Assembly (NCBI GenBank): GCA_028718865.1
Contig: JAQUKX010000003.1
Location: 33,214-97,213, forward strand
Reading direction: 5' to 3'
Origin: Patescibacteria group bacterium
GTDB lineage: Bacteria > Patescibacteriota > Patescibacteriia > UBA1558 > GWA2-36-10
DNA: 64,000 bases
Shown here: positions 1 through 64,000 of the stretch, piece by piece
Numbering within the stretch: the stretch's first letter is position 1
How the letters are laid out: every line of letters starts with the position of its first letter
Program-made: the position numbers and the translations under genes
The notes under the pieces: model-generated
Seen by the model: the letters and a program-made list of their open reading frames with translations, nothing else
Database searches by the model: none
Told to the model about the DNA's origin: nothing

Positions 1-1123
1 CATAAAAATCAGCAATGGTTTGGATTATTTTTTTACCAGTTAGGCCGGCTTTTTTCGGGTTTATAGAAATGTCCCCCAAAATAGATTTAATGCTATCTAG
101 ATTGGGCTTTAAATTGTTTAATTGGTGGATGGCGATTATCCGATTTAAAGCACCTTCCAGCTCACGGATGTTTTCCTGGATATTTTCAGCCACATAATGA
201 ATTATTTCTTTGTCTAAATCGTAGTTTTTTTCTTGACACTTTAACTCTAAAATAGCCATTCTAGTTTCCAAGTCCGGTGAAGATATATCAGCAATCATCC
301 CCCATTCAAAACGGGAGATAAGACGACTTTCCACCCCTTGGATGGCTTTGGGTGGCCTATCAGATGATAAAACTATTTGTTTATTATTTTGATGCAAGGC
401 GTTGAAAGTGTGGAAAAACTCTTCTTGAGTCTGCTCTTTTCCGCTGATAAACTGGATATCATCGATTAAAAGCACGTCTACGCTACGGTATATTTCCTTA
501 AATTTTTCACTTTGTCCTGATTTTATAGCAAAAATAAAATCATTGGTGAATTTTTCACTGTTGATATAAAGTATTTTTTTATCAGGATCCTTGGATAAAA
601 TATAATTGCCTACTGCCTGGACAAGGTGGGTTTTACCCAAACCCACTCCGCCGTAAATAAATAAAGGGTTATATATTTCCCCGGGTTTTTGGGCAGCAGC
701 ATGGGCAGCAGCATGGGCCAATTCATTGCCTGGACCGACCACAAAGGACTTGAAAGTATAATTGGAATTTAGGCCAAAACGATGATTGTTTTTTGCTTGA
801 GAGTTATTAACAGCCTTGTTTTGAACAATGTTTTTTATTTGAGTATCTTCTCTAATATTAGCAGTTTTTTCCTTATCAGCCACCCTGTAGATAACCTGTA
901 GATTATTTTTTGATAGTGACTTTTCCAGAGCATTGAGGATGTTTTCATGATGCTTTTTTTCCAGCCAAGTTTTAACAAAAGAACTGGGCACCCCGATTAT
1001 TATCTGGTTGTTTTCCATTTCCAAAATAAAGGTATTTTTAAACCAAGTGGTGAAACTGGCTTTACTGATGATGATTTCCAGGTCACCAAGCACGCTTTGC
1101 CAAATTTTTTCCCTATTTTCCAT
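1..1123 (-). CDS. dnaA: Chromosomal replication initiator DnaA. The N-terminus is present (start codon at 1121-1123); the C-terminal DNA-binding domain is cut off by the window edge.
   Basis: Minus-strand translation gives MENREKIWQSVLGDLEIIISKASFTTWFKNTF...YNPLFIYGGVGLGKTHLVQAVGNY (Walker A) ...LLIDDIQF..., the classic DnaA AAA+ signature. The track ORFs at 15..197 and 947..1150 on the plus strand are antisense artefacts. Confidence 0.9.
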   Translation of the reverse strand, partial: MENREKIWQSVLGDLEIIISKASFTTWFKNTFILEMENNQIIIGVPSSFVKTWLEKKHHENILNALEKSLSKNNLQVIYRVADKEKTANIREDTQIKNIVQNKAVNNSQAKNNHRFGLNSNYTFKSFVVGPGNELAHAAAHAAAQKPGEIYNPLFIYGGVGLGKTHLVQAVGNYILSKDPDKKILYINSEKFTNDFIFAIKSGQSEKFKEIYRSVDVLLIDDIQFISGKEQTQEEFFHTFNALHQNNKQIVLSSDRPPKAIQGVESRLISRFEWGMIADISSPDLETRMAILELKCQEKNYDLDKEIIHYVAENIQENIRELEGALNRIIAIHQLNNLKPNLDSIKSILGDISINPKKAGLTGKKIIQTIADFY

Positions 1124-1129
1124 GCCAAA

Positions 1130-1283
1130 ATAATTACTATAATACTATAACACAAAAAATTTTTTCCTAAAACAAGACCTTTATTGATAAATTGTTAATA
1201 AGCTGTTAATAATTGTTGATAACTTTTATAACTTGAAAAAATATCATTAATATGGTATCTTTCCTTCGTTAAAATTAAAAAAT
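1130..1283. promoter_or_regulatory. dnaA-rpmH divergent intergenic region; candidate oriC/DnaA-box cluster.
   Basis: AT-rich sequence with repeated TGTTAATAA / TGTTGATAA 9-mers, which are the reverse complements of TTATTAACA / TTATCAACA and lie one mismatch from the TTATNCACA DnaA box. It sits between divergent dnaA and rpmH. Confidence 0.4.
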
Positions 1284-1421
1284 ATGCCAAAAAGAACATA
1301 TCAACCCAAAAAAAGAAAGAGAGCCAAGACTCATGGCTTTAGATCTCGGATGTCCAGTCCGACTGGTAAGCGAGTTTTGAAAAAGCGCCGCGCCAAAAAA
1401 AGAGCTAAGCTAGTTGTTTAA
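1284..1421 (+). CDS. rpmH: 50S ribosomal protein L34.
   Basis: [45 protein letters not shown] (46 aa, below the ORF-track cutoff). It is in the canonical position upstream of rnpA. Confidence 0.9.
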
Positions 1422-1430
1422 TCTTGGCTT

Positions 1431-1784
1431 ATGTTACCCAAAGCCAATCGTTTGACCAAAAATCAAACCATCAAAGATTTGGCTCAGAAAGGCAAAAGTT
1501 TTTTTTTACCAGAGTTTAGCATCAAATATTTAGCCAAGGACAATAAAGGAGGAGACAGTCAGTTTGCCTTTGTTGTTTCTGCCAAGGTGGATAAGCGGGC
1601 AGTAGTTAGAAATCGTCTTACCCGGCAGATGAGAGAAGTGGTTAGGAGTTTTTTACCCAATTTATCTAATGGATATTTTGTGCTAATAATAGCTAAAAAA
1701 AAGGCTTTGAATCTGGATTTTGCTAAAATTAGAGAACAGTTTAGCTTTGCTTTTAAAAAAATAAAAATCTATAATAGTCAGTAA
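1431..1784 (+). CDS. rnpA: RNase P protein component.
   Basis: 117-aa basic protein directly downstream of rpmH with the ...[19 protein letters not shown]... RnpA motif, in the conserved rpmH-rnpA-yidD-yidC order. Confidence 0.85.
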
Positions 1785-1786
1785 TA

Positions 1787-2023
1787 ATGATCGCCAAATT
1801 TTTATTATTTTTAATTAGAACTTATCAAAAGACCTTGTCTCCAGACAGTGGTTGGCTGCGTTTTTATTATCCCCATGGTTTTTGCCGCTACTGGCCGACT
1901 TGTTCGCATTATGCTTATCAAGCTATAGAAAAAAAAGGTGCTTTCAAAGGGGTTTTAAAAGCTATTTGGCGTATAATTCGTTGTCATCCCCTGTCAGCAG
2001 GCGGATATGACCCAGTAAAATAA
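1787..2023 (+). CDS. yidD: Membrane protein insertion efficiency factor YidD.
   Basis: 78-aa protein with the YQKTLSP...[15 protein letters not shown] motif typical of YidD; conserved synteny. Confidence 0.8.
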
Positions 2024-2029
2024 AAATTT

Positions 2030-2770
2030 ATGGCAATATTTTTTACCTTATTTTATCAACCGATTTTTAACTTTTTGGTTTGGCTCTATAATCATTTGCC
2101 TGGCCAGGATTTGGGTCTGGCAATTATAATCCTTACTTTGGTTATTCGTTTGATTCTTTATATTCCTTCCAAAAAAGCTATAAAAGCCCAAAAAGAATTG
2201 GCCAGCATCCAGCCGGAAATTGACAAAATCAAAGAAGAATACAAAAACGACAAAGAAAAAATGGGTCCGGCATTAATGGCTCTTTATAAAGAAAGGAAAA
2301 TCAATCCTTTTGCCTCTTGCTTGCCCATGCTTATTCAATTACCTTTTATTTTTGCTATTTTTAAGGTATTTTTTGATGGCTTGACCAAAGAAAATGCCAT
2401 GGAAGCGCTTTATCCTTTTGTAGCTAATCCCGGAGTGCTAAATCCAATGGCCTTTGGTTTTTTTGATCTATCAGAAAAAAGCATTATAGTAGCTATTTTG
2501 GCTGGTCTTGGCCAATTTTGGCAAACAAAAATGCTTAGTGCCAGCAATAAAAACGCCAAAGCTTCGCTTAGTTCGTCTTTGAACAAGCAAATGCTCTATA
2601 TTTTCCCGCTTTTCACGGTTTTTATTGGTTCCCGTTTTCCAGCTGGCGTTACTTTTTATTGGCTTTTAACTACTCTTTTTTCTATAGGTCAGCAGTATAT
2701 TGTTTTGGGACGCAAGAAAAAACAGCCGGCCGGCACAGCAGAAGTAGGTGAAGTAATAGATAAAAAATAA
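2030..2770 (+). CDS. yidC: Membrane protein insertase YidC (short form).
   Basis: 246-aa multi-TM protein with a KKQ-rich loop and C-terminal basic tail; synteny with rnpA/yidD. Confidence 0.8.
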   Translation: MAIFFTLFYQPIFNFLVWLYNHLPGQDLGLAIIILTLVIRLILYIPSKKAIKAQKELASIQPEIDKIKEEYKNDKEKMGPALMALYKERKINPFASCLPMLIQLPFIFAIFKVFFDGLTKENAMEALYPFVANPGVLNPMAFGFFDLSEKSIIVAILAGLGQFWQTKMLSASNKNAKASLSSSLNKQMLYIFPLFTVFIGSRFPAGVTFYWLLTTLFSIGQQYIVLGRKKKQPAGTAEVGEVIDKK

Positions 2771-2795
2771 TTCTCTTTTGATAAATAAACAAAAA

Positions 2796-2825
2796 ATGCC
2801 CTTTAAAAAAAGGGTTTTTTGGTGT
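2796..2825 (+). terminator. Intrinsic terminator after yidC.
   Basis: CCCTTTAAAAAAAGGG hairpin followed by a T-run. Confidence 0.5.
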
Positions 2826-2879
2826 TTATATAATTCTGGAGGGAATTAGCTATACGCCCGATGATCAATAGAATCCGCT

Positions 2880-3060
2880 TGTCATCTCACGCTTTCCCTT
2901 CTGTTATTCCCGTCCCCACCTTCGCGGGGATAAACTCCAGCGGCTTGCCTGCTGACAGGCAGGGAATCTGGTCTTTCTCTTTCGTCATTCCCTCGAAAGC
3001 GGGAATCTACTTTGAGATAAAGAAAAGCTAGATTCCGGCTCGGAGGCCGGAATGACAAAA
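2880..3060. repeat. Cluster of modular hairpin repeats (GTCATTCC-N-GGAATCTAG family).
   Basis: Concatenated ~25-30 bp palindromic modules, e.g. TCCCCACCTTCGCGGGGA, GTCATTCCCTCGAAAGCGGGAATCTA and TTCCGGCTCGGAGGCCGGAATGAC. The same modules recur at 5765-5965, 6925-7140 and 7500-7650 in shuffled order and in both orientations. Confidence 0.7.
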
Positions 3061-3065
3061 AGATA

Positions 3066-3812
3066 TTAATCAAAATTTCTCTCACTGCCAACTATGACTT
3101 TGAGTTTTTGCGGCGCTACAGTGATTTCCACCGGAGTCTTCATGATGATTTGTTGGTCAGTTAAAATAGATACTTGATCTTCCTGATTGCTGCCGATTTT
3201 AATTTTGGTAAAAGGCAAAATAGTTTCCGCTATTTTTTTTGAGCCAAAAAGCCCTGATTTTATAGGGGTAATCACTGCTTCTAGTATGCCATCAATAGGG
3301 TTGGACATGGACAGATTTTCATTGGTAGCGAAGTTGTAAAGAGTGATTTTATTTTTTTTGGTAGTGGGCTCTACTTTGAAATCATTGTATTCTATCACTA
3401 CGTCACCGTTTTCAATTTCAGCTGTGTTGATAAAATAGTGGTTGTTTATCTTGCCCAAGTCTATTTTTTTGATAATTCTAGAAGCCAGTACTTCGCAAGC
3501 AGCTTCTTTGGGCGGGATGCCCAGTATTTTGGCAATATTGTTATTGTTGTCTACTGGGATTAACCCTAGAGTCAAATCAAGATCTGCTACGATATTGATC
3601 ACCTTGGCAAAAGTCTGAGCATTGCCAATAGCCACAACCGTATGAATCCCCTCTTTGGCTGCGTCATTTATCAACTCTTTCATGTTTTTGAGTACAGACA
3701 AACGGGCGATTTTTCCTTTAATACCCAAATCAGTCAACCTTTTTTCTATTTTGATCAAAAGGTCAGTGTATTTTTTTTCATTTAAAAAAGAGTCGTAAAT
3801 GTATAAATACAT
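3066..3812 (-). CDS. Diacylglycerol/lipid kinase catalytic-domain protein (YegS/DagK-like).
   Basis: 248 aa; the N-terminal ...IHTVVAIGNAQTFAKVINIV... region matches the DAGK_cat fold arrangement. This is homology inference only. Confidence 0.5.
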   Translation of the reverse strand: MYLYIYDSFLNEKKYTDLLIKIEKRLTDLGIKGKIARLSVLKNMKELINDAAKEGIHTVVAIGNAQTFAKVINIVADLDLTLGLIPVDNNNNIAKILGIPPKEAACEVLASRIIKKIDLGKINNHYFINTAEIENGDVVIEYNDFKVEPTTKKNKITLYNFATNENLSMSNPIDGILEAVITPIKSGLFGSKKIAETILPFTKIKIGSNQEDQVSILTDQQIIMKTPVEITVAPQKLKVIVGSERNFD

Positions 3813-3826
3813 AAAAAATAAGAATT

Positions 3827-4255
3827 TTATTTTTCCTCAACTGTTTCCTTGGCTGATTTTGGCTTAGAAACCGGACTCTCGTCTTGATAGCTGATGTTGC
3901 TCACCGGCATATCAATATTGCCTTTGATTAGGGCTCCGCTTTCCATAGACAGAACTTGAGTTTTGACATCACCTAGAACAAGAGCAGTGCTGCTGAGCTC
4001 TAGCTTTCCTTTGATATGGATATTGCCCTTGACCTTTCCTGAAATAAAAGCATTATTGGCGCTAATATTAGCCTGAATTATAGCATTAGTGCCTATTTTG
4101 AGGTTGTTTTTGGTTTTGATATTGCCTATCAAAACACCTTCGATAATTAAATCTCCTTCGCCTTTGAAATCGCCTTCTACTTTGACAGATGGGCCAATGA
4201 TAGTTTCAACTCCTTTGGAGCTAGGAGCAGCACTGCTTTGCTGTTTATTAAACAT
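3827..4255 (-). CDS. Bactofilin-family cytoskeletal protein.
   Basis: 142 aa of repetitive beta-helix-like segments (GNIKTKNNLKIGTNAIIQANISANNAFISGKVKGNIHIKGKLEL) typical of the bactofilin DUF583 family. Confidence 0.65.
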   Translation of the reverse strand: MFNKQQSSAAPSSKGVETIIGPSVKVEGDFKGEGDLIIEGVLIGNIKTKNNLKIGTNAIIQANISANNAFISGKVKGNIHIKGKLELSSTALVLGDVKTQVLSMESGALIKGNIDMPVSNISYQDESPVSKPKSAKETVEEK

Positions 4256-4515
4256 ATTTTTTATATTTAGACAATTTAATTATAGAGATTTTCTGTTCCT
4301 TTATATTAGCTAAATTAGCGTTTAATGTAAAGAGCATGGACTTTTTTTGCTAGCTATATTAGAATATTTAAAGTAAAAAATGTTCTTATTTTATTTCAGG
4401 GGCATTAAAAATAGGGTAAAATTAAACAACTAAGCTATAAAATATATATTACGACACATTATTTATACTAATATAAAATAGAAAGTAAAAATTTAGTTAA
4501 AATCAAAACCCCTCT

Positions 4516-4590
4516 GACCCCATAGTTTAATGGATAAAACAAGAATCTCCTAAGTTCTGGATCCAGGTTCGATTCCTGGTGGGGTCACCA
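4516..4590 (+). tRNA. tRNA-Arg (anticodon CCT).
   Basis: Cloverleaf with acceptor GACCCCA/TGGGGTC, anticodon stem AGAAT/GTTCT, loop CTCCTAA, T-loop GGTTCGATTCC, and an encoded CCA. Confidence 0.8.
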
Positions 4591-4728
4591 CTTTTTAAAC
4601 CAAACAAAAGACAAAAAAGCACTTTCGTGCTATGATAAAAATATGAGTGCTAGCGACGAAGAAAATCAGTCTGTTTTTAATAAAAATTTAATCCTAATTT
4701 AAATAGGGCTTTTGGCCTGTTTTTTTAT

Positions 4729-5706
4729 TTGTCTATGCTTATAATCACTTTACTTATTTTGGTGTTTTTATCATCTTGGTTTTCCGGTATGGAAATCGCC
4801 ATGTTTTCGCTAACACCAGCCAAGGTAAAAGAGTTGGTTTTGGCCAAAAAGAAAAACGCCTTGCTTTTGGAGAGGCTTTTAAGCAAGAAACACCGGCTTT
4901 TGGTAGTAATTCTTTTGGGCAATAATTTGATAAATATAGTGGCAGCCAGCTTAGCAGCCGTAGCAGCAGTTGAAGCTTTTGGCTCCATTGGCGTGGGTTT
5001 GGCTACTGGCATTATGACTATTTTGATTTTGATCTTTGGTGAAATGTACCCCAAAGCCTATTATCAAATTCATGCGGCCAAAGTAGCTCTGCGCTTTAGT
5101 CCGTTGATTTATGTTTTACAAATTGTTCTTTGGCCTATAGTAGTACTTTTGGAAAAACTGCTCAATATTTTGACTGGCAATAAAAAAAGGGAAAAAGTTT
5201 CGGAAAAAGAGTTCAAAGCCTTGAGCCGTTTGGCTGTAGAAAAAGGAGTTTTGCAATTTAAAGAGCACGAGATGATTATGAATGTGTTGGAGTTCAATGA
5301 CATCAAAGTCAAGCAAATAATGGTACCAAAGTATAAAATGGAGCTTTTGCAGGCGGATGCTCATATTGATCAGGTGGCTTATTTTGTTGGCCAAACAGGC
5401 TTTTCTCGCTATCCAGTTTATCGTAATCAAAAAAACAATGTAATTGGCTATGTCCATGCCATTAGTATTTTGCAAGCCTTAAATAGCGAAAAAAGAGAAG
5501 ATCCAATTTTTGGCTTAGTTAAGCCAATTTTGAAAGTGAATGAAGAAGATAAAATCAATTTGGTGTTTAATCGCATGATCAAAACTCATACTCATATGGC
5601 TTTGGTTTTTAGAAAAAAAGAAGTGGTAGGATTGGTAACTTTAGAAGACTTATTGGAAGAAATAGTTGGAGAAATCAGAGATGAGACCGATGAACCGATT
5701 TCTTAG
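4729..5706 (+). CDS. HlyC/CorC-family (CNNM) transporter with DUF21 plus CBS domains.
   Basis: 325 aa with four N-terminal TM helices, then CBS-pair-like segments (…KVKQIMVPKYKM…VIGYVHAISIL…) and a C-terminal CorC-like region. Confidence 0.7.
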   Translation: MSMLIITLLILVFLSSWFSGMEIAMFSLTPAKVKELVLAKKKNALLLERLLSKKHRLLVVILLGNNLINIVAASLAAVAAVEAFGSIGVGLATGIMTILILIFGEMYPKAYYQIHAAKVALRFSPLIYVLQIVLWPIVVLLEKLLNILTGNKKREKVSEKEFKALSRLAVEKGVLQFKEHEMIMNVLEFNDIKVKQIMVPKYKMELLQADAHIDQVAYFVGQTGFSRYPVYRNQKNNVIGYVHAISILQALNSEKREDPIFGLVKPILKVNEEDKINLVFNRMIKTHTHMALVFRKKEVVGLVTLEDLLEEIVGEIRDETDEPIS

Positions 5707-5764
5707 GAATCAAAATTTTTTGGCTAATACTATATAAAAAACATCTTAAGAAGGTGTTTTTATG

Positions 5765-5965
5765 TTGGAAGTGATTTTCTTTGTCATTCCGATTCCGCCT
5801 GCGCCTGTGGGCTTCGGCGGACAAGCGAGACGAGTGAAACGAGGCGAGTGGAGGAATCTAGTTTTTTCTTTTCGTCATTCCGGCCCCCGAGCCGGAATCT
5901 AGTCTTTCCTTATCTCAAAGTAGATTCCCGCTTTCGCGGGAATGACGAAATAAAAATAATCGTCA
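5765..5965. repeat. Modular hairpin repeat cluster (same family as 2880-3060).
   Basis: Contains TTCGTCATTCCGGCCCCCGAGCCGGAATCTAGTCTTTCCTTATCTCAAAGTAGATTCCCGCTTTCGCGGGAATGACGAAATAAAAA. About 110 bp (5851-5960) reappears identically at 7041-7140. Confidence 0.75.
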
Positions 5966-6133
5966 TTGTAAGACTTTAGGTCTTTAATTTATAATTTTTT
6001 AGGTTTTAAGATAAGAAAAAACTCCGTCTCACTCGCCATTGTGCGAGAGTATTGAGACGGAGTGTTGAGGACTGGCTGATCTGCCAGTTGGAAGTGTTAG
6101 CCGGTCTTTGCTCCTGTGGAGCTACGACAAGAC

Positions 6134-6820
6134 TCAGGAAACTGACTGACGAGCGCGCAGAAAGCCAACGGCAAAGCCAGGAAAGAACCAGCCGACGCGG
6201 AGCCTGCCATTGCCAGCAAGCCAGAAGACGCACGGCACGCCGCCATCGCGGCCGCGCGAACCGGCGCAGAGAGTCCAGTTCTGGACATCAAGATGCTCGT
6301 TGGTCTCCGAGAAATACTTGAGCTCGTAGACCAGCCGCTCGAGCAGAGTCATGGCGTTGACGCCCTGCTGACGAAGCTTGTTGGCCGACAGATTTTTAAG
6401 TTCCTCGTCGGCCTCCACCCGCTCGCGAATCCGAATCGCGTAGTTGCAATCCGAGACACGAACGTTATCAATGACGTCCTTGTCCAGGTCGTCGATGTAG
6501 CTCGACACCGGAAAACACTTCTTCATGGCCTTGAGCACATCGTTGAGCTTCAACCCCTTGGGGATGAAGATGACGCGGTCAAAACCGCCGGCGTTGTCGG
6601 GGATCGAGGCATCGGAGAAGCTCACCGACAAGCGGAAGTACTTGCGGTAGAACTCCTGCCACTCGGACTGAATGTCGGAAATGGCGAAGGGATTCTGACG
6701 CTGGAGGAAAAGCTCCAGCTCTCGCACGGTGATCACACCGTGCTGCAGCTTGTGCATCAGGTCTGCCAGCAAGCCAAGCACTTTGCTCGGCAAGCTACCG
6801 ATCACTTGCTTCTTGCTCAT
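6134..6820 (-). CDS. DGR variable (target) protein, remote paralogue of 24717-25400. GC-rich with a C-terminal variable region.
   Basis: 228 aa and about 65% identical to the 24717-25400 product (shared NPFAISDIQSEWQEFYRKYF...GGFDRVIFIPKGLKLNDVL...RARQSVS). Its C-terminal ~35 codons align to the TR at 25687-25802, with most differences at TR adenines. It has its own TTGACA promoter and GAAAGGAA SD at 6822-6900 and an intrinsic terminator at 6010-6060. Confidence 0.75.
   Translation of the reverse strand: MSKKQVIGSLPSKVLGLLADLMHKLQHGVITVRELELFLQRQNPFAISDIQSEWQEFYRKYFRLSVSFSDASIPDNAGGFDRVIFIPKGLKLNDVLKAMKKCFPVSSYIDDLDKDVIDNVRVSDCNYAIRIRERVEADEELKNLSANKLRQQGVNAMTLLERLVYELKYFSETNEHLDVQNWTLCAGSRGRDGGVPCVFWLAGNGRLRVGWFFPGFAVGFLRARQSVS
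6146..6262 (-). other. DGR variable region VR2 at the 3' end of the remote target gene.
   Basis: Minus-strand sequence GGTTCGCGCGGCCGCGATGGCGGCGTGCCGTGCGTC...CTGCGCGCTCGTCAG aligns along its length with the TR. The 3' 15 nt (CTGCGCGCTCGTCAG, an IMH-like invariant) are identical. Substitutions are mostly at TR A positions, plus a few non-A changes. Confidence 0.7.
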
Positions 6821-6924
6821 GATCAGTTTCCTTTCATGTAAAGGTTCTAGGTATTACCTCGGCCAATTCCGAAGTAATGTATAAGCATAGCTATATTTAC
6901 TATTTTGTCAATGTTTTGGAGTTG

Positions 6925-7140
6925 TCATTCCCGCGAAGGCGGGAATCTAGCCTCTTTTTGGTTCAAAGTAGATTTCTCGACTACGCTCGAAATGACAGAA
7001 GGGAAAGGCTAGATCCCGCAATCCGCCAGCTGGCGGACGAGTGGAGGAATCTAGTTTTTTCTTTTCGTCATTCCGGCCCCCGAGCCGGAATCTAGTCTTT
7101 CCTTATCTCAAAGTAGATTCCCGCTTTCGCGGGAATGACG
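6925..7140. repeat. Modular hairpin repeat cluster.
   Basis: Modules GTCATTCCCGCGAAGGCGGGAATCTAG and others, plus the exact ~110-bp copy of 5851-5960. It flanks the remote DGR target on the opposite side to the 5765-5965 cluster. Confidence 0.75.
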
Positions 7141-7221
7141 AAATAAAAAATCATGGTTTGACATTTGACAATTAGCATGCTATGATACCCCCATAGGGTA
7201 TAATGATATTTATTTAAAACA

Positions 7222-7482
7222 ATGAAAAAAGCCTGTTGTCCAGAAAAAATAATTTCCCAGCTCCATCGTATTGAAGGGCAAGTGCGTTCGGTGGAGAAAA
7301 TGTATAATGAAAAAAGGGACATTGAAGAAATTGCCAGAGTAGTCAAGGCTGCTCGGGCTTCTATGGATTCTTTGAGCAAACTGCTTATCAATGATAAGAT
7401 AAGTGGGTGCTATGATGGCAAAAAATCAGTGGATAAAAAAGAAGTTGGTCGCTTGATAAATATTTTATTTGATATAACATAA
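7222..7482 (+). CDS. CsoR/RcnR/FrmR-family metal-sensing transcriptional repressor.
   Basis: 86 aa; KIISQLHRIEGQVRSVEKMYNEKRDIEEIARVVKAARASMDSLSKLLI matches the RcnR/CsoR helix pattern. An N-terminal CC and an internal Cys are present. Confidence 0.6.
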   Translation: MKKACCPEKIISQLHRIEGQVRSVEKMYNEKRDIEEIARVVKAARASMDSLSKLLINDKISGCYDGKKSVDKKEVGRLINILFDIT

Positions 7483-7499
7483 AAAAGTTTAGAAATTAA

Positions 7500-7650
7500 C
7501 TAGATTCCCGCTTTCGCGGGAATGACAGAAGGGAAAGGCTAGATTCCCTGCCTACCGGTCTTCGACTCCGAGGTCGCTCAGACTTGAGGAGCAGGCAGGT
7601 CGCTGGAGCTTATCCCCGCGAAGGTGGGGACGGGAATGACATAAATAACA
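7500..7650. repeat. Modular hairpin repeat cluster.
   Basis: TAGATTCCCGCTTTCGCGGGAATGAC ... CCCCGCGAAGGTGGGGACGGGAATGAC. It is an inverted arrangement of the modules seen at 2880-3060. Confidence 0.7.
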
Positions 7651-7667
7651 ATTAATTAAAAAATAAC

Positions 7668-7994
7668 ATGGCATTAGAAATTACCGATCAAAATTTTGAT
7701 CAAGAAGTAAAAAATTTTAAGGGACTAGTCTTGGTAGATTTTTGGGCTGCTTGGTGTGGACCTTGTAAAATGCAAGGACCAATAATTGATCAATTAGCCG
7801 AGGAATTAAAAGATAAAAGTGAAGTAAAAATAAGCAAGTTGAATGTGGATGAAGCTCGAGTCAAAGCTCAAGAAGAAGAGGTGATGAGCATCCCTACTTT
7901 AAAACTTTTTAAAGACGGGCAAGTAGTGGAAACTTTAGTTGGTTTACAAAGTAAGGAAAGTTTACTAGAGCTTATCAATAAACATTTAGCCTAA
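7668..7994 (+). CDS. trxA: Thioredoxin.
   Basis: 108 aa with the WAAWCGPCK active site. Confidence 0.9.
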   Translation: MALEITDQNFDQEVKNFKGLVLVDFWAAWCGPCKMQGPIIDQLAEELKDKSEVKISKLNVDEARVKAQEEEVMSIPTLKLFKDGQVVETLVGLQSKESLLELINKHLA

Positions 7995-7999
7995 AAAAT

Positions 8000-8953
8000 A
8001 TGGAAAATCAGCTTTATGATGTAGTGATAGTCGGCGGTGGACCAGCCGGACTGACATCTGCTATTTATACTTCTCGCCGAGCAATGAAAACTTTGGTAAT
8101 TTCTCGGGACATTGGTGGTCAACTTTCTTTGACCGATGATGTGGAGAATTATCCTGGTTTTGAATCTATAGGCGGACTGGAACTTTCTCAAAAATTTCAA
8201 GTTCAGGCGGCCAAAACGGGCGTAGAATTTTTGTTTGAAGGAGCGGAAAATATTATCAAAGAAGATAGTGGTTTTTTGCTAGAGACCTCATCGGGCAAAA
8301 AAATAAAAGCCCGCAGTATTATTTTGGCTTTTGGTTTGACGCCACGCTCTTTGGGCGTGCCAGGAGAAAAAGAATTAAGTGGTCGGGGTGTGACTTATTG
8401 TGCTACTTGCGATGGACCGCTTTATCGGGGCAAGGAAGTGGTGGTAGTTGGCGGTGGCAACTCAGCTCTAGATGCGGCTGAGTATATGTCTAAGATTGCC
8501 AAAAAAGTTTATATGCTAGCTCGAGGGGAACTTTTTCGAGGGGAACAGATTTTGGTAGATCAGGTAAAAACAGCTGCTAATGTGGAAATATTTTTCCGTG
8601 CCAATGTCAAAGAAATAAAAGGCAAAGACAGAGTAGAAGCGGTTGTTTTTAGCGTAGAAGGTCAGGAGGATAAAGAAATTCCAGTGGATGGTATTTTTGT
8701 AGAAATAGGTCATGTGGCCAAAAGCGATTGGCTAGCTGGTCTGGGGGTAGCTCTCAATGAACGCCGAGAAATAATCATCAACAGCGACAATGAAACCAAT
8801 GTCAAAGGAGTGTTTGCGGCTGGTGATATTACCGAAGTTAGTTATAAGCAGGCAGTTATTTCTGCTGGCGAGGGCTGTAAAGCAGCTTTGCAGGCCTATC
8901 GTTATTTACAAGGAGGCAAGCCACTTACGCCAGATTGGACGCCGAAGAAGTAG
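8000..8953 (+). CDS. trxB: Thioredoxin reductase.
   Basis: 317 aa with the VIVGGGPAG FAD motif, the CATCDG redox centre and a GGGNSA NADPH motif. Confidence 0.9.
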   Translation: MENQLYDVVIVGGGPAGLTSAIYTSRRAMKTLVISRDIGGQLSLTDDVENYPGFESIGGLELSQKFQVQAAKTGVEFLFEGAENIIKEDSGFLLETSSGKKIKARSIILAFGLTPRSLGVPGEKELSGRGVTYCATCDGPLYRGKEVVVVGGGNSALDAAEYMSKIAKKVYMLARGELFRGEQILVDQVKTAANVEIFFRANVKEIKGKDRVEAVVFSVEGQEDKEIPVDGIFVEIGHVAKSDWLAGLGVALNERREIIINSDNETNVKGVFAAGDITEVSYKQAVISAGEGCKAALQAYRYLQGGKPLTPDWTPKK

Positions 8954-8990
8954 TTTATGGCTTATGGCTTATGGCTTATGGCTTATGGCT
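8943..8990. repeat. Heptanucleotide tandem repeat (TTATGGC) of about 5-6 units.
   Basis: GTTTATGGCTTATGGCTTATGGCTTATGGCTTATGGCTGTATGG overlapping the trxB stop. Confidence 0.8.
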
Positions 8991-9031
8991 GTATGGTAGA
9001 AATTTATAAAATTTAATTTTAAACTAAAAAT

Positions 9032-10261
9032 ATGAATGCTTACGACAATGCTATTAGGCAGTTGGAAAAAGCCGCTCAGTTAATTGACTTGGATAAAGAT
9101 GTTTTGGCCAAATTGTCTGTTCCGGAAAAAATAATTATGGCTTCTTTGCCTGTGCGCCTAGATGATGGAACGCTCAAGATTTTTCAAGCTTACCGCGTAC
9201 AATATAACAGTGCTCGCGGACCATACAAAGGAGGAATTAGATTTCATCCTCAAGTTGATCTGGATGAAGTCAAAGCTTTGTCTTTTTGGATGACCATAAA
9301 AACAGCAGTAGTAGATTTGCCCTTGGGCGGAGCCAAAGGCGGAGTAGTAGTAGATCCCAAGTCTTTGTCACAAAGCGAAATAGAAAGATTGTCTCGCGCT
9401 TGGGTCAGAGCTTTTCGACCAGTTATTGGTCCAGAAAAAGATATTCCCGCCCCTGATGTTTATACTAATCCGCAAATCATGTCTTGGATGGCGGATGAAT
9501 TTTCTCAGTTGGAAGGCAAGCCTTCTTTGGGAGTAGTCACTGGCAAGCCCTTGGAATATGGTGGCTCTAAAGGACGCGACACAGCCACGGCCACTGGTGG
9601 TTTTCAGGTTTTGATGGAAGCTATAAAACTCAAAGGACTAGATCTCAAAAAAACCAGAGTGGCTATTCAGGGTTTTGGTAATGCCGGTAGTGTGATGGCC
9701 AGTTTACTTTATCAAGCGGGCGCCAAAATAGTAGCTTTGGCTGACTCTCGTTCTCTTATTTATTCTGACCAAGGATTGAATATTGAAAAAGTTTTGGAAC
9801 ACAAAAAACAAAGCGGATCTTTGGCCGGATTTTCTGGGGCTAAAGAAATCAGTCAAGAGGAATTTTTCCAATTGGCAGTAGAAGTGATAGTGCCAGCGGC
9901 TTTGGAAAATCAAATTGATAAAAATAATGCCAAAGATATCAAGGCAAAAATAATTTTGGAACTAGCCAATGGTCCAACTACACCGGAAGCTGATGAGCTT
10001 TTGACCAAACAAGGTGTTTTGGTGGTGCCCGATGTTTTGGCCAATGCCGGCGGAGTAACAGTTTCTTACTTTGAATGGCTACAGAACATTTCCCATAATT
10101 ATTGGAGTGAGGAAGAAGTAGAGGCAGAACTCAAAGAAAGAATGATCCCTAGCTTTGAAGCTGTTTGGCAAATTGCCCAAGAGTATAAAACTGATTTACG
10201 AACCGCTTCTTTTATTCTAGCTTTAAAAAGATTGGAAAAAGCAATTAAAGTCAGAATTTAA
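9032..10261 (+). CDS. gdh: Glutamate dehydrogenase (Glu/Leu/Phe/Val dehydrogenase family).
   Basis: 409 aa with the LPLGGAKGGV catalytic lysine-region motif and a GFGNAG Rossmann motif. Confidence 0.85.
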   Translation: MNAYDNAIRQLEKAAQLIDLDKDVLAKLSVPEKIIMASLPVRLDDGTLKIFQAYRVQYNSARGPYKGGIRFHPQVDLDEVKALSFWMTIKTAVVDLPLGGAKGGVVVDPKSLSQSEIERLSRAWVRAFRPVIGPEKDIPAPDVYTNPQIMSWMADEFSQLEGKPSLGVVTGKPLEYGGSKGRDTATATGGFQVLMEAIKLKGLDLKKTRVAIQGFGNAGSVMASLLYQAGAKIVALADSRSLIYSDQGLNIEKVLEHKKQSGSLAGFSGAKEISQEEFFQLAVEVIVPAALENQIDKNNAKDIKAKIILELANGPTTPEADELLTKQGVLVVPDVLANAGGVTVSYFEWLQNISHNYWSEEEVEAELKERMIPSFEAVWQIAQEYKTDLRTASFILALKRLEKAIKVRI

Positions 10262-10339
10262 AAACAAAATATAAATATAAATAAAGCGCCGAATTTTTTC
10301 GGTGTTTTATTTTTACTCAAAAAGGTATAAGATAAGTCT

Positions 10340-10915
10340 ATGGCTAGAAAATGTATCATGGGCATAGATGAAGTTGGTCGTGGATCTTTAGCCGGACCAA
10401 TAGTAGCGGTTGCTTTGTTTTCTCAAGGCCTTCCCCGGGAAAAAGAGATTTTGGCTCAGCTAAAAGAATCAAAGTCTTTGACAGTTGCCAAAAGAGAATT
10501 TTTCTTTGCGCAAATTGTCGGCACTTTTCTTTGGTCAGTCAGTGTTTTGGATAATCAATTTATTGATCGCTATGGAATTCAAAAAGCTAATTTATTGGTT
10601 TTTCAGGAAGCCAGTGAAAAATTATTAAAAGAAATTGATCGACCAGTTGAGATTTTGGCTGACTACGTTGGTGGCGCTAGTGATTATTTACGTCAGATGT
10701 CTTTTTTTAAAAAAGGGGACAAGCAGTTTGCTGAGATTGCGGCTGCTTCTATTATTGCCAAAGTGTATAGAGATAATTTGATGGAGGAGGCTAGTCGGAT
10801 TTTTCCCTTGTATAATTTTGCCAGTAATAAAGGCTATGGAACTAAAGCACACTATAAAAAAATTTATCAATTTGGTTTATCTCCTTTACATAGAAAAAGT
10901 TTTATAAAAATTTAG
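10340..10915 (+). CDS. rnhB: Ribonuclease HII.
   Basis: 191 aa; the N-terminal MGIDEVGRGSLAGPIV motif is typical of RNase HII. Confidence 0.8.
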   Translation: MARKCIMGIDEVGRGSLAGPIVAVALFSQGLPREKEILAQLKESKSLTVAKREFFFAQIVGTFLWSVSVLDNQFIDRYGIQKANLLVFQEASEKLLKEIDRPVEILADYVGGASDYLRQMSFFKKGDKQFAEIAAASIIAKVYRDNLMEEASRIFPLYNFASNKGYGTKAHYKKIYQFGLSPLHRKSFIKI

Positions 10916-10955
10916 CCCCTGCTTTTGAGCAGAGGCTAGGATCTCGTGAAGGAAC

Positions 10956-11294
10956 TTAGCTGTTGTTGTTTAGGGAGCGAGGCTCCACAGCGCGGCCTTC
11001 ATTTAAGGCTCTTATGATTCCCTGGACCATGCCTTGGGATATGCCACGATCCAGATAGACGACAGTGGCCGTAGCTTTTTGGCCCCAGGCCAGCCCGGCT
11101 TCTATACCTAATCTTCTTTGTTCGGGCACAGTGTCGTCCAACACGCCCTCTTGAGTATAGAGTAGGTGAGAAGCAAAGGGTGCCTCGCCTCTCTTAAGAC
11201 AGTCAAGCAGGCAGGCGCGAGCGTATTGAATGTTGGTCGCCACTTCTTCAGGTGTACCAGCGAAAGGGCTTTCTATGATGACTAAACGTATCAT
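10956..11294 (-). CDS. Hypothetical protein with elevated GC (~52%), possibly horizontally acquired.
   Basis: Starts at MIRLVIIESPFAG, directly preceded by an AAGGAGGAG SD. The track ORF extends to 11354 without a good RBS. Function is unknown. Confidence 0.5.
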   Translation of the reverse strand: MIRLVIIESPFAGTPEEVATNIQYARACLLDCLKRGEAPFASHLLYTQEGVLDDTVPEQRRLGIEAGLAWGQKATATVVYLDRGISQGMVQGIIRALNEGRAVEPRSLNNNS

Positions 11295-11493
11295 GAGGAA
11301 CTCCTCCTTTGGTTTTGGCCTTGGATATTTGAGACAACTAATATTTATTAACATATAAAAAACATTTAGGCAAGCTATTGGTGGAAAGGCCTAGTTTGTA
11401 TTAATGTTGTTTTTCTATTTTTCATCGCCGCAGTTTTCTCAGAAATTTATTTTAAGAGCCGTCTCATTTTCATTATCCACAGACGGCTTTATT

Positions 11494-11600
11494 GACAGCG
11501 TTTTTGGTAGTGCTATTATTATCTTGAAGACAAGAGACGCCGTGTAACAACCCGACGGCTCTAACAAAAGCCCCCCACGTTAGTAGGGGGCTTTTGCGAA
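11494..11600 (+). ncRNA. Candidate small transcript: TTGACA-N17-TATTAT promoter followed by a hairpin and an intrinsic terminator.
   Basis: TTGACAGCGTTTTTGGTAGTGCTATTATTAT, then GACGCCGTGTAACAACCCGACGGC, then AAGCCCCCCACGTTAGTAGGGGGCTTTTG. There is no ORF. It precedes a repeated GAAGAAAAGCGATTTTGAGA motif. Confidence 0.3.
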
Positions 11601-11732
11601 GAAAAGCGATTTTGAGAGCTAACTAGGTTAGTCTCATTTGATAGAATAATACAAAGGCGTTGTTCTGTCAAGATTAATTAATTAATTTTTCTCTGAGAAG
11701 AACAGGGAAAAAAAGAAAGGAAAGCGATTTGT

Positions 11733-12143
11733 ATGGATTTAAACAAAGTAAGCCTGATAGGCAATTTGACAGCTGATCCGCTGCCCAAAACATTGCCTTC
11801 AGGTCAGAGTCTGGCATCTTTTAGCATTGCCACCAATTATACTTGGCGCGATGCCCAGAGCAAAGAAAAAAAATCTCGGGCTGATTTTCACAAAGTAGTG
11901 GCTTGGGGACGGCTAGCGGAAATCATTACTGTTTATTTGAAAAAAGGATCAAAAGTTTTTTTGGAAGGCCGTTTGCAAAACAGAAGCTGGGAGGATAAAG
12001 AAGGTAAAAAGCGTTATACTACGGAAATTGTCGCCTCTGATCTGATAATGCTCGGTGGTAGTCACAAAAAAGAAGTCAAAGGGGATGAAAATGCCAAAGA
12101 GGATGTAGACATGGAAGAAATTCAAATAGAAGAAGAGGATTAG
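11733..12143 (+). CDS. ssb: Single-stranded DNA-binding protein.
   Basis: 136 aa with an OB-fold N-terminus (KVSLIGNLTADP...FHKVVAWGRLAE...) and an acidic C-terminal tail (DMEEIQIEEED). Confidence 0.8.
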   Translation: MDLNKVSLIGNLTADPLPKTLPSGQSLASFSIATNYTWRDAQSKEKKSRADFHKVVAWGRLAEIITVYLKKGSKVFLEGRLQNRSWEDKEGKKRYTTEIVASDLIMLGGSHKKEVKGDENAKEDVDMEEIQIEEED

Positions 12144-12383
12144 AGAGTTAATCAAAAGATAATTATTATCTTAGGCCAAGGCCTGAAGTTTGCCTGTATC
12201 TTCAGGCCTTGCCCAAGTGAATAATCTCAGAAGAAAAGCGATTTTTGAGACTTGGTTCACTGGTTGGTCTTTTTGATTGGGCAAAAAGATTGGCCGTTTG
12301 GTTCTTTAGCATCAAGCAAAGGAGGAGTAAGGCGATTTTTTCTCCCAAAAAACCAGAAACTTTCTTTTTCCAAGGAGAAAGCC

Positions 12384-13112
12384 ATGAAAGGCAAAGCGTT
12401 TCTTTTGGTTCTGCTGATTGCTGTCGGAGCAGCCCTGTGGCTGGCCGGCTGTGATCATCAGGAGGCCGGTCCAGTAGCGCCGGTGGCAGTGGAGCAGTCG
12501 GAAATTCTGCCCGATGAAAGCGAGGCTTTCAGCGAGCTGAACATTTCGGCCGAAGAAGTCAATGCAGCTGGGCAACTGGCTTATCAGGAGCAGGTCAGGG
12601 AAAACGGCGAGAAAAACGCCTGCGTTTCCGTGTATTTGCCCTATGTCAGTCAGCTGGACAGTCGCTGGAAAAACCAGTCTTTGGGCTACAACTACAATGG
12701 CACTTCTACGATAGGCAACCAGGGTTGCTATCTGACCTGTCTGGTGATGCTCTACCAGAAGTGGGGTTATTCTTCTATGACCCCGCCGGTGCTCAACAAC
12801 TGGTCCTACCAAGGGCAGGCGCATTACGCCTTTTCCACTTCCGGAAACGGCGATCTTATCTACTACCCTCAGGCCTTGCAGTACGGCTATATGAGCCGGC
12901 CCACTCGTTTTATCAGTAGTTACAATCTGATTTATAACGAGTTGGCAGCTGGTAGGCCGGTGGTCGCTCAGATTCGGACTGCAACTATGCCTAGCCACTT
13001 TGTGGTTATCTACGCCTTCAACGGCACCAGCTATTTAGTGCGCGATCCTTTGGGTCAGAGTAGTCGGCCTTTGTACGGCACTATTGTCTCCTTGCGAGTC
13101 CATGGTGTCTAA
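12384..13112 (+). CDS. Lipoprotein with a papain-like (C39-like) cysteine-peptidase domain; GC-rich (~55%).
   Basis: MKGKAFLLVLLIAVGAALWLAGC lipobox; Cys in GNQGCYLTC and His in PSHFVVIY, consistent with a C39-like peptidase. The track start at 12252 is upstream of the SD (AAGGAGAAAGCC-ATG), so 12384 is the more likely start. The antisense ORF 12312..12998 is spurious. Confidence 0.55.
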   Translation: MKGKAFLLVLLIAVGAALWLAGCDHQEAGPVAPVAVEQSEILPDESEAFSELNISAEEVNAAGQLAYQEQVRENGEKNACVSVYLPYVSQLDSRWKNQSLGYNYNGTSTIGNQGCYLTCLVMLYQKWGYSSMTPPVLNNWSYQGQAHYAFSTSGNGDLIYYPQALQYGYMSRPTRFISSYNLIYNELAAGRPVVAQIRTATMPSHFVVIYAFNGTSYLVRDPLGQSSRPLYGTIVSLRVHGV

Positions 13113-13195
13113 GGCCAAAGGGCGGGTTATGGTTATAACCCGCCCGAACATTCTTGTTTTATTTGTGATATAATTTGGTAGTCAGAACTTAGAAT

Positions 13196-14266
13196 ATGTT
13201 AAATAAAAAAATAGTAATTATCATTTTGTTTTTAGTGCTTATAGTATTAGCTTATTTTTTATTTAGCAAAATTGAAAACCAAAAAATAGACTCCGGACCT
13301 TATTTTTTGGTTTTGTGGGATGTTAGAGAAGAGTCTTATTTTGATAATATCCATCCTTCTTATCGTTTAGACAAATGCAGTTTGGATAATTGTGAAAAAA
13401 TAGATATTTTTCAGACGGATCATTTTTTGGAGAAAATACTTAGAGAAGGAACTAATTTGTTTTTTATTCGCGGTGATAAAGTCATTAAAAGAAACTTTGT
13501 TGATAAAATGGAGATAGTTGTTTACCAGATGTCTTCCGGTCATAGGATTGTTGGCCCTCTACATAAAAATGGTCAGTATTTGGCTTGGGAGTCAGTAGAT
13601 AATTTGATTGACCCAGCAAGTAGATTTATAAATATTTTTGATCTAGAGAATAACTCTCATCATTTGTTGGATTTGGATTATATAAGCGTTGATGAGCAGG
13701 TTATTTTATATTTGGATAACCAGGGTCAGGTAGATACTTTAATTTTGGAAATTAAAAATGATATTCAGGAGTCAGAACTGCATTTTAGTTATTATGATTA
13801 TTCTCAAAGGGGAAAATACCCCTTAGTAGCCAACACTCATCATCTATTTGGGGTGATAAAAAAAGAGGATAAAATATTATTTCCGGAAAAAGAAGGGATT
13901 TTTTCTCTGGATATAAAAAGCGAGCAAAAAGAACCTGTTTATCTGGTTCCGGAGAATAACTGTTATTTTTCTTCTATGTCTGACAACGGTCAGTGGCTAG
14001 CGGAAAAAAATTATTTGTCTGGCGAGGAAGCGGCTAATCTTTATTTGGTGAATTTGAAAAGCGGAGATAAATATTGGCTGGAAAAACAAAATGCTAATTG
14101 CTCTTATTATCATGGGTATTGGCCGGATAATCAATACTATTTGGAAAAAAGAATTGGTTATTATTTTTTACTGGATTTAAATAATTGGCGGATTTATAAG
14201 CCTAATTGGCCCCAGTCAGATTATTTGTTGCTTGACTTGGAGCCTTACCCAAAAAATTATGAATAA
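13196..14266 (+). CDS. Hypothetical membrane-anchored protein.
   Basis: 356 aa with an N-terminal TM segment (IVIIILFLVLIVLAYFLF); rich in W/Y; no recognisable motif. Confidence 0.5.
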   Translation: MLNKKIVIIILFLVLIVLAYFLFSKIENQKIDSGPYFLVLWDVREESYFDNIHPSYRLDKCSLDNCEKIDIFQTDHFLEKILREGTNLFFIRGDKVIKRNFVDKMEIVVYQMSSGHRIVGPLHKNGQYLAWESVDNLIDPASRFINIFDLENNSHHLLDLDYISVDEQVILYLDNQGQVDTLILEIKNDIQESELHFSYYDYSQRGKYPLVANTHHLFGVIKKEDKILFPEKEGIFSLDIKSEQKEPVYLVPENNCYFSSMSDNGQWLAEKNYLSGEEAANLYLVNLKSGDKYWLEKQNANCSYYHGYWPDNQYYLEKRIGYYFLLDLNNWRIYKPNWPQSDYLLLDLEPYPKNYE

Positions 14267-14759
14267 CAAAATAAAAACAAGTTTAGTAATTTTTAGCTCG
14301 ATTTTTTTGATTGCTTTTTCCGTTTTTTTCATATTTAAGGAAAAAGACCAGGAAGCTTTGGTCAAAGTAGAAAATTTTGATTTATATCAAGAGATGCTTG
14401 ATCCAGAGGAAAAAAACTTGAATGCTGATTGCGCTAATGAGGAATTCAATCAATTGAGGAAATTGACCGAGCTTGGTCAAATGAAAAAGCTGGTATTGGT
14501 CGGAGGCTTGGAAATAAGAATTACTCCCAATTATTATAATTGGAATAATGAAAAATTTTTAAGCTTTAACGATCCTGAATCAGGCGCTTTTTGCGGAGAG
14601 GGCGGATTTTTTCCTTTATACGCTGATAGAGAAAATCTCTGGTGGATACAAAGCTGTAGCAGTGGTTATAGGCCAAATGAAGATGATATAAATTATCAGG
14701 ACTTTATTAATTGTCAGGAGTCTGAGAAAATTGTCCTAGATTATTTTGCCAAAAAATAA
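14232..14759 (+). CDS. Hypothetical membrane-anchored protein.
   Basis: 175 aa with an N-terminal TM; overlaps the upstream gene (operon-like). Confidence 0.5.
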   Translation: MTWSLTQKIMNNKIKTSLVIFSSIFLIAFSVFFIFKEKDQEALVKVENFDLYQEMLDPEEKNLNADCANEEFNQLRKLTELGQMKKLVLVGGLEIRITPNYYNWNNEKFLSFNDPESGAFCGEGGFFPLYADRENLWWIQSCSSGYRPNEDDINYQDFINCQESEKIVLDYFAKK

Positions 14760-14784
14760 TTTAAATAATTTTTAAAAACTTAAT

Positions 14785-17322
14785 ATGGGAAGAAAAGCGA
14801 TCGTCTATTTTGGCTTGTTTGGATTTTTTCTACTGGCCAATATAATTTTTTTAAACAAAGTCAGCGCTCTAGAGAGTGACTTACTTTTTTCTGAAATAAT
14901 GTATGATGTCCCTGGCAGTGACAGCGGTCAGGAATGGGTAGAGGTCTATAATGCTGGCCAGGAAGAAATAATTGTCACCAGTAGCTGGCGTTTTTTTGAC
15001 AGCGCCAAACACATTCTCAATTTGGTTCAAGGAACTAGCACCATTGCCTCAGGCGAATTTTTTATTTTAGCGGACAATACTACTAATTTTTTAGTAGCTT
15101 ATCCTGACTATTCAGGCACGCTGTTTGATACAGTAATTAGTCTGCCCAATACCAGTTCTACTATTTATTTGAGCTTTGACAGCGGCGCAACTTATCCAAT
15201 TGAGGCTAGTTACAATTCTGCTTGGGGAGGGTCTGGCAATGGTTATTCTCTGGAAAAAGTGATTTTGAGCCAAGATAGCAGTCAAAGCAACTGGCAGGAG
15301 AGCAGTATTTTAGGCGGTACGCCGGGCTGGCCTAATAGTGAGCCAAGTAATGACCCGCCCGATGAGGAAGATCCACCAGAAGACGATAATCCGTCCGATG
15401 ATTTGCCTGATCAGAATATTCAAGCCAGCTGGGCTCAGATTATAATTTCTGAATTTTTACCCAATCCGGTGGGCAGTGATGACTATGAATGGATAGAGCT
15501 CTACAATCGCGGCCCTTTAGCTGTGGATTTGATCGGTTTTGGGCTGAGTGATGACACAACTCGGGTTTTTATATTAGCTCCTAGCAATGTAGAAAATATA
15601 ATTTTAGAGCCCTATCAATTTATTGTTTTCTATCGGCAAACTACTAAAATAGCTTTGAATAATTCCGGCGGCGATTCAGTCCAGCTTTATGATCCTTTGG
15701 GCAATATTTTGGAAATAGTTGAGTATAGAGAAAGCGCGCCTGAAGGCAAAAGCTATGGGCGGGAAAATAATCAGTTTTTTTGGACCAAAATACTTACTCC
15801 TGGACAAGCCAATCAAATCAGTCGCAACCAAAATCCAATAGCGCAAATCGCAGTGAGCGGAGAAAAGTTTGTTGTGGGAGAAAAAATAGAATTTTCCGCC
15901 ACTGGCTCTTCTGATCCCGAAGGCGATGAGCTTGATTATCAGTGGGATTTTGGCGATAGCGGCAAAAGCACCAAGGAAATCATCAAATACGCCTATAAGC
16001 AGGCCGGTGCTTATACTGTTATTTTGACAGTCAAAGACAGCGAGGGCGGCACAGGTGAGACCCGCTACAGCTTAAACATCAAAGTTGAAGAAAAAGCAGA
16101 TAGCGCCAAAGATGAAGGCAAAAAAGCCAGTGAGAGCAAAATTATTTTTGAGCCGGATTTTAACGTAGATGATTTTTTTATTTCCGAATTTTTGCCCAAT
16201 CCAATCGGTAGCGATGATTATGAATGGATAGAGCTCTATAACGCTTCCAATAAAGAGATTGATCTTTTTCTCTGGCAGGTAGATGATATAGAAGGCGGTA
16301 GCAAGCCTTATGTTTTTTCCACTAGCACTATTTTGGCTGGCAATTCTTTTTTAATTTTAGAGCGTCAAATTAGTAAAATCGCTCTCAATAATGATAGTGA
16401 TTCAGTTCGTCTTTTGACGCCAGTTGGCGATCTTTGGCAGGAAGTAAAATATGAAAAAATTCCCGAAGGCAAATCCTATGCTTGGGATCTGGAAAATAAA
16501 GAATGGCGAGTGCTTGATGAGCCTAGTCCGGGCCAGGCTAATTATTTTTTGGTACTGATTGACCAAGCATCGGCTGTTTTGGCCGGCTTTGAGCTGGCGG
16601 CTATGGCCAAAAACTCTTCGGTGCAAATAGAAGGCGTGGTTTTACGCGATTATATTAAAGGAGAAAGCAGTCTTTATCTGGCGGATTATTCCCAAGGCCA
16701 GCCGGACTTTGAAGAGCTGATAGAAGTATATTGCTATTACAAGGATTTTCCTGCGTTGCAAGCTGGCCAAGTGGTCTTGGTCAGCGGCCAGCTCACCAGA
16801 AATGAGGCTATTGTCAGAGTAAAAATAAAAAACCAAAGCGATATTACTCTAAGTGGCAAAAAAATTAATTTGGCGCCATCGGATTTGCTGCTGGTTGAGG
16901 ATTTAGACAGCGGCCAGCTCAACTCTTTTGTTAGTGTCAAAGGCTTGGTAGTGAAAAAATCCGGTAAAAATATTTATTTGGCTAGCCAGGCCGGCGGCGA
17001 TTATCTGGTTAGGGTTTATGCCAAATACGGCTGGGGTGATTGGGAAATAAAAAAAGGCCTGACCATTGTTGCCTCGGGCATTTTAACCGAGCTAGACAAT
17101 GCTTTTAAGCTCAGTCCTTTATCTGATAAAGACATTGCTTTGGCAGAAGAAGTTTTGGGCGAAAAAATAGAGGAGGATATTGCGGTTTTAGAAAACAGCC
17201 GGGTTTTTGAATCTAGTCAGCCAGCTGGAGCAAAGAAAAAAGTTTGGATTTTTGTTTTAGGCGGGGCAGGTTTATTGGCTGGAGTTTATTTTTTTAAAAA
17301 AAGAAAAACAGAAGTTGAGTAA
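14785..17322 (+). CDS. Large surface protein with three lamin-tail-domain (LTD) repeats, a PKD domain and a C-terminal membrane anchor.
   Basis: Three repeats of the form FSEIMYDVPGSDSGQEWVEVYN and ISEFLPNPVGSDDYEWIELYN; a PKD-like segment DPEGDELDYQWDFGDSG...YTVILTVKDSEGG; signal peptide; C-terminal VWIFVLGGAGLLAGVYFFKKRK. Confidence 0.65.
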   Translation: MGRKAIVYFGLFGFFLLANIIFLNKVSALESDLLFSEIMYDVPGSDSGQEWVEVYNAGQEEIIVTSSWRFFDSAKHILNLVQGTSTIASGEFFILADNTTNFLVAYPDYSGTLFDTVISLPNTSSTIYLSFDSGATYPIEASYNSAWGGSGNGYSLEKVILSQDSSQSNWQESSILGGTPGWPNSEPSNDPPDEEDPPEDDNPSDDLPDQNIQASWAQIIISEFLPNPVGSDDYEWIELYNRGPLAVDLIGFGLSDDTTRVFILAPSNVENIILEPYQFIVFYRQTTKIALNNSGGDSVQLYDPLGNILEIVEYRESAPEGKSYGRENNQFFWTKILTPGQANQISRNQNPIAQIAVSGEKFVVGEKIEFSATGSSDPEGDELDYQWDFGDSGKSTKEIIKYAYKQAGAYTVILTVKDSEGGTGETRYSLNIKVEEKADSAKDEGKKASESKIIFEPDFNVDDFFISEFLPNPIGSDDYEWIELYNASNKEIDLFLWQVDDIEGGSKPYVFSTSTILAGNSFLILERQISKIALNNDSDSVRLLTPVGDLWQEVKYEKIPEGKSYAWDLENKEWRVLDEPSPGQANYFLVLIDQASAVLAGFELAAMAKNSSVQIEGVVLRDYIKGESSLYLADYSQGQPDFEELIEVYCYYKDFPALQAGQVVLVSGQLTRNEAIVRVKIKNQSDITLSGKKINLAPSDLLLVEDLDSGQLNSFVSVKGLVVKKSGKNIYLASQAGGDYLVRVYAKYGWGDWEIKKGLTIVASGILTELDNAFKLSPLSDKDIALAEEVLGEKIEEDIAVLENSRVFESSQPAGAKKKVWIFVLGGAGLLAGVYFFKKRKTEVE

Positions 17323-17508
17323 GGAGCAAAACAAAATTTAAATATTTTTATTTATACTAAGCTATTTCCAATAAAATTACGGTGCCTATTCCTAGAATTA
17401 TACCAGCTATTTGTACAGGCGATAGAGTTTCTTTGAAATAAAACCAGCTGACAATAGATCGTGACCAGTCTTCTTGGTGCCTCTCAAGGTTAATTTGTAG
17501 AGGCTTTT

Positions 17509-18564
17509 TTATTCGCTAGCTAGGCTTACCTGCAGAGAGTTGCTTATCACAGTCGGTATTTGATGGATTTCGATTATATTTTTATCTTCAAAGATAACTT
17601 CAAAAATAATTCCCTCCATAGTTTCTTTGGAAAATGTCTGGTCAAAGATGAAGTTCCCCAGACTATAGACAATAAAAGCATCTTGATATTTTTCTATATC
17701 TTGAACCACATGGGGATGGTGGCCGATTATTAGATCGGCGCCACTATCTACTGTCAGACGAGCCAGCTCTCTTTGATAGTTATTAGCCTGTTTTTGGTAT
17801 TCTTCACCAAAATGATAGGAAACAATTAAAATGTCAACTATATTTTTAGCCTTGCTTACATCCTCTATTATTTTTTCTCGGTTAAAATCAGTCAATCCCA
17901 CCTGCTCAAGTGTTGCCCGGCTAAAATTATTGACAAAAGGCGTGTAAGCCAACCAACCAAACTTGATATTATTTTTTTCTATGATTTTTACTTCCTGGGC
18001 TTGAGCGCTGTTATGGTCTGCTCCTACAGATTGAATATTATTTTCTTCCAAAATATTTAGAGTATCTTCTAGCGCTATTTTTCCCCAGTCCAGAGCATGG
18101 TTATTAGCCAAAGACAAGACATCAAAGCCAGCTAATTTTAAACCTTCTATAACTCGTGGATTAGCCCGAAAACTGTAGGGGCTGCCTCTGTCTGCTCCTC
18201 GGGCAGAAATAGGCCCCTCTAGATTGCCAAATAAAATATCGGCCTGTTGACTGAAATCAGCTATTTTCAAAAAAGGCCAGCTCCAATCATTTTGTTTTTC
18301 CATTTGGCTGCCAACAGCACGCGACAGCATAATATCACCGACAAACATCAGTCGAGTTATTTGGCCGCCTTCAGGCAGGCCAGCGCCAGGGAAATAGACA
18401 GGGGTTTCTTTTTGTTTCTTTGTATTTTTTACTATCGAAGTTTCGCCGGCCTTGGCTACTTGGTCAGTCTGGTAGCTATTTATATAACCAAAAGCAGCTA
18501 TACCTAGGCTAGTCATAGCTAAACCCATTAAAATAAACGGTAGTATTAGTCGGCGCTTTTTCAT
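17509..18564 (-). CDS. CapA-family metallophosphoesterase (poly-gamma-glutamate synthesis-like).
   Basis: 351 aa; signal/TM, GDIMLSR...NLEGPIS...GHHPH metallophosphatase motifs. Confidence 0.6.
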   Translation of the reverse strand: MKKRRLILPFILMGLAMTSLGIAAFGYINSYQTDQVAKAGETSIVKNTKKQKETPVYFPGAGLPEGGQITRLMFVGDIMLSRAVGSQMEKQNDWSWPFLKIADFSQQADILFGNLEGPISARGADRGSPYSFRANPRVIEGLKLAGFDVLSLANNHALDWGKIALEDTLNILEENNIQSVGADHNSAQAQEVKIIEKNNIKFGWLAYTPFVNNFSRATLEQVGLTDFNREKIIEDVSKAKNIVDILIVSYHFGEEYQKQANNYQRELARLTVDSGADLIIGHHPHVVQDIEKYQDAFIVYSLGNFIFDQTFSKETMEGIIFEVIFEDKNIIEIHQIPTVISNSLQVSLASE

Positions 18565-18618
18565 TTATTTTTCTTCACGGAATTTTTCTATAGAGAGCAA
18601 ATTTATAAGGGTTTATTT

Positions 18619-19125
18619 TTACGGCACATATATTGGCGCTGTTGTCACTTTGAAGGTATTATCAATTTTTTTTACTTCAAAGTTAAATTTATTTTGAGAA
18701 GGCATTTCTTCTTCAGTTGCTCCACAACATGGTCCCAGCACAAAAGTGCTACCATCAGCTTTTTGAAATTGGACAAGCAGATTGTAGGTGCCATTATTTT
18801 CTTTTTTTATGTCAATTACTTTTGCCCTAAGGCAGGTGCCAGTTGCCTCACAATACCTTTTGAGTATTTTGGCCTTGTCATTTCTATCTTCTGGCAAGCT
18901 GAAGATTTCAAGGTTTTCCCAGGAGCTTGTTGAGCCGTCTAATTCAAACAATGTTAGCGCTTTATCAAAGTCTTGATCGTTAAGATATGTAAAAAAAGAA
19001 ATCAAGGTTTGTTCTGCTTTTACTGCTTCATTTATAATTTTAGGTTTATTTTCAAAACTTATTTTGTATATTCCAAAACTAGCCAATAGTATTATTGCTA
19101 GGAGGAAAATTTTTTTGGTCGTCAT
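18619..19125 (-). CDS. Hypothetical secreted protein.
   Basis: 168 aa with an N-terminal signal peptide; no motif recognised. Confidence 0.45.
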   Translation of the reverse strand: MTTKKIFLLAIILLASFGIYKISFENKPKIINEAVKAEQTLISFFTYLNDQDFDKALTLFELDGSTSSWENLEIFSLPEDRNDKAKILKRYCEATGTCLRAKVIDIKKENNGTYNLLVQFQKADGSTFVLGPCCGATEEEMPSQNKFNFEVKKIDNTFKVTTAPIYVP

Positions 19126-19201
19126 AGTTTTATGATGAGTTATCTTTATTTATTTTGTGAACCTCGCATCCGCTGTTAGCGAACGCATTTTTTCTATTTT
19201 T

Positions 19202-19600
19202 TTAGATATTTGAAATTTCTTTTCCCGTTCCCGTTTTAGACTTTTTTTTCAAAAAATATTTTTGAATCAAGTAACCCAAAAACGCAAAAAATAATCCAGA
19301 GACAAGAAAGGTAATGATAACAACTCCGGCCACATCCTCATTTGGATTCAGATAGCGCAAAGTTGCTATTACGCCACCAGCAACTATCTCGCCGAAAATA
19401 AATCCGCTAATTAATCCTGTTTTGGCCTGCTTTTCTGTAAGTTCATACGCAAAGCCTGCGCCAAACAAGACGATGCCGAAAAAAGCAAAAGCAGTCCAAG
19501 GCCAATCCCACCCATCAACAAGCATATTTCCAAAGAATGGAATCAGTAAAATGGCTATAGTTAAGAGCAATGGCCTAATAATAATTTTTGTATTTTGCAT
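19202..19600 (-). CDS. Hypothetical small membrane protein (cassette ORF).
   Basis: 132 aa with 3-4 TM helices. Its ATG lies inside the L-type site (GTGTTATG on the minus strand). Confidence 0.5.
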   Translation of the reverse strand: MQNTKIIIRPLLLTIAILLIPFFGNMLVDGWDWPWTAFAFFGIVLFGAGFAYELTEKQAKTGLISGFIFGEIVAGGVIATLRYLNPNEDVAGVVIITFLVSGLFFAFLGYLIQKYFLKKKSKTGTGKEISNI

Positions 19601-19640
19601 AACACACTGGGATATCTGAAGTTGCCGAATTTACTTTTTT
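19598..19640. repeat. Degenerate L-type cassette site.
   Basis: CATAACACACTGGGATATCTGAAGTTGCCGAAT; compare the L consensus CATACAACAGACAAGCGTATCTGAAGTCCCGAA. A degenerate R-type site lies at 19155-19190 (GAACCTCGCATCCGCTGTTAGCGAACG). Confidence 0.5.
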
Positions 19641-20569
19641 CTTTCTCGGTTGTGAATATATTTGTCCAAAGCTTCTTTTGAGCTTAGCCAATTACGGCCA
19701 TCCTTTTGAGCTTCTAGTTTACCCTGTCTAGTTAGTAGATTAAGATATTTGGCTGAGTATGGTGTGCCTTTAGCTAAGACGGCCAGGGACACTAATTTTT
19801 CTTTAGTGTTTTGAGGGGCTAAAGTTTTAAGATAAATATCAAAAGATCTTTCTACTGTTTGAGCGATGAAATTTACAAGCGGAGCATAATCACCCTTGTC
19901 GGCTTTGGCTAAAACATTGTAGTATTTTTTTCGATCATTTTTAAGAATGATAGCTAGAGGATAGCCAGCTTTCATTAATATCAAATTCATAGCCAGTCTA
20001 GCAGTGCGGCCATTGCCGTCAAAAAATGGATGAATATGCACTAGTTTATGGTGAAACAAGGCGGCTAGCTCAATAGTAGGTATATTTTTAAAATTGTTTT
20101 TTAACCAAGCTAGTAGTTGTTCCATTAATTTCGGTACCTCATAGGCATCAGGCGGATTATGCGCAGCGCCAGCTATATAGACATTAGCACTTCGGTATTT
20201 GCCAGCTTGATCTTTTTCAGTTTCTTGCACAATGATTTGATGCAAAGAGCGGATCAATCTTTCAGAGACGGTATTTTGTTTATCGCTATCAATCAAATCA
20301 TATAGATACTCCAGAGCCGCATAATGGTTTTTGGCTTCTAGATGATCTTTGAGCGGCTTGCCTTTGACAGTAATGCCCTCATTGATCACTAAAAAAGTTT
20401 CTTTTAAAGTCAAGCTATTACCCTCGATAGCGTTAGAATTATAGGTCATCTCCAGTCTAAATCTTTCTTGCAGTTTTTTGACCCCGGCTTTAGGCAAGGG
20501 CCGTAATTTATTTAGTTCTTTTTTTTTTGCTTCTAGTCTAGAAGCAATTTGTTTATTTAAGTAATTCAT
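19631..20569 (-). CDS. Fic/Doc-family protein (cassette ORF).
   Basis: 312 aa with the canonical Fic motif HPFFDGNGRTARL. Confidence 0.8.
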   Translation of the reverse strand: MNYLNKQIASRLEAKKKELNKLRPLPKAGVKKLQERFRLEMTYNSNAIEGNSLTLKETFLVINEGITVKGKPLKDHLEAKNHYAALEYLYDLIDSDKQNTVSERLIRSLHQIIVQETEKDQAGKYRSANVYIAGAAHNPPDAYEVPKLMEQLLAWLKNNFKNIPTIELAALFHHKLVHIHPFFDGNGRTARLAMNLILMKAGYPLAIILKNDRKKYYNVLAKADKGDYAPLVNFIAQTVERSFDIYLKTLAPQNTKEKLVSLAVLAKGTPYSAKYLNLLTRQGKLEAQKDGRNWLSSKEALDKYIHNRERKK

Positions 20570-20799
20570 ATAAATAATTTAATATGGTATATCTAACTTT
20601 TTATATTATACCATATTAAGAAAAAAAGTAAATTCGGCAATTTCAAGTGAAGCCAAGAAAAGAAATAGAGCTTTATAGTCTATTTCTTCTGGTGATGGTT
20701 GATGTTCAAAATGCTCGTTCATAATATTTTATTTAGTCCGCCTCTGGCGGGAACCGCATACGTGATGTTGGGCGATGTATTGCGCAGTTATTAATTTAT

Positions 20800-21080
20800 A
20801 ATAAATGCTCTTAGGGGATGAGGGAAGCGTGGGCTTCCCTCTGAGGAAGTATAGTACTGACCATGAGTTGGTCAGTTATTTCTCCTGCGGAAAAGTCGAT
20901 GGAGAAAATTGTGCCTTTTTCTCGGTGGCATGCAAGGAATGGGCGGACCGAGGTAGCCGAGCATACGCTGGTCAGCTCTCCGTGAGTACTCCTGTGCGAG
21001 ACGGAGGTAATTACGAGAAACCGCACCCTGTTTTTTCATAAGAAAACCTTTCCTGTTGGAGGTGAACGAACGTGGTCATC
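20800..21080. ncRNA. GC-rich (~55%) structured element with 12-bp terminal inverted repeats; candidate ncRNA of unknown class.
   Basis: CTTAGGGGATGA...TCATCCCCTAAG termini. Internal hairpins include GGGAAGC/GCTTCCC, CTGACCA/TGGTCAG, GAGAAAA/TTTTCTC and CTCCGT...ACGGAG. The two overlapping track ORFs here (20805..21041 plus, 20811..21026 minus) are mutually exclusive and are most likely artefacts of GC richness. Confidence 0.3.
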
Positions 21081-21340
21081 CCCTAAGAGTATTTAATTTT
21101 AAAAGTATCAACAAATAAGTTTAATCTCTATAAATATCATTGTCAATATAGAGCAATATTTTGCCTAACTGTCTTCAGTATGCGAAGTTGCCTCGCATAT
21201 TTCAGTGATATAATTTTACCATCACTGAAATAAAGAGGCAATTTGCACGAAACCCTAGCTTTTTAGGCTAGGGTGTAGTCGCATACTGGGTGTTGTGCGT
21301 TTTTTAATAAATATTTTTTAATTATATATTTTGATAGGTT

Positions 21341-22045
21341 TTAGTTGTTTTTTAATACACAAGCATTGTTTGATCTATAGTATCCAGAGTTACATGTCCA
21401 ACCATTGCCTAAATAATTTAAGCTAGCATTTGTTGGAGGCTGAACTTTTATACAACTATTGTTTGATCTATAAAAACCATAATCACATGTCCAACCGTTA
21501 CCTAGGTAATTTAATTTTGCATTTGCAGGAACATCGACAGCTACACAAGCATTGTTTGATCTATAGTATCCAGAGTTACATGTCCAACCATTGCCTAAAT
21601 AATTTAAGCTAGCATTTGTTGGAACAATGATAGTTTTTTTAGCGCTAAGATTTTGGTTTGTGGTATTTAAGTTTATACTTGAGCCGGAGTTTTTATTTTC
21701 ATATAATGATTTTCCTACGTAGTAGTCTGGGTCCGTTGTCCAAGTTGGCGTGTCCCAAGTTGATCCTTTTGTTCCGTAAGTTTTATTATATAAACCTTGG
21801 GATGATGTCCAGCTATAATTGTCATATTTTAATCCATTTGGATTACTACGAACATGTGGTTGGACATATGTGCCATTGCTTCTGTAGTAGCCTTTTACTG
21901 AAACATATGCGTCAGCATTGTTTATAAAAGTAGTTGAGCCAATAATTACTACTAAGGTAAAAATAGCTATAAATTTTTTGAATAAATTTTTCATAGTTTT
22001 GATAATAATATTTAGTATATTACCATAAAATTGTATTATTGTCAA
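21341..22045 (-). CDS. Secreted repeat protein with three ~31-aa Cys-containing tandem repeats (cassette ORF).
   Basis: Signal peptide; repeats P[TA]NA[SK]LNYLGNGWTC[ND][SY]G[YF]YRSNN[AS]C[VI]. The underlying 93-bp DNA repeats at 21350-21620 are nearly identical. Confidence 0.6.
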   Translation of the reverse strand: MTIIQFYGNILNIIIKTMKNLFKKFIAIFTLVVIIGSTTFINNADAYVSVKGYYRSNGTYVQPHVRSNPNGLKYDNYSWTSSQGLYNKTYGTKGSTWDTPTWTTDPDYYVGKSLYENKNSGSSINLNTTNQNLSAKKTIIVPTNASLNYLGNGWTCNSGYYRSNNACVAVDVPANAKLNYLGNGWTCDYGFYRSNNSCIKVQPPTNASLNYLGNGWTCNSGYYRSNNACVLKNN

Positions 22046-22244
22046 GGTTATTTTTTTGTCTACAAAAACCTATCAAATTCTTTATTATAAGAAAAATATT
22101 TATTAAATTGCGTACAACAGGCCAGGATATGAGAAGTCCCGAAACCTACTAATATGATACAATAAATCACCCTAAAGGGCGATGCATTATATTAGCAGTT
22201 GAGGGATTTTGATAAAAAAGTTGTAAATTTTAAGCTATTTTTAA

Positions 22245-22295
22245 TATTGACAAGTTTATTTAAATATGATATAATGATACATTAAATTCCGGCCA
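22245..22295 (+). promoter_or_regulatory. Consensus sigma70-like promoter for the GC-rich ORF 22328-22618.
   Basis: TTGACAAGTTTATTTAAATATGATATAATG (TTGACA-N17-TATAAT), followed by the SD AACAGGAGGGTAATACTGTG. Confidence 0.55.
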
Positions 22296-22327
22296 ACCTT
22301 AGTGTTAGTTAACAGGAGGGTAATACT

Positions 22328-22618
22328 GTGAAGAAAGTCGTTCTTATCATCATCGCGATCTTCGCGCTCCTGCTCGTTTCCGGTTGCGCCGGGACCAATT
22401 CGGTTCAGAACACGCCTGGTAGCAATGGCGTGGCTGGGTTCTGGTCTGGCCTCTGGCACGGCATGATCGCGCCGATCAGCTGGTTAATCTCCCTCTTCAA
22501 CTCCAACGTGAACATCTACGAGGTTCACAACAACGGTGGCTGGTACGACTTTGGTTTCGTGCTTGGCGCCGGGATTCTGGCCAGAGGGAGCCGATCCTCA
22601 CGTAGGCGCGAGCACTGA
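22328..22618 (+). CDS. Small GC-rich (~60%) lipoprotein; a self-contained expression unit inverted relative to neighbouring cassettes.
   Basis: MKKVVLIIIAIFALLLVSGCAG lipobox, GTG start with a strong SD, and a terminator hairpin ACTAGTTGTCCCTAACAACTAGTTTTCTTTT at 22630-22665. Confidence 0.6.
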   Translation: MKKVVLIIIAIFALLLVSGCAGTNSVQNTPGSNGVAGFWSGLWHGMIAPISWLISLFNSNVNIYEVHNNGGWYDFGFVLGAGILARGSRSSRRREH

Positions 22619-22734
22619 ACAAGATCATGGGTTTACTAGTTGTCCCTAACAACTAGTTTTCTTTTACATAAAAAATTTACAACTTTTTTATCTCATATCC
22701 GGTGTTGGGCGATGTTTATGAATTGACAAATTTA

Positions 22735-23148
22735 TTACAGGTTAGTTTCTAAAATTAAATCATAATCTTTGAAACTGTTTTTTCTATAGAAGTTGATGCC
22801 TTTAATATTTTGAGCAGATGCAACTACGCGTAACCTGCTAATGTTTTTCGACTTACTCCAATTAATAAATGATTGGCAAAGTTTTGAACCTATACCGATA
22901 CCTCTGTATCTTTCCAATACAAACGTACTTTCAAGTTCAGCATAATTTAGTATAGACCTATAAGCATCTTTACTATTGACGAGACTGCCCGTTAGATAGC
23001 CTACAATCTCATTATCTATATAAACCACAAAAGCGCAACTATCATTTTTACTAATACATTTTTTAAAATATTCAGTACCATGCTTACTAAATGTCCATTT
23101 ACAATCAATGGTATCATCAAATTCCGCATACTCCTTTTTAAGTAGCAT
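22735..23148 (-). CDS. GNAT-family N-acetyltransferase (cassette ORF).
   Basis: 137 aa; acetyl-CoA-binding motif RYRGIGIGSKL. Confidence 0.75.
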   Translation of the reverse strand: MLLKKEYAEFDDTIDCKWTFSKHGTEYFKKCISKNDSCAFVVYIDNEIVGYLTGSLVNSKDAYRSILNYAELESTFVLERYRGIGIGSKLCQSFINWSKSKNISRLRVVASAQNIKGINFYRKNSFKDYDLILETNL

Positions 23149-23214
23149 TAGGTTTAATTCTTGAATTTTTTTAAATCTTTATTTGTAGCGTCTTTGATTT
23201 CAAATTTCATATAT

Positions 23215-23400
23215 TTATTTGTCAATTTATAAATTTCGCATAACATCGCGATTATCTGAAGTTTCAGCGAAGCTGAAATTTGGGGATTTTTCGCAGGAAA
23301 ATCCCAGATAATCGCTGTTATCTGTCCTGAGCCGAAGGCGAAAGTCTGCAAGACGTGGCGAGGATTTGCGAAGCAAACCGCAGAGTTAATTTGGAATTTG
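23215..23400. repeat. L-type cassette site (long variant).
   Basis: GCATAACATCGCGATTATCTGAAGTTTCAGCGAAGCTGAAATTTGGGGATT...; compare 27905-28005. The track ORF 23154..23351 overlaps it and is judged spurious. Confidence 0.5.
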
Positions 23401-23428
23401 TGGATGGTGGGAAGGTTATTTGGGCACC

Positions 23429-24328
23429 TTATATTAAGGCGATAATCTCTGGAAGATAAAGCAACACAACACCAAAGACAATTAACAAAATTGGAGCAAT
23501 ATTTTTATTAAAATTGTTTTCTACACTTATCTTTATCCCAATTTTGTGAGCAATGGACTCCAAGATTAATACTGCAAATGGTTGTGTTGCTGCTATTGAA
23601 GAAACAATTGTTGCAGGTAATCCTGCCATTGCGAAATAGGTTGTAAATATCCCCAAAAAAGTTAAACTTTCATTGAGCAATGCCCATTTAATATTTTTTA
23701 GCTCTTTGGGAAACCCCAATCTTATCTTTTTATTGAATAAACCGGGCAGTATAATTAAGCCAACACAAATACTGCTTATAGCTATGCCATTTAATTCTGG
23801 CAAGTTATTTGTTGCAATTTTAATAAAGAACTCGTAAAGAGCAACAACAATGATAAGCGAAATAATCATCCACAAAGAAACTTTTAATCTAATTTGTTTC
23901 GCTTTGACAGAAAGAAAAATTACTCCTAATAATATCATACTCATTCCAAAATAGCTTATCAAGGATAATTTTTCGTTAAGGAATAGGAAAGATAAGATTG
24001 CAACAATAATTGGATAAACATAAACAAAACCTATTACATTTGAAACATCTTCTTTTCCTAGCATATAATAATATAGAAAAAATTGGGAGCCAAAAATTAA
24101 ACCTGCGATTGCGGGGAAAAGCAAATCATTTATAGCTATGTTTGTCCAATTAAGAAAAAGAGCTAAAATAATTCCAATTGCTAAATTTACAATTCCTGCA
24201 ACAATTGTAAAACTGAGGGTATTTTTAACTCTATGAGAAACTACAAATTTATCAAGCACATTCATAAATCCCCAAATAAATGGAGAGATTATCGCAAAAA
24301 TTAATGGTAAAAATATGGGTGTTGTCAT
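23429..24328 (-). CDS. EamA/DMT-superfamily transporter (cassette ORF).
   Basis: 299 aa with ~10 predicted TM helices in two repeats. Confidence 0.55.
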   Translation of the reverse strand: MTTPIFLPLIFAIISPFIWGFMNVLDKFVVSHRVKNTLSFTIVAGIVNLAIGIILALFLNWTNIAINDLLFPAIAGLIFGSQFFLYYYMLGKEDVSNVIGFVYVYPIIVAILSFLFLNEKLSLISYFGMSMILLGVIFLSVKAKQIRLKVSLWMIISLIIVVALYEFFIKIATNNLPELNGIAISSICVGLIILPGLFNKKIRLGFPKELKNIKWALLNESLTFLGIFTTYFAMAGLPATIVSSIAATQPFAVLILESIAHKIGIKISVENNFNKNIAPILLIVFGVVLLYLPEIIALI

Positions 24329-24617
24329 TTTCCTCTTTTACAATTAATTGATTTCTTATTTATTAAGCTATCGTAAGGTGCCCACAAATTAGGAGATGGT
24401 GGTCAGGGGTTACAAATTCCAAATTAATTACAGATAACACACCAGGATATCTGAAGTTGCCGAATAAATATCCGTGATAGAATAATTATAACATCACGGA
24501 TATTTAGAGGCAATTTGTAGTGGAACTCAAGAAAAAATAGAGCATAGTATAAAAATGGCCAAAATCAGATAAAAGTATATAAATTTTACCTAATATTAGC
24601 CAATATTTGCCATTTAT

Positions 24618-24716
24618 GCTTGACAGATTGTGGTATATATGGTATCATTATATATTACTTTGGGAATAAGCCTGAAGTAAGTACCTGAACAAAGTTTCAA
24701 TGAAAGGAAGCTGGTC
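24618..24716 (+). promoter_or_regulatory. Promoter and SD of the DGR target gene.
   Basis: GCTTGACAGATTGTGGTATATATGGTATCATTATAT (TTGACA ... TATCAT/TATAT) and the SD GAAAGGAAGCTGGTC-ATG. Confidence 0.5.
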
Positions 24717-25400
24717 ATGAGCAAGACGCAAGTGGTCGGCACGATGTCCGAATGGTCGGGCATTATCCGCGACATGTTCCGTCAGTTCGACGACGGCTCG
24801 TTGACCCTGGCTCACGCCAAGGCCTTCACCGAGCATCGGAACCCTTTCGCCATTTCGGACATCCAGTCCGAGTGGCAGGAGTTCTACCGCAAGTACTTCC
24901 GCATCAGCGTGGACTTCTCGGATGTCTCGATTCCTGCCGATCCCGGTGGCTTTGACCGCGTCATCTTCATCCCCAAGGGGTTGAAGCTCAACGATGTGCT
25001 CAGGGCCATCCGCAAGCAGTTCCCGGCTTGGAGCTACGAGGAGGATCTGGACAAGGACGTCATCGAGAACATCCGCAAGTCGGATCGCAACTACGCGATT
25101 CTGATTCGCGAGCGGGTGGAGGCCGATGAAGAGCTCAAGAACATCTCGGCCAACCAGCTGAAACAGCAGGGCGTCAACGCCATCACCCTGCTGGAGCGTC
25201 TGGTACTCGAGCTGAAGTACTGGTCCGAGACCGGCCAGCATCTCGATGTCAGCAACATCACCCTGTGCGCCGGTTCGCGCAGCCGCTTTGGTAGCGTGCC
25301 GAACGTCGACTGGAGCGCTGACTGCGGCAAGCTCCACATCTACTGGTTCAGCACTGGCCGTGCCAATGGCCGTCTGCGCGCTCGTCAGTCAGTTTCCTAA
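24717..25400 (+). CDS. DGR variable (target) protein with a C-terminal variable region; GC-rich (~60%).
   Basis: 227 aa. The last ~35 codons (…GSVPNVDWSADCGKLHIYWFSTGRANGRLRARQSVS) are encoded by the VR, which matches the TR at 25687-25802 except at TR adenines. The antisense track ORFs 24648..25337, 24752..24955, 25091..25339 and 25246..25434 are artefacts. Confidence 0.85.
   Translation: MSKTQVVGTMSEWSGIIRDMFRQFDDGSLTLAHAKAFTEHRNPFAISDIQSEWQEFYRKYFRISVDFSDVSIPADPGGFDRVIFIPKGLKLNDVLRAIRKQFPAWSYEEDLDKDVIENIRKSDRNYAILIRERVEADEELKNISANQLKQQGVNAITLLERLVLELKYWSETGQHLDVSNITLCAGSRSRFGSVPNVDWSADCGKLHIYWFSTGRANGRLRARQSVS
25271..25388 (+). other. DGR variable region VR1.
   Basis: 118 nt aligned to the TR with 16 substitutions, all at TR adenine positions (A>G ×10, A>T ×5, A>C ×1). 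A GC hairpin TCACCTCTTTCCCTTGAGGTGA lies just downstream of the IMH-like 3' end CTGCGCGCTCGTCAG. Confidence 0.85.
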
Positions 25401-25686
25401 CACTTCCAACTTTCACCTCTTTCCCTTGAGGTGAGATAGGAGTGTGCAATCACGCCCCGTGTGTGTCAATTCGTTTGACGCCCGGGGCTTTCTTTTTATA
25501 TAATAATCTCGGCTAATACAATCGGTCTTGATTTTTCAGGATAGCGATTTGCCATTTCTTTGGAAACTGCTTGTTAAGTTCTGGCTGGATTAAGTCCACA
25601 CATATTACAAACTCTTTGAAGTTTGACGATTAGTAATATTTATTTAATATCACTCGTCGGCCAAGATGGAATTTAGCAAAAATTGG

Positions 25687-25802
25687 GTTCGCGCAACCGC
25701 AATGGTAACGTGCCGAACGTCAACTGGAACGCTGACAACGGCAAGCTCCACATCAACTGGTACAACACTGACAATGCCAATGACCATCTGCGCGCTCGTC
25801 AG
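25687..25802 (+). other. DGR template region (TR).
   Basis: GGTTCGCGCAACCGCAATGGTAACGTGCCGAACGTCAACTGGAACGCTGACAACGGCAAGCTCCACATCAACTGGTACAACACTGACAATGCCAATGACCATCTGCGCGCTCGTCAG. It is rich in AAC codons, non-coding in context, and located just upstream of avd/RT. The track ORF 25666..26085 over it is spurious. Confidence 0.85.
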
Positions 25803-25838
25803 AAGTTTTCGACAAAAAAGTCCCGTTTTTACTCGGGA

Positions 25839-26198
25839 CTATTTGTTTAAATATTTTATCCACCCGCTCGCCATTTTCGAAATTTGCATCATTTTTTCAG
25901 CTAGGAGTAGGTATTTTTTGTCAGCGATTATTTTTAATTCCCACATTAGTCTAGTCAATCTTTTTGCTACTTCAATTTGTATCTTCAGTTTGGCAACCAC
26001 CACAGATTTTTTATCTCTAGCGGTCAAAGCCGCCAGTGTTCCTAATTCCAAACAATCAATGATAATATTTTCAATTTTTTGGTAAAGCCCAAAGCGTTCC
26101 ATTTTGGCAATTTGTTTTCGTCTGGTGTATAATTCCCGATATAAAGTAGTAAGCTCATGAATTATCGGCAAGCTAACATCGTTGGGGGGGGTAAACAT
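25839..26198 (-). CDS. avd: Avd-like accessory protein (four-helix-bundle family), tentative.
   Basis: 119 aa, basic/helical (…LYRELYTRRKQIAKMERFGLYQKIENIIIDCLELG…). Size and position between the TR and RT fit Avd. It is on the opposite strand and overlaps the RT start by ~40 nt. Confidence 0.45.
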   Translation of the reverse strand: MFTPPNDVSLPIIHELTTLYRELYTRRKQIAKMERFGLYQKIENIIIDCLELGTLAALTARDKKSVVVAKLKIQIEVAKRLTRLMWELKIIADKKYLLLAEKMMQISKMASGWIKYLNK

Positions 26199-27158
26199 AG
26201 TAGTCTTTTTTTAAAAATTATTTCTTTAGATAATTTGCTTTTATCATGGCGAGAATTTAAGCGTGGTAAAGCCACAAGGCGTGATATTCAGCAGTTTGCC
26301 TTTAATTTGGAAGAAAATATTTTTTGTCTTCACAAAGAGCTTGAAAATATGACGTATTGCCACAGTCCTTATCAGTCATTTTTCATCCAAGATCCAAAAA
26401 CTAGGCATATTCATAAGGCTGGCGTCAAAGATAGAGTTGTCCACCAAGCTTTATTTAGAGTATTATATCATTATTTTGATAAGAAGTTTATTTTTGATTC
26501 ATATTCTTGCAGGCTAAAGAAAGGTAATCATAAGGCTGTCTATCGCTTGGATAAGTTGATAAGAAAGGCCAGCCTTGATTATCAAAAACCAGTTTTTGCC
26601 TTAAAGTGCGATATCAGAAAATTTTTTGCCAACGTTGACCAAAAAATATTATTGTCTTTATTACAAAAAACTATTAAAGACCAAGATACTCTTTGGCTAG
26701 TTAAAAAAATTATTGATAGTTTTACATGTAGTCAAAATAAAGGTTTGCCTCTGGGCAATGTTACTAGTCAATTATTTTCCAATATTTATCTTAATGAGCT
26801 TGATTATTTTGTAAAACATACTTTAAGGCAAAAGTTTTATATCAGATATTGCGATGATTTTATTATTTTACATCAAGACAAAAAATATTTAGAAAATTTA
26901 GTTGCCACTTTAGCTAATTTTTTGCAAGCTAGACTAAAGTTAGATTTGCACCCTAATAAAATAACAATAAGGAAAGTAAATCAAGGTGTGGACTTTTTAG
27001 GTTATGTGGCTTTGACACGCTATCGAGTGTTGAGGACAAAAACAAAGAAGAGAATTTTGCGTCTTGCCAGTAGTAAAAATTTACAGTCTTATCTAGGAGT
27101 ATTACATCATGCCAATGCTTATGAATTAAAGCAGGTATTGATAAAAAAGATTGTTTAG
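26157..27158 (+). CDS. DGR-type reverse transcriptase.
   Basis: 333 aa; RT motifs HKAGVKDRVVHQAL (motif 2), LPLGNVTSQLFSNIYLNELD (DGR-specific [I/L]GxxxSQ in motif 4), RYCDDFII (YxDD) and GVDFLGY. Confidence 0.85.
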   Translation: MNYRQANIVGGGKHSSLFLKIISLDNLLLSWREFKRGKATRRDIQQFAFNLEENIFCLHKELENMTYCHSPYQSFFIQDPKTRHIHKAGVKDRVVHQALFRVLYHYFDKKFIFDSYSCRLKKGNHKAVYRLDKLIRKASLDYQKPVFALKCDIRKFFANVDQKILLSLLQKTIKDQDTLWLVKKIIDSFTCSQNKGLPLGNVTSQLFSNIYLNELDYFVKHTLRQKFYIRYCDDFIILHQDKKYLENLVATLANFLQARLKLDLHPNKITIRKVNQGVDFLGYVALTRYRVLRTKTKKRILRLASSKNLQSYLGVLHHANAYELKQVLIKKIV

Positions 27159-27299
27159 TTTTTTATATAATAGATAGCTCTATTTTTTCTTGAGTTCCAC
27201 CAGATATCCGGTGATAGACGATGTCACGACTATATAAAAAAACAAAAAAGTTTAGAAAAATATCTAAACTCTTTTTATTTGTATGAGTATTATTTTAGT

Positions 27300-27545
27300 A
27301 TGCAAGTAGTCGTGATTTCTGTCTATCAGTCGTGCGTATGCGACGTCCCGAAACGAGCTTTGCGGTAAAATAGTGCGGAGCACATCGCAAAGGCGAGTAG
27401 AGGGATGTAGGCTAAAGCTCACACATACTAAAAGAATAAAATTAAAAGTGCCTAAGCTAATTTAAGCACTTTTAACTATAAATTTCAAATGTAGTATAGG
27501 TGTAAGCTAAGCCGCATACGCGGTGTTGTGCGCTGTAATAAAGTC
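27300..27545. repeat. Compact complete cassette site (L half plus central hairpin plus R half).
   Basis: CGTGCGTATGCGACGTCCCGAAACGAGC ... GAGTAGAGGGATGTAGGC ... AAAAGTGCCTAAGCTAATTTAAGCACTTTT ... GCCGCATACGCGGTGTTGTGCGCTG. Confidence 0.65.
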
Positions 27546-27546
27546 C

Positions 27547-27831
27547 TTATTTCTTTTGGTTCAGAAATTCTTTATATAGTTCTTGAATTCTAGTCGCTTT
27601 TTCAGCAGCCTCAAGTATTTCTTGTTGTCTACCCTCTTTTAATGTATTGGCAATATTTTCAGGTCTTAGAGAATCATTCATATAATCATTAAGATATCGT
27701 CCCACTATATCACTACCAGCTTCTAATGCCTGGTGTAATTTTTCTGAATCAGGAAATTCAGCTTTTACTCTTTCAATGAAATCTTGCGGGTAGCCAGACT
27801 CGCCCTCTGTTTTTGGTTTTTCCATGTTCAT
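27547..27831 (-). CDS. Hypothetical protein (cassette ORF).
   Basis: 94 aa, acidic, no motif. Confidence 0.45.
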   Translation of the reverse strand: MNMEKPKTEGESGYPQDFIERVKAEFPDSEKLHQALEAGSDIVGRYLNDYMNDSLRPENIANTLKEGRQQEILEAAEKATRIQELYKEFLNQKK

Positions 27832-27904
27832 AATTTTTTTCGTTAATTATTAATTCAATATGTATAATATATTATTATATTTTAAATGTAAATAGGACTT
27901 TATT

Positions 27905-28005
27905 ATGGCGTATAACAGACAAGCGTATCTGAAGTCCCGAATGAGCGGGGCGGTATAATTTCAGCGAAGCTGACCGCCCAAGTGAATGAGGGATTTGGGC
28001 GGAGC
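27905..28005. repeat. L-type cassette half-site.
   Basis: GGCGTATAACAGACAAGCGTATCTGAAGTCCCGAATGAGCGGGGCGGTATAATTTCAGCGAAGCTGACCGCCCAAGTGAATGAGGGATTTGGGCGGAGCTAG. Confidence 0.65.
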
Positions 28006-28020
28006 TAGTAAAATAAATAT

Positions 28021-28440
28021 TTAATTTTCTATTACACTGGTATATTTAAAATCCTTATAATTCAAACTCGTTTTACCTAATAGATCTTTTCTCATATTTA
28101 ATACTATTTCACCTATTACTTTTTGTCCATCTTCTGGATTAGGAGCCTTACCTTCCTCAGAGATGAGTAGTTGGACTAAACGATTAAGTGATTTTACTAC
28201 TTCATCTGAACAGTAGAGCCATGAGCTATATTGTTCTTCAAAGAATTTCTTTTTTAAATTTCCAGAAGTTGTATTACCAACAAAACCTTGTAAATATATA
28301 AGTAGCTTGGCATATTTTTCTTCTTTAAATTTAAGCATAGCTTCGGTCTTTTTTGATTTTATTCCGAAATAATATGTAAGCCAAGCGCCTAATCCGCCAG
28401 AAGCTAGAGAAGTTATTATTGTTAGAATGATATTATCCAT
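28021..28440 (-). CDS. Hypothetical membrane-anchored protein, located between an R and an L half-site.
   Basis: 139 aa with an N-terminal TM. Confidence 0.45.
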   Translation of the reverse strand: MDNIILTIITSLASGGLGAWLTYYFGIKSKKTEAMLKFKEEKYAKLLIYLQGFVGNTTSGNLKKKFFEEQYSSWLYCSDEVVKSLNRLVQLLISEEGKAPNPEDGQKVIGEIVLNMRKDLLGKTSLNYKDFKYTSVIEN

Positions 28441-28454
28441 AGTAGAAAATTAAA

Positions 28455-28500
28455 TATTTATTTTACGTCTAGCGGAGCCAGATACGCGGTGTTGTGTGCT
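28455..28500. repeat. R-type cassette half-site.
   Basis: GTCTAGCGGAGCCAGATACGCGGTGTTGTGTGCTG. Confidence 0.6.
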
Positions 28501-28504
28501 GTTG

Positions 28505-29023
28505 CTAATTTGCCTCTAATATTTCTTTTGCTTTTTTTAAAAAAGTTAGGTCTCTTTTTTGGATAAAAGAACCCTCATAATTATCAGGTTTATCATTTTC
28601 TAAAGTCTTTATAGCGTCTTCTAAACTAAACCAAACAAGTTTAAAGCCCTCTGCTATTTCGCCTTTATCAAAACTAGGTAAATTATTTTTGTTAGTTATG
28701 TTACCTAAATAACAGTAAGAAGTTTGTTTTAGATTATCATGCCAGTTAAAATTAATAGCAGATCGATATTCAATAATTTGTCCAATTTCTTTTTCTACCT
28801 CTATTTCACAGCCAGTTTCTTCTAAAAGTTCCCTTCTTAAACCTTGCATTTTATCTTCGCCCTCTTCAATCCCACCACCAGGTATTTTATGATAATTATG
28901 TTTGGATACGAAAAGCAGAGGAGTGAGTCCTTGATTATCAAAAACTATAGCTCTAGTAGCTTCTCTTATTTTAAAATTATCAGAAGGGAAATTTTCGTCT
29001 CTTAATTCTTTTAATGTTTCCAT
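28505..29023 (-). CDS. NUDIX hydrolase (cassette ORF).
   Basis: 172 aa; Nudix box GGGIEEGEDKMQGLRRELLEETGCEI. Confidence 0.8.
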   Translation of the reverse strand: METLKELRDENFPSDNFKIREATRAIVFDNQGLTPLLFVSKHNYHKIPGGGIEEGEDKMQGLRRELLEETGCEIEVEKEIGQIIEYRSAINFNWHDNLKQTSYCYLGNITNKNNLPSFDKGEIAEGFKLVWFSLEDAIKTLENDKPDNYEGSFIQKRDLTFLKKAKEILEAN

Positions 29024-29069
29024 ATTGGGGGGTTCTTTTATTAGGTATATTTAATGAGTAGCAAATTAG

Positions 29070-29290
29070 CAATGGCATACAACAGACCAGCGTATGCGAC
29101 GTCCCGAAACGAGCGGGGCGCTATACTTACGGCGGAGCCGAGCGCCCAAGCGAGTAAGGGATGTAGGCGTAAGCTTACACTTCTATAGGTTAAAATTAAA
29201 AGTGCCTAAGCTAATTTAAGCACTTTTAACTATAAATTTCAAATGTAGTATAGGTGTAAGCTAAGCTGCATACGCGGTGTTGTGTGATGT
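29070..29290. repeat. Compact complete cassette site.
   Basis: CATACAACAGACCAGCGTATGCGACGTCCCGAAACGAGCGGGGCGCTATACTTACGGCGGAGCCGAGCGCCC...GAGTAAGGGATGTAGGCGTAAGCTTACAC...AAAAGTGCCTAAGCTAATTTAAGCACTTTT...GCTGCATACGCGGTGTTGTGTGATG. The ends form a ~22-bp imperfect inverted repeat with extrahelical bases. Confidence 0.7.
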
Positions 29291-29430
29291 CGTGTTTTCC
29301 CTTATTTTAAGGGGATTTTAATTATTGACAAAATAACTAAAATATGCTATTATTATATGTTATGTGGCGCCGATGCCGTAACCCCCGCCTCAGGGATTGA
29401 GGTATATACTTCTCAGGAGGTTACTACACC

Positions 29431-29853
29431 ATGAAGCGCATGACCTACGTTCTTTCGATCGTGATCCTGCTGATCTCGTCCATGGCCTTCGCGGCCAGCC
29501 ACCCCATCGTCAACAAGGACGACACCGCCAAGGTTCCGAGCTGGGACTGGGTCGACGTCCTGAACCAGGAAGTCGTCTACAGCGGCAACAACGAGTTCAC
29601 CTACGGCGAGACCTGCGGCATCGAGTGCGGCGGCACCGTGACCGTCATCGGCGAGGTCGACGAGGGCAACGTCCTGGTACGCTACACCAGTCCCCATGGC
29701 CAGACCTACGGTACGCCTTGTCCCTCCGGCATCATCTTCCAGCTCTCCAAGGAGCGCTTCACGCTGATGACGGCGGAGTACCTGGCCAACATGAAGGCCG
29801 AGCAGGAGCACCGGCAGAAGATCGCCAACATCATCAAGGAAGCCGAAGGCTAG
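29431..29853 (+). CDS. GC-rich (~62%) secreted protein; inverted self-contained unit.
   Basis: Signal peptide MKRMTYVLSIVILLISSMAFAAS. Upstream TTGACA at 29327 and SD CTCAGGAGGTTACTACACC-ATG. Terminator TGAGCAAGTCATAAAACTGCTCACTCTTTTTTT. The overlapping track ORFs 29397..29873 and 29413..29877 are GC artefacts. Confidence 0.65.
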   Translation: MKRMTYVLSIVILLISSMAFAASHPIVNKDDTAKVPSWDWVDVLNQEVVYSGNNEFTYGETCGIECGGTVTVIGEVDEGNVLVRYTSPHGQTYGTPCPSGIIFQLSKERFTLMTAEYLANMKAEQEHRQKIANIIKEAEG

Positions 29854-30126
29854 GCCATCGGCGCCAGACCTGAGCAAGTCATAAAACTGCTCACTCTTTT
29901 TTTACTCAAAAATAAAATAACCTCGTAAGAGATTATTTATATAGAAAGGGGAAACACGATTTCACATAACATCGGGATTAAGGGAAGTTGCGACCGCAGG
30001 GAGCAATTTGGGAAAATGCCGAGCTGAGGCATTTTCCGTTTAAGCCCTGTTATACGCCCCGACGACTGAAAGGAGGAGAGCGCAGCGTGGTTCGACCGAA
30101 GGGAGAAAGTCCGCCGTAGCCCGCCG

Positions 30127-30609
30127 TTAAAGCGCAGAAATTTTGTCTGGAAGATGGTCAATTCCGCCAAATTCTTTAATGGGAATAGATGTTATTTTTT
30201 TCTTAATCTCAGGTTTTACATGAGTGATAGTCATTTCATCTATTCCGCCGATAGATTCGCAGTCATCTTCAATTAGAACATCCGGAATAATTCTTTCTGC
30301 GACATCTTTGTATTCTTCATTTTTTTGGCGGAATAGTAATTGACCATCTGGAAACTTAAATTTCTTGAGAACATTTTGTATTTGCTGGATTTCTTCCGGT
30401 TTTCTGCGAGAAGTCAAATACAAAATTTCTGCGCCATCATTTTTCCAATTCTGCAATTTTTTAACCGCATTACCAACAGGAACATATGACTTATAATCAT
30501 GCACAGATTCTTCTTTATTTTCAACTTGTTTGACAATTTCATTGCGAGTATGACCTACTGCATTTTTGTGCATGATTATTGTTCCCTCTGTAAAGATTAG
30601 TATTCTCAT
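30127..30609 (-). CDS. Hypothetical protein (cassette ORF).
   Basis: 160 aa, no confident motif. A degenerate site remnant lies at 29940-30125. Confidence 0.45.
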   Translation of the reverse strand: MRILIFTEGTIIMHKNAVGHTRNEIVKQVENKEESVHDYKSYVPVGNAVKKLQNWKNDGAEILYLTSRRKPEEIQQIQNVLKKFKFPDGQLLFRQKNEEYKDVAERIIPDVLIEDDCESIGGIDEMTITHVKPEIKKKITSIPIKEFGGIDHLPDKISAL

Positions 30610-30649
30610 ATTATTAGTTAAAAAATTGCTTTATATAAAAGTATCGAGG

Positions 30650-30885
30650 CGGGCGGAGGCGGATTGCGTATAACAGACAAGCGTATGCGACGTCCCGAAA
30701 CGAGCCTTGCGGTAAAATAGTGCGGAAGCACACCGCAAAGGCGAGTAAGGGATGTAGGCGTAAGCTTACACCTATTATATAGGTAAAATTAAAAGTGCCT
30801 AAGCTAATTTAAGCACTTTTAACTATAAATTTCAAATGTAGTATGGGTGTAAGCTAAGCCGCATACGCGGTGATAGATGATGTAC
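30650..30885. repeat. Compact complete cassette site.
   Basis: Same architecture as 29070-29290, including the AAAAGTGCCTAAGCTAATTTAAGCACTTTT hairpin and ending GCCGCATACGCGGTGATAGATGATG. Confidence 0.65.
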
Positions 30886-30967
30886 ATTTTTCCTTAATTT
30901 TTGTATTTTTAAAAGTAGAATTTGATTTTTATAAAAAATTAGAGGCCCAGTTAAGAGCCTCTAATTT

Positions 30968-31159
30968 TTAGCGCGTTCTTCTACCAGCTCTGATCTCCTG
31001 ACAGTTTTTACACAGTCTTCTGCCTCCAGTTCCGCGTCTTAATTTATCCCTTTCAATGTTGTTTCCCAGGACACAATCTGAATAGATGTGATATACCTCC
31101 TGATCAACTGAATGATAGGGCATAGATGGTCTAGCCATTTTGGTTAAACCTTTCACCAT
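30968..31159 (-). CDS. Small basic Cys-containing protein (possible regulator).
   Basis: 63 aa, CxxC-like spacing (SDCVLGN...CKNC). A perfect palindrome CCATCCTGATCTAGAATTCCAGTTTTCTAAATCAGGATGG overlaps its start. Confidence 0.35.
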   Translation of the reverse strand: MVKGLTKMARPSMPYHSVDQEVYHIYSDCVLGNNIERDKLRRGTGGRRLCKNCQEIRAGRRTR

Positions 31160-31456
31160 CCTGATCTAGAATTCCAGTTTTCTAAATCAGGATGGCGTTT
31201 ATCCTAGTTGTTAACAACTAAGCTGGACATTTGACCTATTATCATTTAGAATGACAATAGGGTACTAGCATCTGGAAATGCTAGGTCCAATAAATTATAT
31301 CTCCAAAAAGGTTCCAATATCTGGAGCCTTTTTGGCTATTTTCAGTCTAACATGCTAGAAATTTTTTGTCAAATTTTGCGATTAACAAAAAGTTATTATT
31401 CATTTGTTATTCACTAGATATTGACAAATTTGAAACATATGCTATACTTATGACAT

Positions 31457-31849
31457 ATGGATAAAAAAAGTTTAAATTTACAAAAATTTCCTGGTAAAGG
31501 AACTAAGATTAGTAGAAAAATTAGTATTACAAAGTCTAATTCCTTTGGAATACCCCCTACTTTTTATAAAGAAAACGATCTAGACAGTTATGATTATGCT
31601 AATTTGTATTATGACCCAGGTAATAAAATCATAGGACTGGAATTTTCTAACAATAGTGAGCCTGGTTCATTTAAGTTAACTAGGCATGGAACTGGAGATA
31701 AAACTAGTGCTAGTTTTGTCGCCCGTTCGTTTTTTAAGACGTATAATATAGATTCTAAAAAGTATTATGGAAGATATTCTCCAGACGATATTATGCAAGA
31801 TGGAAATAAGATTTTTTTGATAGAAATTAAAGAAAGGGACGATAGTTAA
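31457..31849 (+). CDS. Hypothetical protein with its own TTGACA-N17-TATACT promoter.
   Basis: 130 aa. Promoter at 31426-31455. Divergent from 30968-31159, with palindromes (TAGTTGTTAACAACTA) in between. Confidence 0.45.
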   Translation: MDKKSLNLQKFPGKGTKISRKISITKSNSFGIPPTFYKENDLDSYDYANLYYDPGNKIIGLEFSNNSEPGSFKLTRHGTGDKTSASFVARSFFKTYNIDSKKYYGRYSPDDIMQDGNKIFLIEIKERDDS

Positions 31850-31969
31850 TCTAAATTTGTGACAAAAAATTTCGTCAAATGACGGAGTTTTTTATTTGTT
31901 AAAATAAATAAAAATCAAATTCTTGTGATTACCAAAAAAGCTGGTTAAAAACCAGCAAAGGAAAAATGT

Positions 31970-32085
31970 ATTTCATCTATCAGACAAGCGTATGCGAAGT
32001 CGTGATTGAGCGAATATGATAAAATTATTTGAAATCATATTCGCGAAAGAACGATTTGGGTGAGCGGACGTTAAGAATAAAATAT
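31970..32085. repeat. L-type cassette half-site.
   Basis: TCATCTATCAGACAAGCGTATGCGAAGTCGTGATTGAGCG-[hairpin]-CGAAAGAACGATTTGGGTGAGCGGACG. Confidence 0.6.
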
Positions 32086-32661
32086 TTATTTTATGATTTG
32101 TTCTATTAATTCAGGAAATTTTTCAGTACCCATATCACCAATAACATAATGTCCATGATTTTTTAGGTCTACAATTTCCCCACCTAATGCTTCATGAAAA
32201 ATTTTTAAACTTTCTTTTCCTTCTGGCTCTTCATTATCAGAGGTAAACATTACTACTTTATTTATGCTATCCTTAATTGATTTATCTATATCATAAGTAT
32301 AAAACTTTTTTCTACCTTCATCATTTCCATCTGGTATTTTCCATGGAGCTACTAAAATTAGTTTAAAAATTTTCTTCTTTGTTTCTCCAAGCCAACGAAC
32401 TAAAAAAGCACAACCACAGCTATGCCCTATTAGGATAGTGTTTTCATCAACTGTATATTTTTCAAATTCCTCTTTAAATTTTTCATAATTTGGGCTCCAA
32501 GGTTCTGGCATTAGGGGAGTCTCTGTTGGAATATTGTTTTGAGAGAGTTGTTTTTTTGTCCATGGTATCCAATGTTTATCATGGGTTCTTTTCTCTGGAT
32601 CCATAGCCTTTTCAATATTAGAGGGACATCCATGGATTATAATACATTTTAAATTTGTCAT
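32086..32661 (-). CDS. YdeN/RBBP9-like alpha/beta serine hydrolase (cassette ORF).
   Basis: 191 aa with the GHSCG nucleophile-elbow motif. Confidence 0.6.
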   Translation of the reverse strand: MTNLKCIIIHGCPSNIEKAMDPEKRTHDKHWIPWTKKQLSQNNIPTETPLMPEPWSPNYEKFKEEFEKYTVDENTILIGHSCGCAFLVRWLGETKKKIFKLILVAPWKIPDGNDEGRKKFYTYDIDKSIKDSINKVVMFTSDNEEPEGKESLKIFHEALGGEIVDLKNHGHYVIGDMGTEKFPELIEQIIK

Positions 32662-32669
32662 AAAATAAA

Positions 32670-32715
32670 TATTTTATTTAGTCCGCGAACCGCATGCGCG
32701 GTGTTGTGTGATGTT
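32670..32715. repeat. R-type cassette half-site.
   Basis: GTCCGCGAACCGCATGCGCGGTGTTGTGTGATG. Confidence 0.6.
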
Positions 32716-32732
32716 TAAATCGGCCAGAATAT

Positions 32733-33473
32733 TTAACTGAGATTTGCAAGTCTATAGCCTCCATCAATAGTAAGAACTTCGGCACAGACGGCGTCATTTT
32801 TTATTAGAAATACTATTGCATCCGCAATTTCTTCTGGTTGTATCATTCTTTTGATTAAATGCACTGAACCAAGTTTTTTTTGTTCTGCTGCCGTTGGATT
32901 ATCCCACATAGACGTAGCAACTCGTCCAGGAGCTATGGCATTAACTAAAATTTGTGGTGCCAATTTTTTCGCTAAATTCTTAGTGTAATTTTCTAAAGCT
33001 GCTTTAAAAGCAGCGTAGGCAATCGCTGTTGGTCTTCCATATCCAAGCCGGCCATGAATAGAGGATATATTAATAATTTTTCCTTGCCGCATAATATTAA
33101 GAGCGTATTTTGTTACCATAAAAGCTCCAAGCAAATTATTTCTAAATATATTTTCAAATACTTGAATGTTAGTATGATTATCATTTTCATCAAAAATTCC
33201 AGCATTATTTACTAATATATGAAGTGAGGAAAAATTTTTTTTGATTTGTGTAATCATTTTTTTAATATCATCCTCATTTGTAATATCAGCTTTAATAGCA
33301 ATATTGTGTTTTGAATAAATATTGCATTTAGCTAATACTTTATCAGCAGATTTTTTATCTGTTTTATAGTTAATAATCACCGAACAACCTTCTTTAGCTA
33401 AAGCGATTGCCGTAGCGGCACCCATACCTTTTGATGCTCCTGTGATTAGAGCTACTTTATTTTGTGTTTTCAT
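32733..33473 (-). CDS. Short-chain dehydrogenase/reductase (cassette ORF).
   Basis: 246 aa; TGASKGMGAATA (TGxxxGxG) and YAAFKAAL (YxxxK) motifs. Confidence 0.8.
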   Translation of the reverse strand: MKTQNKVALITGASKGMGAATAIALAKEGCSVIINYKTDKKSADKVLAKCNIYSKHNIAIKADITNEDDIKKMITQIKKNFSSLHILVNNAGIFDENDNHTNIQVFENIFRNNLLGAFMVTKYALNIMRQGKIINISSIHGRLGYGRPTAIAYAAFKAALENYTKNLAKKLAPQILVNAIAPGRVATSMWDNPTAAEQKKLGSVHLIKRMIQPEEIADAIVFLIKNDAVCAEVLTIDGGYRLANLS

Positions 33474-33489
33474 AAGATTATTGTAAGGC

Positions 33490-33600
33490 CGATTTAAATT
33501 TCACATAACAGACAAGCGTATGCGACGTCCCGAAACGAGCTTTGCGGTATAATTGTGCGGAGCACACCGCAAAGGCGAGTAAGGGATGTAGGTGAAGACA
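33490..33600. repeat. L-type cassette half-site.
   Basis: TTTCACATAACAGACAAGCGTATGCGACGTCCCGAAACGAGCTTTGCGGTATAATTGTGCGGAGCACACCGCAAAGGCGAGTAAGGGATGTAGG. Confidence 0.6.
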
Positions 33601-33612
33601 AAAACAGAAAAG

Positions 33613-34206
33613 CTAATCTAATTTCTTAATAGCATTTTCATACCACGGCCGAGCAATTTGTTTAGCTTTTTCAGATGTTATTCTATTAAACATCCAGTCA
33701 AATTTACCTCTTATTTTTTCTTTACCATCTTGCTTTACTAAGACAGTTAAAAAATGATCAATTTGATTTTCAAGAAAGCTTAGACTATCGGCATCTTTAA
33801 TTAGATTTTGTTCATCATTTCCACCTTCTTCATGTCTAGAAACAAGCATTTTCACTTTAGCTATTATTTGGTCATCAGCATTTTGTTTCTTTAAAAACTC
33901 TGCTATTACCTCCGCACCCCTTTCTTCATGAGGTCGCAAAATTTCAGTAGCAGTATAGCTAAGCTTTTCTATATTTTCCATTACATCATTTTGTCTGAAA
34001 GCTCTTTCTATATCATGAGCGACTGCGGCTATTTGCATAGCTTCATCAGCCTGAGGATCTAATTCTTTTAGCCAATAGACTGTTCTTAAAAAATGCTTAA
34101 TCCCTTGGGGCTTATTGGCTTTGTTGAAAGAATCAATAACAAATTGCTCGGCTTTTTTGTATAATTTATTATCCATAATATTTAACTGTTTTTGTCTGAA
34201 CCGCAT
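33613..34206 (-). CDS. HD-domain phosphohydrolase (cassette ORF).
   Basis: 197 aa with the HD motif AVAHDIER. The likely true start is MDNKLYKK at ~34176; the upstream ATG lies inside the R-site. Confidence 0.6.
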   Translation of the reverse strand: MRFRQKQLNIMDNKLYKKAEQFVIDSFNKANKPQGIKHFLRTVYWLKELDPQADEAMQIAAVAHDIERAFRQNDVMENIEKLSYTATEILRPHEERGAEVIAEFLKKQNADDQIIAKVKMLVSRHEEGGNDEQNLIKDADSLSFLENQIDHFLTVLVKQDGKEKIRGKFDWMFNRITSEKAKQIARPWYENAIKKLD

Positions 34207-34230
34207 ACGCGGTGTTAGGCGATGAATGTG
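34185..34230. repeat. R-type cassette half-site carrying a canonical GTTAGGC core.
   Basis: CTGAACCGCATACGCGGTGTTAGGCGATG. Confidence 0.6.
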
Positions 34231-34868
34231 GCGTTAATAATCATTGTTATAGTTATTGAAAAAGTTGTAAGAATAATAAAAATTCCGAAATGTTTGAAAG
34301 CCCTAGAAAGACGATAGTTAGTTGCGGATTTCAATATATCATACACACATTCATATTCACATATTTTATCAAAATGGTTTTTATTTTTATATTTTGTGGA
34401 GCACGTGGTTAAAAAAGATTTATGATATTTTTTCATATTTAAATAATCTTCAAATATTGGTAGGTCAAAAAAATCATCCACTACAGTAGGTAAGTTTATG
34501 TCAATATTATGACTACCAATGTCAAATTGTACTTGTGGGTTCTTTAATTCCCCCATTATAGCCTCTCCATTTAGTAGTTTAGTAAAACTACTTCTTTTTA
34601 AAAATGGCCACCTTCTCCATCGTTTTTCTTTTTTTATGTCATCATAAAATATGGATAAATTTTCTTTGAACCGTTCAATTTTATCTCTTTCCCATAAATC
34701 GGCTAATGTTATTAGGGCAATACCCAAACCCACAATAATAGAGCTAGAGGCTATGATATTATTTATTTCGGAATTTTTACTAATTAAAAGGTCTATTAAA
34801 AATATGGCAGTTAAAATTCCAGATATTTTTGCAATTAAATTTAATTTCATATATTTTGTATTTACCAC
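34215..34868 (-). CDS. Hypothetical membrane protein (cassette ORF).
   Basis: 217 aa with 2-3 TM helices. Confidence 0.45.
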   Translation of the reverse strand: MVNTKYMKLNLIAKISGILTAIFLIDLLISKNSEINNIIASSSIIVGLGIALITLADLWERDKIERFKENLSIFYDDIKKEKRWRRWPFLKRSSFTKLLNGEAIMGELKNPQVQFDIGSHNIDINLPTVVDDFFDLPIFEDYLNMKKYHKSFLTTCSTKYKNKNHFDKICEYECVYDILKSATNYRLSRAFKHFGIFIILTTFSITITMIINATFIA

Positions 34869-34995
34869 ATTTTTCGCCTAACAGCGCGGGTAGCTGAAGT
34901 TCCGCCCTGTTCGATTATTCTATTATTATAGCGCGAAGTGGGGGCGAAGCACTAGATAGTGCAGCAAGAATGGGCGGAATTTGGGCGGAGCCTAT
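34868..34995. repeat. L-type cassette half-site carrying a canonical GCCTAAC inverse core.
   Basis: CGCCTAACAGCGCGGGTAGCTGAAGTTCCGCCC...GAATGGGCGGAATTTGGGCGGAGC. Confidence 0.6.
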
Positions 34996-35007
34996 ACATA
35001 TTTAACA

Positions 35008-35481
35008 CTAATAAGTGCAACAACATCTAGGGCAGGTACAATTTTCAGGTGGCAAGGGTTGTTTTTGTATCGCTTCATCGATATTATATTCCTTTCCATC
35101 AAGTTTTTTACAAGCATCACAGCAATCATCTGTACAAGTAATAATAACTATTGAACACCCACTTTTTTTATATTCAAGTAAATCATAATAAAGTCTTTTT
35201 TGAGTGGTCTTGTTTGATTTTTTACCCTCTGACTCAAGTATTCTTTCCATTTGATAATAAAGAGCTCTAATATTTCTAGTATTACCTGATTGCATATTTT
35301 TTAAAATATATTCATTACATATAGACCATATTGTGTCATTTAAATTTACACTTTTTTGTCGGCGAGCAAAAACAACCTGTTCCGTGATTCCGCAGGTGTC
35401 GCCGACTGCAGATAGGAACTTGTTAACGGGTGTTTTTTCACCACGTACCCATTCTATCTTTTGCTTGTTTTTGAAAAACAT
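35008..35481 (-). CDS. Hypothetical Cys-rich protein (cassette ORF).
   Basis: 157 aa; CTDDCCDACKK ... CTCPRCCCTY cluster. Confidence 0.45.
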   Translation of the reverse strand: MFFKNKQKIEWVRGEKTPVNKFLSAVGDTCGITEQVVFARRQKSVNLNDTIWSICNEYILKNMQSGNTRNIRALYYQMERILESEGKKSNKTTQKRLYYDLLEYKKSGCSIVIITCTDDCCDACKKLDGKEYNIDEAIQKQPLPPENCTCPRCCCTY

Positions 35482-35484
35482 TTA

Positions 35485-35540
35485 AGTGTTAAATATGTAT
35501 TGGCGTAGCCAGGTACCCGCTGTTGTGCGATGTTCTCTTT
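35485..35540. repeat. R-type cassette half-site.
   Basis: GGCGTAGCCAGGTACCCGCTGTTGTGCGATG. Confidence 0.55.
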
Positions 35541-35582
35541 TGTGAAAAAAATCTAATATAATTTTGGCACTTTTTATCCGTT

Positions 35583-36383
35583 TTAATATTGTTCAAGAAT
35601 TTCTATGTTCTCACCATCAATAGAAACTTTGGCTTTTATTGTATTTTTCACAGTTCCGCCAAAAGCATTTTTTCCTCTAAATGTTGTATTAACAATAAGA
35701 TGATTTTTCATGTCCCAATAAGTCGTTTCTACATGTTCATAGCTTTTAGGGTCATTCATTGCATTTTTTATCAATTTTGTAAGTTGAATGTGAGAGCCGT
35801 CCCAAGCACTAAATTGTTTTTCAATCATTTTTTTTCTTGCCTCCGCCTCTTCTTCAGCCTTTTTTCTTTCATACTCAACTAATTCTTTCTCAGTGAAAAT
35901 ACGATTGACTATTATTTTTTGTTCGGATTGTCCATTGCTATTTGAAACTTTTAAAGTAAAGGTATTTTTTTCGTCTGATAATTTTGCAGCATAGCTGAAT
36001 GTTCCATTTTCTGTTTTTATTACTACCCCGTTTATGTCAAGTATCGCATCTTTTGGATCAATAGTACCTTTTATGGTCGTTTCACTAGCTTGAATAGCAA
36101 ATCCTTCATTTGGCTCGGTAATCGCCAAGCTGGGGGTTCTGTTGAGGTGAGAATAAAGTCCGAGGAGTACGACGAAAAGCACAATTGCTAAAACAGTACC
36201 AATATATTTTTTCTTTTTATTCAATTTTGATTTTTTCCAAATATACCAAGTGAGAATTACAGGGATTGATATATACCAAATCCCTATAGCGAGAATAACC
36301 AAAAAGGCTTTTCCGATCCATTTTAGAATTTTTTTATCTTTATCACCAACGGAAGCTGGCGATTGTTCGTTTGGACTTGTCAT
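35583..36383 (-). CDS. Hypothetical membrane-anchored protein with a coiled-coil (cassette ORF).
   Basis: 266 aa; two TM helices near the N-terminus; KKAEEEAEARKK coiled segment. The antisense ORF 35589..35882 is spurious. Confidence 0.45.
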   Translation of the reverse strand: MTSPNEQSPASVGDKDKKILKWIGKAFLVILAIGIWYISIPVILTWYIWKKSKLNKKKKYIGTVLAIVLFVVLLGLYSHLNRTPSLAITEPNEGFAIQASETTIKGTIDPKDAILDINGVVIKTENGTFSYAAKLSDEKNTFTLKVSNSNGQSEQKIIVNRIFTEKELVEYERKKAEEEAEARKKMIEKQFSAWDGSHIQLTKLIKNAMNDPKSYEHVETTYWDMKNHLIVNTTFRGKNAFGGTVKNTIKAKVSIDGENIEILEQY

Positions 36384-36449
36384 AGTTTTACTTATTATAA
36401 TTAATAATAAAAAGTGCCAAAATTATCCTTTATCTTTATTTTTTCACAA

Positions 36450-36660
36450 AAGATAATTTCGCACAACAGTCGTGCATACGCGAAGTCGCGAGTGAAAGTG
36501 GCGGTGGTAAAATTACGAGCGAAGCGAGGAGACCACCGACACGAAACGAGCGATTTGCGCGAGCTTAATATCTACTTTTTAAATTGCAGAAAAATATTCT
36601 TTTACTTGAAACATTTTTGATACTACTGGCTTGCCGCGTATGCTGTGTTAGCTGATGTAG
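36450..36660. repeat. Compact complete cassette site.
   Basis: TCGCACAACAGTCGTGCATACGCGAAGTCGCGAGTGAAAG...CGAAACGAGCGATTTGCGCGAGC...TTGCCGCGTATGCTGTGTTAGCTGATG. Confidence 0.6.
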
Positions 36661-36680
36661 CGAAAAGCAGACTATGTTTC

Positions 36681-37736
36681 CTATTCAGTCTCTTCTGGAG
36701 TCGAGTCTTCCAAGTATCTATCACATTCTGTGGCAATCAGTTCACGTAGATTTGAGGTTGTATCTTTGTCGAAGTTGAGGCGCGCTTTGTTGTGAATGGC
36801 AGTCAAAGGACGTAATGTCTCGGTCGTTTTTGATAGCCCAAATCCTTCGGCATCGCCTAGCATAGTAAGGCGACCGCGCTTGATGTATGACTTGAGCATT
36901 TTTATTGCGGTTTCATCATCATACGAATCTATAATAGTTCGGATAGCATGCTGTGTTTCATTCCAGTCCTCGGAGCGACGCAGTTCCTCGATGCCGATGC
37001 TCATGGTAAAGTCGAGAAGATCAGTCGTCTTTTTATCAATCTCGCTGGTTTGCTTTTCTTTGTTATAGACTATATCAGGAATGTTGAGTACTGGTTCCGA
37101 AACGTCGACACCCTCTTTTTTTCTGAAGATAATGTCACTCGGCAGCACTTCCCCAATTGCTCCATATTCATCGTGGATGTTACGGATGTAGCGAGCCGAC
37201 TGGGCAAGTGCTTCAAAACGGTCAATCTCATCAAGGTCGTCGCCCTCAATCATATCTGAGCGAAAAATATCTTGAAGGGGTCGGCTCGCGCGGTAGATAT
37301 CGGGATCTTTGATCTCGATGCCCCATTCATGCGAAGCATACTCATTTTCGAGTCCAAGACGTTTCGCGTTTTCAGCTATTTCCTCTGGTGTACCTCGGTA
37401 ACGTTTCGTACCCGGAGCCAAGAATCTGAAAAACCAGCGAGGATGTTTCTTAAGCATTTCCACTGGGTTTTTGACCGTGTGTTCGTCATAGGTACGAAGA
37501 ACTGCGTCGCCCATCCGATCAACTTTCGAAATCATACCGCGCATGTCAAATACCATGCGGTCGCCATCATAGTTTACTTTTCCTCCGTATACACCAACGG
37601 TACTTTCATAGCCAAGCGCCTCCTTGGTTGGAAGATGAGACTCCTGCATTTTTTCTTGAACGCGAGAACGAACACTATCAAGTATTCCTTTTTTCTCGGG
37701 TTCGTTTGGTACGGGAGCTTGTTCAAATTTATTCAT
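36681..37736 (-). CDS. Hypothetical protein, 351 aa (largest cassette ORF).
   Basis: No recognisable motif; acidic C-terminus. The antisense track ORFs 36796..37068, 36948..37259 and 37272..37802 are spurious. Confidence 0.5.
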   Translation of the reverse strand: MNKFEQAPVPNEPEKKGILDSVRSRVQEKMQESHLPTKEALGYESTVGVYGGKVNYDGDRMVFDMRGMISKVDRMGDAVLRTYDEHTVKNPVEMLKKHPRWFFRFLAPGTKRYRGTPEEIAENAKRLGLENEYASHEWGIEIKDPDIYRASRPLQDIFRSDMIEGDDLDEIDRFEALAQSARYIRNIHDEYGAIGEVLPSDIIFRKKEGVDVSEPVLNIPDIVYNKEKQTSEIDKKTTDLLDFTMSIGIEELRRSEDWNETQHAIRTIIDSYDDETAIKMLKSYIKRGRLTMLGDAEGFGLSKTTETLRPLTAIHNKARLNFDKDTTSNLRELIATECDRYLEDSTPEETE

Positions 37737-37764
37737 ACAATTTTATTTAGTTGCTTTTCGCTAT

Positions 37765-37870
37765 TTCAGCTAACAGGCCAGCGTATGCGAAGTCGTGATT
37801 GAGCCTATGTGGTAGAATTCGCGAAGCGACCACGTAGGCGAAAGAACGATTTGGGTGAGCGAGCTAAGAC
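37765..37870. repeat. L-type cassette half-site.
   Basis: CAGCTAACAGGCCAGCGTATGCGAAGTCGTGATTGAGCC...CGAAAGAACGATTTGGGTGAGCGAGC. Confidence 0.6.
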
Positions 37871-38151
37871 CAACGATTATTTTTATATTCTCTAACTCTT
37901 TTAATAAATTCTTGTATATCATCTTTATGAATTAGTAATTCATGGTACTCGCTAGGATCCCCTTGAAAACGTAAATCGTCACCTAGACTTGGGTATCCTT
38001 CAATTTTTCCATTCACATAACGACTAGCGTATTGTGATTGTTGTCGCAGTAGATCAAGAGCAATATCGCCAAAATGTACATATCCATTTTCATCAACATC
38101 AAATAGTTTACCCTCAATTTCTATTTGATCTTTAGGTTGTTCAAATTTCAT
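37864..38151 (-). CDS. Hypothetical small protein (cassette ORF).
   Basis: 95 aa. Confidence 0.45.
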   Translation of the reverse strand: MKFEQPKDQIEIEGKLFDVDENGYVHFGDIALDLLRQQSQYASRYVNGKIEGYPSLGDDLRFQGDPSEYHELLIHKDDIQEFIKRVREYKNNRWS

Positions 38152-38159
38152 ATTTTTTA

Positions 38160-38210
38160 TTGTTAGCTCGCGAACCGCATACGCGGTGTTGTGCGCTGTC
38201 AGATGTATTG
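38160..38210. repeat. R-type cassette half-site.
   Basis: GCTCGCGAACCGCATACGCGGTGTTGTGCGCTG; itself a ~33-bp imperfect palindrome. Confidence 0.6.
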
Positions 38211-38227
38211 AATTTTAAAAATTTGCA

Positions 38228-38331
38228 GCTCTTGACATATTATTAGATATATTATATTATAATATATCGGCTTTAATGGCCGAAACCCAGCTACGAGGCG
38301 GTCGTAGCAGTTCTTTCAAAGGAGTTGTCAC
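38228..38331 (+). promoter_or_regulatory. Consensus promoter and SD for the GC-rich ORF 38332-38859.
   Basis: CTTGACATATTATTAGATATATTATATTATAATAT (TTGACA ... TATAAT) and CAAAGGAGTTGTCAC-ATG. Confidence 0.5.
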
Positions 38332-38859
38332 ATGACGGCCAAGAATGCTGTCGCCGACGATGTCCTCGGACGGATCACTCGTAAGCTTCTGGACTTGTTG
38401 CGTCGAATCCTTGAGGGTTCGGTGGAAACCACTCGGGCCTCATTCTTCATCCAGCGTGCAATCGAGAATCCGCCGACCCCCAAGACCCCCGGTCCGGGAG
38501 AAGCGGGCATCTACGTACTCGAGAGCTACTGGTGCTACGACAAGGCGAACTACGATTTCGCTACGATCAGCTTGGAGTGGGGTGGTGAGCCTACTTGGTT
38601 TTTCGAAGATCTTCTCAAGGAAGACATCTCGGAGGACGCTAGGGGCTTTTTGCTGCGCACGCTTCGGCGGATTTACGAAGCGCAGATCCCAGATCATGGT
38701 CGGCGGAGGATGATGCGGCTCTATCGCGTCTCTTACCGCAATTGTCTGGGAAATTTCGAGGGTTCTCTGGGTCGTCCACTTCGTGACCTTCATTTCTCGC
38801 TTGAGCCTGTTTGTGAGTTCGACGAACAAGGCGAACCCCTTCCCGTCGGAACACTGTAG
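38332..38859 (+). CDS. GC-rich (~58%) hypothetical protein; inverted self-contained unit.
   Basis: 175 aa, no signal peptide. The overlapping ORFs 38345..38713, 38440..38871, 38639..39028 and 38328..38510 are GC artefacts. Confidence 0.55.
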   Translation: MTAKNAVADDVLGRITRKLLDLLRRILEGSVETTRASFFIQRAIENPPTPKTPGPGEAGIYVLESYWCYDKANYDFATISLEWGGEPTWFFEDLLKEDISEDARGFLLRTLRRIYEAQIPDHGRRRMMRLYRVSYRNCLGNFEGSLGRPLRDLHFSLEPVCEFDEQGEPLPVGTL

Positions 38860-38939
38860 TCTCAAGTACAAGGCAACATGATATCGTTCCCGCCGAGTAG
38901 CGTAAGCAAAAGGCGGGTTTTTTATTTGTATAAAATTTT

Positions 38940-39180
38940 AGATTAAGAAAATACATCTGATTGCGTACAACAGTCAGGCGTATGCGATGTCCCGAACGAG
39001 CTTTGCGGTAAAATAGTGCGGAGCACACCGCAAAGGCGAGTGAGGGATGTAGGCTAAAGCTTACACCTATTATATAGTAAAATTAAAAGTGCCTAAGCTA
39101 ATTTAAGCACTTTTATTCTTTCTTTACAAGCAAACTCTAGTGTGAGCTTAGCCGCATACGCGGTGTTGTGTGAAGTACAT
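38940..39180. repeat. Compact complete cassette site.
   Basis: TGCGTACAACAGTCAGGCGTATGCGATGTCCCGAACGAGC...GAGTGAGGGATGTAGGC...AAAAGTGCCTAAGCTAATTTAAGCACTTTT...GCCGCATACGCGGTGTTGTGTGAAG. Confidence 0.65.
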
Positions 39181-39248
39181 GTTTTCCTTAGAAATTGTTT
39201 TATCAAATTTACTAGAAAATCCGATTTTGTTTTTAAAGATAGGTTATT

Positions 39249-40502
39249 TTATGCCCCAAAAGCAAATATTTGTTGTTGTGAATATGTGGGTTCTTCTATT
39301 TCTTCTTCAATCTCACCATTTAACATTTTTATTAAGTTGGTACCTATGTGATAGCCAAGATTTACTGGCACGGCATTGCCAATTTGTTTATATTGTTGAG
39401 AAACTGAGCCAGAAAATTTCCAATTGTCTGGGAATGTTTGTATTCTTGCATATTCTCTCACAGTGAGAGGCCTTGTTTCTTCTGGGTGACATCTCTCTGT
39501 TTGTTTTTGTGCGGGGCTACAAGTTAAAGTCAATGAAGGTTCATCCCAAGATAGTCTTCTTGCCATTCCAGTTTTGCCACCGCCCATATAAAAACTTGCC
39601 CCCATGTATTCTTTCTGTAAGTTTTCCGGTAAATCTCTCCAATATCCACCTGGTGGTATAAGTTTTAGAATTTTTTTCTTTTTTTCAGGGTACTCTTGTC
39701 CTTCAGATTTTGGACATTTATCAAAAGCTTCTCGTAGTGAAATTATATAGTCTTTTTCTTTTGGGAATACTATCGGAATATTTAGATCATTTCTAACGCC
39801 TATAATAATTAGACGCTCTCTTTTTTGCGGAACATCTAAATATTGGGAACGGAGGACTTTGTATTTTACCTTATAACCAATTTCTTCTAAAACAGAAATC
39901 ATAGTTTTTAAAGTTCTTCCATTATCATGAGTTAGTAAGCCCCGCACATTTTCACCAATAGCTATTTTTGGCTGTACTTCTTTTACACATCTGGCAAATT
40001 CAAAAAACAATGTTCCTCTGATATCTTCAAAACCCATTTTTCTTCCAGCGTATGAAAAAGTTTGACAAGGAAAGCCGCCCTGGACAATATCAGCTTGTCC
40101 TTTTGTAAATTTTAAATTACGAATGTCATCTTCAATTACATTCCAATGAGGTTTGTTTATTCTTAAAGTTTGGCAGGCGTGTTTATCATATTCATTTAAT
40201 AGAACGTGTTGAATGCCCGCATTTTCCATTCCTAATGCAGTGCCCCCAGCTCCAGCAAATAACTCAATAGCGGTGTAAGGGGATGATTCTTTATTTTTTA
40301 AAATTTTAAATTTATTGCTTTTGGTTCCTTGTGTTTTATTTTGTACCCGTTTGATTTCTTCTAAGCTAAAAATGCGGGCATTTTTGTCATCCCTAAAAGA
40401 TTTTACAAGGCCTCTTTTGTCCCAACGCCTTATTGTATCGACTGAAATGTTTAGTAGATTTGCTGTTTGACCAGCAGTAAAATGTTTTTGTTTATTTTTC
40501 AT
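39249..40502 (-). CDS. DNA (cytosine-5)-methyltransferase with an N-terminal MerR-like HTH.
   Basis: 417 aa; N-terminal QTANLLNISVDTIRRWDKRGLV; MTase motifs LFAGAGG (I), GFPCQTFSYAGR (IV), ENVRGL (VI), QIGNAVPV (X). Confidence 0.85.
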   Translation of the reverse strand: MKNKQKHFTAGQTANLLNISVDTIRRWDKRGLVKSFRDDKNARIFSLEEIKRVQNKTQGTKSNKFKILKNKESSPYTAIELFAGAGGTALGMENAGIQHVLLNEYDKHACQTLRINKPHWNVIEDDIRNLKFTKGQADIVQGGFPCQTFSYAGRKMGFEDIRGTLFFEFARCVKEVQPKIAIGENVRGLLTHDNGRTLKTMISVLEEIGYKVKYKVLRSQYLDVPQKRERLIIIGVRNDLNIPIVFPKEKDYIISLREAFDKCPKSEGQEYPEKKKKILKLIPPGGYWRDLPENLQKEYMGASFYMGGGKTGMARRLSWDEPSLTLTCSPAQKQTERCHPEETRPLTVREYARIQTFPDNWKFSGSVSQQYKQIGNAVPVNLGYHIGTNLIKMLNGEIEEEIEEPTYSQQQIFAFGA

Positions 40503-40567
40503 ATAAAAAATGATAGAGGATATCTATCATTAGTATATCATAATAACCACTGCCTATGCAAAGGTTA

Positions 40568-41275
40568 TTATGTGGAAAAAGCCATTTGGAATAATTTAAA
40601 GTATTCCCTCATTTCTTTTTGGCTAAGATTATATTTATGTTTGTCCATTATAACCTTTGGCAATACTTCAAATAATTCTTGTAGAGCCTTTTCTCTTCCG
40701 GTTGCCAGCGCATAAAAACTAACGCCATCTATAACTCTTATTTTATTGTTGGAAGGGCGGCGTTTTCCATTCTTTTTATTATCTGAAGGCACGAAGGGCT
40801 TGTCATATTTTTTCTTTCCTTGTGGTATGATCTCTACAAAGTAACCAGTATAACCACTATATCTTTCCATTTTTAATTTTGATTTTATTGAATCATAAAT
40901 CTCAACTTTATGGTTGCCTTTTGTAGTATTAAATTTATTTTTTACTTCCGCAATAATTTTCATTTTTTCATTTATGACGTCTAAGCCGCCCCCTTTACCT
41001 AAATTTTGCCAGTCATTAACAGAACCTAAAATATCTTGGTGAAAATCACCAATAGCATTTTGCATTGTTTTTTGAATTTGTCTAGCTTTTTCTAATTCCA
41101 GCCAGTCTTTACAAGATATTGAGTGAGTTACACCATGAAACAAGGCCGAAAAAGGGTCTATTACATTTTTATACAATTTTTTTTCTGCGTCATTTTCTGC
41201 AGCATCTATTACTGTAATAACTTTTTTTACTGCAGCGCATAGATCTTTGTCTGATATAAATTTTAGATAAGGCAT
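40568..41275 (-). CDS. Candidate type II restriction endonuclease, partner of the C5-MTase.
   Basis: 235 aa directly downstream of the MTase in the same cassette. Possible PD-(D/E)xK arrangement GLDVINEKMKIIAEVK. Assignment is by context only. Confidence 0.4.
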   Translation of the reverse strand: MPYLKFISDKDLCAAVKKVITVIDAAENDAEKKLYKNVIDPFSALFHGVTHSISCKDWLELEKARQIQKTMQNAIGDFHQDILGSVNDWQNLGKGGGLDVINEKMKIIAEVKNKFNTTKGNHKVEIYDSIKSKLKMERYSGYTGYFVEIIPQGKKKYDKPFVPSDNKKNGKRRPSNNKIRVIDGVSFYALATGREKALQELFEVLPKVIMDKHKYNLSQKEMREYFKLFQMAFST

Positions 41276-41389
41276 GGGTATTTAAAAAATTATTTACTAA
41301 AGATATTATAGCTTAATTACTATATTAAATAAACAATTAAAAAAAATCGGATTTTTAATATTTCAAGCTTAATGATTTACTTAGGAAAA

Positions 41390-41510
41390 CATGTATTTCA
41401 TACAACAGACAAGCGTATGCGAAGTCACGAAGTGAGTGAAGGGGCTATAATTTCGGCAGAGCCGAGCCCCGAAATGAACGAGTGATTTGGGTGAGCGAGT
41501 TAAATATTAT
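41390..41510. repeat. L-type cassette half-site.
   Basis: TCATACAACAGACAAGCGTATGCGAAGTCACGAAGTGAGTGAAGG...GAACGAGTGATTTGGGTGAGCGAG. Confidence 0.6.
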
Positions 41511-41761
41511 TGTTGTTTTATTTTAGTTTTCCCTAATTTACTTAATAGCTCCGCAATAAATCCGGATAATATTCCCACAATAGCTCCTTTTAGGAGTATT
41601 AACCAATTAAAATTATTACCTTGGAATTTTAATGCCAAAGAAATGATAGCTCCAATAATAATGCCCAATGTCAGTCCGCCCCACACTGCATTTTTTGATT
41701 TCCAATACATTAATAATAATATGATTGCTATTACGCCTAATATTATCCAAATTGTGTTCAT
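41507..41761 (-). CDS. Small membrane protein (2-3 TM).
   Basis: 84 aa; MNTIWIILGVIAIILLLMYW... The antisense ORF 41487..41783 is spurious. Confidence 0.45.
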   Translation of the reverse strand: MNTIWIILGVIAIILLLMYWKSKNAVWGGLTLGIIIGAIISLALKFQGNNFNWLILLKGAIVGILSGFIAELLSKLGKTKIKQQ

Positions 41762-41777
41762 GTTTTTATTTAAATTT

Positions 41778-41822
41778 ATTTAACTCGCGAACCGCATACG
41801 CGGTGTTGTGTGATGTTTGAAC
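41778..41822. repeat. R-type cassette half-site.
   Basis: ACTCGCGAACCGCATACGCGGTGTTGTGTGATG. Confidence 0.6.
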
Positions 41823-41828
41823 CCTTTT

Positions 41829-42680
41829 TTATATTTTTTTAATATGATTATTTTCTAATACATATTCAGATTCGAAATTGAAGACATTTTTAGGAAGTGG
41901 ATTTTTAGCAAAGGGATTATGGACTAATACTACCCGTTTACCCAATTTTTCATTTACAAGATTGATTAAATGATCAGTGCAGTAGATTATTGCTGAGATT
42001 TCTTTATGACTATTATTGCAAAAATAGGTTGTGTCAATTTCAATACCATTTTTCTTTTTTATTTTAGGGCGCAGTGAGTAGCCAGATTCTTTTGTTTTTA
42101 AATTTATTTGTTGATGCCCAACTGCAAAAACGGCACTGAGGATAAGAGGAAATCCAGGGTCAATATGTTGTGTTTCATATCTATTTATAGCAATAATAAA
42201 TGGTTCATTATCTTTTACTTGTTGGTTTAAATATTTATTGATAAAAATATTATATTTTATATCTATCGCATTAGTTATTCTAATGATCATTTGTTCTTCT
42301 GGTAAATCTTGACACTGGATTTCTGACAGATCTTCAGCTACATACATTTCGTCTACAGCGTCATTTCCTCTTGATGCAGTAGTTGTTTCACACCAAGCTA
42401 TTGAGTCTTCAATTTCGAATTTAATATCAGGGCCAGAGTTTGATTTAGAATATATTTTTATTTTTTGATCAAGAAATATACATGCAAGATACATTTCCCA
42501 TAATCTTTGATGAAATTGATTTCTGGTTTCAATTAAAAAATTATCATCAGCATAGGGGTAATATTTTTTCCAAAGATTTTCAATAAAAATACGAAAATAT
42601 TCTCTTTCCTTTTCATCTCGGTTGAAGATATAATTTTTATCTTGTGCTGATTTATTGTTAAAAAAGGGTTCAAATTTCAT
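41829..42680 (-). CDS. Hypothetical protein, 283 aa (cassette ORF).
   Basis: Its start codon is the CAT of the L-site CATACAACAG; on the minus strand this reads GTTGTATGAAATTTGAA, i.e. the start overlaps the GTTRRRY-like core. Confidence 0.5.
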   Translation of the reverse strand: MKFEPFFNNKSAQDKNYIFNRDEKEREYFRIFIENLWKKYYPYADDNFLIETRNQFHQRLWEMYLACIFLDQKIKIYSKSNSGPDIKFEIEDSIAWCETTTASRGNDAVDEMYVAEDLSEIQCQDLPEEQMIIRITNAIDIKYNIFINKYLNQQVKDNEPFIIAINRYETQHIDPGFPLILSAVFAVGHQQINLKTKESGYSLRPKIKKKNGIEIDTTYFCNNSHKEISAIIYCTDHLINLVNEKLGKRVVLVHNPFAKNPLPKNVFNFESEYVLENNHIKKI

Positions 42681-42822
42681 ACAACAGACAAGCGTATGAG
42701 AAGTTGACCGTGGAGTAGCTATGATAAAATTATATCATCATAGCTACGAACGGGCAATTTGCGAAAACCAGCCTTTTTTGGCTGTTTTTCCTCATACGCG
42801 GTGTTGTGTGATGTCGAATTTT
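42678..42822. repeat. Compact complete cassette site (shortest, ~145 bp).
   Basis: CATACAACAGACAAGCGTATGAGAAGTTGACCG-[hairpin ATGATAAAATTATATCATCAT]-...CCTCATACGCGGTGTTGTGTGATG. Confidence 0.65.
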
Positions 42823-42864
42823 CTTAATATAAAGGCCATTATTTAGGGGAATTTTTATTATTTT

Positions 42865-42966
42865 TAAGATTGACAGAATGTAGTATTTATGATATAATAC
42901 ACTATTCGCCAAAAATAGACTAATTCTGGCTATTGGCGTGTACACCACAGTCAGGAGGTAAGAAAG
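42865..42966 (+). promoter_or_regulatory. Consensus promoter and SD for 42967-43266.
   Basis: GATTGACAGAATGTAGTATTTATGATATAATAC (TTGACA-N17-TATAAT) and AGTCAGGAGGTAAGAAAG-ATG. Confidence 0.55.
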
Positions 42967-43266
42967 ATGTACGGACCTCTTTTTCAAATCAGTGACGAGC
43001 TCGTTTGGAAGGACGAGCCTGCCCCAGGGCACGAAGAGGCTGGCCCCTTCAAGGTGGCCACTGTCGAGAACAACAACGACCCTGATGCTTGCGTATGCGG
43101 TGCATCCCGCAAGAACGGTTACATTCACTACGACGACGTCGAAGAAGGTGACTGCTGCGGTGAACTGCCGGCACAGTGGGTGACGATCACCTGCAACGGG
43201 ATCATCGTCAAGAACCGTGATGGCTCTGACGCCGTCTTCTGCTCTGACTGGTTCCGCAAGGCCTGA
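42967..43266 (+). CDS. Small GC-rich (~58%) Cys-rich protein; the cassette nearest the recombinase, inverted.
   Basis: 99 aa with 7 Cys (CVCG...CCGE...C...C). A palindrome CCCGGGTTAGAATAGGGTCTC follows the stop. The ORF 42992..43183 is spurious. Confidence 0.55.
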   Translation: MYGPLFQISDELVWKDEPAPGHEEAGPFKVATVENNNDPDACVCGASRKNGYIHYDDVEEGDCCGELPAQWVTITCNGIIVKNRDGSDAVFCSDWFRKA

Positions 43267-43377
43267 ACGGCCAGCCCTCTACGAGACCCGGGTTAGAATA
43301 GGGTCTCATTTTTTTACTTCAAAAAATTCCCAAACTAAAAAATAATCTCTAAAAGATTATTTATCTAATGAATAGAA

Positions 43378-43466
43378 AATTCGATTTCATACAACAGCTT
43401 GTTTGTGCACCTATTGACAGTTTAGCCAATATCAGCCAACATGTAAATAGATATCATTAATCACAA
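43378..43466. promoter_or_regulatory. Terminal L-type site plus candidate attI / recombinase promoter region.
   Basis: TTCATACAACAGCTTGTTTGTGCACCTATTGACAG... immediately upstream of the recombinase gene. It is the last site of the array. Confidence 0.4.
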
Positions 43467-44366
43467 ATGCTTATGAAGAAAAGCAATTTGTCCCGTTTTC
43501 CACGGGATATTGAGAGCAAGTCTCGTTTTTTAATTGATCTGTCAACTGGTCATCCTCTGGCCAATCTGGTCCAAGAGCTCATTATCAGAGGATTTTCTCG
43601 TCGTACTATCAAAAGCTATTTGTCGCAGAACCAGCGATTTTTGGACTGGTTAGGCTCTTCAGCAAAAGAAGTCAGTTCTCAAGACATCAAAAATTATCTG
43701 CTTTATCTAAAATCTCAAGGCCAGAGCAATACTTCTCTCAACCAGACTATTTCCGCTCTAAAATTTTATTACAGCCAAATCTTAAAGAGGAAGCTGTTTT
43801 TTAATATCAAGCGGCCAAAAAAAGAAAAATTTTTACCGGTGGTTTTGACCAGAAATGAAGTTATAAAAATTATCAATGCTTCTTCTAATTTAAAACATAA
43901 ACTACTTTTGTCTTTACTCTATGGCTCAGGACTAAGAGTGTCTGAAGTAGTCAAAATAAAAATCAGTCATTTGGATCTAGCTAGCAAAAGCTTGTTGGTC
44001 AAAGATAGCAAAGGCGCCAAAGATAGATATACATTATTAAGTGGTATTAGCTTGAAATTTTTAAATTTATACTTAGCACGATTGCCACGGGAGCAAAAAT
44101 ATTTGTTTGCCGGTCAGTCGGAACAAAGCCGATTAAGTCAGCGTAGTGCTCAAAAAATATTTGAGCATGCTTTGGAAAAGTCCGGCTTAAAAAAAGAAGC
44201 GTCTTGCCATAGTTTGCGTCATTCTTTTGCCACGCACCTCTTAGAAAAGGGAGTAGACATCCGCCATATTCAAAAATTATTAGGCCATCAGAATATCAAG
44301 ACTACTGAAATCTATACTCAAGTAGTCAGAGATTTTTGGCAGGGCATCAGGAGTCCTTTGGATTAG
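43467..44366 (+). CDS. Tyrosine site-specific recombinase with an IntI-like C-terminus (integron-integrase-like).
   Basis: 299 aa; catalytic R...HxxR...Y (SLRHSFATHLLEKGVDIRHIQKLLGHQNIKTTEIYTQVVRDFWQGIRSPLD). The ending GIRSPLD parallels GVRSPLD of IntI1. Its length is Xer-like, so the IntI-specific extra domain may be absent; this is not resolved. Confidence 0.7.
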   Translation: MLMKKSNLSRFPRDIESKSRFLIDLSTGHPLANLVQELIIRGFSRRTIKSYLSQNQRFLDWLGSSAKEVSSQDIKNYLLYLKSQGQSNTSLNQTISALKFYYSQILKRKLFFNIKRPKKEKFLPVVLTRNEVIKIINASSNLKHKLLLSLLYGSGLRVSEVVKIKISHLDLASKSLLVKDSKGAKDRYTLLSGISLKFLNLYLARLPREQKYLFAGQSEQSRLSQRSAQKIFEHALEKSGLKKEASCHSLRHSFATHLLEKGVDIRHIQKLLGHQNIKTTEIYTQVVRDFWQGIRSPLD

Positions 44367-44427
44367 TTTTTTAAAATTAGAAAACCGCTTCGCTCTGGCG
44401 AGCGAAGCGGTCGGGGTCACGAGGAGG

Positions 44428-44610
44428 CTACTTCTTGGTGGGAGGATCTTCTACCTGGATCTCTTCGTAGATCTCGCCACGGTAGACGGGGATAGAGCGC
44501 GGGGCATCAATGCCCAGCTGGACTTGCCCACTGTCAATGCCGACGACCATGATGGTGATGTTATCACCGATTTGGATTTTTTCTTCTACTTTTCTGGTGA
44601 GAATCAGCAT
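44428..44610 (-). CDS. csrA: Carbon storage regulator CsrA.
   Basis: MLILTRKVEEKIQIGDNITIMVVGIDSGQVQLGIDAPRSIPVYRGEIYEEIQ (60 aa), preceded by the SD AAGGAGGAAGAC. The track ORF extends upstream to 44691 through non-coding sequence. Confidence 0.8.
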   Translation of the reverse strand: MLILTRKVEEKIQIGDNITIMVVGIDSGQVQLGIDAPRSIPVYRGEIYEEIQVEDPPTKK

Positions 44611-44894
44611 GTCTTCCTCCTTGAGGACCTGAGAGTTTGTAAGCTTGAAACGAGCTGGGCTTACTTTAAGATTTTTCTTTATTTTTGTCAACTTGAAGCT
44701 GGCCAGGTTAGCAATCTTTGACTTTTTCGATTTTTTTGGGTATAAATATAGGCGTTAATATTTTGAAATACTAGCTGGAGTGGCATTTGCCCGCCGTAGT
44801 CCCGCATAGCGGGACGTAGGCGGGACTACGAGAATTGTGCATTGATAATAATATTTAAAAACTAAAGTTTTAATTTATACTTTAGAATATTTAA

Positions 44895-44982
44895 GCCGGA
44901 GTGGTGGAATTGGTAGACACGCTAGCCTTAGGAGCTAGTATCCGCAAGGATGTGGGGGTTCGAGTCCCTTCTCCGGTACCAA
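44895..44982 (+). tRNA. tRNA-Leu (anticodon TAG).
   Basis: Long-variable-arm cloverleaf GCCGGAGTGGTGGAATTGGTAGACAC...CTTAGGA...GGGGGTTCGAGTCCCTTCTCCGGTACCA. Confidence 0.8.
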
Positions 44983-44993
44983 GTATTTATAAA

Positions 44994-45070
44994 GGGTGTG
45001 TAGCTCAGCTGGTTAGAGCGCTACATTGACATTGTAGAGGTCAGAGGTTCGAGTCCTCTCATACCCACCA
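44994..45070 (+). tRNA. tRNA-Val (anticodon GAC).
   Basis: GGGTGTGTAGCTCAGCTGGTTAGAGCGCTACATTGACATTGTAGAGGTCAGAGGTTCGAGTCCTCTCATACCCACCA. Confidence 0.8.
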
Positions 45071-45240
45071 GAAAATTTATTTTATTTATAGAGCGCCAAT
45101 AGATTGTTTTACGACCAAAGTGATATTGCCTGCTGTTTTCCGAGCAGATTTTTATTATGGACAAAAAGTCCTTTTCGTGCTAGCCTTATTAGTTGTTTCT
45201 TGTCCCTTGTCTTGCTAGAGTCACAAAGAGGAGGCAAGCT

Positions 45241-45693
45241 ATGAAGGCTGTCTTGTCGCTGGTTTTATCGTTGGTTTTGCTTGGAACCTGCATCACAGCG
45301 TCGGCCGATTATTATCGGCCATCCCTGGAGGAGACCTTGGTTCTTCCCGGCATTGATCCTTATTATTTCGGAGAATTTCTCGAGAGCGGCAACATCGTCA
45401 CCAGCCCGCCTTATCAAGACATCTTTTTCTGGGTGGCTTATCACCACTCCGGCTGGGAAAAAATCACCATGATCCTATATTTCCCTCTGGATTTGGATCA
45501 CGAAGAGGAGCTGGACGATTTTTGCCGGCAAAGAAACCTTAGTTGGTTTTATTACAACCTCTTATTAGATGGCGAGCATTGCACGGTTTTTTCCTTTATG
45601 TCTGCTGGCGAAGATGCCAGTCAGGAGTTGATAAAGCAGCTTTGGCATTTAGTTGACCTCTCTTTCATTTGCGAGATAAATATTGACTACTAG
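45241..45693 (+). CDS. Hypothetical secreted protein (GC ~50%).
   Basis: Signal peptide MKAVLSLVLSLVLLGTCITASA; SD AAGAGGAGGCAAGCT-ATG. The track start at 45193 is upstream of the RBS. The antisense ORFs 45265..45447 and 45281..45472 are spurious. Confidence 0.5.
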   Translation: MKAVLSLVLSLVLLGTCITASADYYRPSLEETLVLPGIDPYYFGEFLESGNIVTSPPYQDIFFWVAYHHSGWEKITMILYFPLDLDHEEELDDFCRQRNLSWFYYNLLLDGEHCTVFSFMSAGEDASQELIKQLWHLVDLSFICEINIDY

Positions 45694-45868
45694 CAGTCAG
45701 CTTGCCCCCGAGCATTCGCTTGCCGCGGGGGCTTCTTTATTTTTTTCAAAATACAGAATAATTTCTTGGCCAAAGCCGTGGTGACTAGGAAAAAAATTTT
45801 GGCTTTACAAAGCAGGGATAAAATTTTATAATACAAGCAATGCTAGTATAAAAAATAAAAAGAAAAAT

Positions 45869-46285
45869 ATGGCAAAAAATAATATTGAAGCCAGAGAAAT
45901 CCCGCTCAAAGACAGTGATGATTACATTGAAGAGCCTGACGGTGAGCTGGAAGAAGAAGGCCAGCTGTCGGTAGATGTTTATCAGGACGGCCCTAACATC
46001 TATATAAAATCAACCATTGCCGGCGTAGAGCCAGAAGATATTGATATTACTTTTGACAGCGATATGATCACTATTCGCGGCAAAAGGGAAAAAGATAAAA
46101 GCATCCGCCAGGAAGATTATTTTTATCAGGAATGCTATTGGGGCGGCTTTTCCCGCTCAATCATACTGCCGGTGGATGTCCAGGAGGAAAAAATAAAAGC
46201 TGAGCTGAGAAATGGAGTGCTTACCATTACTTTGCCCAAGGCCAAGCGCCGCGATATTAATATAAAAGTTAAAGACAACGACTAA
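45869..46285 (+). CDS. Hsp20/alpha-crystallin small heat-shock protein.
   Basis: 138 aa; the ...GVLTITLPKAKRRDINIKV ending is typical of the ACD fold. Confidence 0.7.
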   Translation: MAKNNIEAREIPLKDSDDYIEEPDGELEEEGQLSVDVYQDGPNIYIKSTIAGVEPEDIDITFDSDMITIRGKREKDKSIRQEDYFYQECYWGGFSRSIILPVDVQEEKIKAELRNGVLTITLPKAKRRDINIKVKDND

Positions 46286-46494
46286 TGTTTATCAAAGACT
46301 TAGCTCTTTACTTTGACCGGCAGGAGCAAGACAAAACTTACTTCAAAGATCAAGCGGGCCGAGAAATTGCCATAGATAGCGGCCTGCTTTTAGATTATAG
46401 TGAAAAGAGCAAGCTGCTTTATCTCAGTCTTTCCTCTCAAAAGCAGGCCGAGGTCAAGGCCAAAGAAATTTTGAACGAGATTTTAAAGGATTAG
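46285..46494 (+). CDS. Hypothetical small protein.
   Basis: 69 aa, start overlapping the hsp20 stop. Confidence 0.35.
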   Translation: MFIKDLALYFDRQEQDKTYFKDQAGREIAIDSGLLLDYSEKSKLLYLSLSSQKQAEVKAKEILNEILKD

Positions 46495-46510
46495 TTTAAT
46501 AGCACGTTTT

Positions 46511-48379
46511 ATGAGGAGTATAAAAATTTCCAATATAAAGAAGAAAAAAGCTTTACTTTGGCCGCTTTTGTCTTTGGCGATTTTGGGCTTTTTGTTTCTG
46601 CTGTCCTGGGGCGGCAATTTTTTGCTTAACAAAAGCTACCAAGGCACTTTTTTAAAAGGCACTAAAGCCGGCGGCATAGATATCGGCGATCTTACTTTTG
46701 AAGAGGCCAAAAGCAAATTGGACAAACGCATTGAGTTCGTCAACCGCCGCGGCTTTGTCTATGTTGCCCCGACCAAAACCGTCACTATTTATCCAGTGGC
46801 CATGGCTACGGAAACAGGCGACAGTGTCCGTTTGATAGTTTCCTGGGACACGGTCCAGACTTTGGAAAACATCCAAAAAGAACAGGCGGACAGCCGCTGG
46901 CGGGATTTTTTCCGTAAACTGCGGATTTTTGCCATAGGCCGGAATTATCCTTTGGTGCATCGCTGGGATCAAGAGCAGCATTTGGCTCTGCTGAAAGAAA
47001 ATTTTGCTGATGTTTTGACGGAAAAAGTTGAAGCGGGTTTTGAGTTTGTCTCGGCTAATCAAATCAGAATCATAGAAGAAAAACCGGGCAATTCTTTTGA
47101 TTATGAAAAAGCCTTGATCCAGACCAGGCCGCTGATAGAAGAGCTTGATAGTTTTGATATTATGCTTTATTCCAGCCAGGATTATCCGGCTATAAATAGC
47201 CAGGCAGTCGGGAGTCTGGAGCCGGTTATTTTAGCTTCTTCTCAAGCCGGTGATATTTTACTCACCAGCCAGGATAGGCAGTGGTCAGTAGCCAATGATA
47301 CTTGGCGCCATTGGCTCAAAGTAAAAACCAAAGCCAATGGCCGTGATTTTTATCTCGGTATCAGTCAAGAACTTTTTGACGCTTATTTGCAAGAAGCAGG
47401 TATCAAAGAAAAAGTAGAAAAGCCAGTGCAAAATGCCCGTTTCAAGTTATTGGATGGAAAAGTGAGTGAGTTTATCAATAGTCAGGATGGAGTGTCCATT
47501 GATTTGTCGTCCAGTGTCAGCCAGCTGGAAGAGCTTGTTATCTCTGGTCAAGAATTAGCTTTGGAGCTGACTCTTAGCACAGTCGAGCCGGCAGTGGCTG
47601 TTACCGATGTCAATGATTTGGGGATAAAAGAAATTATCGGTACGGGCATTTCTGATTTTAAAGGCAGTCCGGCCAATAGAATTCACAATATCGGTGTTGG
47701 CGCCAGCACCTTAAACGGCATGCTGATAGCCCCGGGCGAGGAATTTTCCGTAGTCAAAGCTTTGGGTAAAGTAGACGCCGAGCATGGCTATAAGCCGGAG
47801 CTGGTGATAAAAGGCAATCAGACCATACCAGAGTACGGCGGCGGCCTTTGTCAGGTCAGCACCACTATTTTTCGCGGCGCCCTAGACACGGGACTGCCCA
47901 TTACAGAAAGGCGCAATCATTCTTATCGAGTGATTTATTATGAGCCGGCCGGCACCGATGCTACTATTTATAGTCCTTGGCCGGATTTGAAATTCAAAAA
48001 CGACACGGGCCATCATATTCTCATCCAGTCGCGCATGGAAGGCAGCAAGCTTTATTTTGATTTTTGGGGAACAGGCGATGGTCGCATAGTACGCATGACT
48101 GAGCCTATTGTTTATAATATAGTTGCGCCGCCACCAAAAAAAGTCATCAAAACCACGGACTTGGCTCCGGGCCAGGAAAAGTGCACGGAAAAAGCTTATA
48201 ACGGCGCTTCCGCCAAGTTTGATTATAGTGTTCAGTATTTCAATAAGCCCGAGCCGGTAGAAACCACTTTTTATAGCCATTATGTGCCTTGGCAGGAAGT
48301 CTGTCTTTTGGGGGTAAGCGAAGAGGAACTAGCCGAGTCAAACAATGGCAATGCCACTTCCACGCCGGATAACTCCTAA
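46511..48379 (+). CDS. VanW-family protein.
   Basis: 622 aa; N-terminal TM; VanW signature region ...GGGLCQVSTTIFRGALDTGLPITERRNHSY... Confidence 0.65.
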   Translation: MRSIKISNIKKKKALLWPLLSLAILGFLFLLSWGGNFLLNKSYQGTFLKGTKAGGIDIGDLTFEEAKSKLDKRIEFVNRRGFVYVAPTKTVTIYPVAMATETGDSVRLIVSWDTVQTLENIQKEQADSRWRDFFRKLRIFAIGRNYPLVHRWDQEQHLALLKENFADVLTEKVEAGFEFVSANQIRIIEEKPGNSFDYEKALIQTRPLIEELDSFDIMLYSSQDYPAINSQAVGSLEPVILASSQAGDILLTSQDRQWSVANDTWRHWLKVKTKANGRDFYLGISQELFDAYLQEAGIKEKVEKPVQNARFKLLDGKVSEFINSQDGVSIDLSSSVSQLEELVISGQELALELTLSTVEPAVAVTDVNDLGIKEIIGTGISDFKGSPANRIHNIGVGASTLNGMLIAPGEEFSVVKALGKVDAEHGYKPELVIKGNQTIPEYGGGLCQVSTTIFRGALDTGLPITERRNHSYRVIYYEPAGTDATIYSPWPDLKFKNDTGHHILIQSRMEGSKLYFDFWGTGDGRIVRMTEPIVYNIVAPPPKKVIKTTDLAPGQEKCTEKAYNGASAKFDYSVQYFNKPEPVETTFYSHYVPWQEVCLLGVSEEELAESNNGNATSTPDNS

Positions 48380-48709
48380 ACAAAAAACCTCCTAATCAAG
48401 GAGGACTTTGTTCTATCTTTTAGAGCAACTGTGCCCAAGAAAATCATTTCTTGAAAAAAATTCAGCCGGAGCCGAATTTCATCGGAAAAATGATCCCCAT
48501 GCTTGTCGTGGACACAGTTGCCCGAAAAGATAGATTTTGGAGATCGGATTTTATTTTTGTTTCATTATGACTAGGAATAATAGCATAGGATTGGAATCTT
48601 GTCAATACCCCCTGTTTTTTGCTATAATTTAAGGGATTTTTCAGCTTGACGTGGCATTTTTTTTGCGTTATCATCTTTATCATCTAAATAAGCTAATTTT
48701 AATAAAATC

Positions 48710-48904
48710 ATGGGACTGCCATCACAAAAAAGGACCAAGTCTTCAGCTCGTCGTCGAGCAGCTCACTTTGCCTTGAAAAATTTCGGCAAGAACAAATGCA
48801 GCAATTGCCAAGCCAGCATTTTGGCTCATCGCGCTTGCCCCAAGTGCGGCTACTTCAAAGGTGAGAAAAAAATAGCCACTGGCGGCCGCTTGAACAAAAA
48901 ATAG
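48710..48904 (+). CDS. rpmF: 50S ribosomal protein L32.
   Basis: 64 aa; basic N-terminus and the C..C...C..C zinc-ribbon (CSNCQ...CPKCG) typical of L32. Confidence 0.7.
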   Translation: MGLPSQKRTKSSARRRAAHFALKNFGKNKCSNCQASILAHRACPKCGYFKGEKKIATGGRLNKK

Positions 48905-48914
48905 TTTTAAGCTA

Positions 48915-49778
48915 ATGGCGAACCGACACTTATCAAGAACACTGGCTTTGCAAGTTCTGTTTGAATGGGATTTTAGCAAAGGCAGTCATCAAGTGGAAGA
49001 AACCCTAGAGTATCTCCGACGGGAATTTGCTCCTGATTTTGATGATCAGGGCTTTTCTTTGCAGCTGGTAAAAAACATTATTGACCATCACCGAGAAATA
49101 GATGCTCTGATAAGCAAGTTCGCACCAGAATGGCCGCTGGAGCAGATAACTACCAGCGACCGCAATGTTTTGCGTATTGGCGTCTATGAACTGAAGCTGG
49201 CAGCGGAAATTCCTCCCAAGGTGGCGATAAATGAAGCAATAGAACTGGCCAAGGCCTACGGCGGCGATAGTAGCGGCAAGTTTGTCAATGGAGTACTGGG
49301 CAGCATCTATAGAGAGATGGTTCAAAAAGGAGAAAAACAAAGTTTGTCCAGCCAAGGCATCAAAGAAGTCTCGGTCGGCGGAGTTATCTATCGCCAAGCC
49401 GATGATGGGCTTTACTTTGTCTTAATCTTGGATGCTTACGGCAAATGGACTTTTCCCAAGGGTGGCATTAAAGAGGGCGAGGATGAACAAGCAGCAGTAA
49501 AGCGCGAACTGGAAGAGGAGACCGGCCTGAAAAATCTAAGAATTTTGGGCTACTTGGGAGAAAGCGAAGTCAAGGTGCACAAGCCGGACAAGCGTCCTTA
49601 TCGCAAAATAATCAAATACTTTTTGATAGAAACCCCTGACAGCAAATTGGTAGTGCCGCAAGTGAGCGAGCTCAAGGACGTCAAATGGTTTAGCCGTCAA
49701 GAAGCGCTGGAAATTATTGGCTACGAAAACGCCAAAGATATTTTTGTCCAGGCCCTAAATGAAATAAAACAAGGATAA
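48915..49778 (+). CDS. nusB: NusB-like antitermination domain fused to a C-terminal NUDIX hydrolase domain.
   Basis: The N-terminal ~140 aa has the NusB pattern (LALQVLFEWDF...DRNVLRIGVYEL...AINEAIELAKAYGGDSSGKFVNGVLG). The C-terminal ~140 aa has a Nudix box GGIKEGEDEQAAVKRELEEETGL. Confidence 0.7.
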   Translation: MANRHLSRTLALQVLFEWDFSKGSHQVEETLEYLRREFAPDFDDQGFSLQLVKNIIDHHREIDALISKFAPEWPLEQITTSDRNVLRIGVYELKLAAEIPPKVAINEAIELAKAYGGDSSGKFVNGVLGSIYREMVQKGEKQSLSSQGIKEVSVGGVIYRQADDGLYFVLILDAYGKWTFPKGGIKEGEDEQAAVKRELEEETGLKNLRILGYLGESEVKVHKPDKRPYRKIIKYFLIETPDSKLVVPQVSELKDVKWFSRQEALEIIGYENAKDIFVQALNEIKQG

Positions 49779-50473
49779 TGCAAAGGGATATAAAAAAATT
49801 GGAAGCCAATCTGGGAGTAAGATTCAAAGATAAAAATCTTTTGCGCAGCGCTTTGGTGCATCGCTCTTATTTGAATGAACACAAGAATTTTACTTTGGAG
49901 CATAATGAGCGCTTGGAATTTCTGGGTGATGCTGTTTTGGAGCTGGCGGTGACAGCTTATCTTTACCGTCGTTATAGCGATCCGGAAGGAATCTTGACCA
50001 ACTGGCGCTCTTCTTTGGTCAATGGCGAGCGCTTGGCGGCTATTGCTGAGGATTTGGGAGTTTATAATTTTCTTTATTTGTCCAAAGGCGAAGCCAAAGA
50101 CAGCAACAAAAAAGCCAGGCAGTATATTTTGGCCAATGCCTTTGAAGCCATAGTCGGAGCGATTTATCTGGATCAGGGATTTCGAGCAGCCGACAAGTTT
50201 GTCCGCAAAACTCTTGTTATCCAGCTGGGTCGTATCATTAAGCAAAAATTATATATTGACGCCAAAAGTCGTTTTCAGGAAAGAGCTCAAGAGCAAACCG
50301 GACTGACGCCTTATTACAAGGTGTTGTCCGAGTCTGGGCCGGATCATCACAAAAAATTCGTGGTGGGCGTGTTTTTGGAAAAAGAAATGATAGGCAAGGG
50401 TGAGGGCTATAGCAAGCAGTCCGCCCAAGTTCAGGCTGCTGGCCAAGCACTGGAAAAAAAAGGCTGGCAATAA
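49778..50473 (+). CDS. rnc: Ribonuclease III.
   Basis: 231 aa; catalytic signature ERLEFLGDAVLELAV plus a C-terminal dsRBD. Confidence 0.85.
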   Translation: MQRDIKKLEANLGVRFKDKNLLRSALVHRSYLNEHKNFTLEHNERLEFLGDAVLELAVTAYLYRRYSDPEGILTNWRSSLVNGERLAAIAEDLGVYNFLYLSKGEAKDSNKKARQYILANAFEAIVGAIYLDQGFRAADKFVRKTLVIQLGRIIKQKLYIDAKSRFQERAQEQTGLTPYYKVLSESGPDHHKKFVVGVFLEKEMIGKGEGYSKQSAQVQAAGQALEKKGWQ

Positions 50474-50559
50474 TTAGAATTGATTATCAAGGCGTTCCGA
50501 CTGGGACGTTTTTTGATTTGCTCCAGTTTCTGACGAGAAACTGGGTTGACAGTAAAATG

Positions 50560-50935
50560 TTTTTTGTTATGATAGAAAAGATCAGAGTTCCCCCCGGCCG
50601 CCGCTAAAGACAGGAAAGGGGCTCGGTTGTCCTTGAGTCGCATCTTGGACGCCTTTCCACTAAGTTGACGCATCTTCAGACGTGCAACTTTAGCGGCGGC
50701 CTCAAATTCAGGCGCCGTAGGGTCATGCCTTTGATCGGCGGGCTGGTCATTGGTATTTTTTTGAGAGATGGGCTTTGGTCGCTTAGGACACAGTGGCCAA
50801 AACTACCGAAGGTCTTTCAAAATACGGCTTAAGAAACCTCCCTTGAGCCGACAAATCAGCGACCTACCCTACGGCGCTCCCTTACTGACCGTTTAGCTTT
50901 TGCTAGGCGGTCTTTGCTTTTTCCGGCTTAGTGAT
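50560..50935 (+). ncRNA. GC-rich structured non-coding transcript; candidate RNase P RNA (rnpB). Class not established.
   Basis: TTGACAGTAAAATGTTTTTTGTTATGATAG promoter at 50533-50562. The ~370 nt have no ORF. Long-range inverted repeats GGCCGCCGCTAAAG/CTTTAGCGGCGGCC and GCGCCGTAGGGT/ACCCTACGGCGC. AGGAAAGGGGCUCGG (compare P4 AGGAAAGUCCGGGCUC) and CCGGCUUAG near the 3' end (compare CCGGCUUA). rnpA is present in the genome, so an rnpB is expected. Confidence 0.35.
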
Positions 50936-50991
50936 TTTTATCAATATTTGTGTTAAAATAAGACAGTGTTATTTAACTGCAAGATCAATGT

Positions 50992-53541
50992 ATGTATTTA
51001 GAGAAGTTAGAAATTCAAGGATTTAAATCTTTTGCCAATCCAGTGGAATTGGTTTTTAACCGCCAGCTGACTGCTATAGTCGGCCCAAACGGTTCGGGTA
51101 AATCCAATGTGGCTGACGCTGTGCGCTGGGTTTTGGGCGAGCAGAGCAATAAGACTTTGCGCAGCAAAAAAGCCGAGGATGTTATTTTTGCCGGCTCAGA
51201 CAAAAAAAGCCGCTTAGGCTTTGCCCAAGTGAGCCTTTTTCTCAACAACGCCGGCCGCCAGGCTGACCTTGATTATGATCAGGTAGTTGTCAGTCGTCGG
51301 GTGGAGAGAAACGGCGAAAGCGAATATTTGATAAACAACAACAAAGTCCGCCTGCTTGATGTCCAGCTGCTTTTGGCCAAAGCCAATTTTGGCCAAAAGA
51401 CTTATAGTGTTATTGGTCAGGGCACAGTTGACTCTATTTTATTGTCTTCAGCTCAGGAGAGGAAAGAGTTTTTTGACGAAGCCACCGGCGTCAAACAGTT
51501 TCAAATAAAAAAAAGCCAGTCGGAAAATAAATTGACTGCGGCTAAAGAAAATTTGGCACAAGGCGATAAAATTCTAGCTGAGCTGGAGCCAAGATTGCGC
51601 AGTTTGACTCGCCAGGTCAGGAAATTGGAAAAGCGGGAAAAGCTCCAAGTTGAGCTGAGGCAAAAACAGACTGATTATTACAGTTTTTTGTCTTTTGGCC
51701 TAAGCAAGGATTTAAAAGAAAAAAAAGAAATTTGCCGCGGCCTAGAAAAGGAGGCGTCTGATCTCAATCAAAAATTGGTGGAAATTCAAACTGCTTTAGA
51801 CAAAGAAAGCCGAGCTTCTTCCCGTCAGGAAGTTTTTGAAGAGCTCCGCCGCCAGCTAGCGGCCGGCCAGGAAAAAATAAACAGCCTGCTCAAGAAAAAA
51901 GCAGTTTTAGAAGGTCAAGGCGACCTCAAGCTGATTGCCAAGGGTCAAGGTGATTTGGTCTGGCTGGGCAAAAGAGGCGAAGAAATAGAAAGAGCTTTAA
52001 AAAACAGCCAAAATTTGCTGGCTGAAAAAGAAAGAGCCGCCCAGAAAGCAATTGCCGAGCTGGCGACTTTAGAAGAAAATCGAGCCAGAATTCTTTTGGA
52101 ATTTCAAGAGCTGGAGGACAAGCTGCTCAATCAAGATTTGCCACCGCAAGAGCTAGCCAAAAAAATGGAAGATATTTGCCGCCAGCAAGATGATTTTGAA
52201 AAGTCATTGGCCACTATCAGCAGCCTAGAAGAACTGTCGGCTTTGCGCGATGCTTGTCGCCGTCTCAATCATGATTTGCAGGAGCTCTATGGCCGGATAA
52301 AAAACAACAGCGATAAAGATCGTTCTTTGTGGCAAAAAGAATTCAATCAGCTTTTGTCAACCAAGGATAATCTAGTGTCAGAAATCAGCGGCGCCAAAAC
52401 CAAAAAAGCTTTGCTGGAAAGCGACTGCCAGCGCCTCCAAGAAGAAATAAAAAATCTCCAAGCCGAGCGGACAGCGGTGCAAAAAGATAAAAAATTGCTA
52501 GCTGGCCAATCTGATGCCGATAGCGATCTGGCCGGCCAGCTGGCTGAACTGGATAAGGTCATTGCTCAGGAAGAAGTCAATCTGCAAAAGAGCGAAGAGG
52601 AGATAAAAAATTTCAATCAAGAGGAAGAGAACAAGCGCCGGCAGCTTTTGGAGGCGCAAAAAGATTTCCAGGGCTTGCAAAATTCGTTTAACCAAAAAAA
52701 CAGCCACTTGGGTGAAATCAAGGTAGAATTGGCTAGACTGGAAACTCGGCAAGAAGAGTTAAATAAAGAAATATCTCAAGAAGCCGCTAGTTTTGATCTG
52801 CGGCCGGTAGATGATTTGAACCCGGAAAAAAGCAAAGCGGAAATTTTGTCTTTGAAAAATCAATTGGCTATTATTGGCGGCATTGATGAAGAAGTGATAG
52901 ATGAGTACAAGGAAGTCAAAGAGCGTTATGATTTTTTGAAAAATCAAAGCGAGGATCTCAAAGAAGCTATCAGTCATTTGGAAAAAATTATTAAAGATCT
53001 GGATCAGTCTATTGCTTCTCAGTTTGATCAGGCCTTTAAAAATATCAATAAATATTTTAGCGAATATTTCAAAAAATTGTTCAATGGCGGCAAGGCCGAG
53101 CTGATTTTAAATATTGAAGAAACTAAATCAGAAAAAAATAATTCAGCAGAAGAAGGCGGTCAAGTAGAAATTGAGATCAAAAAACAGTATGGCATAGAAA
53201 TCAAAGCCACACCGCCGGGTAAAAAGCTCTCCAGCATCAACATGCTTTCCGGAGGAGAAAAAGCCCTGACCTCCATTGCTCTTATTTGCGCTATTATTGC
53301 CAATAATCCTTCGCCTTTTGTGGTTCTAGACGAAGTGGACGCGGCTTTAGACGAGGCCAATTCCATTCGTTTTACGGAAATTTTGGGAGAGCTGTCCAGC
53401 AAAACTCAGTTTATTACCATTACTCATAATAGGGCAACAATGTATAAGGCAAAGATTATCTATGGTGTGACTATGGATGATGAGGGTGTATCGCGTCTTT
53501 TGTCCATGAGTTTTGAAGCGGCTGACGAAATTGCCGCTTAA
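50992..53541 (+). CDS. smc: SMC-family chromosome segregation ATPase (short, 849 aa).
   Basis: N-terminal Walker A GPNGSGKSN; long coiled-coils; C-terminal LSGGEKALTSIALICAI...VLDEVDAALDE signature/Walker B. The antisense track ORFs within it are spurious. Confidence 0.8.
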   Translation: MYLEKLEIQGFKSFANPVELVFNRQLTAIVGPNGSGKSNVADAVRWVLGEQSNKTLRSKKAEDVIFAGSDKKSRLGFAQVSLFLNNAGRQADLDYDQVVVSRRVERNGESEYLINNNKVRLLDVQLLLAKANFGQKTYSVIGQGTVDSILLSSAQERKEFFDEATGVKQFQIKKSQSENKLTAAKENLAQGDKILAELEPRLRSLTRQVRKLEKREKLQVELRQKQTDYYSFLSFGLSKDLKEKKEICRGLEKEASDLNQKLVEIQTALDKESRASSRQEVFEELRRQLAAGQEKINSLLKKKAVLEGQGDLKLIAKGQGDLVWLGKRGEEIERALKNSQNLLAEKERAAQKAIAELATLEENRARILLEFQELEDKLLNQDLPPQELAKKMEDICRQQDDFEKSLATISSLEELSALRDACRRLNHDLQELYGRIKNNSDKDRSLWQKEFNQLLSTKDNLVSEISGAKTKKALLESDCQRLQEEIKNLQAERTAVQKDKKLLAGQSDADSDLAGQLAELDKVIAQEEVNLQKSEEEIKNFNQEEENKRRQLLEAQKDFQGLQNSFNQKNSHLGEIKVELARLETRQEELNKEISQEAASFDLRPVDDLNPEKSKAEILSLKNQLAIIGGIDEEVIDEYKEVKERYDFLKNQSEDLKEAISHLEKIIKDLDQSIASQFDQAFKNINKYFSEYFKKLFNGGKAELILNIEETKSEKNNSAEEGGQVEIEIKKQYGIEIKATPPGKKLSSINMLSGGEKALTSIALICAIIANNPSPFVVLDEVDAALDEANSIRFTEILGELSSKTQFITITHNRATMYKAKIIYGVTMDDEGVSRLLSMSFEAADEIAA

Positions 53542-53567
53542 ATTGGGTATAAAATAATAAAATCCGG

Positions 53568-53673
53568 CTTAGCGTCGGATTTTTACATTGACAAAAATAT
53601 AAATCTTCAGTTATGATTAAAATTGCCGTGCCCTAAAGGCAATTAATAAAAACTCTCGTTCCAAGGAGGAAAG
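53568..53673 (+). promoter_or_regulatory. Consensus promoter and SD for 53674-53880.
   Basis: ACATTGACAAAAATATAAATCTTCAGTTATGATTAA (TTGACA-N17-TATGAT) and CAAGGAGGAAAG-ATG. Confidence 0.5.
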
Positions 53674-53880
53674 ATGACTGCTCAAGCCGCTGCCAATAAC
53701 GGGATCGAAGATCTGTTGGTTAACCACAATGTGGTAGCCATCACCTTCAACGATGGTTTCGTCCAGGTGAGTAAGATCACCAGCATCAATCAGACCAAGG
53801 GCACGGTTCGCTTCATTCCCTTTGCCGGCCAGCCACAGAGCCGGCTGCTGGTGGACATCCAAAAAGTCCACATCGCCTAG
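53674..53880 (+). CDS. Small GC-rich (~55%) protein; self-contained unit outside the array.
   Basis: 68 aa. Terminator CAGCCCAGCCGCTCTCAAGTGGCTGGGCTAAATTTTTT. The overlapping ORF 53617..53871 minus is spurious. Confidence 0.5.
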   Translation: MTAQAAANNGIEDLLVNHNVVAITFNDGFVQVSKITSINQTKGTVRFIPFAGQPQSRLLVDIQKVHIA

Positions 53881-54016
53881 TAGTCAGCCCAGCCGCTCTC
53901 AAGTGGCTGGGCTAAATTTTTTATTTGACAAATCAGTTTTTAACGATTATGTTTTATTTGTTTGTCAATGTCCTTTGTCACTGAGGTGTCTGTTTTCTCT
54001 AACCAGGAGGCTGGCC

Positions 54017-54397
54017 ATGAGTTACTTTCTTTTGACTATCAATGCTCTTTCTGAAGCAGAGAAGTCCGATTCTGGCAACCCGTTGTTTGGGGCGGTTATT
54101 ATTTTTATTATGGCGATTTTGATACTTTGTATTTGGTTTACGGTAAAACCACCAAGAAAAAGCAGGGAAACAAAATTGGGCCACCAAGCTTCCGTTGAGG
54201 AAGTCTGGCAAATTATTTTGGAACTCAAGTCCAAACGCAAGCGCTCTTTTTCCGCTTTCTATATTTCCGAAAAAATACAAGGAAGTAATACTAGGCAGGT
54301 AGGCCAGGTTCTTTTGCAACTAGTAGACCAAGGCAAGCTAGAGAGGGACTATGGCGATTGTGTTCATGAAGAAGTGTTTCTCATCGTTTACGACTAG
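54017..54397 (+). CDS. Hypothetical membrane-anchored protein.
   Basis: Start MSYFLL with SD CCAGGAGGCTGGCC-ATG; one TM (VIIFIMAILILCIWF). The track ORF 53822..54397 begins upstream within the previous gene's terminator. Confidence 0.5.
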   Translation: MSYFLLTINALSEAEKSDSGNPLFGAVIIFIMAILILCIWFTVKPPRKSRETKLGHQASVEEVWQIILELKSKRKRSFSAFYISEKIQGSNTRQVGQVLLQLVDQGKLERDYGDCVHEEVFLIVYD

Positions 54398-54451
54398 ATA
54401 TATTGGCTTTGCCTCAGAATAAATCCAGCGACCGCAAGGCCGCTGGATCTT

Positions 54452-55291
54452 TTATTTTCCGTAAACGTTTTTTAGAAGATCAAGGTTTTTACCACTGTCT
54501 CTCAAGTAGCGGACATTGAGGTCGCGCAACTTGGCGCAAGCTTCTTTTTCTTCGGGAAGGTCATTTTTTTCCAGCATTTCTATAAAAGCTTCAAAGTCCT
54601 TGATAAAGCAATGCCCGCCAGCGCCGCGTCCGCCTTGGTGTATCACTGACAAGTGAGTCGGGCCAATACGGGGATCAGCTGAGAGAGCTTCTTTGATAAT
54701 TTCAAAATCCAAATTGTGCTTAACTATCAAATCATAAAAAATATTCATAAACACTACTTTGAAATAAAACCAGCAATTGCCGCCATATTTGATCATTTCG
54801 GCATTTTCGCAAGAAGTAATTAGATTGTAAGGCGCCGGCGGCAAAGTGCTCATGACTAACTCAGCTTTTTGGTAGAGATCAGCATTGTTGATATCGGTGA
54901 TACCGACAATATTTCTATTGGGATGGCGAGCATCATAGGCCGCGGTTTTTTCGGTTAAAAATTCTGGACTATGCATGATTTTTATTTGTGGATAAAGCGC
55001 CTGCATTTTTTGGGTAGTGCCCAGTTGAATAGTGGATTTTATGACAGCGATTTTTCCTTTTCCGATTAGTCCCAGCACTTCTTTAAGAATTGAGTCATCA
55101 AAACCTTTGGGGGTGGTGGGGGTAGGCACGGCAATTAGAGTGATATCGCAAGCCTTAATTTTTTCTTTGTTATCTTTGTATTTTTCAATATCATAGCGGA
55201 CTATTTGATATCCGCGATTTTCAAAATCATCGGCATAGTTTTTGCCGATAAAACCCTGGCCAATAAAGCCGATAAGCGGTTTGTTTGCCAT
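54452..55291 (-). CDS. UDP-glucose/GDP-mannose dehydrogenase-family protein (short).
   Basis: 279 aa; N-terminal GFIGQGFIGKNYA Rossmann; catalytic-Cys motif GAGGHCFIKD (compare GGxCxxKD). Confidence 0.6.
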   Translation of the reverse strand: MANKPLIGFIGQGFIGKNYADDFENRGYQIVRYDIEKYKDNKEKIKACDITLIAVPTPTTPKGFDDSILKEVLGLIGKGKIAVIKSTIQLGTTQKMQALYPQIKIMHSPEFLTEKTAAYDARHPNRNIVGITDINNADLYQKAELVMSTLPPAPYNLITSCENAEMIKYGGNCWFYFKVVFMNIFYDLIVKHNLDFEIIKEALSADPRIGPTHLSVIHQGGRGAGGHCFIKDFEAFIEMLEKNDLPEEKEACAKLRDLNVRYLRDSGKNLDLLKNVYGK

Positions 55292-55551
55292 TTTTTTGAC
55301 TCAATTATTAAAATTAACTGCTTAATTATAGCAATTAGTTAAATATTGTCCATCTTTATCAATCATTTTTTTGTTAGTTTGGTATTGACAAAGATAGAGC
55401 AAATATAGTAATATTGACCCCGTTATTATAAGGGCGTATAGCATATGGCTAATGGCCGAAAAAAGTAATATAGATTATAAATTATATTAAAGATAAACAG
55501 CTTATAGAATTGTATACCATTGGCAACAAACTATAAGTCATAAGCAAAATT

Positions 55552-55953
55552 ATGTTAGCAATCAGATTTCAAAGAACAGGCCGAAACAAACAACCTTATT
55601 ATCGGGTGGTAGTTTCGGAAAAGACCAAGGATATGTATGGCCGGCATTTGGAGATTTTGGGCACCTACAATCCCCGCAGCAAAGAGATAGCTCTGAAAGT
55701 TGAGCGGATTAAATATTGGCTGGAAAAAGGAGCGCAAGCTTCCGATGTTGTTTTCAATCTTTTTGTCCGAGAAGGGATACTGGCCGGCAAAAAGAGAAAA
55801 GCCGTGGCTATTTCCAAGCGCCGCCAAGCCAAGCAGGCCGAAGCGCAAAAAGCCAAGGAAAAAGACCAAGTTCCAGCTGATCAAGTTGGCAGCGAATCTG
55901 AGTCAAAAACAGAGCCTGAAGCAAAAGCCGAAACTGAGTCAAAAACAGAATAA
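55552..55953 (+). CDS. rpsP: 30S ribosomal protein S16 with a C-terminal K/E-rich extension.
   Basis: MLAIRFQRTGRNKQPYYRVVVSEKTKDMYGRHLEILGTYNP... Confidence 0.85.
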   Translation: MLAIRFQRTGRNKQPYYRVVVSEKTKDMYGRHLEILGTYNPRSKEIALKVERIKYWLEKGAQASDVVFNLFVREGILAGKKRKAVAISKRRQAKQAEAQKAKEKDQVPADQVGSESESKTEPEAKAETESKTE

Positions 55954-56039
55954 AATTGACCTTTGAAATAAATAACGCTATAATTGATTTGAAGTATTTT
56001 TATTAACACTTAATTAAGAAGATAATTAACCAAAAAGAA

Positions 56040-56342
56040 ATGGACGATAAAGCATTTTTAGAGACCGTTGTCAAAGCTTTGGTCGACAAGCCGGAAGACG
56101 TAGTAGTCGAAAGGAATATCGACGAAAGAGTCGTTCTTTTAACCTTAAAGGTTAACCCAGAAGAAATGGGGAAAATTATCGGCAAGCAGGGCCAGACTGC
56201 CCGCTCCCTTCGCACTTTGTTGCGCATCATTGGCAACAAAAATAATTCCTATGTAAACCTCAAGGTTTACGAGCCGGAAAAAGAAGGTCGCAGCGGCGGA
56301 CAGCGTTCGGAAGCTAACGACGTGGACGATCTCAAATTGTAA
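56040..56342 (+). CDS. khpA: KH-domain RNA-binding protein (KhpA/YlqC-like).
   Basis: 100 aa; GKIIGKQGQTARSLRTLL KH GXXG loop; located between rpsP and trmD. Confidence 0.75.
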   Translation: MDDKAFLETVVKALVDKPEDVVVERNIDERVVLLTLKVNPEEMGKIIGKQGQTARSLRTLLRIIGNKNNSYVNLKVYEPEKEGRSGGQRSEANDVDDLKL

Positions 56343-56431
56343 TATAAATTTGTACATAAAAATCTTGAAAGACCCCGGGCTGTAAGTCTAGGGGTCTTTC
56401 GTTTTTTCATGATTTATAGTATTTTTACTTT

Positions 56432-56863
56432 ATGAAAATAACTATTTGTAGCAGTTTGGATTTTTCTCAAGCAGTAGGCGAGGTAGCCAAAGAGTTAAAT
56501 TTGCTCGGTCACCAGATTTTTTTGCCAGCTACGGCAGAAAAAATATTACAAGGGCAGGTCAAATTAGAAGACATTAAAAAGGCCAAGGCTGACGGCAGTA
56601 TTGCTAAGCAGGCTATAGAAAATAATGTCATTATGACCCATTACAAAAAAATACTAGCTTCAGAGGCTATTTTAGTTTTGAATTATTCCAAAAACAATAT
56701 AGCCAATTATATAGGCGGCAGTGTTTTTTTGGAAATGGGACTAGCTTATGTGAATAATAAAAAAATATTTTTATTAAATAACATGCCAGACATGCCTTAT
56801 TCAGATGAGCTCTTGGCTATGGAGCCAATAATTTTAAGCGGTGATTTAAAGAGAATTAAATAA
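56432..56863 (+). CDS. Hypothetical protein occupying the usual rimM slot; weak resemblance to the nucleoside 2-deoxyribosyltransferase-like fold.
   Basis: 143 aa; GGSVFLEMGLAYVNNKKIFLL resembles the xGTxxEIGxAxAxGKPV motif. Low certainty. Confidence 0.35.
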   Translation: MKITICSSLDFSQAVGEVAKELNLLGHQIFLPATAEKILQGQVKLEDIKKAKADGSIAKQAIENNVIMTHYKKILASEAILVLNYSKNNIANYIGGSVFLEMGLAYVNNKKIFLLNNMPDMPYSDELLAMEPIILSGDLKRIK

Positions 56864-56864
56864 T

Positions 56865-57584
56865 ATGAAATTTGAAATACTGACAATTTTTCCGGACAGC
56901 TTGGACAGTTATTTTAATTGTTCTATTTTGGCCAAAGCTCAGCAGAAAAAATTGATTAGCATAAATACTCACGACATCAGAGCCAATTTTACTGATAAGC
57001 ACAAACGGGTTGATGATACGCCTTATGGTGGCGGGCCAGGCATGGTTATCCAAATAGAGCCGGTTTATAAAACTCTTAAAAAAGTTTATCCCGGCCTTTG
57101 CCAAGGCTCTGGCTCTCAGGCGCGCAAAAATAAATCAACGCGGGTAATACTGCTGTCGCCTCAAGGAAAGACCCTTGATCAAAATGAAGTCAAAAGACTA
57201 GCCAAGTATAAAAAATTGATTTTGATAGCTGGCCATTATGAGGCAATTGATGCCAGAATTGATAATTTTGTTGATGAAAAAATATCTTTAGGCAATTTTG
57301 TCCTCACTGGCGGCGAGCTGGCGGCTGCTTGTTTGGTGGATGCGGTTTCTCGGTTGGTACCGGGCGTGGTGGGCAAAGAGGAGTCAGTCCAAGACGAGTC
57401 TTTTTCCCATTATGACAGCCAGACCAAGGAATTCAATGTGGAATATCCTCAATATACCCGGCCAGAAGTATTCTATCCCCAGGGTAAAAAAGGCCAAGGC
57501 CTAAAAGTACCGTCGGTTTTGCTTTCTGGCAATCATAAAAAAATAGAAGAATGGCGGGCTAGTCAGACCAAAAGCAAGTCTTGA
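56865..57584 (+). CDS. trmD: tRNA (guanine37-N1)-methyltransferase.
   Basis: 239 aa; MKFEILTIFPD...DDTPYGGGPGMV SPOUT/TrmD signature. Confidence 0.85.
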   Translation: MKFEILTIFPDSLDSYFNCSILAKAQQKKLISINTHDIRANFTDKHKRVDDTPYGGGPGMVIQIEPVYKTLKKVYPGLCQGSGSQARKNKSTRVILLSPQGKTLDQNEVKRLAKYKKLILIAGHYEAIDARIDNFVDEKISLGNFVLTGGELAAACLVDAVSRLVPGVVGKEESVQDESFSHYDSQTKEFNVEYPQYTRPEVFYPQGKKGQGLKVPSVLLSGNHKKIEEWRASQTKSKS

Positions 57585-58025
57585 CAAACTTCAATTTTTC
57601 CTCTATCATAGTGGAGCATTAATTTTAAGGTAAAAGCAAACGTAGCTGATTGAAAACAATTGATCCGTCTGCTGGCGGAGCAAATAAAAAGACAGTAGTG
57701 TCTAAAATTTTCAGACCTGGCTGTTTTTTCTTAACGTTTTTTCTTAAGTAGTTACCAGATCGGCTATTTGTCGCTTTGAGCTTAAAAATAGTTATTTGAC
57801 AATTTAAACATGCGTTTAATAACTTGGAAGTGATAGGTTTTTAGTCCCCTGTATTTTACAGGGTCCGCCTTAGGCGGAAATTCCAAATTTTTTTTCAAAT
57901 CAAATTTGAGCAAAGCTCAAATTCTATAAATTTTATTTAAGAGTTTTCCCGCCTTTGGCGGTGGGATCCTGTTGATTTTTATCTTTTGATAAAGATTAAT
58001 AAGATTTTACTCTTTCTTAAAACTT

Positions 58026-59605
<1,580 letters not shown>

Positions 59606-59816
59606 AGGAGTTATTTGTCGGCAATCCTCACGATTGACCGATAGTCGACCTTCCCTTTTTGGGAAGGAAATAGGCTAAAAACCTTCACTTCTAAGTTATT
59701 AAAATATTACCCCGCTAGCAGCGGGGTCTTTTATTAAAAAGGCTATTACTTCTTGTCAAAAATTAGTTTTTCTGTTATTATCCCCCTTGTTATGAAATTT
59801 TAAATTATTGTTTTTA

Positions 59817-59893
59817 GGGCATGTAGCTCAGCTGGTTAGAGCACTACACTGATAATGTAGGGGTCGGAGGTTCGAGTCCTCCCATGCCCACCA
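59817..59893 (+). tRNA. tRNA-Ile (anticodon GAT).
   Basis: GGGCATGTAGCTCAGCTGGTTAGAGCACTACACTGATAATGTAGGGGTCGGAGGTTCGAGTCCTCCCATGCCCACCA. Confidence 0.85.
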
Positions 59894-59966
59894 GGAATAA
59901 TTGTGTAATAGCACAATTGTTAATTGATGAGTGCTATTAACTTATTAATCAATTATGCAATTAAGC

Positions 59967-60051
<85 letters not shown>

Positions 60052-60074
60052 TAAAACATTCGCTTCGCTCAGGT

Positions 60075-60260
60075 TTATGGCGCAACCATTATATTTACAT
60101 CTGGTAGCGCCGTGAACTCGAGTCGCAAAGCGACGAGTAGTTCACGGGGTGTGGCGCCCGCGCCCGGTACGCCTACGGCGATAGCCGTGGCGGACGGGCA
60201 GTTTTCGCCAAAGACGAACCAGCCTCTGGCTGGTGCTAGCGTAAACGCATCATAAAACAA
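60075..60260. other. GC-rich (~62%) structured non-coding element inside the tRNA cluster.
   Basis: Long hairpin CCGTGAACTCGAGTCGCAAAGCGACGAGTAGTTCACGG, palindrome GGCGCCCGCGCC and hairpin CCAGCCTCTGGCTGG. A 5S-like GGCGATAGCCGTGGCGG motif is present, but the overall order does not fit 5S. The track ORF 60075..60260 minus is spurious. Confidence 0.3.
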
Positions 60261-60289
60261 ATATAAATTGTAATTTAATAAATTAACTT

Positions 60290-60366
60290 CGGGGTGTGGC
60301 GCAGTTGGCTAGCGCGCGTGCTTTGGGAGCATGAGGTCGGAGGTTCGAGTCCTCTCACCCCGACCA
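60290..60366 (+). tRNA. tRNA-Pro (anticodon TGG).
   Basis: CGGGGTGTGGCGCAGTTGGCTAGCGCGCGTGCTTTGGGAGCATGAGGTCGGAGGTTCGAGTCCTCTCACCCCGACCA. Confidence 0.85.
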
Positions 60367-60445
60367 ATTTAATACAATAGTTTAATAGCGTAATAGAATA
60401 ATTGCTATTAACCTATTAATCAATTATACAATTCTCAATTAGTTC

Positions 60446-60521
60446 GCGGGTGTCGTATAGTGGCTCATTATGTCAGCCTTCCAAGCTGAAGAGGGCGGTT
60501 CGATTCCGCTCACCCGCTCCA
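60446..60521 (+). tRNA. tRNA-Gly (anticodon TCC).
   Basis: GCGGGTGTCGTATAGTGGCTCATTATGTCAGCCTTCCAAGCTGAAGAGGGCGGTTCGATTCCGCTCACCCGCTCCA. Confidence 0.85.
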
Positions 60522-60591
60522 AGAAATTCGCCATAGATGGCGTTTTTTTGCTATACTTTTGCTATACTTAAAACATTATTAAAATAAGACA

Positions 60592-61134
60592 ATGACAAAA
60601 AATAATCAAAATTTTCATCATTTAAAATTCGCTAGCGATAGATACACTATCAATCAATCAGTAGCTGTACTTTGTGACGGCAATAATATAGAAATGAGCA
60701 TCCACGATGTTTCTAAAAACAAAAATACCATGATTGATTTTGATAAGGTTATTCCTCGCTTATTAAATGGCCGTGGTTTGAACAGATTATTGTATTTTCG
60801 GGAGGGAAGGTCTATTTCATCTAAATTTGCCGAAAGACTACACGAAAATTATTATGGATCGGTCATAGCTTGCCATAAATCAGCTGACATCCCCCTTACT
60901 ATCAAAGCCACTCAACTGGCTTCTAAAGTAGACACCATTATTATAATGTCAGGGGATTCAGATTATATAGACTTAGTGGAGCATCTCAAAGGCGAGGGAG
61001 TGAGAGTGGAGATAGCAGCAGTTAAAAAAACAGCAGCTCAAGCCTTGATTGAGGAAGCGGATTATTTTTATGAGATCACCAAAGAGGATTGGTTTGTCTA
61101 TAAAGCGCCTAGGCCATATCTGGGAAAAAAATAA
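60592..61134 (+). CDS. NYN/LabA-like domain protein.
   Basis: 180 aa; VAVLCDGNNI ... TIIIMSGDSDYIDLVEHLKGEGVRVEIAA matches the NYN (PIN-like) domain. Confidence 0.65.
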   Translation: MTKNNQNFHHLKFASDRYTINQSVAVLCDGNNIEMSIHDVSKNKNTMIDFDKVIPRLLNGRGLNRLLYFREGRSISSKFAERLHENYYGSVIACHKSADIPLTIKATQLASKVDTIIIMSGDSDYIDLVEHLKGEGVRVEIAAVKKTAAQALIEEADYFYEITKEDWFVYKAPRPYLGKK

Positions 61135-61342
61135 TTAGATAACAAAAAATCCTGCTAGCAGGATTTTTTGTTTGCTTTGTCTTTTTTATTTTTTCTTACT
61201 AAGATTGCTGTCCGGCTAAAAATTTATCATTATTAGCTAACACAGGCGTTTTTTGACATTACCTAAATTCATTGACAGGTTTATAAGCATGTGATATAAA
61301 TAAATGTTTTAGACAAGTTGTTCCTAGTCAAAGGAGGAGGTC

Positions 61343-61621
61343 ATGAAGCGTGAAGAGTTTGCGACCAGATTTCACTGGTCAAAGATGGTCTGGCTGGGCG
61401 GTATTATGAATGTGGCAGCTATGTTGCCACAGCTTATCAGTTTGATCAAGACAAAGGAGACAGCCGGACTGTCCATAGCCATGTTTTACATCTTTCTGGT
61501 AGTGCAAATAATCTTTGCCACGCAGGGATATTTTACCAGAAGCAAAGCCCAGCTCATCACCATGGTACTGAGTGCCATGGAATCAATACTTATCATTATA
61601 TTGATCAGTTCTTATAGCTAA
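61343..61621 (+). CDS. Small membrane protein, hypothetical.
   Basis: 92 aa, 3 TM; SD AAAGGAGGAGGTC-ATG. Confidence 0.45.
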   Translation: MKREEFATRFHWSKMVWLGGIMNVAAMLPQLISLIKTKETAGLSIAMFYIFLVVQIIFATQGYFTRSKAQLITMVLSAMESILIIILISSYS

Positions 61622-61718
61622 AAATACGATCCCTTCTCCAGAAACAGCTTAGTAGCTTCGGCAAAAGGCTGTTTTCTTTTTATTTGTCTTTTTTATTTTC
61701 TCTTGCTAAGATTTCTCC

Positions 61719-62927
61719 ATGGCAAATAAAAATCAGACACCTTTGGCCGATAGAATGAGACCCAAGAAATTGGAGCATTTTTTTGGGCAGGAAAATATTG
61801 TTGGTCAGGGCAAGATGCTCCGTCAAGCCATAGAGAGCGATAGCGTACCGCCAATGATTTTTTGGGGGCCACCCGGCTCGGGCAAGACTACTTTGGCGCA
61901 CATAGTAGCTCACTCTACCAATTCAGATTTTGTACAAATATCAGCGGTTACTAGTGGTGTAGCTGAGTTGAGACAATTTATCACCAGAGCAGAGCAAAAT
62001 AAAAGACTTGGTCAGCAGACTATATTGTTTATAGATGAGATTCATCGTTGGAATAAATCTCAGCAGGACGCTCTGCTGCCACATGTAGAAAAAGGCACTA
62101 TAGTTCTCATAGGTGCTACTACAGAAAACCCTAGTTTTGAAGTGCGGGGAGCTTTACTTTCTCGTTGTCGGGTTTTTGTTTTGGAAAGATTAGGTAAAGA
62201 ACATATTCGAAGTATCATAGAGCAAGCACTCAGCGATAAAGAAAATGGCCTGGGTAATTTAAAATTAAAGATTTCAGACAAGGTAAAAGATTTGATAGCG
62301 GATTTTAGCAATGGTGATGCTCGGGCAGCACTCAATGTTTTGGAATATGCGGCTTCTCTTAGCAAAAAAATTAGTGAAGAAAATATCAAAGAGGCTTTTC
62401 AAAAATCACATTTACTCTATGATAAAGATGGTGAAGAGCATTATAATATTATCTCCGCTCTGCACAAATCAATGCGTGGCAGCGATGCTAACGCAGCTTT
62501 GTATTGGCTGGCTCGTATGTTGGAGGCTGGCGAGGATCCGCTTTATGTGGCCAGACGCTTGGTGCGTTTTGCCTCTGAAGACATAGGCCTAGCCAATTCT
62601 CGTGCTTTGGAGCAGGCAGTGGCCGCTTATCAAGCCTGTTCATTTATCGGCATGCCGGAGTGCAATGTGATACTGGCTCAAGTAGTGGTTTATATGGCCA
62701 AATGCAAAAAATCCAATGATTTATACATTGCTTATGGCCGAGCAGCCAAAGATGTCAGAGAGCAAGGCAATTTAGCAGTGCCATTGCATATCAGAAATGC
62801 CCCGACCAAGTTGATGAAAGATTTGGGATACGGCAAAGATTATAAATATAGTCCGGAACATAATTATCAGGAAAAACAAGAGTATTTGCCCGAGGAATTG
62901 AAAAATAGAAAATATTTGAAAGATTAA
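61719..62927 (+). CDS. rarA: Replication-associated recombination protein A (MgsA/RarA AAA+ ATPase).
   Basis: 402 aa; MRPKKLEHFFGQENIVGQGKMLRQAI...FWGPPGSGKTTLAHIVA Walker A; C-terminal MgsA helical domain. Confidence 0.85.
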   Translation: MANKNQTPLADRMRPKKLEHFFGQENIVGQGKMLRQAIESDSVPPMIFWGPPGSGKTTLAHIVAHSTNSDFVQISAVTSGVAELRQFITRAEQNKRLGQQTILFIDEIHRWNKSQQDALLPHVEKGTIVLIGATTENPSFEVRGALLSRCRVFVLERLGKEHIRSIIEQALSDKENGLGNLKLKISDKVKDLIADFSNGDARAALNVLEYAASLSKKISEENIKEAFQKSHLLYDKDGEEHYNIISALHKSMRGSDANAALYWLARMLEAGEDPLYVARRLVRFASEDIGLANSRALEQAVAAYQACSFIGMPECNVILAQVVVYMAKCKKSNDLYIAYGRAAKDVREQGNLAVPLHIRNAPTKLMKDLGYGKDYKYSPEHNYQEKQEYLPEELKNRKYLKD

Positions 62928-62979
62928 AAACCCTGTTTATAGGGTTTTTTAAATAGTTTTTTTCTGCTATAATATAAAA

Positions 62980-64000
62980 ATGCAAAAAATAAAGGCAATT
63001 ATACTGCCTATTATCATATATATTTTAATTTCCCCGCCTTTTAATGTCAGCGCTCAAGAAGTGCGAGATATTGTTTTTCCCATTGAAGAAGGCTGGGATT
63101 ATAATTTTACTGACACTTATGGAGCGCTGCGTTCTGGTGAGCGTACTCATTTGGGCATTGATCTAATGGTTGATCAGATGACGCCACTACTGGCAGCAGT
63201 AGATGGCCGAGTCAGTTATTTGGTAGAAAAAGATCAAGGCTGGGGTTTGGCAATCTATATAGAAGATGCCCAAGGTTATTCTTATCGTTATCTTCATATA
63301 AACAATGACACGCCAGGCACCAATGATAATAAAGAAATCAGAGCCTATGCTTTTCCCAGAGACATAGTTCGCGGCTCAGTTGTATCAGCTGGTCAAATTA
63401 TTGCTTTTGCCGGCAACAGTGGCAATGCCGAAGGCGTTGCTCATCATTTGCATTTTGAAATATGGACGCCTAGCAGACAATCCATCAATCCTTATCCTAG
63501 TTTGATGGCAGCGATTGGCCAGCCTATAACTCAGCCAAACGGAGAAATAGGAAATATAAATACTTATCAATTTACCAGAGATTTGAAATTGGGCAGTACT
63601 GGCGAGGATGTCAGAGAGCTACAAAAATATCTCAATCAAAGCGGTTTTATAGTTAGCAGTAGCGGTGCTGGCTCGTCTGGCAACGAAACAACTTATTTTG
63701 GGCCAGCTACTGAAGCTGCTTTGATCAAATTTCAGCAAGCTAAAGGTATTAGTCCGGCGGCTGGATATTTTGGGTCTATTACCCGTACTTTTGTAAATAG
63801 TAGACCAATAGAAACAATTGAAGAAATAGTTTCTCCAATTACTAATGACATTGTTAGGGCTGGTTGGTTGGTCAAAGACAAGCTGTCTCCGCGGGTTTAT
63901 TATGTGGCTCCTAATTTGGAATTGCAATGGATAGTTAGCGAAGAAGCGGCTGTGAGAAATTTTGGCTCAAATTGGTATTTAGAGATAAGAGAGTTTGATG
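62980..64000 (+). CDS. M23-family metallopeptidase with a peptidoglycan-binding domain; C-terminus beyond the window.
   Basis: Signal peptide; HxxxD/HxH-type motifs (ERTHLGIDLM ... AHHLHFEIW); PG_binding_1-like LKLGSTGEDVRELQKYLNQSGF. Absent from the track because no stop occurs before the window end. Confidence 0.7.
   Translation, partial: MQKIKAIILPIIIYILISPPFNVSAQEVRDIVFPIEEGWDYNFTDTYGALRSGERTHLGIDLMVDQMTPLLAAVDGRVSYLVEKDQGWGLAIYIEDAQGYSYRYLHINNDTPGTNDNKEIRAYAFPRDIVRGSVVSAGQIIAFAGNSGNAEGVAHHLHFEIWTPSRQSINPYPSLMAAIGQPITQPNGEIGNINTYQFTRDLKLGSTGEDVRELQKYLNQSGFIVSSSGAGSSGNETTYFGPATEAALIKFQQAKGISPAAGYFGSITRTFVNSRPIETIEEIVSPITNDIVRAGWLVKDKLSPRVYYVAPNLELQWIVSEEAAVRNFGSNWYLEIREFD

Follow-up and report, generated by a model that had tools for sequence, protein, structure and literature searches.

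Organization of the array

The analyzed window, 64 kb from the genome of a tiny, uncultivated bacterium (Patescibacteria), contains a long array of paired sequence arms, termed L and R. Using fuzzy-consensus searches, nhmmer profiles and, for four weak sites, visual inspection, we mapped 17 L and 17 R arms that alternate without exception and in a single orientation from 19,599 to 43,391, where the array ends in a lone L-like attI adjoining a tyrosine recombinase gene. The remaining 40 kb of the window held no comparable arms; its sole match had eight mismatches and lay inside a 16S gene. The strict alternation proposed in the original prediction holds under this systematic annotation, with no arm inverted, while the array, placed there from 27,300 onward, reaches down to 19,599 and comprises 17 sites. 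Eight L–R pairs are compact (64–189 nt), among them all six listed at the outset (189, 187, 189, 171, 185 and 109 nt from start to start). The other nine hold cargo, in seven cases a single minus-strand ORF, in one a plus-strand ORF and in one a complete 2.8-kb DGR. All six ORFs first listed as enclosed do lie inside such L–R intervals, but three enclosing sites were missed, among them those of a Fic gene (L19599/R20754) and of the DGR (L24434/R27200). The features are as follows, with sites numbered from attI and arm positions in brackets.

43467-44366, plus strand: array integrase, a tyrosine recombinase of 299 aa, or 297 aa if translation begins at the second ATG (43473)
43380-43425: attI-like site predicted from sequence (L43391), a lone L-type arm TTTCATACAAC-AG-CTTGTTTGTGCACC with neither R partner nor side hairpin
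42681-42814: site 1 (L42681/R42790), compact; L-box variant TATGAG pairs with CTCATA
41402-41816: site 2 (L41402/R41792), enclosing ORF 41507-41761 (minus, 84 aa); P3 GCGAGTTAAATA and its complement
39177-41401, minus strand: example of a classical (outer) cassette slot, type II R-M with methylase (39249-40502) and Eco47II-like endonuclease (40568-41275)
38967-39176: site 3 (L38967/R39152), compact; side hairpin and minus-strand terminator hairpin inside
37770-38199: site 4 (L37770/R38175), enclosing ORF 37864-38151 (minus, 95 aa); P3 GCGAGCTAA / TTAGCTCGC
36463-36658: site 5 (L36463/R36634), compact; both L-boxes changed in concert, GCATACGCG / CGCGTATGC
34878-35533: site 6 (L34878/R35509), enclosing ORF 35008-35481 (minus, 157 aa); L-box variant GCGGGTAGCTG / CAGGTACCCGC
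33505-34225: site 7 (L33505/R34201), enclosing ORF 33613-34206 (minus, 197 aa, HD/DUF4202)
31977-32714: site 8 (L31977/R32690), enclosing ORF 32086-32661 (minus, 191 aa, serine hydrolase); P3 stem of 21 nt
30670-30883: site 9 (L30670/R30859), compact
29079-29290: site 10 (L29079/R29266), compact; Y fold of R-box/L-box stem, side hairpin and a branch with terminator hairpin
29100-29166, plus strand: example of a side hairpin, with P1 (AAGTCCC/GGGATKT), tandem G.A pairs, P2 and a GNA-triloop mini-hairpin
27912-28502: site 11 (L27912/R28478), enclosing ORF 28021-28440 (minus, 139 aa); L-box variant GCGTATCTG / CAGATACGC
27323-27536: site 12 (L27323/R27512), compact
24434-27224: site 13 (L24434/R27200), enclosing the DGR; arms pair as GGATATCTG / CAGATATCC; target gene 24717-25400 (plus), VR 25272-25388, TR 25686-25802, ORF 25666-26085, RT 26157-27158
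23240-23328: site 14 (L23240/R23304), minimal compact (~89 nt); L-box GCGATTATCTG / CAGATAATCGC, side hairpin shrunk to a GAA-triloop hairpin
22114-22715: site 15 (L22114/R22691), enclosing ORF 22328-22618 (plus), which has a promoter of its own; P3 of 20 nt, L-box GGATATGAGA / TCTCATATCC
21165-21303: site 16 (L21165/R21279), compact
19599-20778: site 17 (L19599/R20754), far array end, enclosing Fic/DOC gene 19631-20569 (minus, 312 aa)

Both inner (L to next R) and outer (R to next L) slots carry ordinary genes with Pfam matches. Modules are mostly transcribed away from the recombinase gene, with 64 of 74 inner-slot and 63 of 80 outer-slot genes on the minus strand. In the DGR, TR/VR mismatches fall at TR adenines in 16 of 16 cases.

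Recombinase and arm sequences

The recombinase (Pfam Phage_integrase, 4.5e-40) is XerA-like/IntI-like and has the catalytic motifs but no IntI-specific insertion. It scored 234.9 against NCBIfam NF040815 (cut-off 220) and 205.6 against TIGR02249, under the cut-off of 265 and with the match split in two pieces. Its best full-length match was archaeal Pyrococcus abyssi XerA (4a8e), whereas alignment to VchIntIA (2a3v) placed IntI residues 170-242 against query residues 192-223, leaving the array enzyme ~40 aa shorter there. The IntI-specific domain is considered necessary for recombination of attC by IntI (PMC9668308, PMC4792948), and its absence speaks against an integron-like mechanism. Because it lacks this domain, the neighboring gene, labeled ‘intI’ in the original prediction, is not a canonical IntI, and the array accordingly looks like an undescribed integron variant; we found no description of such a variant within the literature searched. 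Homologous recombinases adjoin the same arrays in other Patescibacteria, and the architecture recurred upstream of them in independent MAGs and 48 metagenome contigs. In distant relatives, whose integrases are ~40% identical, these arms and the side hairpin recur in sites of compact, textbook size, the arms being 70–135 nt apart. Overall, we consider it probable that the locus is a chromosomal integron-like cassette platform of a Patescibacteria (CPR) genome with gene-enclosing folded sites.

The R arm reads GCATACGC-GGT-GTTGTGT and the L arm, on the other strand, GCATACGC-TTGTCT-GTTGTAT, with spacers of 3 and 6 nt, respectively. The suggested likeness of the boxes to RYYYAAC/GTTRRRY is confined to the AAC/GTT triplet and its neighbors. 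Read as CATACAAC-AGACAA-GCGTATGC, the L arm has a 6-bp spacer between two inverted arms, an organization that attI shares. As a lone double-stranded element, the L arm resembles the canonical core of an Xer-type site, with CATAC arms inverted about the 6-bp spacer, and double-strand recombination at L arms is therefore possible. This likeness, the Xer-like recombinase without IntI insertion and the strictly alternating orientations with two module classes, comparable to the alternating C and D dif modules of Acinetobacter plasmids (PMC13141974), favor a reading in which the half-sites are complete double-stranded Xer-type sites that delimit two alternating module classes shuffled by two-strand exchange without folding. 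However, the R-arm boxes are just 3 nt apart, and L and R arms therefore cannot be equivalent double-stranded sites. Inversions would also be expected between inverted double-stranded sites; none were seen, and all arms and most genes share one orientation. We regard this reading as unlikely.

Partner-specific pairing

Pairing between arms was assessed in 111 L/R pairs from ~60 independent contigs, comparing true with shuffled partners; because a single R-arm pattern was used to collect the metagenome contigs, that sample is biased to the window’s own clade. L-boxes of an L arm and the R arm following it were complementary at 8.70 of 9 positions versus 7.36 (s.d. 0.09) after shuffling, and the values were still 8.59 versus 7.43 in the 74 pairs whose arms are separated by more than 300 nt. 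From an R arm to the next L arm, the L-box showed no excess pairing (7.29 versus 7.29). The distal R-box behaved conversely, with 6.75 of 7 positions paired across the outer slot (5.61 shuffled) and no excess across the inner one (5.61 versus 5.62). Beyond the boxes, a P3 stem of 10–24 nt flanks the enclosed gene, across which the median perfect complement was 13 nt for true partners and 7 nt for non-partners. Likewise, the outer box and ~20 further nucleotides pair across the intervening classical slot, where stem positions 8–17 were 80–90% Watson–Crick, versus 20–40% after shuffling. L-box variants are compensated between partner arms, as in GCGTATCTG/CAGATACGC. L and R arms flanking an enclosed gene are thus true base-pairing partners. 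Protein-binding arms in a double-stranded module system would leave unexplained the compensatory L-box variants, the conserved G.T and T.T stem positions and the sequence-variable, module-end-specific complementarity 10–25 nt past the boxes.

Individual sites illustrate the pairing. For the 431-nt strand of site 2, the minimum-energy fold pairs both arms and loops out the ORF, plus and minus strands folding about equally well (z = −3.6 and −2.95), and compact site 10 folds as DNA at −41.9 kcal/mol (z = −5.35). A 27-nt stem (28008-28034 / 28440-28466) abuts the ORF of site 11, and the DGR site has an additional 24–31-nt stem (24513-24543 / 27177-27207). Across outer slots, the R-box of R30859 (GATAGATG) is complementary to L31977 (CATCTATC), and a 31-nt inverted repeat continuing the R-box (39164-39194 / 41377-41407) brackets the R-M cassette slot.

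Fusion of cassettes through attC loss is known in classical integrons. Combined with the textbook appearance of the outer slots, it would allow gene-bearing L–R intervals to be two-gene or fused cassettes of an ordinary integron with decayed sites, arms matching by chance. This explanation is already contradicted by the partner-specific pairing and P3 results, including the matched variants around enclosed genes in the 74 long pairs and the extra stem abutting the gene on both sides. Moreover, arm, side hairpin, stem, ORF, stem and arm fill the interval, leaving lost sites no room, and about two-thirds of sites in the ~60 contigs are of the gene-enclosing form. We consider it extremely improbable.

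Conserved G.T pairs mark the plus strand (75 of 81 at outer-stem position 6; 25 of 28 in P1), their excess being limited to conserved positions; variable positions had 31 G.T and 25 A.C. GNA-triloop mini-hairpins numbered 39 on the plus strand versus three on the other. The conserved G.T pairs and the triloops favor the plus strand as the folded one. They also bear on whether the elements are RNA-level or generic repeats (REP/MITE-like terminators or mRNA stabilizers) beside a housekeeping Xer gene rather than recombination sites. Compact sites do contain minus-strand terminator-like hairpins, the side hairpin carries a promoter-like hexamer, the recombinase clears the XerA model threshold, and the ‘Cand’ group of Xer-related recombinases is regarded as the Xer of candidate phyla (PMC8138268). 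In mRNA (minus-strand) stems, however, the conserved G.T pairs become A.C mismatches, and the DNA-type GNA triloops sit on the plus strand. The arrays also lie directly upstream of the recombinase in many genomes, the arms occur nowhere else in the window, sequence similarity between genomes ends precisely at the AAC/GTT triplets, and one complete unit is seen relocated to attI. An RNA-level or generic-repeat role is thus highly unlikely.

Mobility and exchange points

In comparison sequences (three-digit L numbers), the ~2.9-kb DGR unit (24436-27329) is 85% identical to L008:4556-7447, where it is the first cassette and abuts attI. Homology stops exactly at the triplets of two L arms. The attI junction CAG/CTTGTTTGTGCACCT(R)TTGACA (slash, junction) also adjoins the integrase in L008, abutted there by a different cassette. 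L042 and L073 are identical as far as ...CCTAAC and then diverge. These natural variants place the crossover, like that of integrons, within the conserved L-arm AAC and show that an L-to-L unit is mobile between genomes.

L-to-R blocks recur intact in differing contexts, which also argues against decayed sites. The block of site 7 matches L062:303-1038 at 75% identity although the flanks differ. Sites 1 and 5 are 92% and 85% identical to L007:2661-2799 and L008:118-319, and in L004, L040 and L066 the Fic/DOC gene of site 17 is likewise flanked by L and R arms. Module neighbors differed in all comparisons (left, 9 of 9; right, 14 of 14), and one recent exchange was located at an R arm. Inner and outer modules thus assort independently between genomes; because segments on either side of each arm do so, R arms are exchange points as well. 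Assortment of both classes and exchange at both arm types would also suit double-stranded modules. In the independent assortment, the earlier notion of independent half-sites is partly right. Its counterpart, attC-like sites with genes in the variable loop, is supported by the L-box pairing, compensatory variants, gene-flanking stem and DGR unit at attI in L008.

Proposed folded site

In the integron-like platform, a single tyrosine recombinase gene faces the attI-like site, with the array upstream. We propose that the recombination site would be a folded structure, formed when an L arm and the R arm after it pair within a single strand of DNA, rather than a contiguous sequence. From the open end inward, it would comprise an R-box duplex with the AAC/GTT triplet, an asymmetric 6x3 internal loop, a 9–10-bp L-box duplex, the conserved side hairpin and a P3 stem closing the terminal loop. 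This loop would serve as a second cargo slot, whose contents may range from ~20 nt or a terminator hairpin to a gene or the 2.8-kb DGR. Complementarity prolonging the R-box by ~22 bp brackets the classical slot, from R arm to next L arm; with such a stem, an excised single-stranded cassette would fold as a dumbbell, with the crossover point in the central stem and cargo in one loop or both. The neighboring recombinase presumably catalyzes the exchanges. We infer folded single-stranded DNA as its substrate, most likely the plus strand (bottom relative to the genes, as in integrons). Independent module assortment and R-arm exchange are not predicted by a purely bottom-strand, L-arm-only integron mechanism; R-arm exchanges may arise because the enzyme, being Xer-like, is less selective for one strand and exchanges the top strand or a second strand as well.

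The proposed use of the ATG in GTTGTATG or GTTATG as start codon applies to 41829-42680 and 19202-19600, but as a general coincidence of core and translation start it is incidental: the core ATG opens an ORF at two of 98 L arms scoring ≥12, 41829-42680 among them. The side hairpin, which had no match in Rfam, follows every L arm except the lone attI arm and presents a −10-like TGnTAnAAT, the T of TAnAAT forming the final pair of P2. RNAalifold supported 17 pairs, 12 with compensatory changes.

Layout of the array

The integron-like array spans 24 kb and 17 recombination sites, each built from two half-sites termed the L arm and the R arm. Arms were mapped by consensus search and by nhmmer profiles built from its hits, and four weak sites were added by eye. 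The two arms read:

R arm, plus strand: CC-GCATACGC-GGT-GTTGTGTGATGT, with a 3-nt spacer
L arm: (C)ATACAAC-AGACAA-GCGTATGCG-AAGTC, with a 6-nt spacer

Except for the spacer (6 nt versus 3 nt), the L arm is the inverted complement of the R arm. Including the sites added by eye, 17 L and 17 R arms between 19,599 and 42,814 alternate without exception in a single orientation, so that the strict alternation asserted in the original prediction was upheld on systematic annotation. A lone L-like arm at 43,391, followed by the recombinase gene at 43,467, closes the array, and neither consensus nor profile search found arms in the rest of the 64-kb window. The layout is that of an integron, with a recombinase gene at 43467–44366 on the plus strand, an attI at ~43391 and 17 sites extending leftward with mostly minus-strand genes. 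Arrays with an adjacent recombinase were also present in the comparison loci L002, L004, L007, L008, L017, L025, L028 and L084.

Eight of the 17 window sites are compact (64–189 nt from arm start to arm start), and the other nine are expanded (390–2,766 nt); compact interiors carry a minus-strand terminator hairpin. The arms lie 331–2,766 nt apart in 9 of the 17 window sites and in 74 of 111 pairs sampled more widely. Genes occur both in an inner slot, from an L arm to its R arm, and in an outer or classical slot, from an R arm to the next L arm. All six compact pairs and all six enclosed ORFs that had been named from sequence inspection proved correct. The array itself was present as claimed but longer, with three further cargo-enclosing sites that hold a Fic gene, a plus-strand ORF and a whole diversity-generating retroelement (DGR). 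Two other proposals held in part: an ATG in the site core does serve as a start codon, but of 98 L arms only 2 use it to open an ORF, and the boxes resemble RYYYAAC/GTTRRRY around the triplet (ACACAAC, GTTGTAT) but match nowhere else.

Partner arms are complementary across enclosed genes

Pairing was assessed in the window, 34 loci retrieved through integrase homologues and 48 metagenome contigs retrieved through the R-arm pattern, together yielding 111 adjacent L-to-R pairs and 93 R-to-L pairs. The L-box, the 9-bp inner box, pairs with the following R arm at 8.70 of 9 positions, compared to 7.36 (sd 0.09) for shuffled partners, and at 8.59 versus 7.43 in the 74 pairs separated by more than 300 nt; the R-to-L interval showed no excess (7.29 versus 7.29 shuffled). 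The distal 7 nt of the R-box, the outer box, behave in the opposite manner, pairing across the R-to-L interval (6.75 versus 5.61 shuffled) with no excess across the L-to-R interval (5.61 versus 5.62). Compensatory L-box variants were found at four sites:

Around the ORF at 28021–28440: GCGTATCTG/CAGATACGC
Around the ORF at 35008–35481: GCGGGTAGCTG/CAGGTACCCGC
Around the DGR: GGATATCTG/CAGATATCC
At one compact site: GCATACGCG/CGCGTATGC

Beyond the boxes, the variable stem P3 brackets the enclosed gene, with a longest perfect complement of median 13 nt (maximum 24) in true partners versus 7 in non-partners. A stem that extends the R-box by ~20 bp flanks the outer slot; it is 80–90% Watson–Crick paired at positions 8–17 (20–40% when shuffled) and includes G.T pairs and a T.T mismatch that are conserved. 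When folded, a gene-bearing site of 431 nt joined its arms and looped out the ORF, and a compact site took a Y shape (z −5.35). This partner-specific complementarity is the decisive evidence that an enclosed gene is flanked by the two halves of a single folded site, its L and R arms. Together with the folds, it bore out the first of the two readings offered in the original prediction, that of attC-like sites carrying genes in their variable loop.

The boxes form an imperfect inverted repeat of the R''-L''...L'-R' type in which the AAC/GTT triplet is kept and structure rather than sequence is conserved. In place of single bulged bases, the site has a 6-nt versus 3-nt internal loop and the conserved T.T and G.T positions. 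Strand asymmetry favours the plus (bottom) strand at conserved positions only; variable positions gave 31 G.T versus 25 A.C, and as a test for the folded strand such counts are informative at conserved positions only.

Both arms delimit exchanged modules

Window positions 24436–27329, comprising the L arm at 24434, the DGR, the R arm at 27200 and a 100-nt outer segment, are 85% identical to 4556–7447 of locus L008. Homology starts on the left at the AAC of the L arm and ends on the right at ...CTATCAG; beyond this point, the window continues with the next site and L008 with its attI (CTTGTTTGTGCACC...), located 120 nt from the L008 integrase gene. Two nearly identical metagenome contigs, L042 and L073, match through ...CCTAAC and part at the base that follows. 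These two sets of breakpoints confine the crossover in L arms to the AAC triplet. The boundary falls in the triplet of the R' equivalent, and pairing of the distal R-box is limited to the outer slot. The comparison also shows that an L-to-L unit has travelled like a cassette, carrying the DGR within its site, which follows integron logic. The type of recombinase, the array setting and boundaries precise to the triplet ruled out IS200/IS605-type or MITE-like ends.

Inner modules that are 75–96% identical had unrelated left neighbours in 9 of 9 and unrelated right neighbours in 14 of 14 comparisons, and homologous outer modules likewise have unrelated neighbours; neighbours were common to both contigs only where these were 100% identical. 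In addition, L064 and L080, contigs of 99.4% identity, split directly after an R arm. This independent assortment and the L064/L080 split argue that R arms are exchange points too, a departure from the classical integron. Since GGTGTTG is invariant, integrase action (top- or second-strand exchange) and short-homology recombination are inseparable at R arms. The data show the architecture; we infer the recombinase as catalyst, a single-stranded substrate and the cause of the R-arm exchange. The L042/L073 and L064/L080 divergences look like recent rearrangements of arrays at the population level.

Alternating orientation and two independently shuffled module classes, here the inner and outer modules, have a parallel in the dif modules of Acinetobacter plasmids (classes C and D; PMC13141974), in which pdif sites delimit discrete modules that carry accessory genes among contexts and are acted on by a Xer-type recombinase. 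The array might be read as a set of double-strand dif modules. However, each pdif site is a contiguous double-stranded stretch of 28 bp, spacers are equal throughout, and the sites are served by the chromosomal XerC/XerD, with no dedicated recombinase adjoining. L arms fit this scheme with their 6-nt spacer, whereas the spacer of every R arm is 3 nt long. Unequal spacers and the long, module-specific complementarity of module ends, which reaches far past the boxes, are left unexplained by the dif-module model. We know of no base pairing between the two ends of a dif module.

Cargo of the inner and outer slots

Both slots hold ordinary genes of like sizes and orientation. Inner-slot cargo includes a serine hydrolase, HD/DUF4202 and Fic genes; outer-slot cargo includes NUDIX, SDR and GNAT genes, an EamA transporter and a restriction–modification (R-M) pair. 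One inner cargo is the DGR of site 13, between the arms of one site:

24717–27158, DGR
25272–25388, variable repeat (VR)
25686–25802, template repeat (TR)
26157–27158, reverse transcriptase (RT) gene

All 16 of 16 TR/VR mismatches lie at TR adenines, the VR is at the 3' end of the target gene and the RT is adjacent, identifying a complete, bona fide DGR that is here seen travelling as integron-type cargo. The RT is group-II-like, with an RVT_1 domain; a group II intron in an attC, a candidate raised by the RT gene, was ruled out by the adenine-specific TR/VR pattern.

The distant loci L017, L025 and L028 (from Uhrbacteria, Kerfeldbacteria and other lineages) have the same arms and side hairpin in compact form, with arms 70–135 nt apart and genes in the outer slot only. 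For this reason, the gene-in-site state looks like a later elaboration of a textbook-like ancestor.

Several cargo genes stood out individually. A Fic/DOC gene lies between L and R arms in four loci (window 19631–20569, L004:453–1508, L040:1377–2511 and L066:1684–2725), with a gene-to-R-arm segment that differs among the four. Five plus-strand ORFs (22246–22618, 29325–29853, 31421–31849, 38232–38859 and 42870–43266) have a G+C content of ~0.49 versus 0.33 and run antisense to the remaining array. Each is preceded by a near-consensus TTGACA-17-TATAAT promoter, and a 40-nt repeat is common to three of these promoters. Searches of the five against Pfam returned nothing significant, with one sub-threshold match (E 0.002). 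The minus-strand ORF at 21341–22045 contains three 93-nt tandem units, of which copies 1 and 3 are the same, and has weak cysteine-rich (TIL-like) matches. A type II R-M cassette at 39249–41275, in a single outer slot, combines a C5 methylase fused to a MerR-type HTH with an Eco47II-like endonuclease.

A conserved side hairpin follows every L arm

Directly after every L arm lies a structured element of 60–75 nt (for example, window 29100–29166), here called the side hairpin. Its stem P1 covaries (C-G/T-A, G-C/C-G/A-T) and the P1 region includes a conserved G.T pair and tandem G.A pairs. The second stem, P2, occurs with 36 different arm sequences, and of the 17 pairs given by RNAalifold, 12 show compensatory changes. 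Relatives with integrases of only ~40% identity, including L017, L025 and L028, retain the element. In 90–96 of 103 elements, P2 terminates on the T of a TAnAAT hexamer, the rest of which is unpaired; TGn precedes the hexamer in 60 of these. Often a GNA-triloop mini-hairpin comes next, with 39 on the plus strand versus 3 equivalents on the minus strand. On account of these triloops and the conserved G.T pairs, we favour a function as plus-strand DNA. With respect to the genes, the plus strand is the bottom strand, the one that folds in integrons.

By analogy, the side hairpin resembles an extended −10 element presented as an open-complex fork junction, antisense to the cassette genes. A two-hexamer promoter scan found no −35 and therefore did not flag the side hairpins as ordinary sigma-70 promoters. 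Searches against Rfam 15, including the DUF1874 motif, produced no hit above gathering thresholds and nothing but noise up to E 10. A ribozyme or riboswitch (GTCCCGAAACGAGC...GAGTAAGGGA; hammerhead- or twister-like) was rejected, with no Rfam match even under relaxed settings and the core motifs missing.

The recombinase is Xer-like

The recombinase comprises SAM-like and catalytic domains and carries the catalytic motifs GLRVSE, HSLRHSFATH and GH...Y. Among solved structures, its best full-length match is Pyrococcus abyssi XerA, and it passed NF040815, the NCBIfam of XerA/'integron integrase' proteins (234.9 versus a cut-off of 220). Scores were below cut-off for TIGR02249 (205.6 versus 265, in two stretches) and PRK15417 (142 versus 435). 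Alignment to Vibrio cholerae IntIA breaks at the IntI-specific domain near patch III (intI_Cterm/I2 helix), where 31 query residues span 72 IntI residues and the domain is missing. By the criterion of the field, the protein is therefore not an IntI (PMC4889954, PMC9668308). In its size class (~290–300 aa) and in having neither an arm-binding domain nor the IntI insertion, it resembles archaeal XerA and the 'Cand' Xer-related subgroup. It differs in its C-terminal GIRSPL tail, which aligns with the IntI tail, and in its context: XerA resolves dimers at a single chromosomal dif, while here a 24-kb array of mobile modules adjoins.

Homologues of the array-linked recombinase belong almost exclusively to Patescibacteria/CPR metagenome-assembled genomes (MAGs; Parcubacteria, Nomurabacteria, Komeilibacteria, Saccharibacteria), and one is encoded on an 847-kb contig that has an array of the same type upstream. 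Among the best 120 homologues listed, most measure 283–310 aa and few up to 339, and names are generic only. Exact-protein look-up of the 299-aa integrase gave no match; the 297-aa form matched solely a 3.9-kb contig identical to the window.

Relationship to known systems

The system works like an integron in its layout, box structure and crossover, and departs from one in its missing IntI domain and in site size. As in sedentary chromosomal integrons (for example, the Vibrio superintegron), a single tyrosine recombinase gene faces attI and a long array of co-oriented accessory genes (GNAT, NUDIX, Fic, R-M, SDR), most of them promoterless. Further common features are an unpaired spacer between the outer (R) and inner (L) boxes of imperfect inverted repeats, a conserved AAC/GTT triplet with crossover in the triplet of the 3' box, a distal R-box that travels with the next cassette, retention of structure over sequence and homogeneity of sites within a lineage. 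In contrast to sedentary integrons, the recombinase here falls below the TIGR02249 cut-off, a 6×3 internal loop replaces single extrahelical bases, the covarying side hairpin makes the site Y-shaped, the stem runs ~20 bp beyond the R-box, and inner and outer cargo assort independently. Terminal loops of 331–2,766 nt, gene-bearing in two-thirds of sites, place the expanded sites outside the standard attC range, in which the variable terminal structure (VTS) measures 20–100 nt (PMC4889954); IntegronFinder, too, expects attC sites to be compact.

The host phylum is absent from a review's list of integron-bearing phyla (PMC8618304), and our full-text literature search found no description of CPR/Patescibacteria integrons or of genes inside attC sites. 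Another related system is the DUF1874 motif, a multistem nucleic-acid motif in consecutive intergenic regions that was proposed as a possible unusual attC, acting as single-stranded DNA and more elaborate than one plain hairpin (Weinberg et al. 2017; PMC5737381). In contrast to the present arrays, no integrase was found beside DUF1874 runs and genes within the motif were not described; the Rfam search likewise did not connect the two. A 2026 study reported many 'integron-type' recombinases with no detectable attC and suggested novel attC sites as one cause (PMC13323075).

One reading that would unite these features, though less likely than not, is a distinct, previously unrecognised integron class in candidate-phyla bacteria. 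A Xer-like integrase with no IntI domain would recombine Y-shaped folded DNA sites with arms kilobases apart, genes in the classical slot and inside the site would form 'dumbbell' cassettes, and both arms would be exchange points, letting two kinds of module shuffle independently. The side hairpin, with duplex TGnT followed by single-stranded AnAAT, could mimic a fork junction and recruit RNA polymerase, which might prime the complementary strand on excised single-stranded cassettes or open the duplex for pairing of distant arms. Such a system would represent an extant intermediate linking Xer/dif recombination to integrons, and would suggest that genes may acquire an attC by insertion into the loop of an existing site.

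If the recombinase is the catalyst, integron-like gene capture would reach the candidate phyla radiation, in which little is known of how gene flux comes about. The IntI domain would also prove dispensable for hairpin-site cassette systems. The arrays offer natural substrates for three questions: the limit on attC arm distance, strand choice and cassette origin.

The operational definition of an integron rests on two rules, an IntI that has its specific domain and attC hairpins that are compact, and detection tools encode both. Because the recombinase fails the first rule and two-thirds of sites fail the size rule, screens that need both probably miss arrays of this kind. Many MAG contigs also end just upstream of the integrase gene (150–340 nt in L001, L003, L005, L006, L009, L010, L012, L021, L023 and L027), a pattern suggesting that short-read assemblies break at the repeated arms; MAGs probably under-represent these arrays.

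Elsewhere in the window, which has a G+C content of ~35%, two tRNA genes (44895–45067) lie just downstream of the integrase gene, and the 16S rRNA gene (58026–59602) carries an 83-nt insertion near its 5' end.
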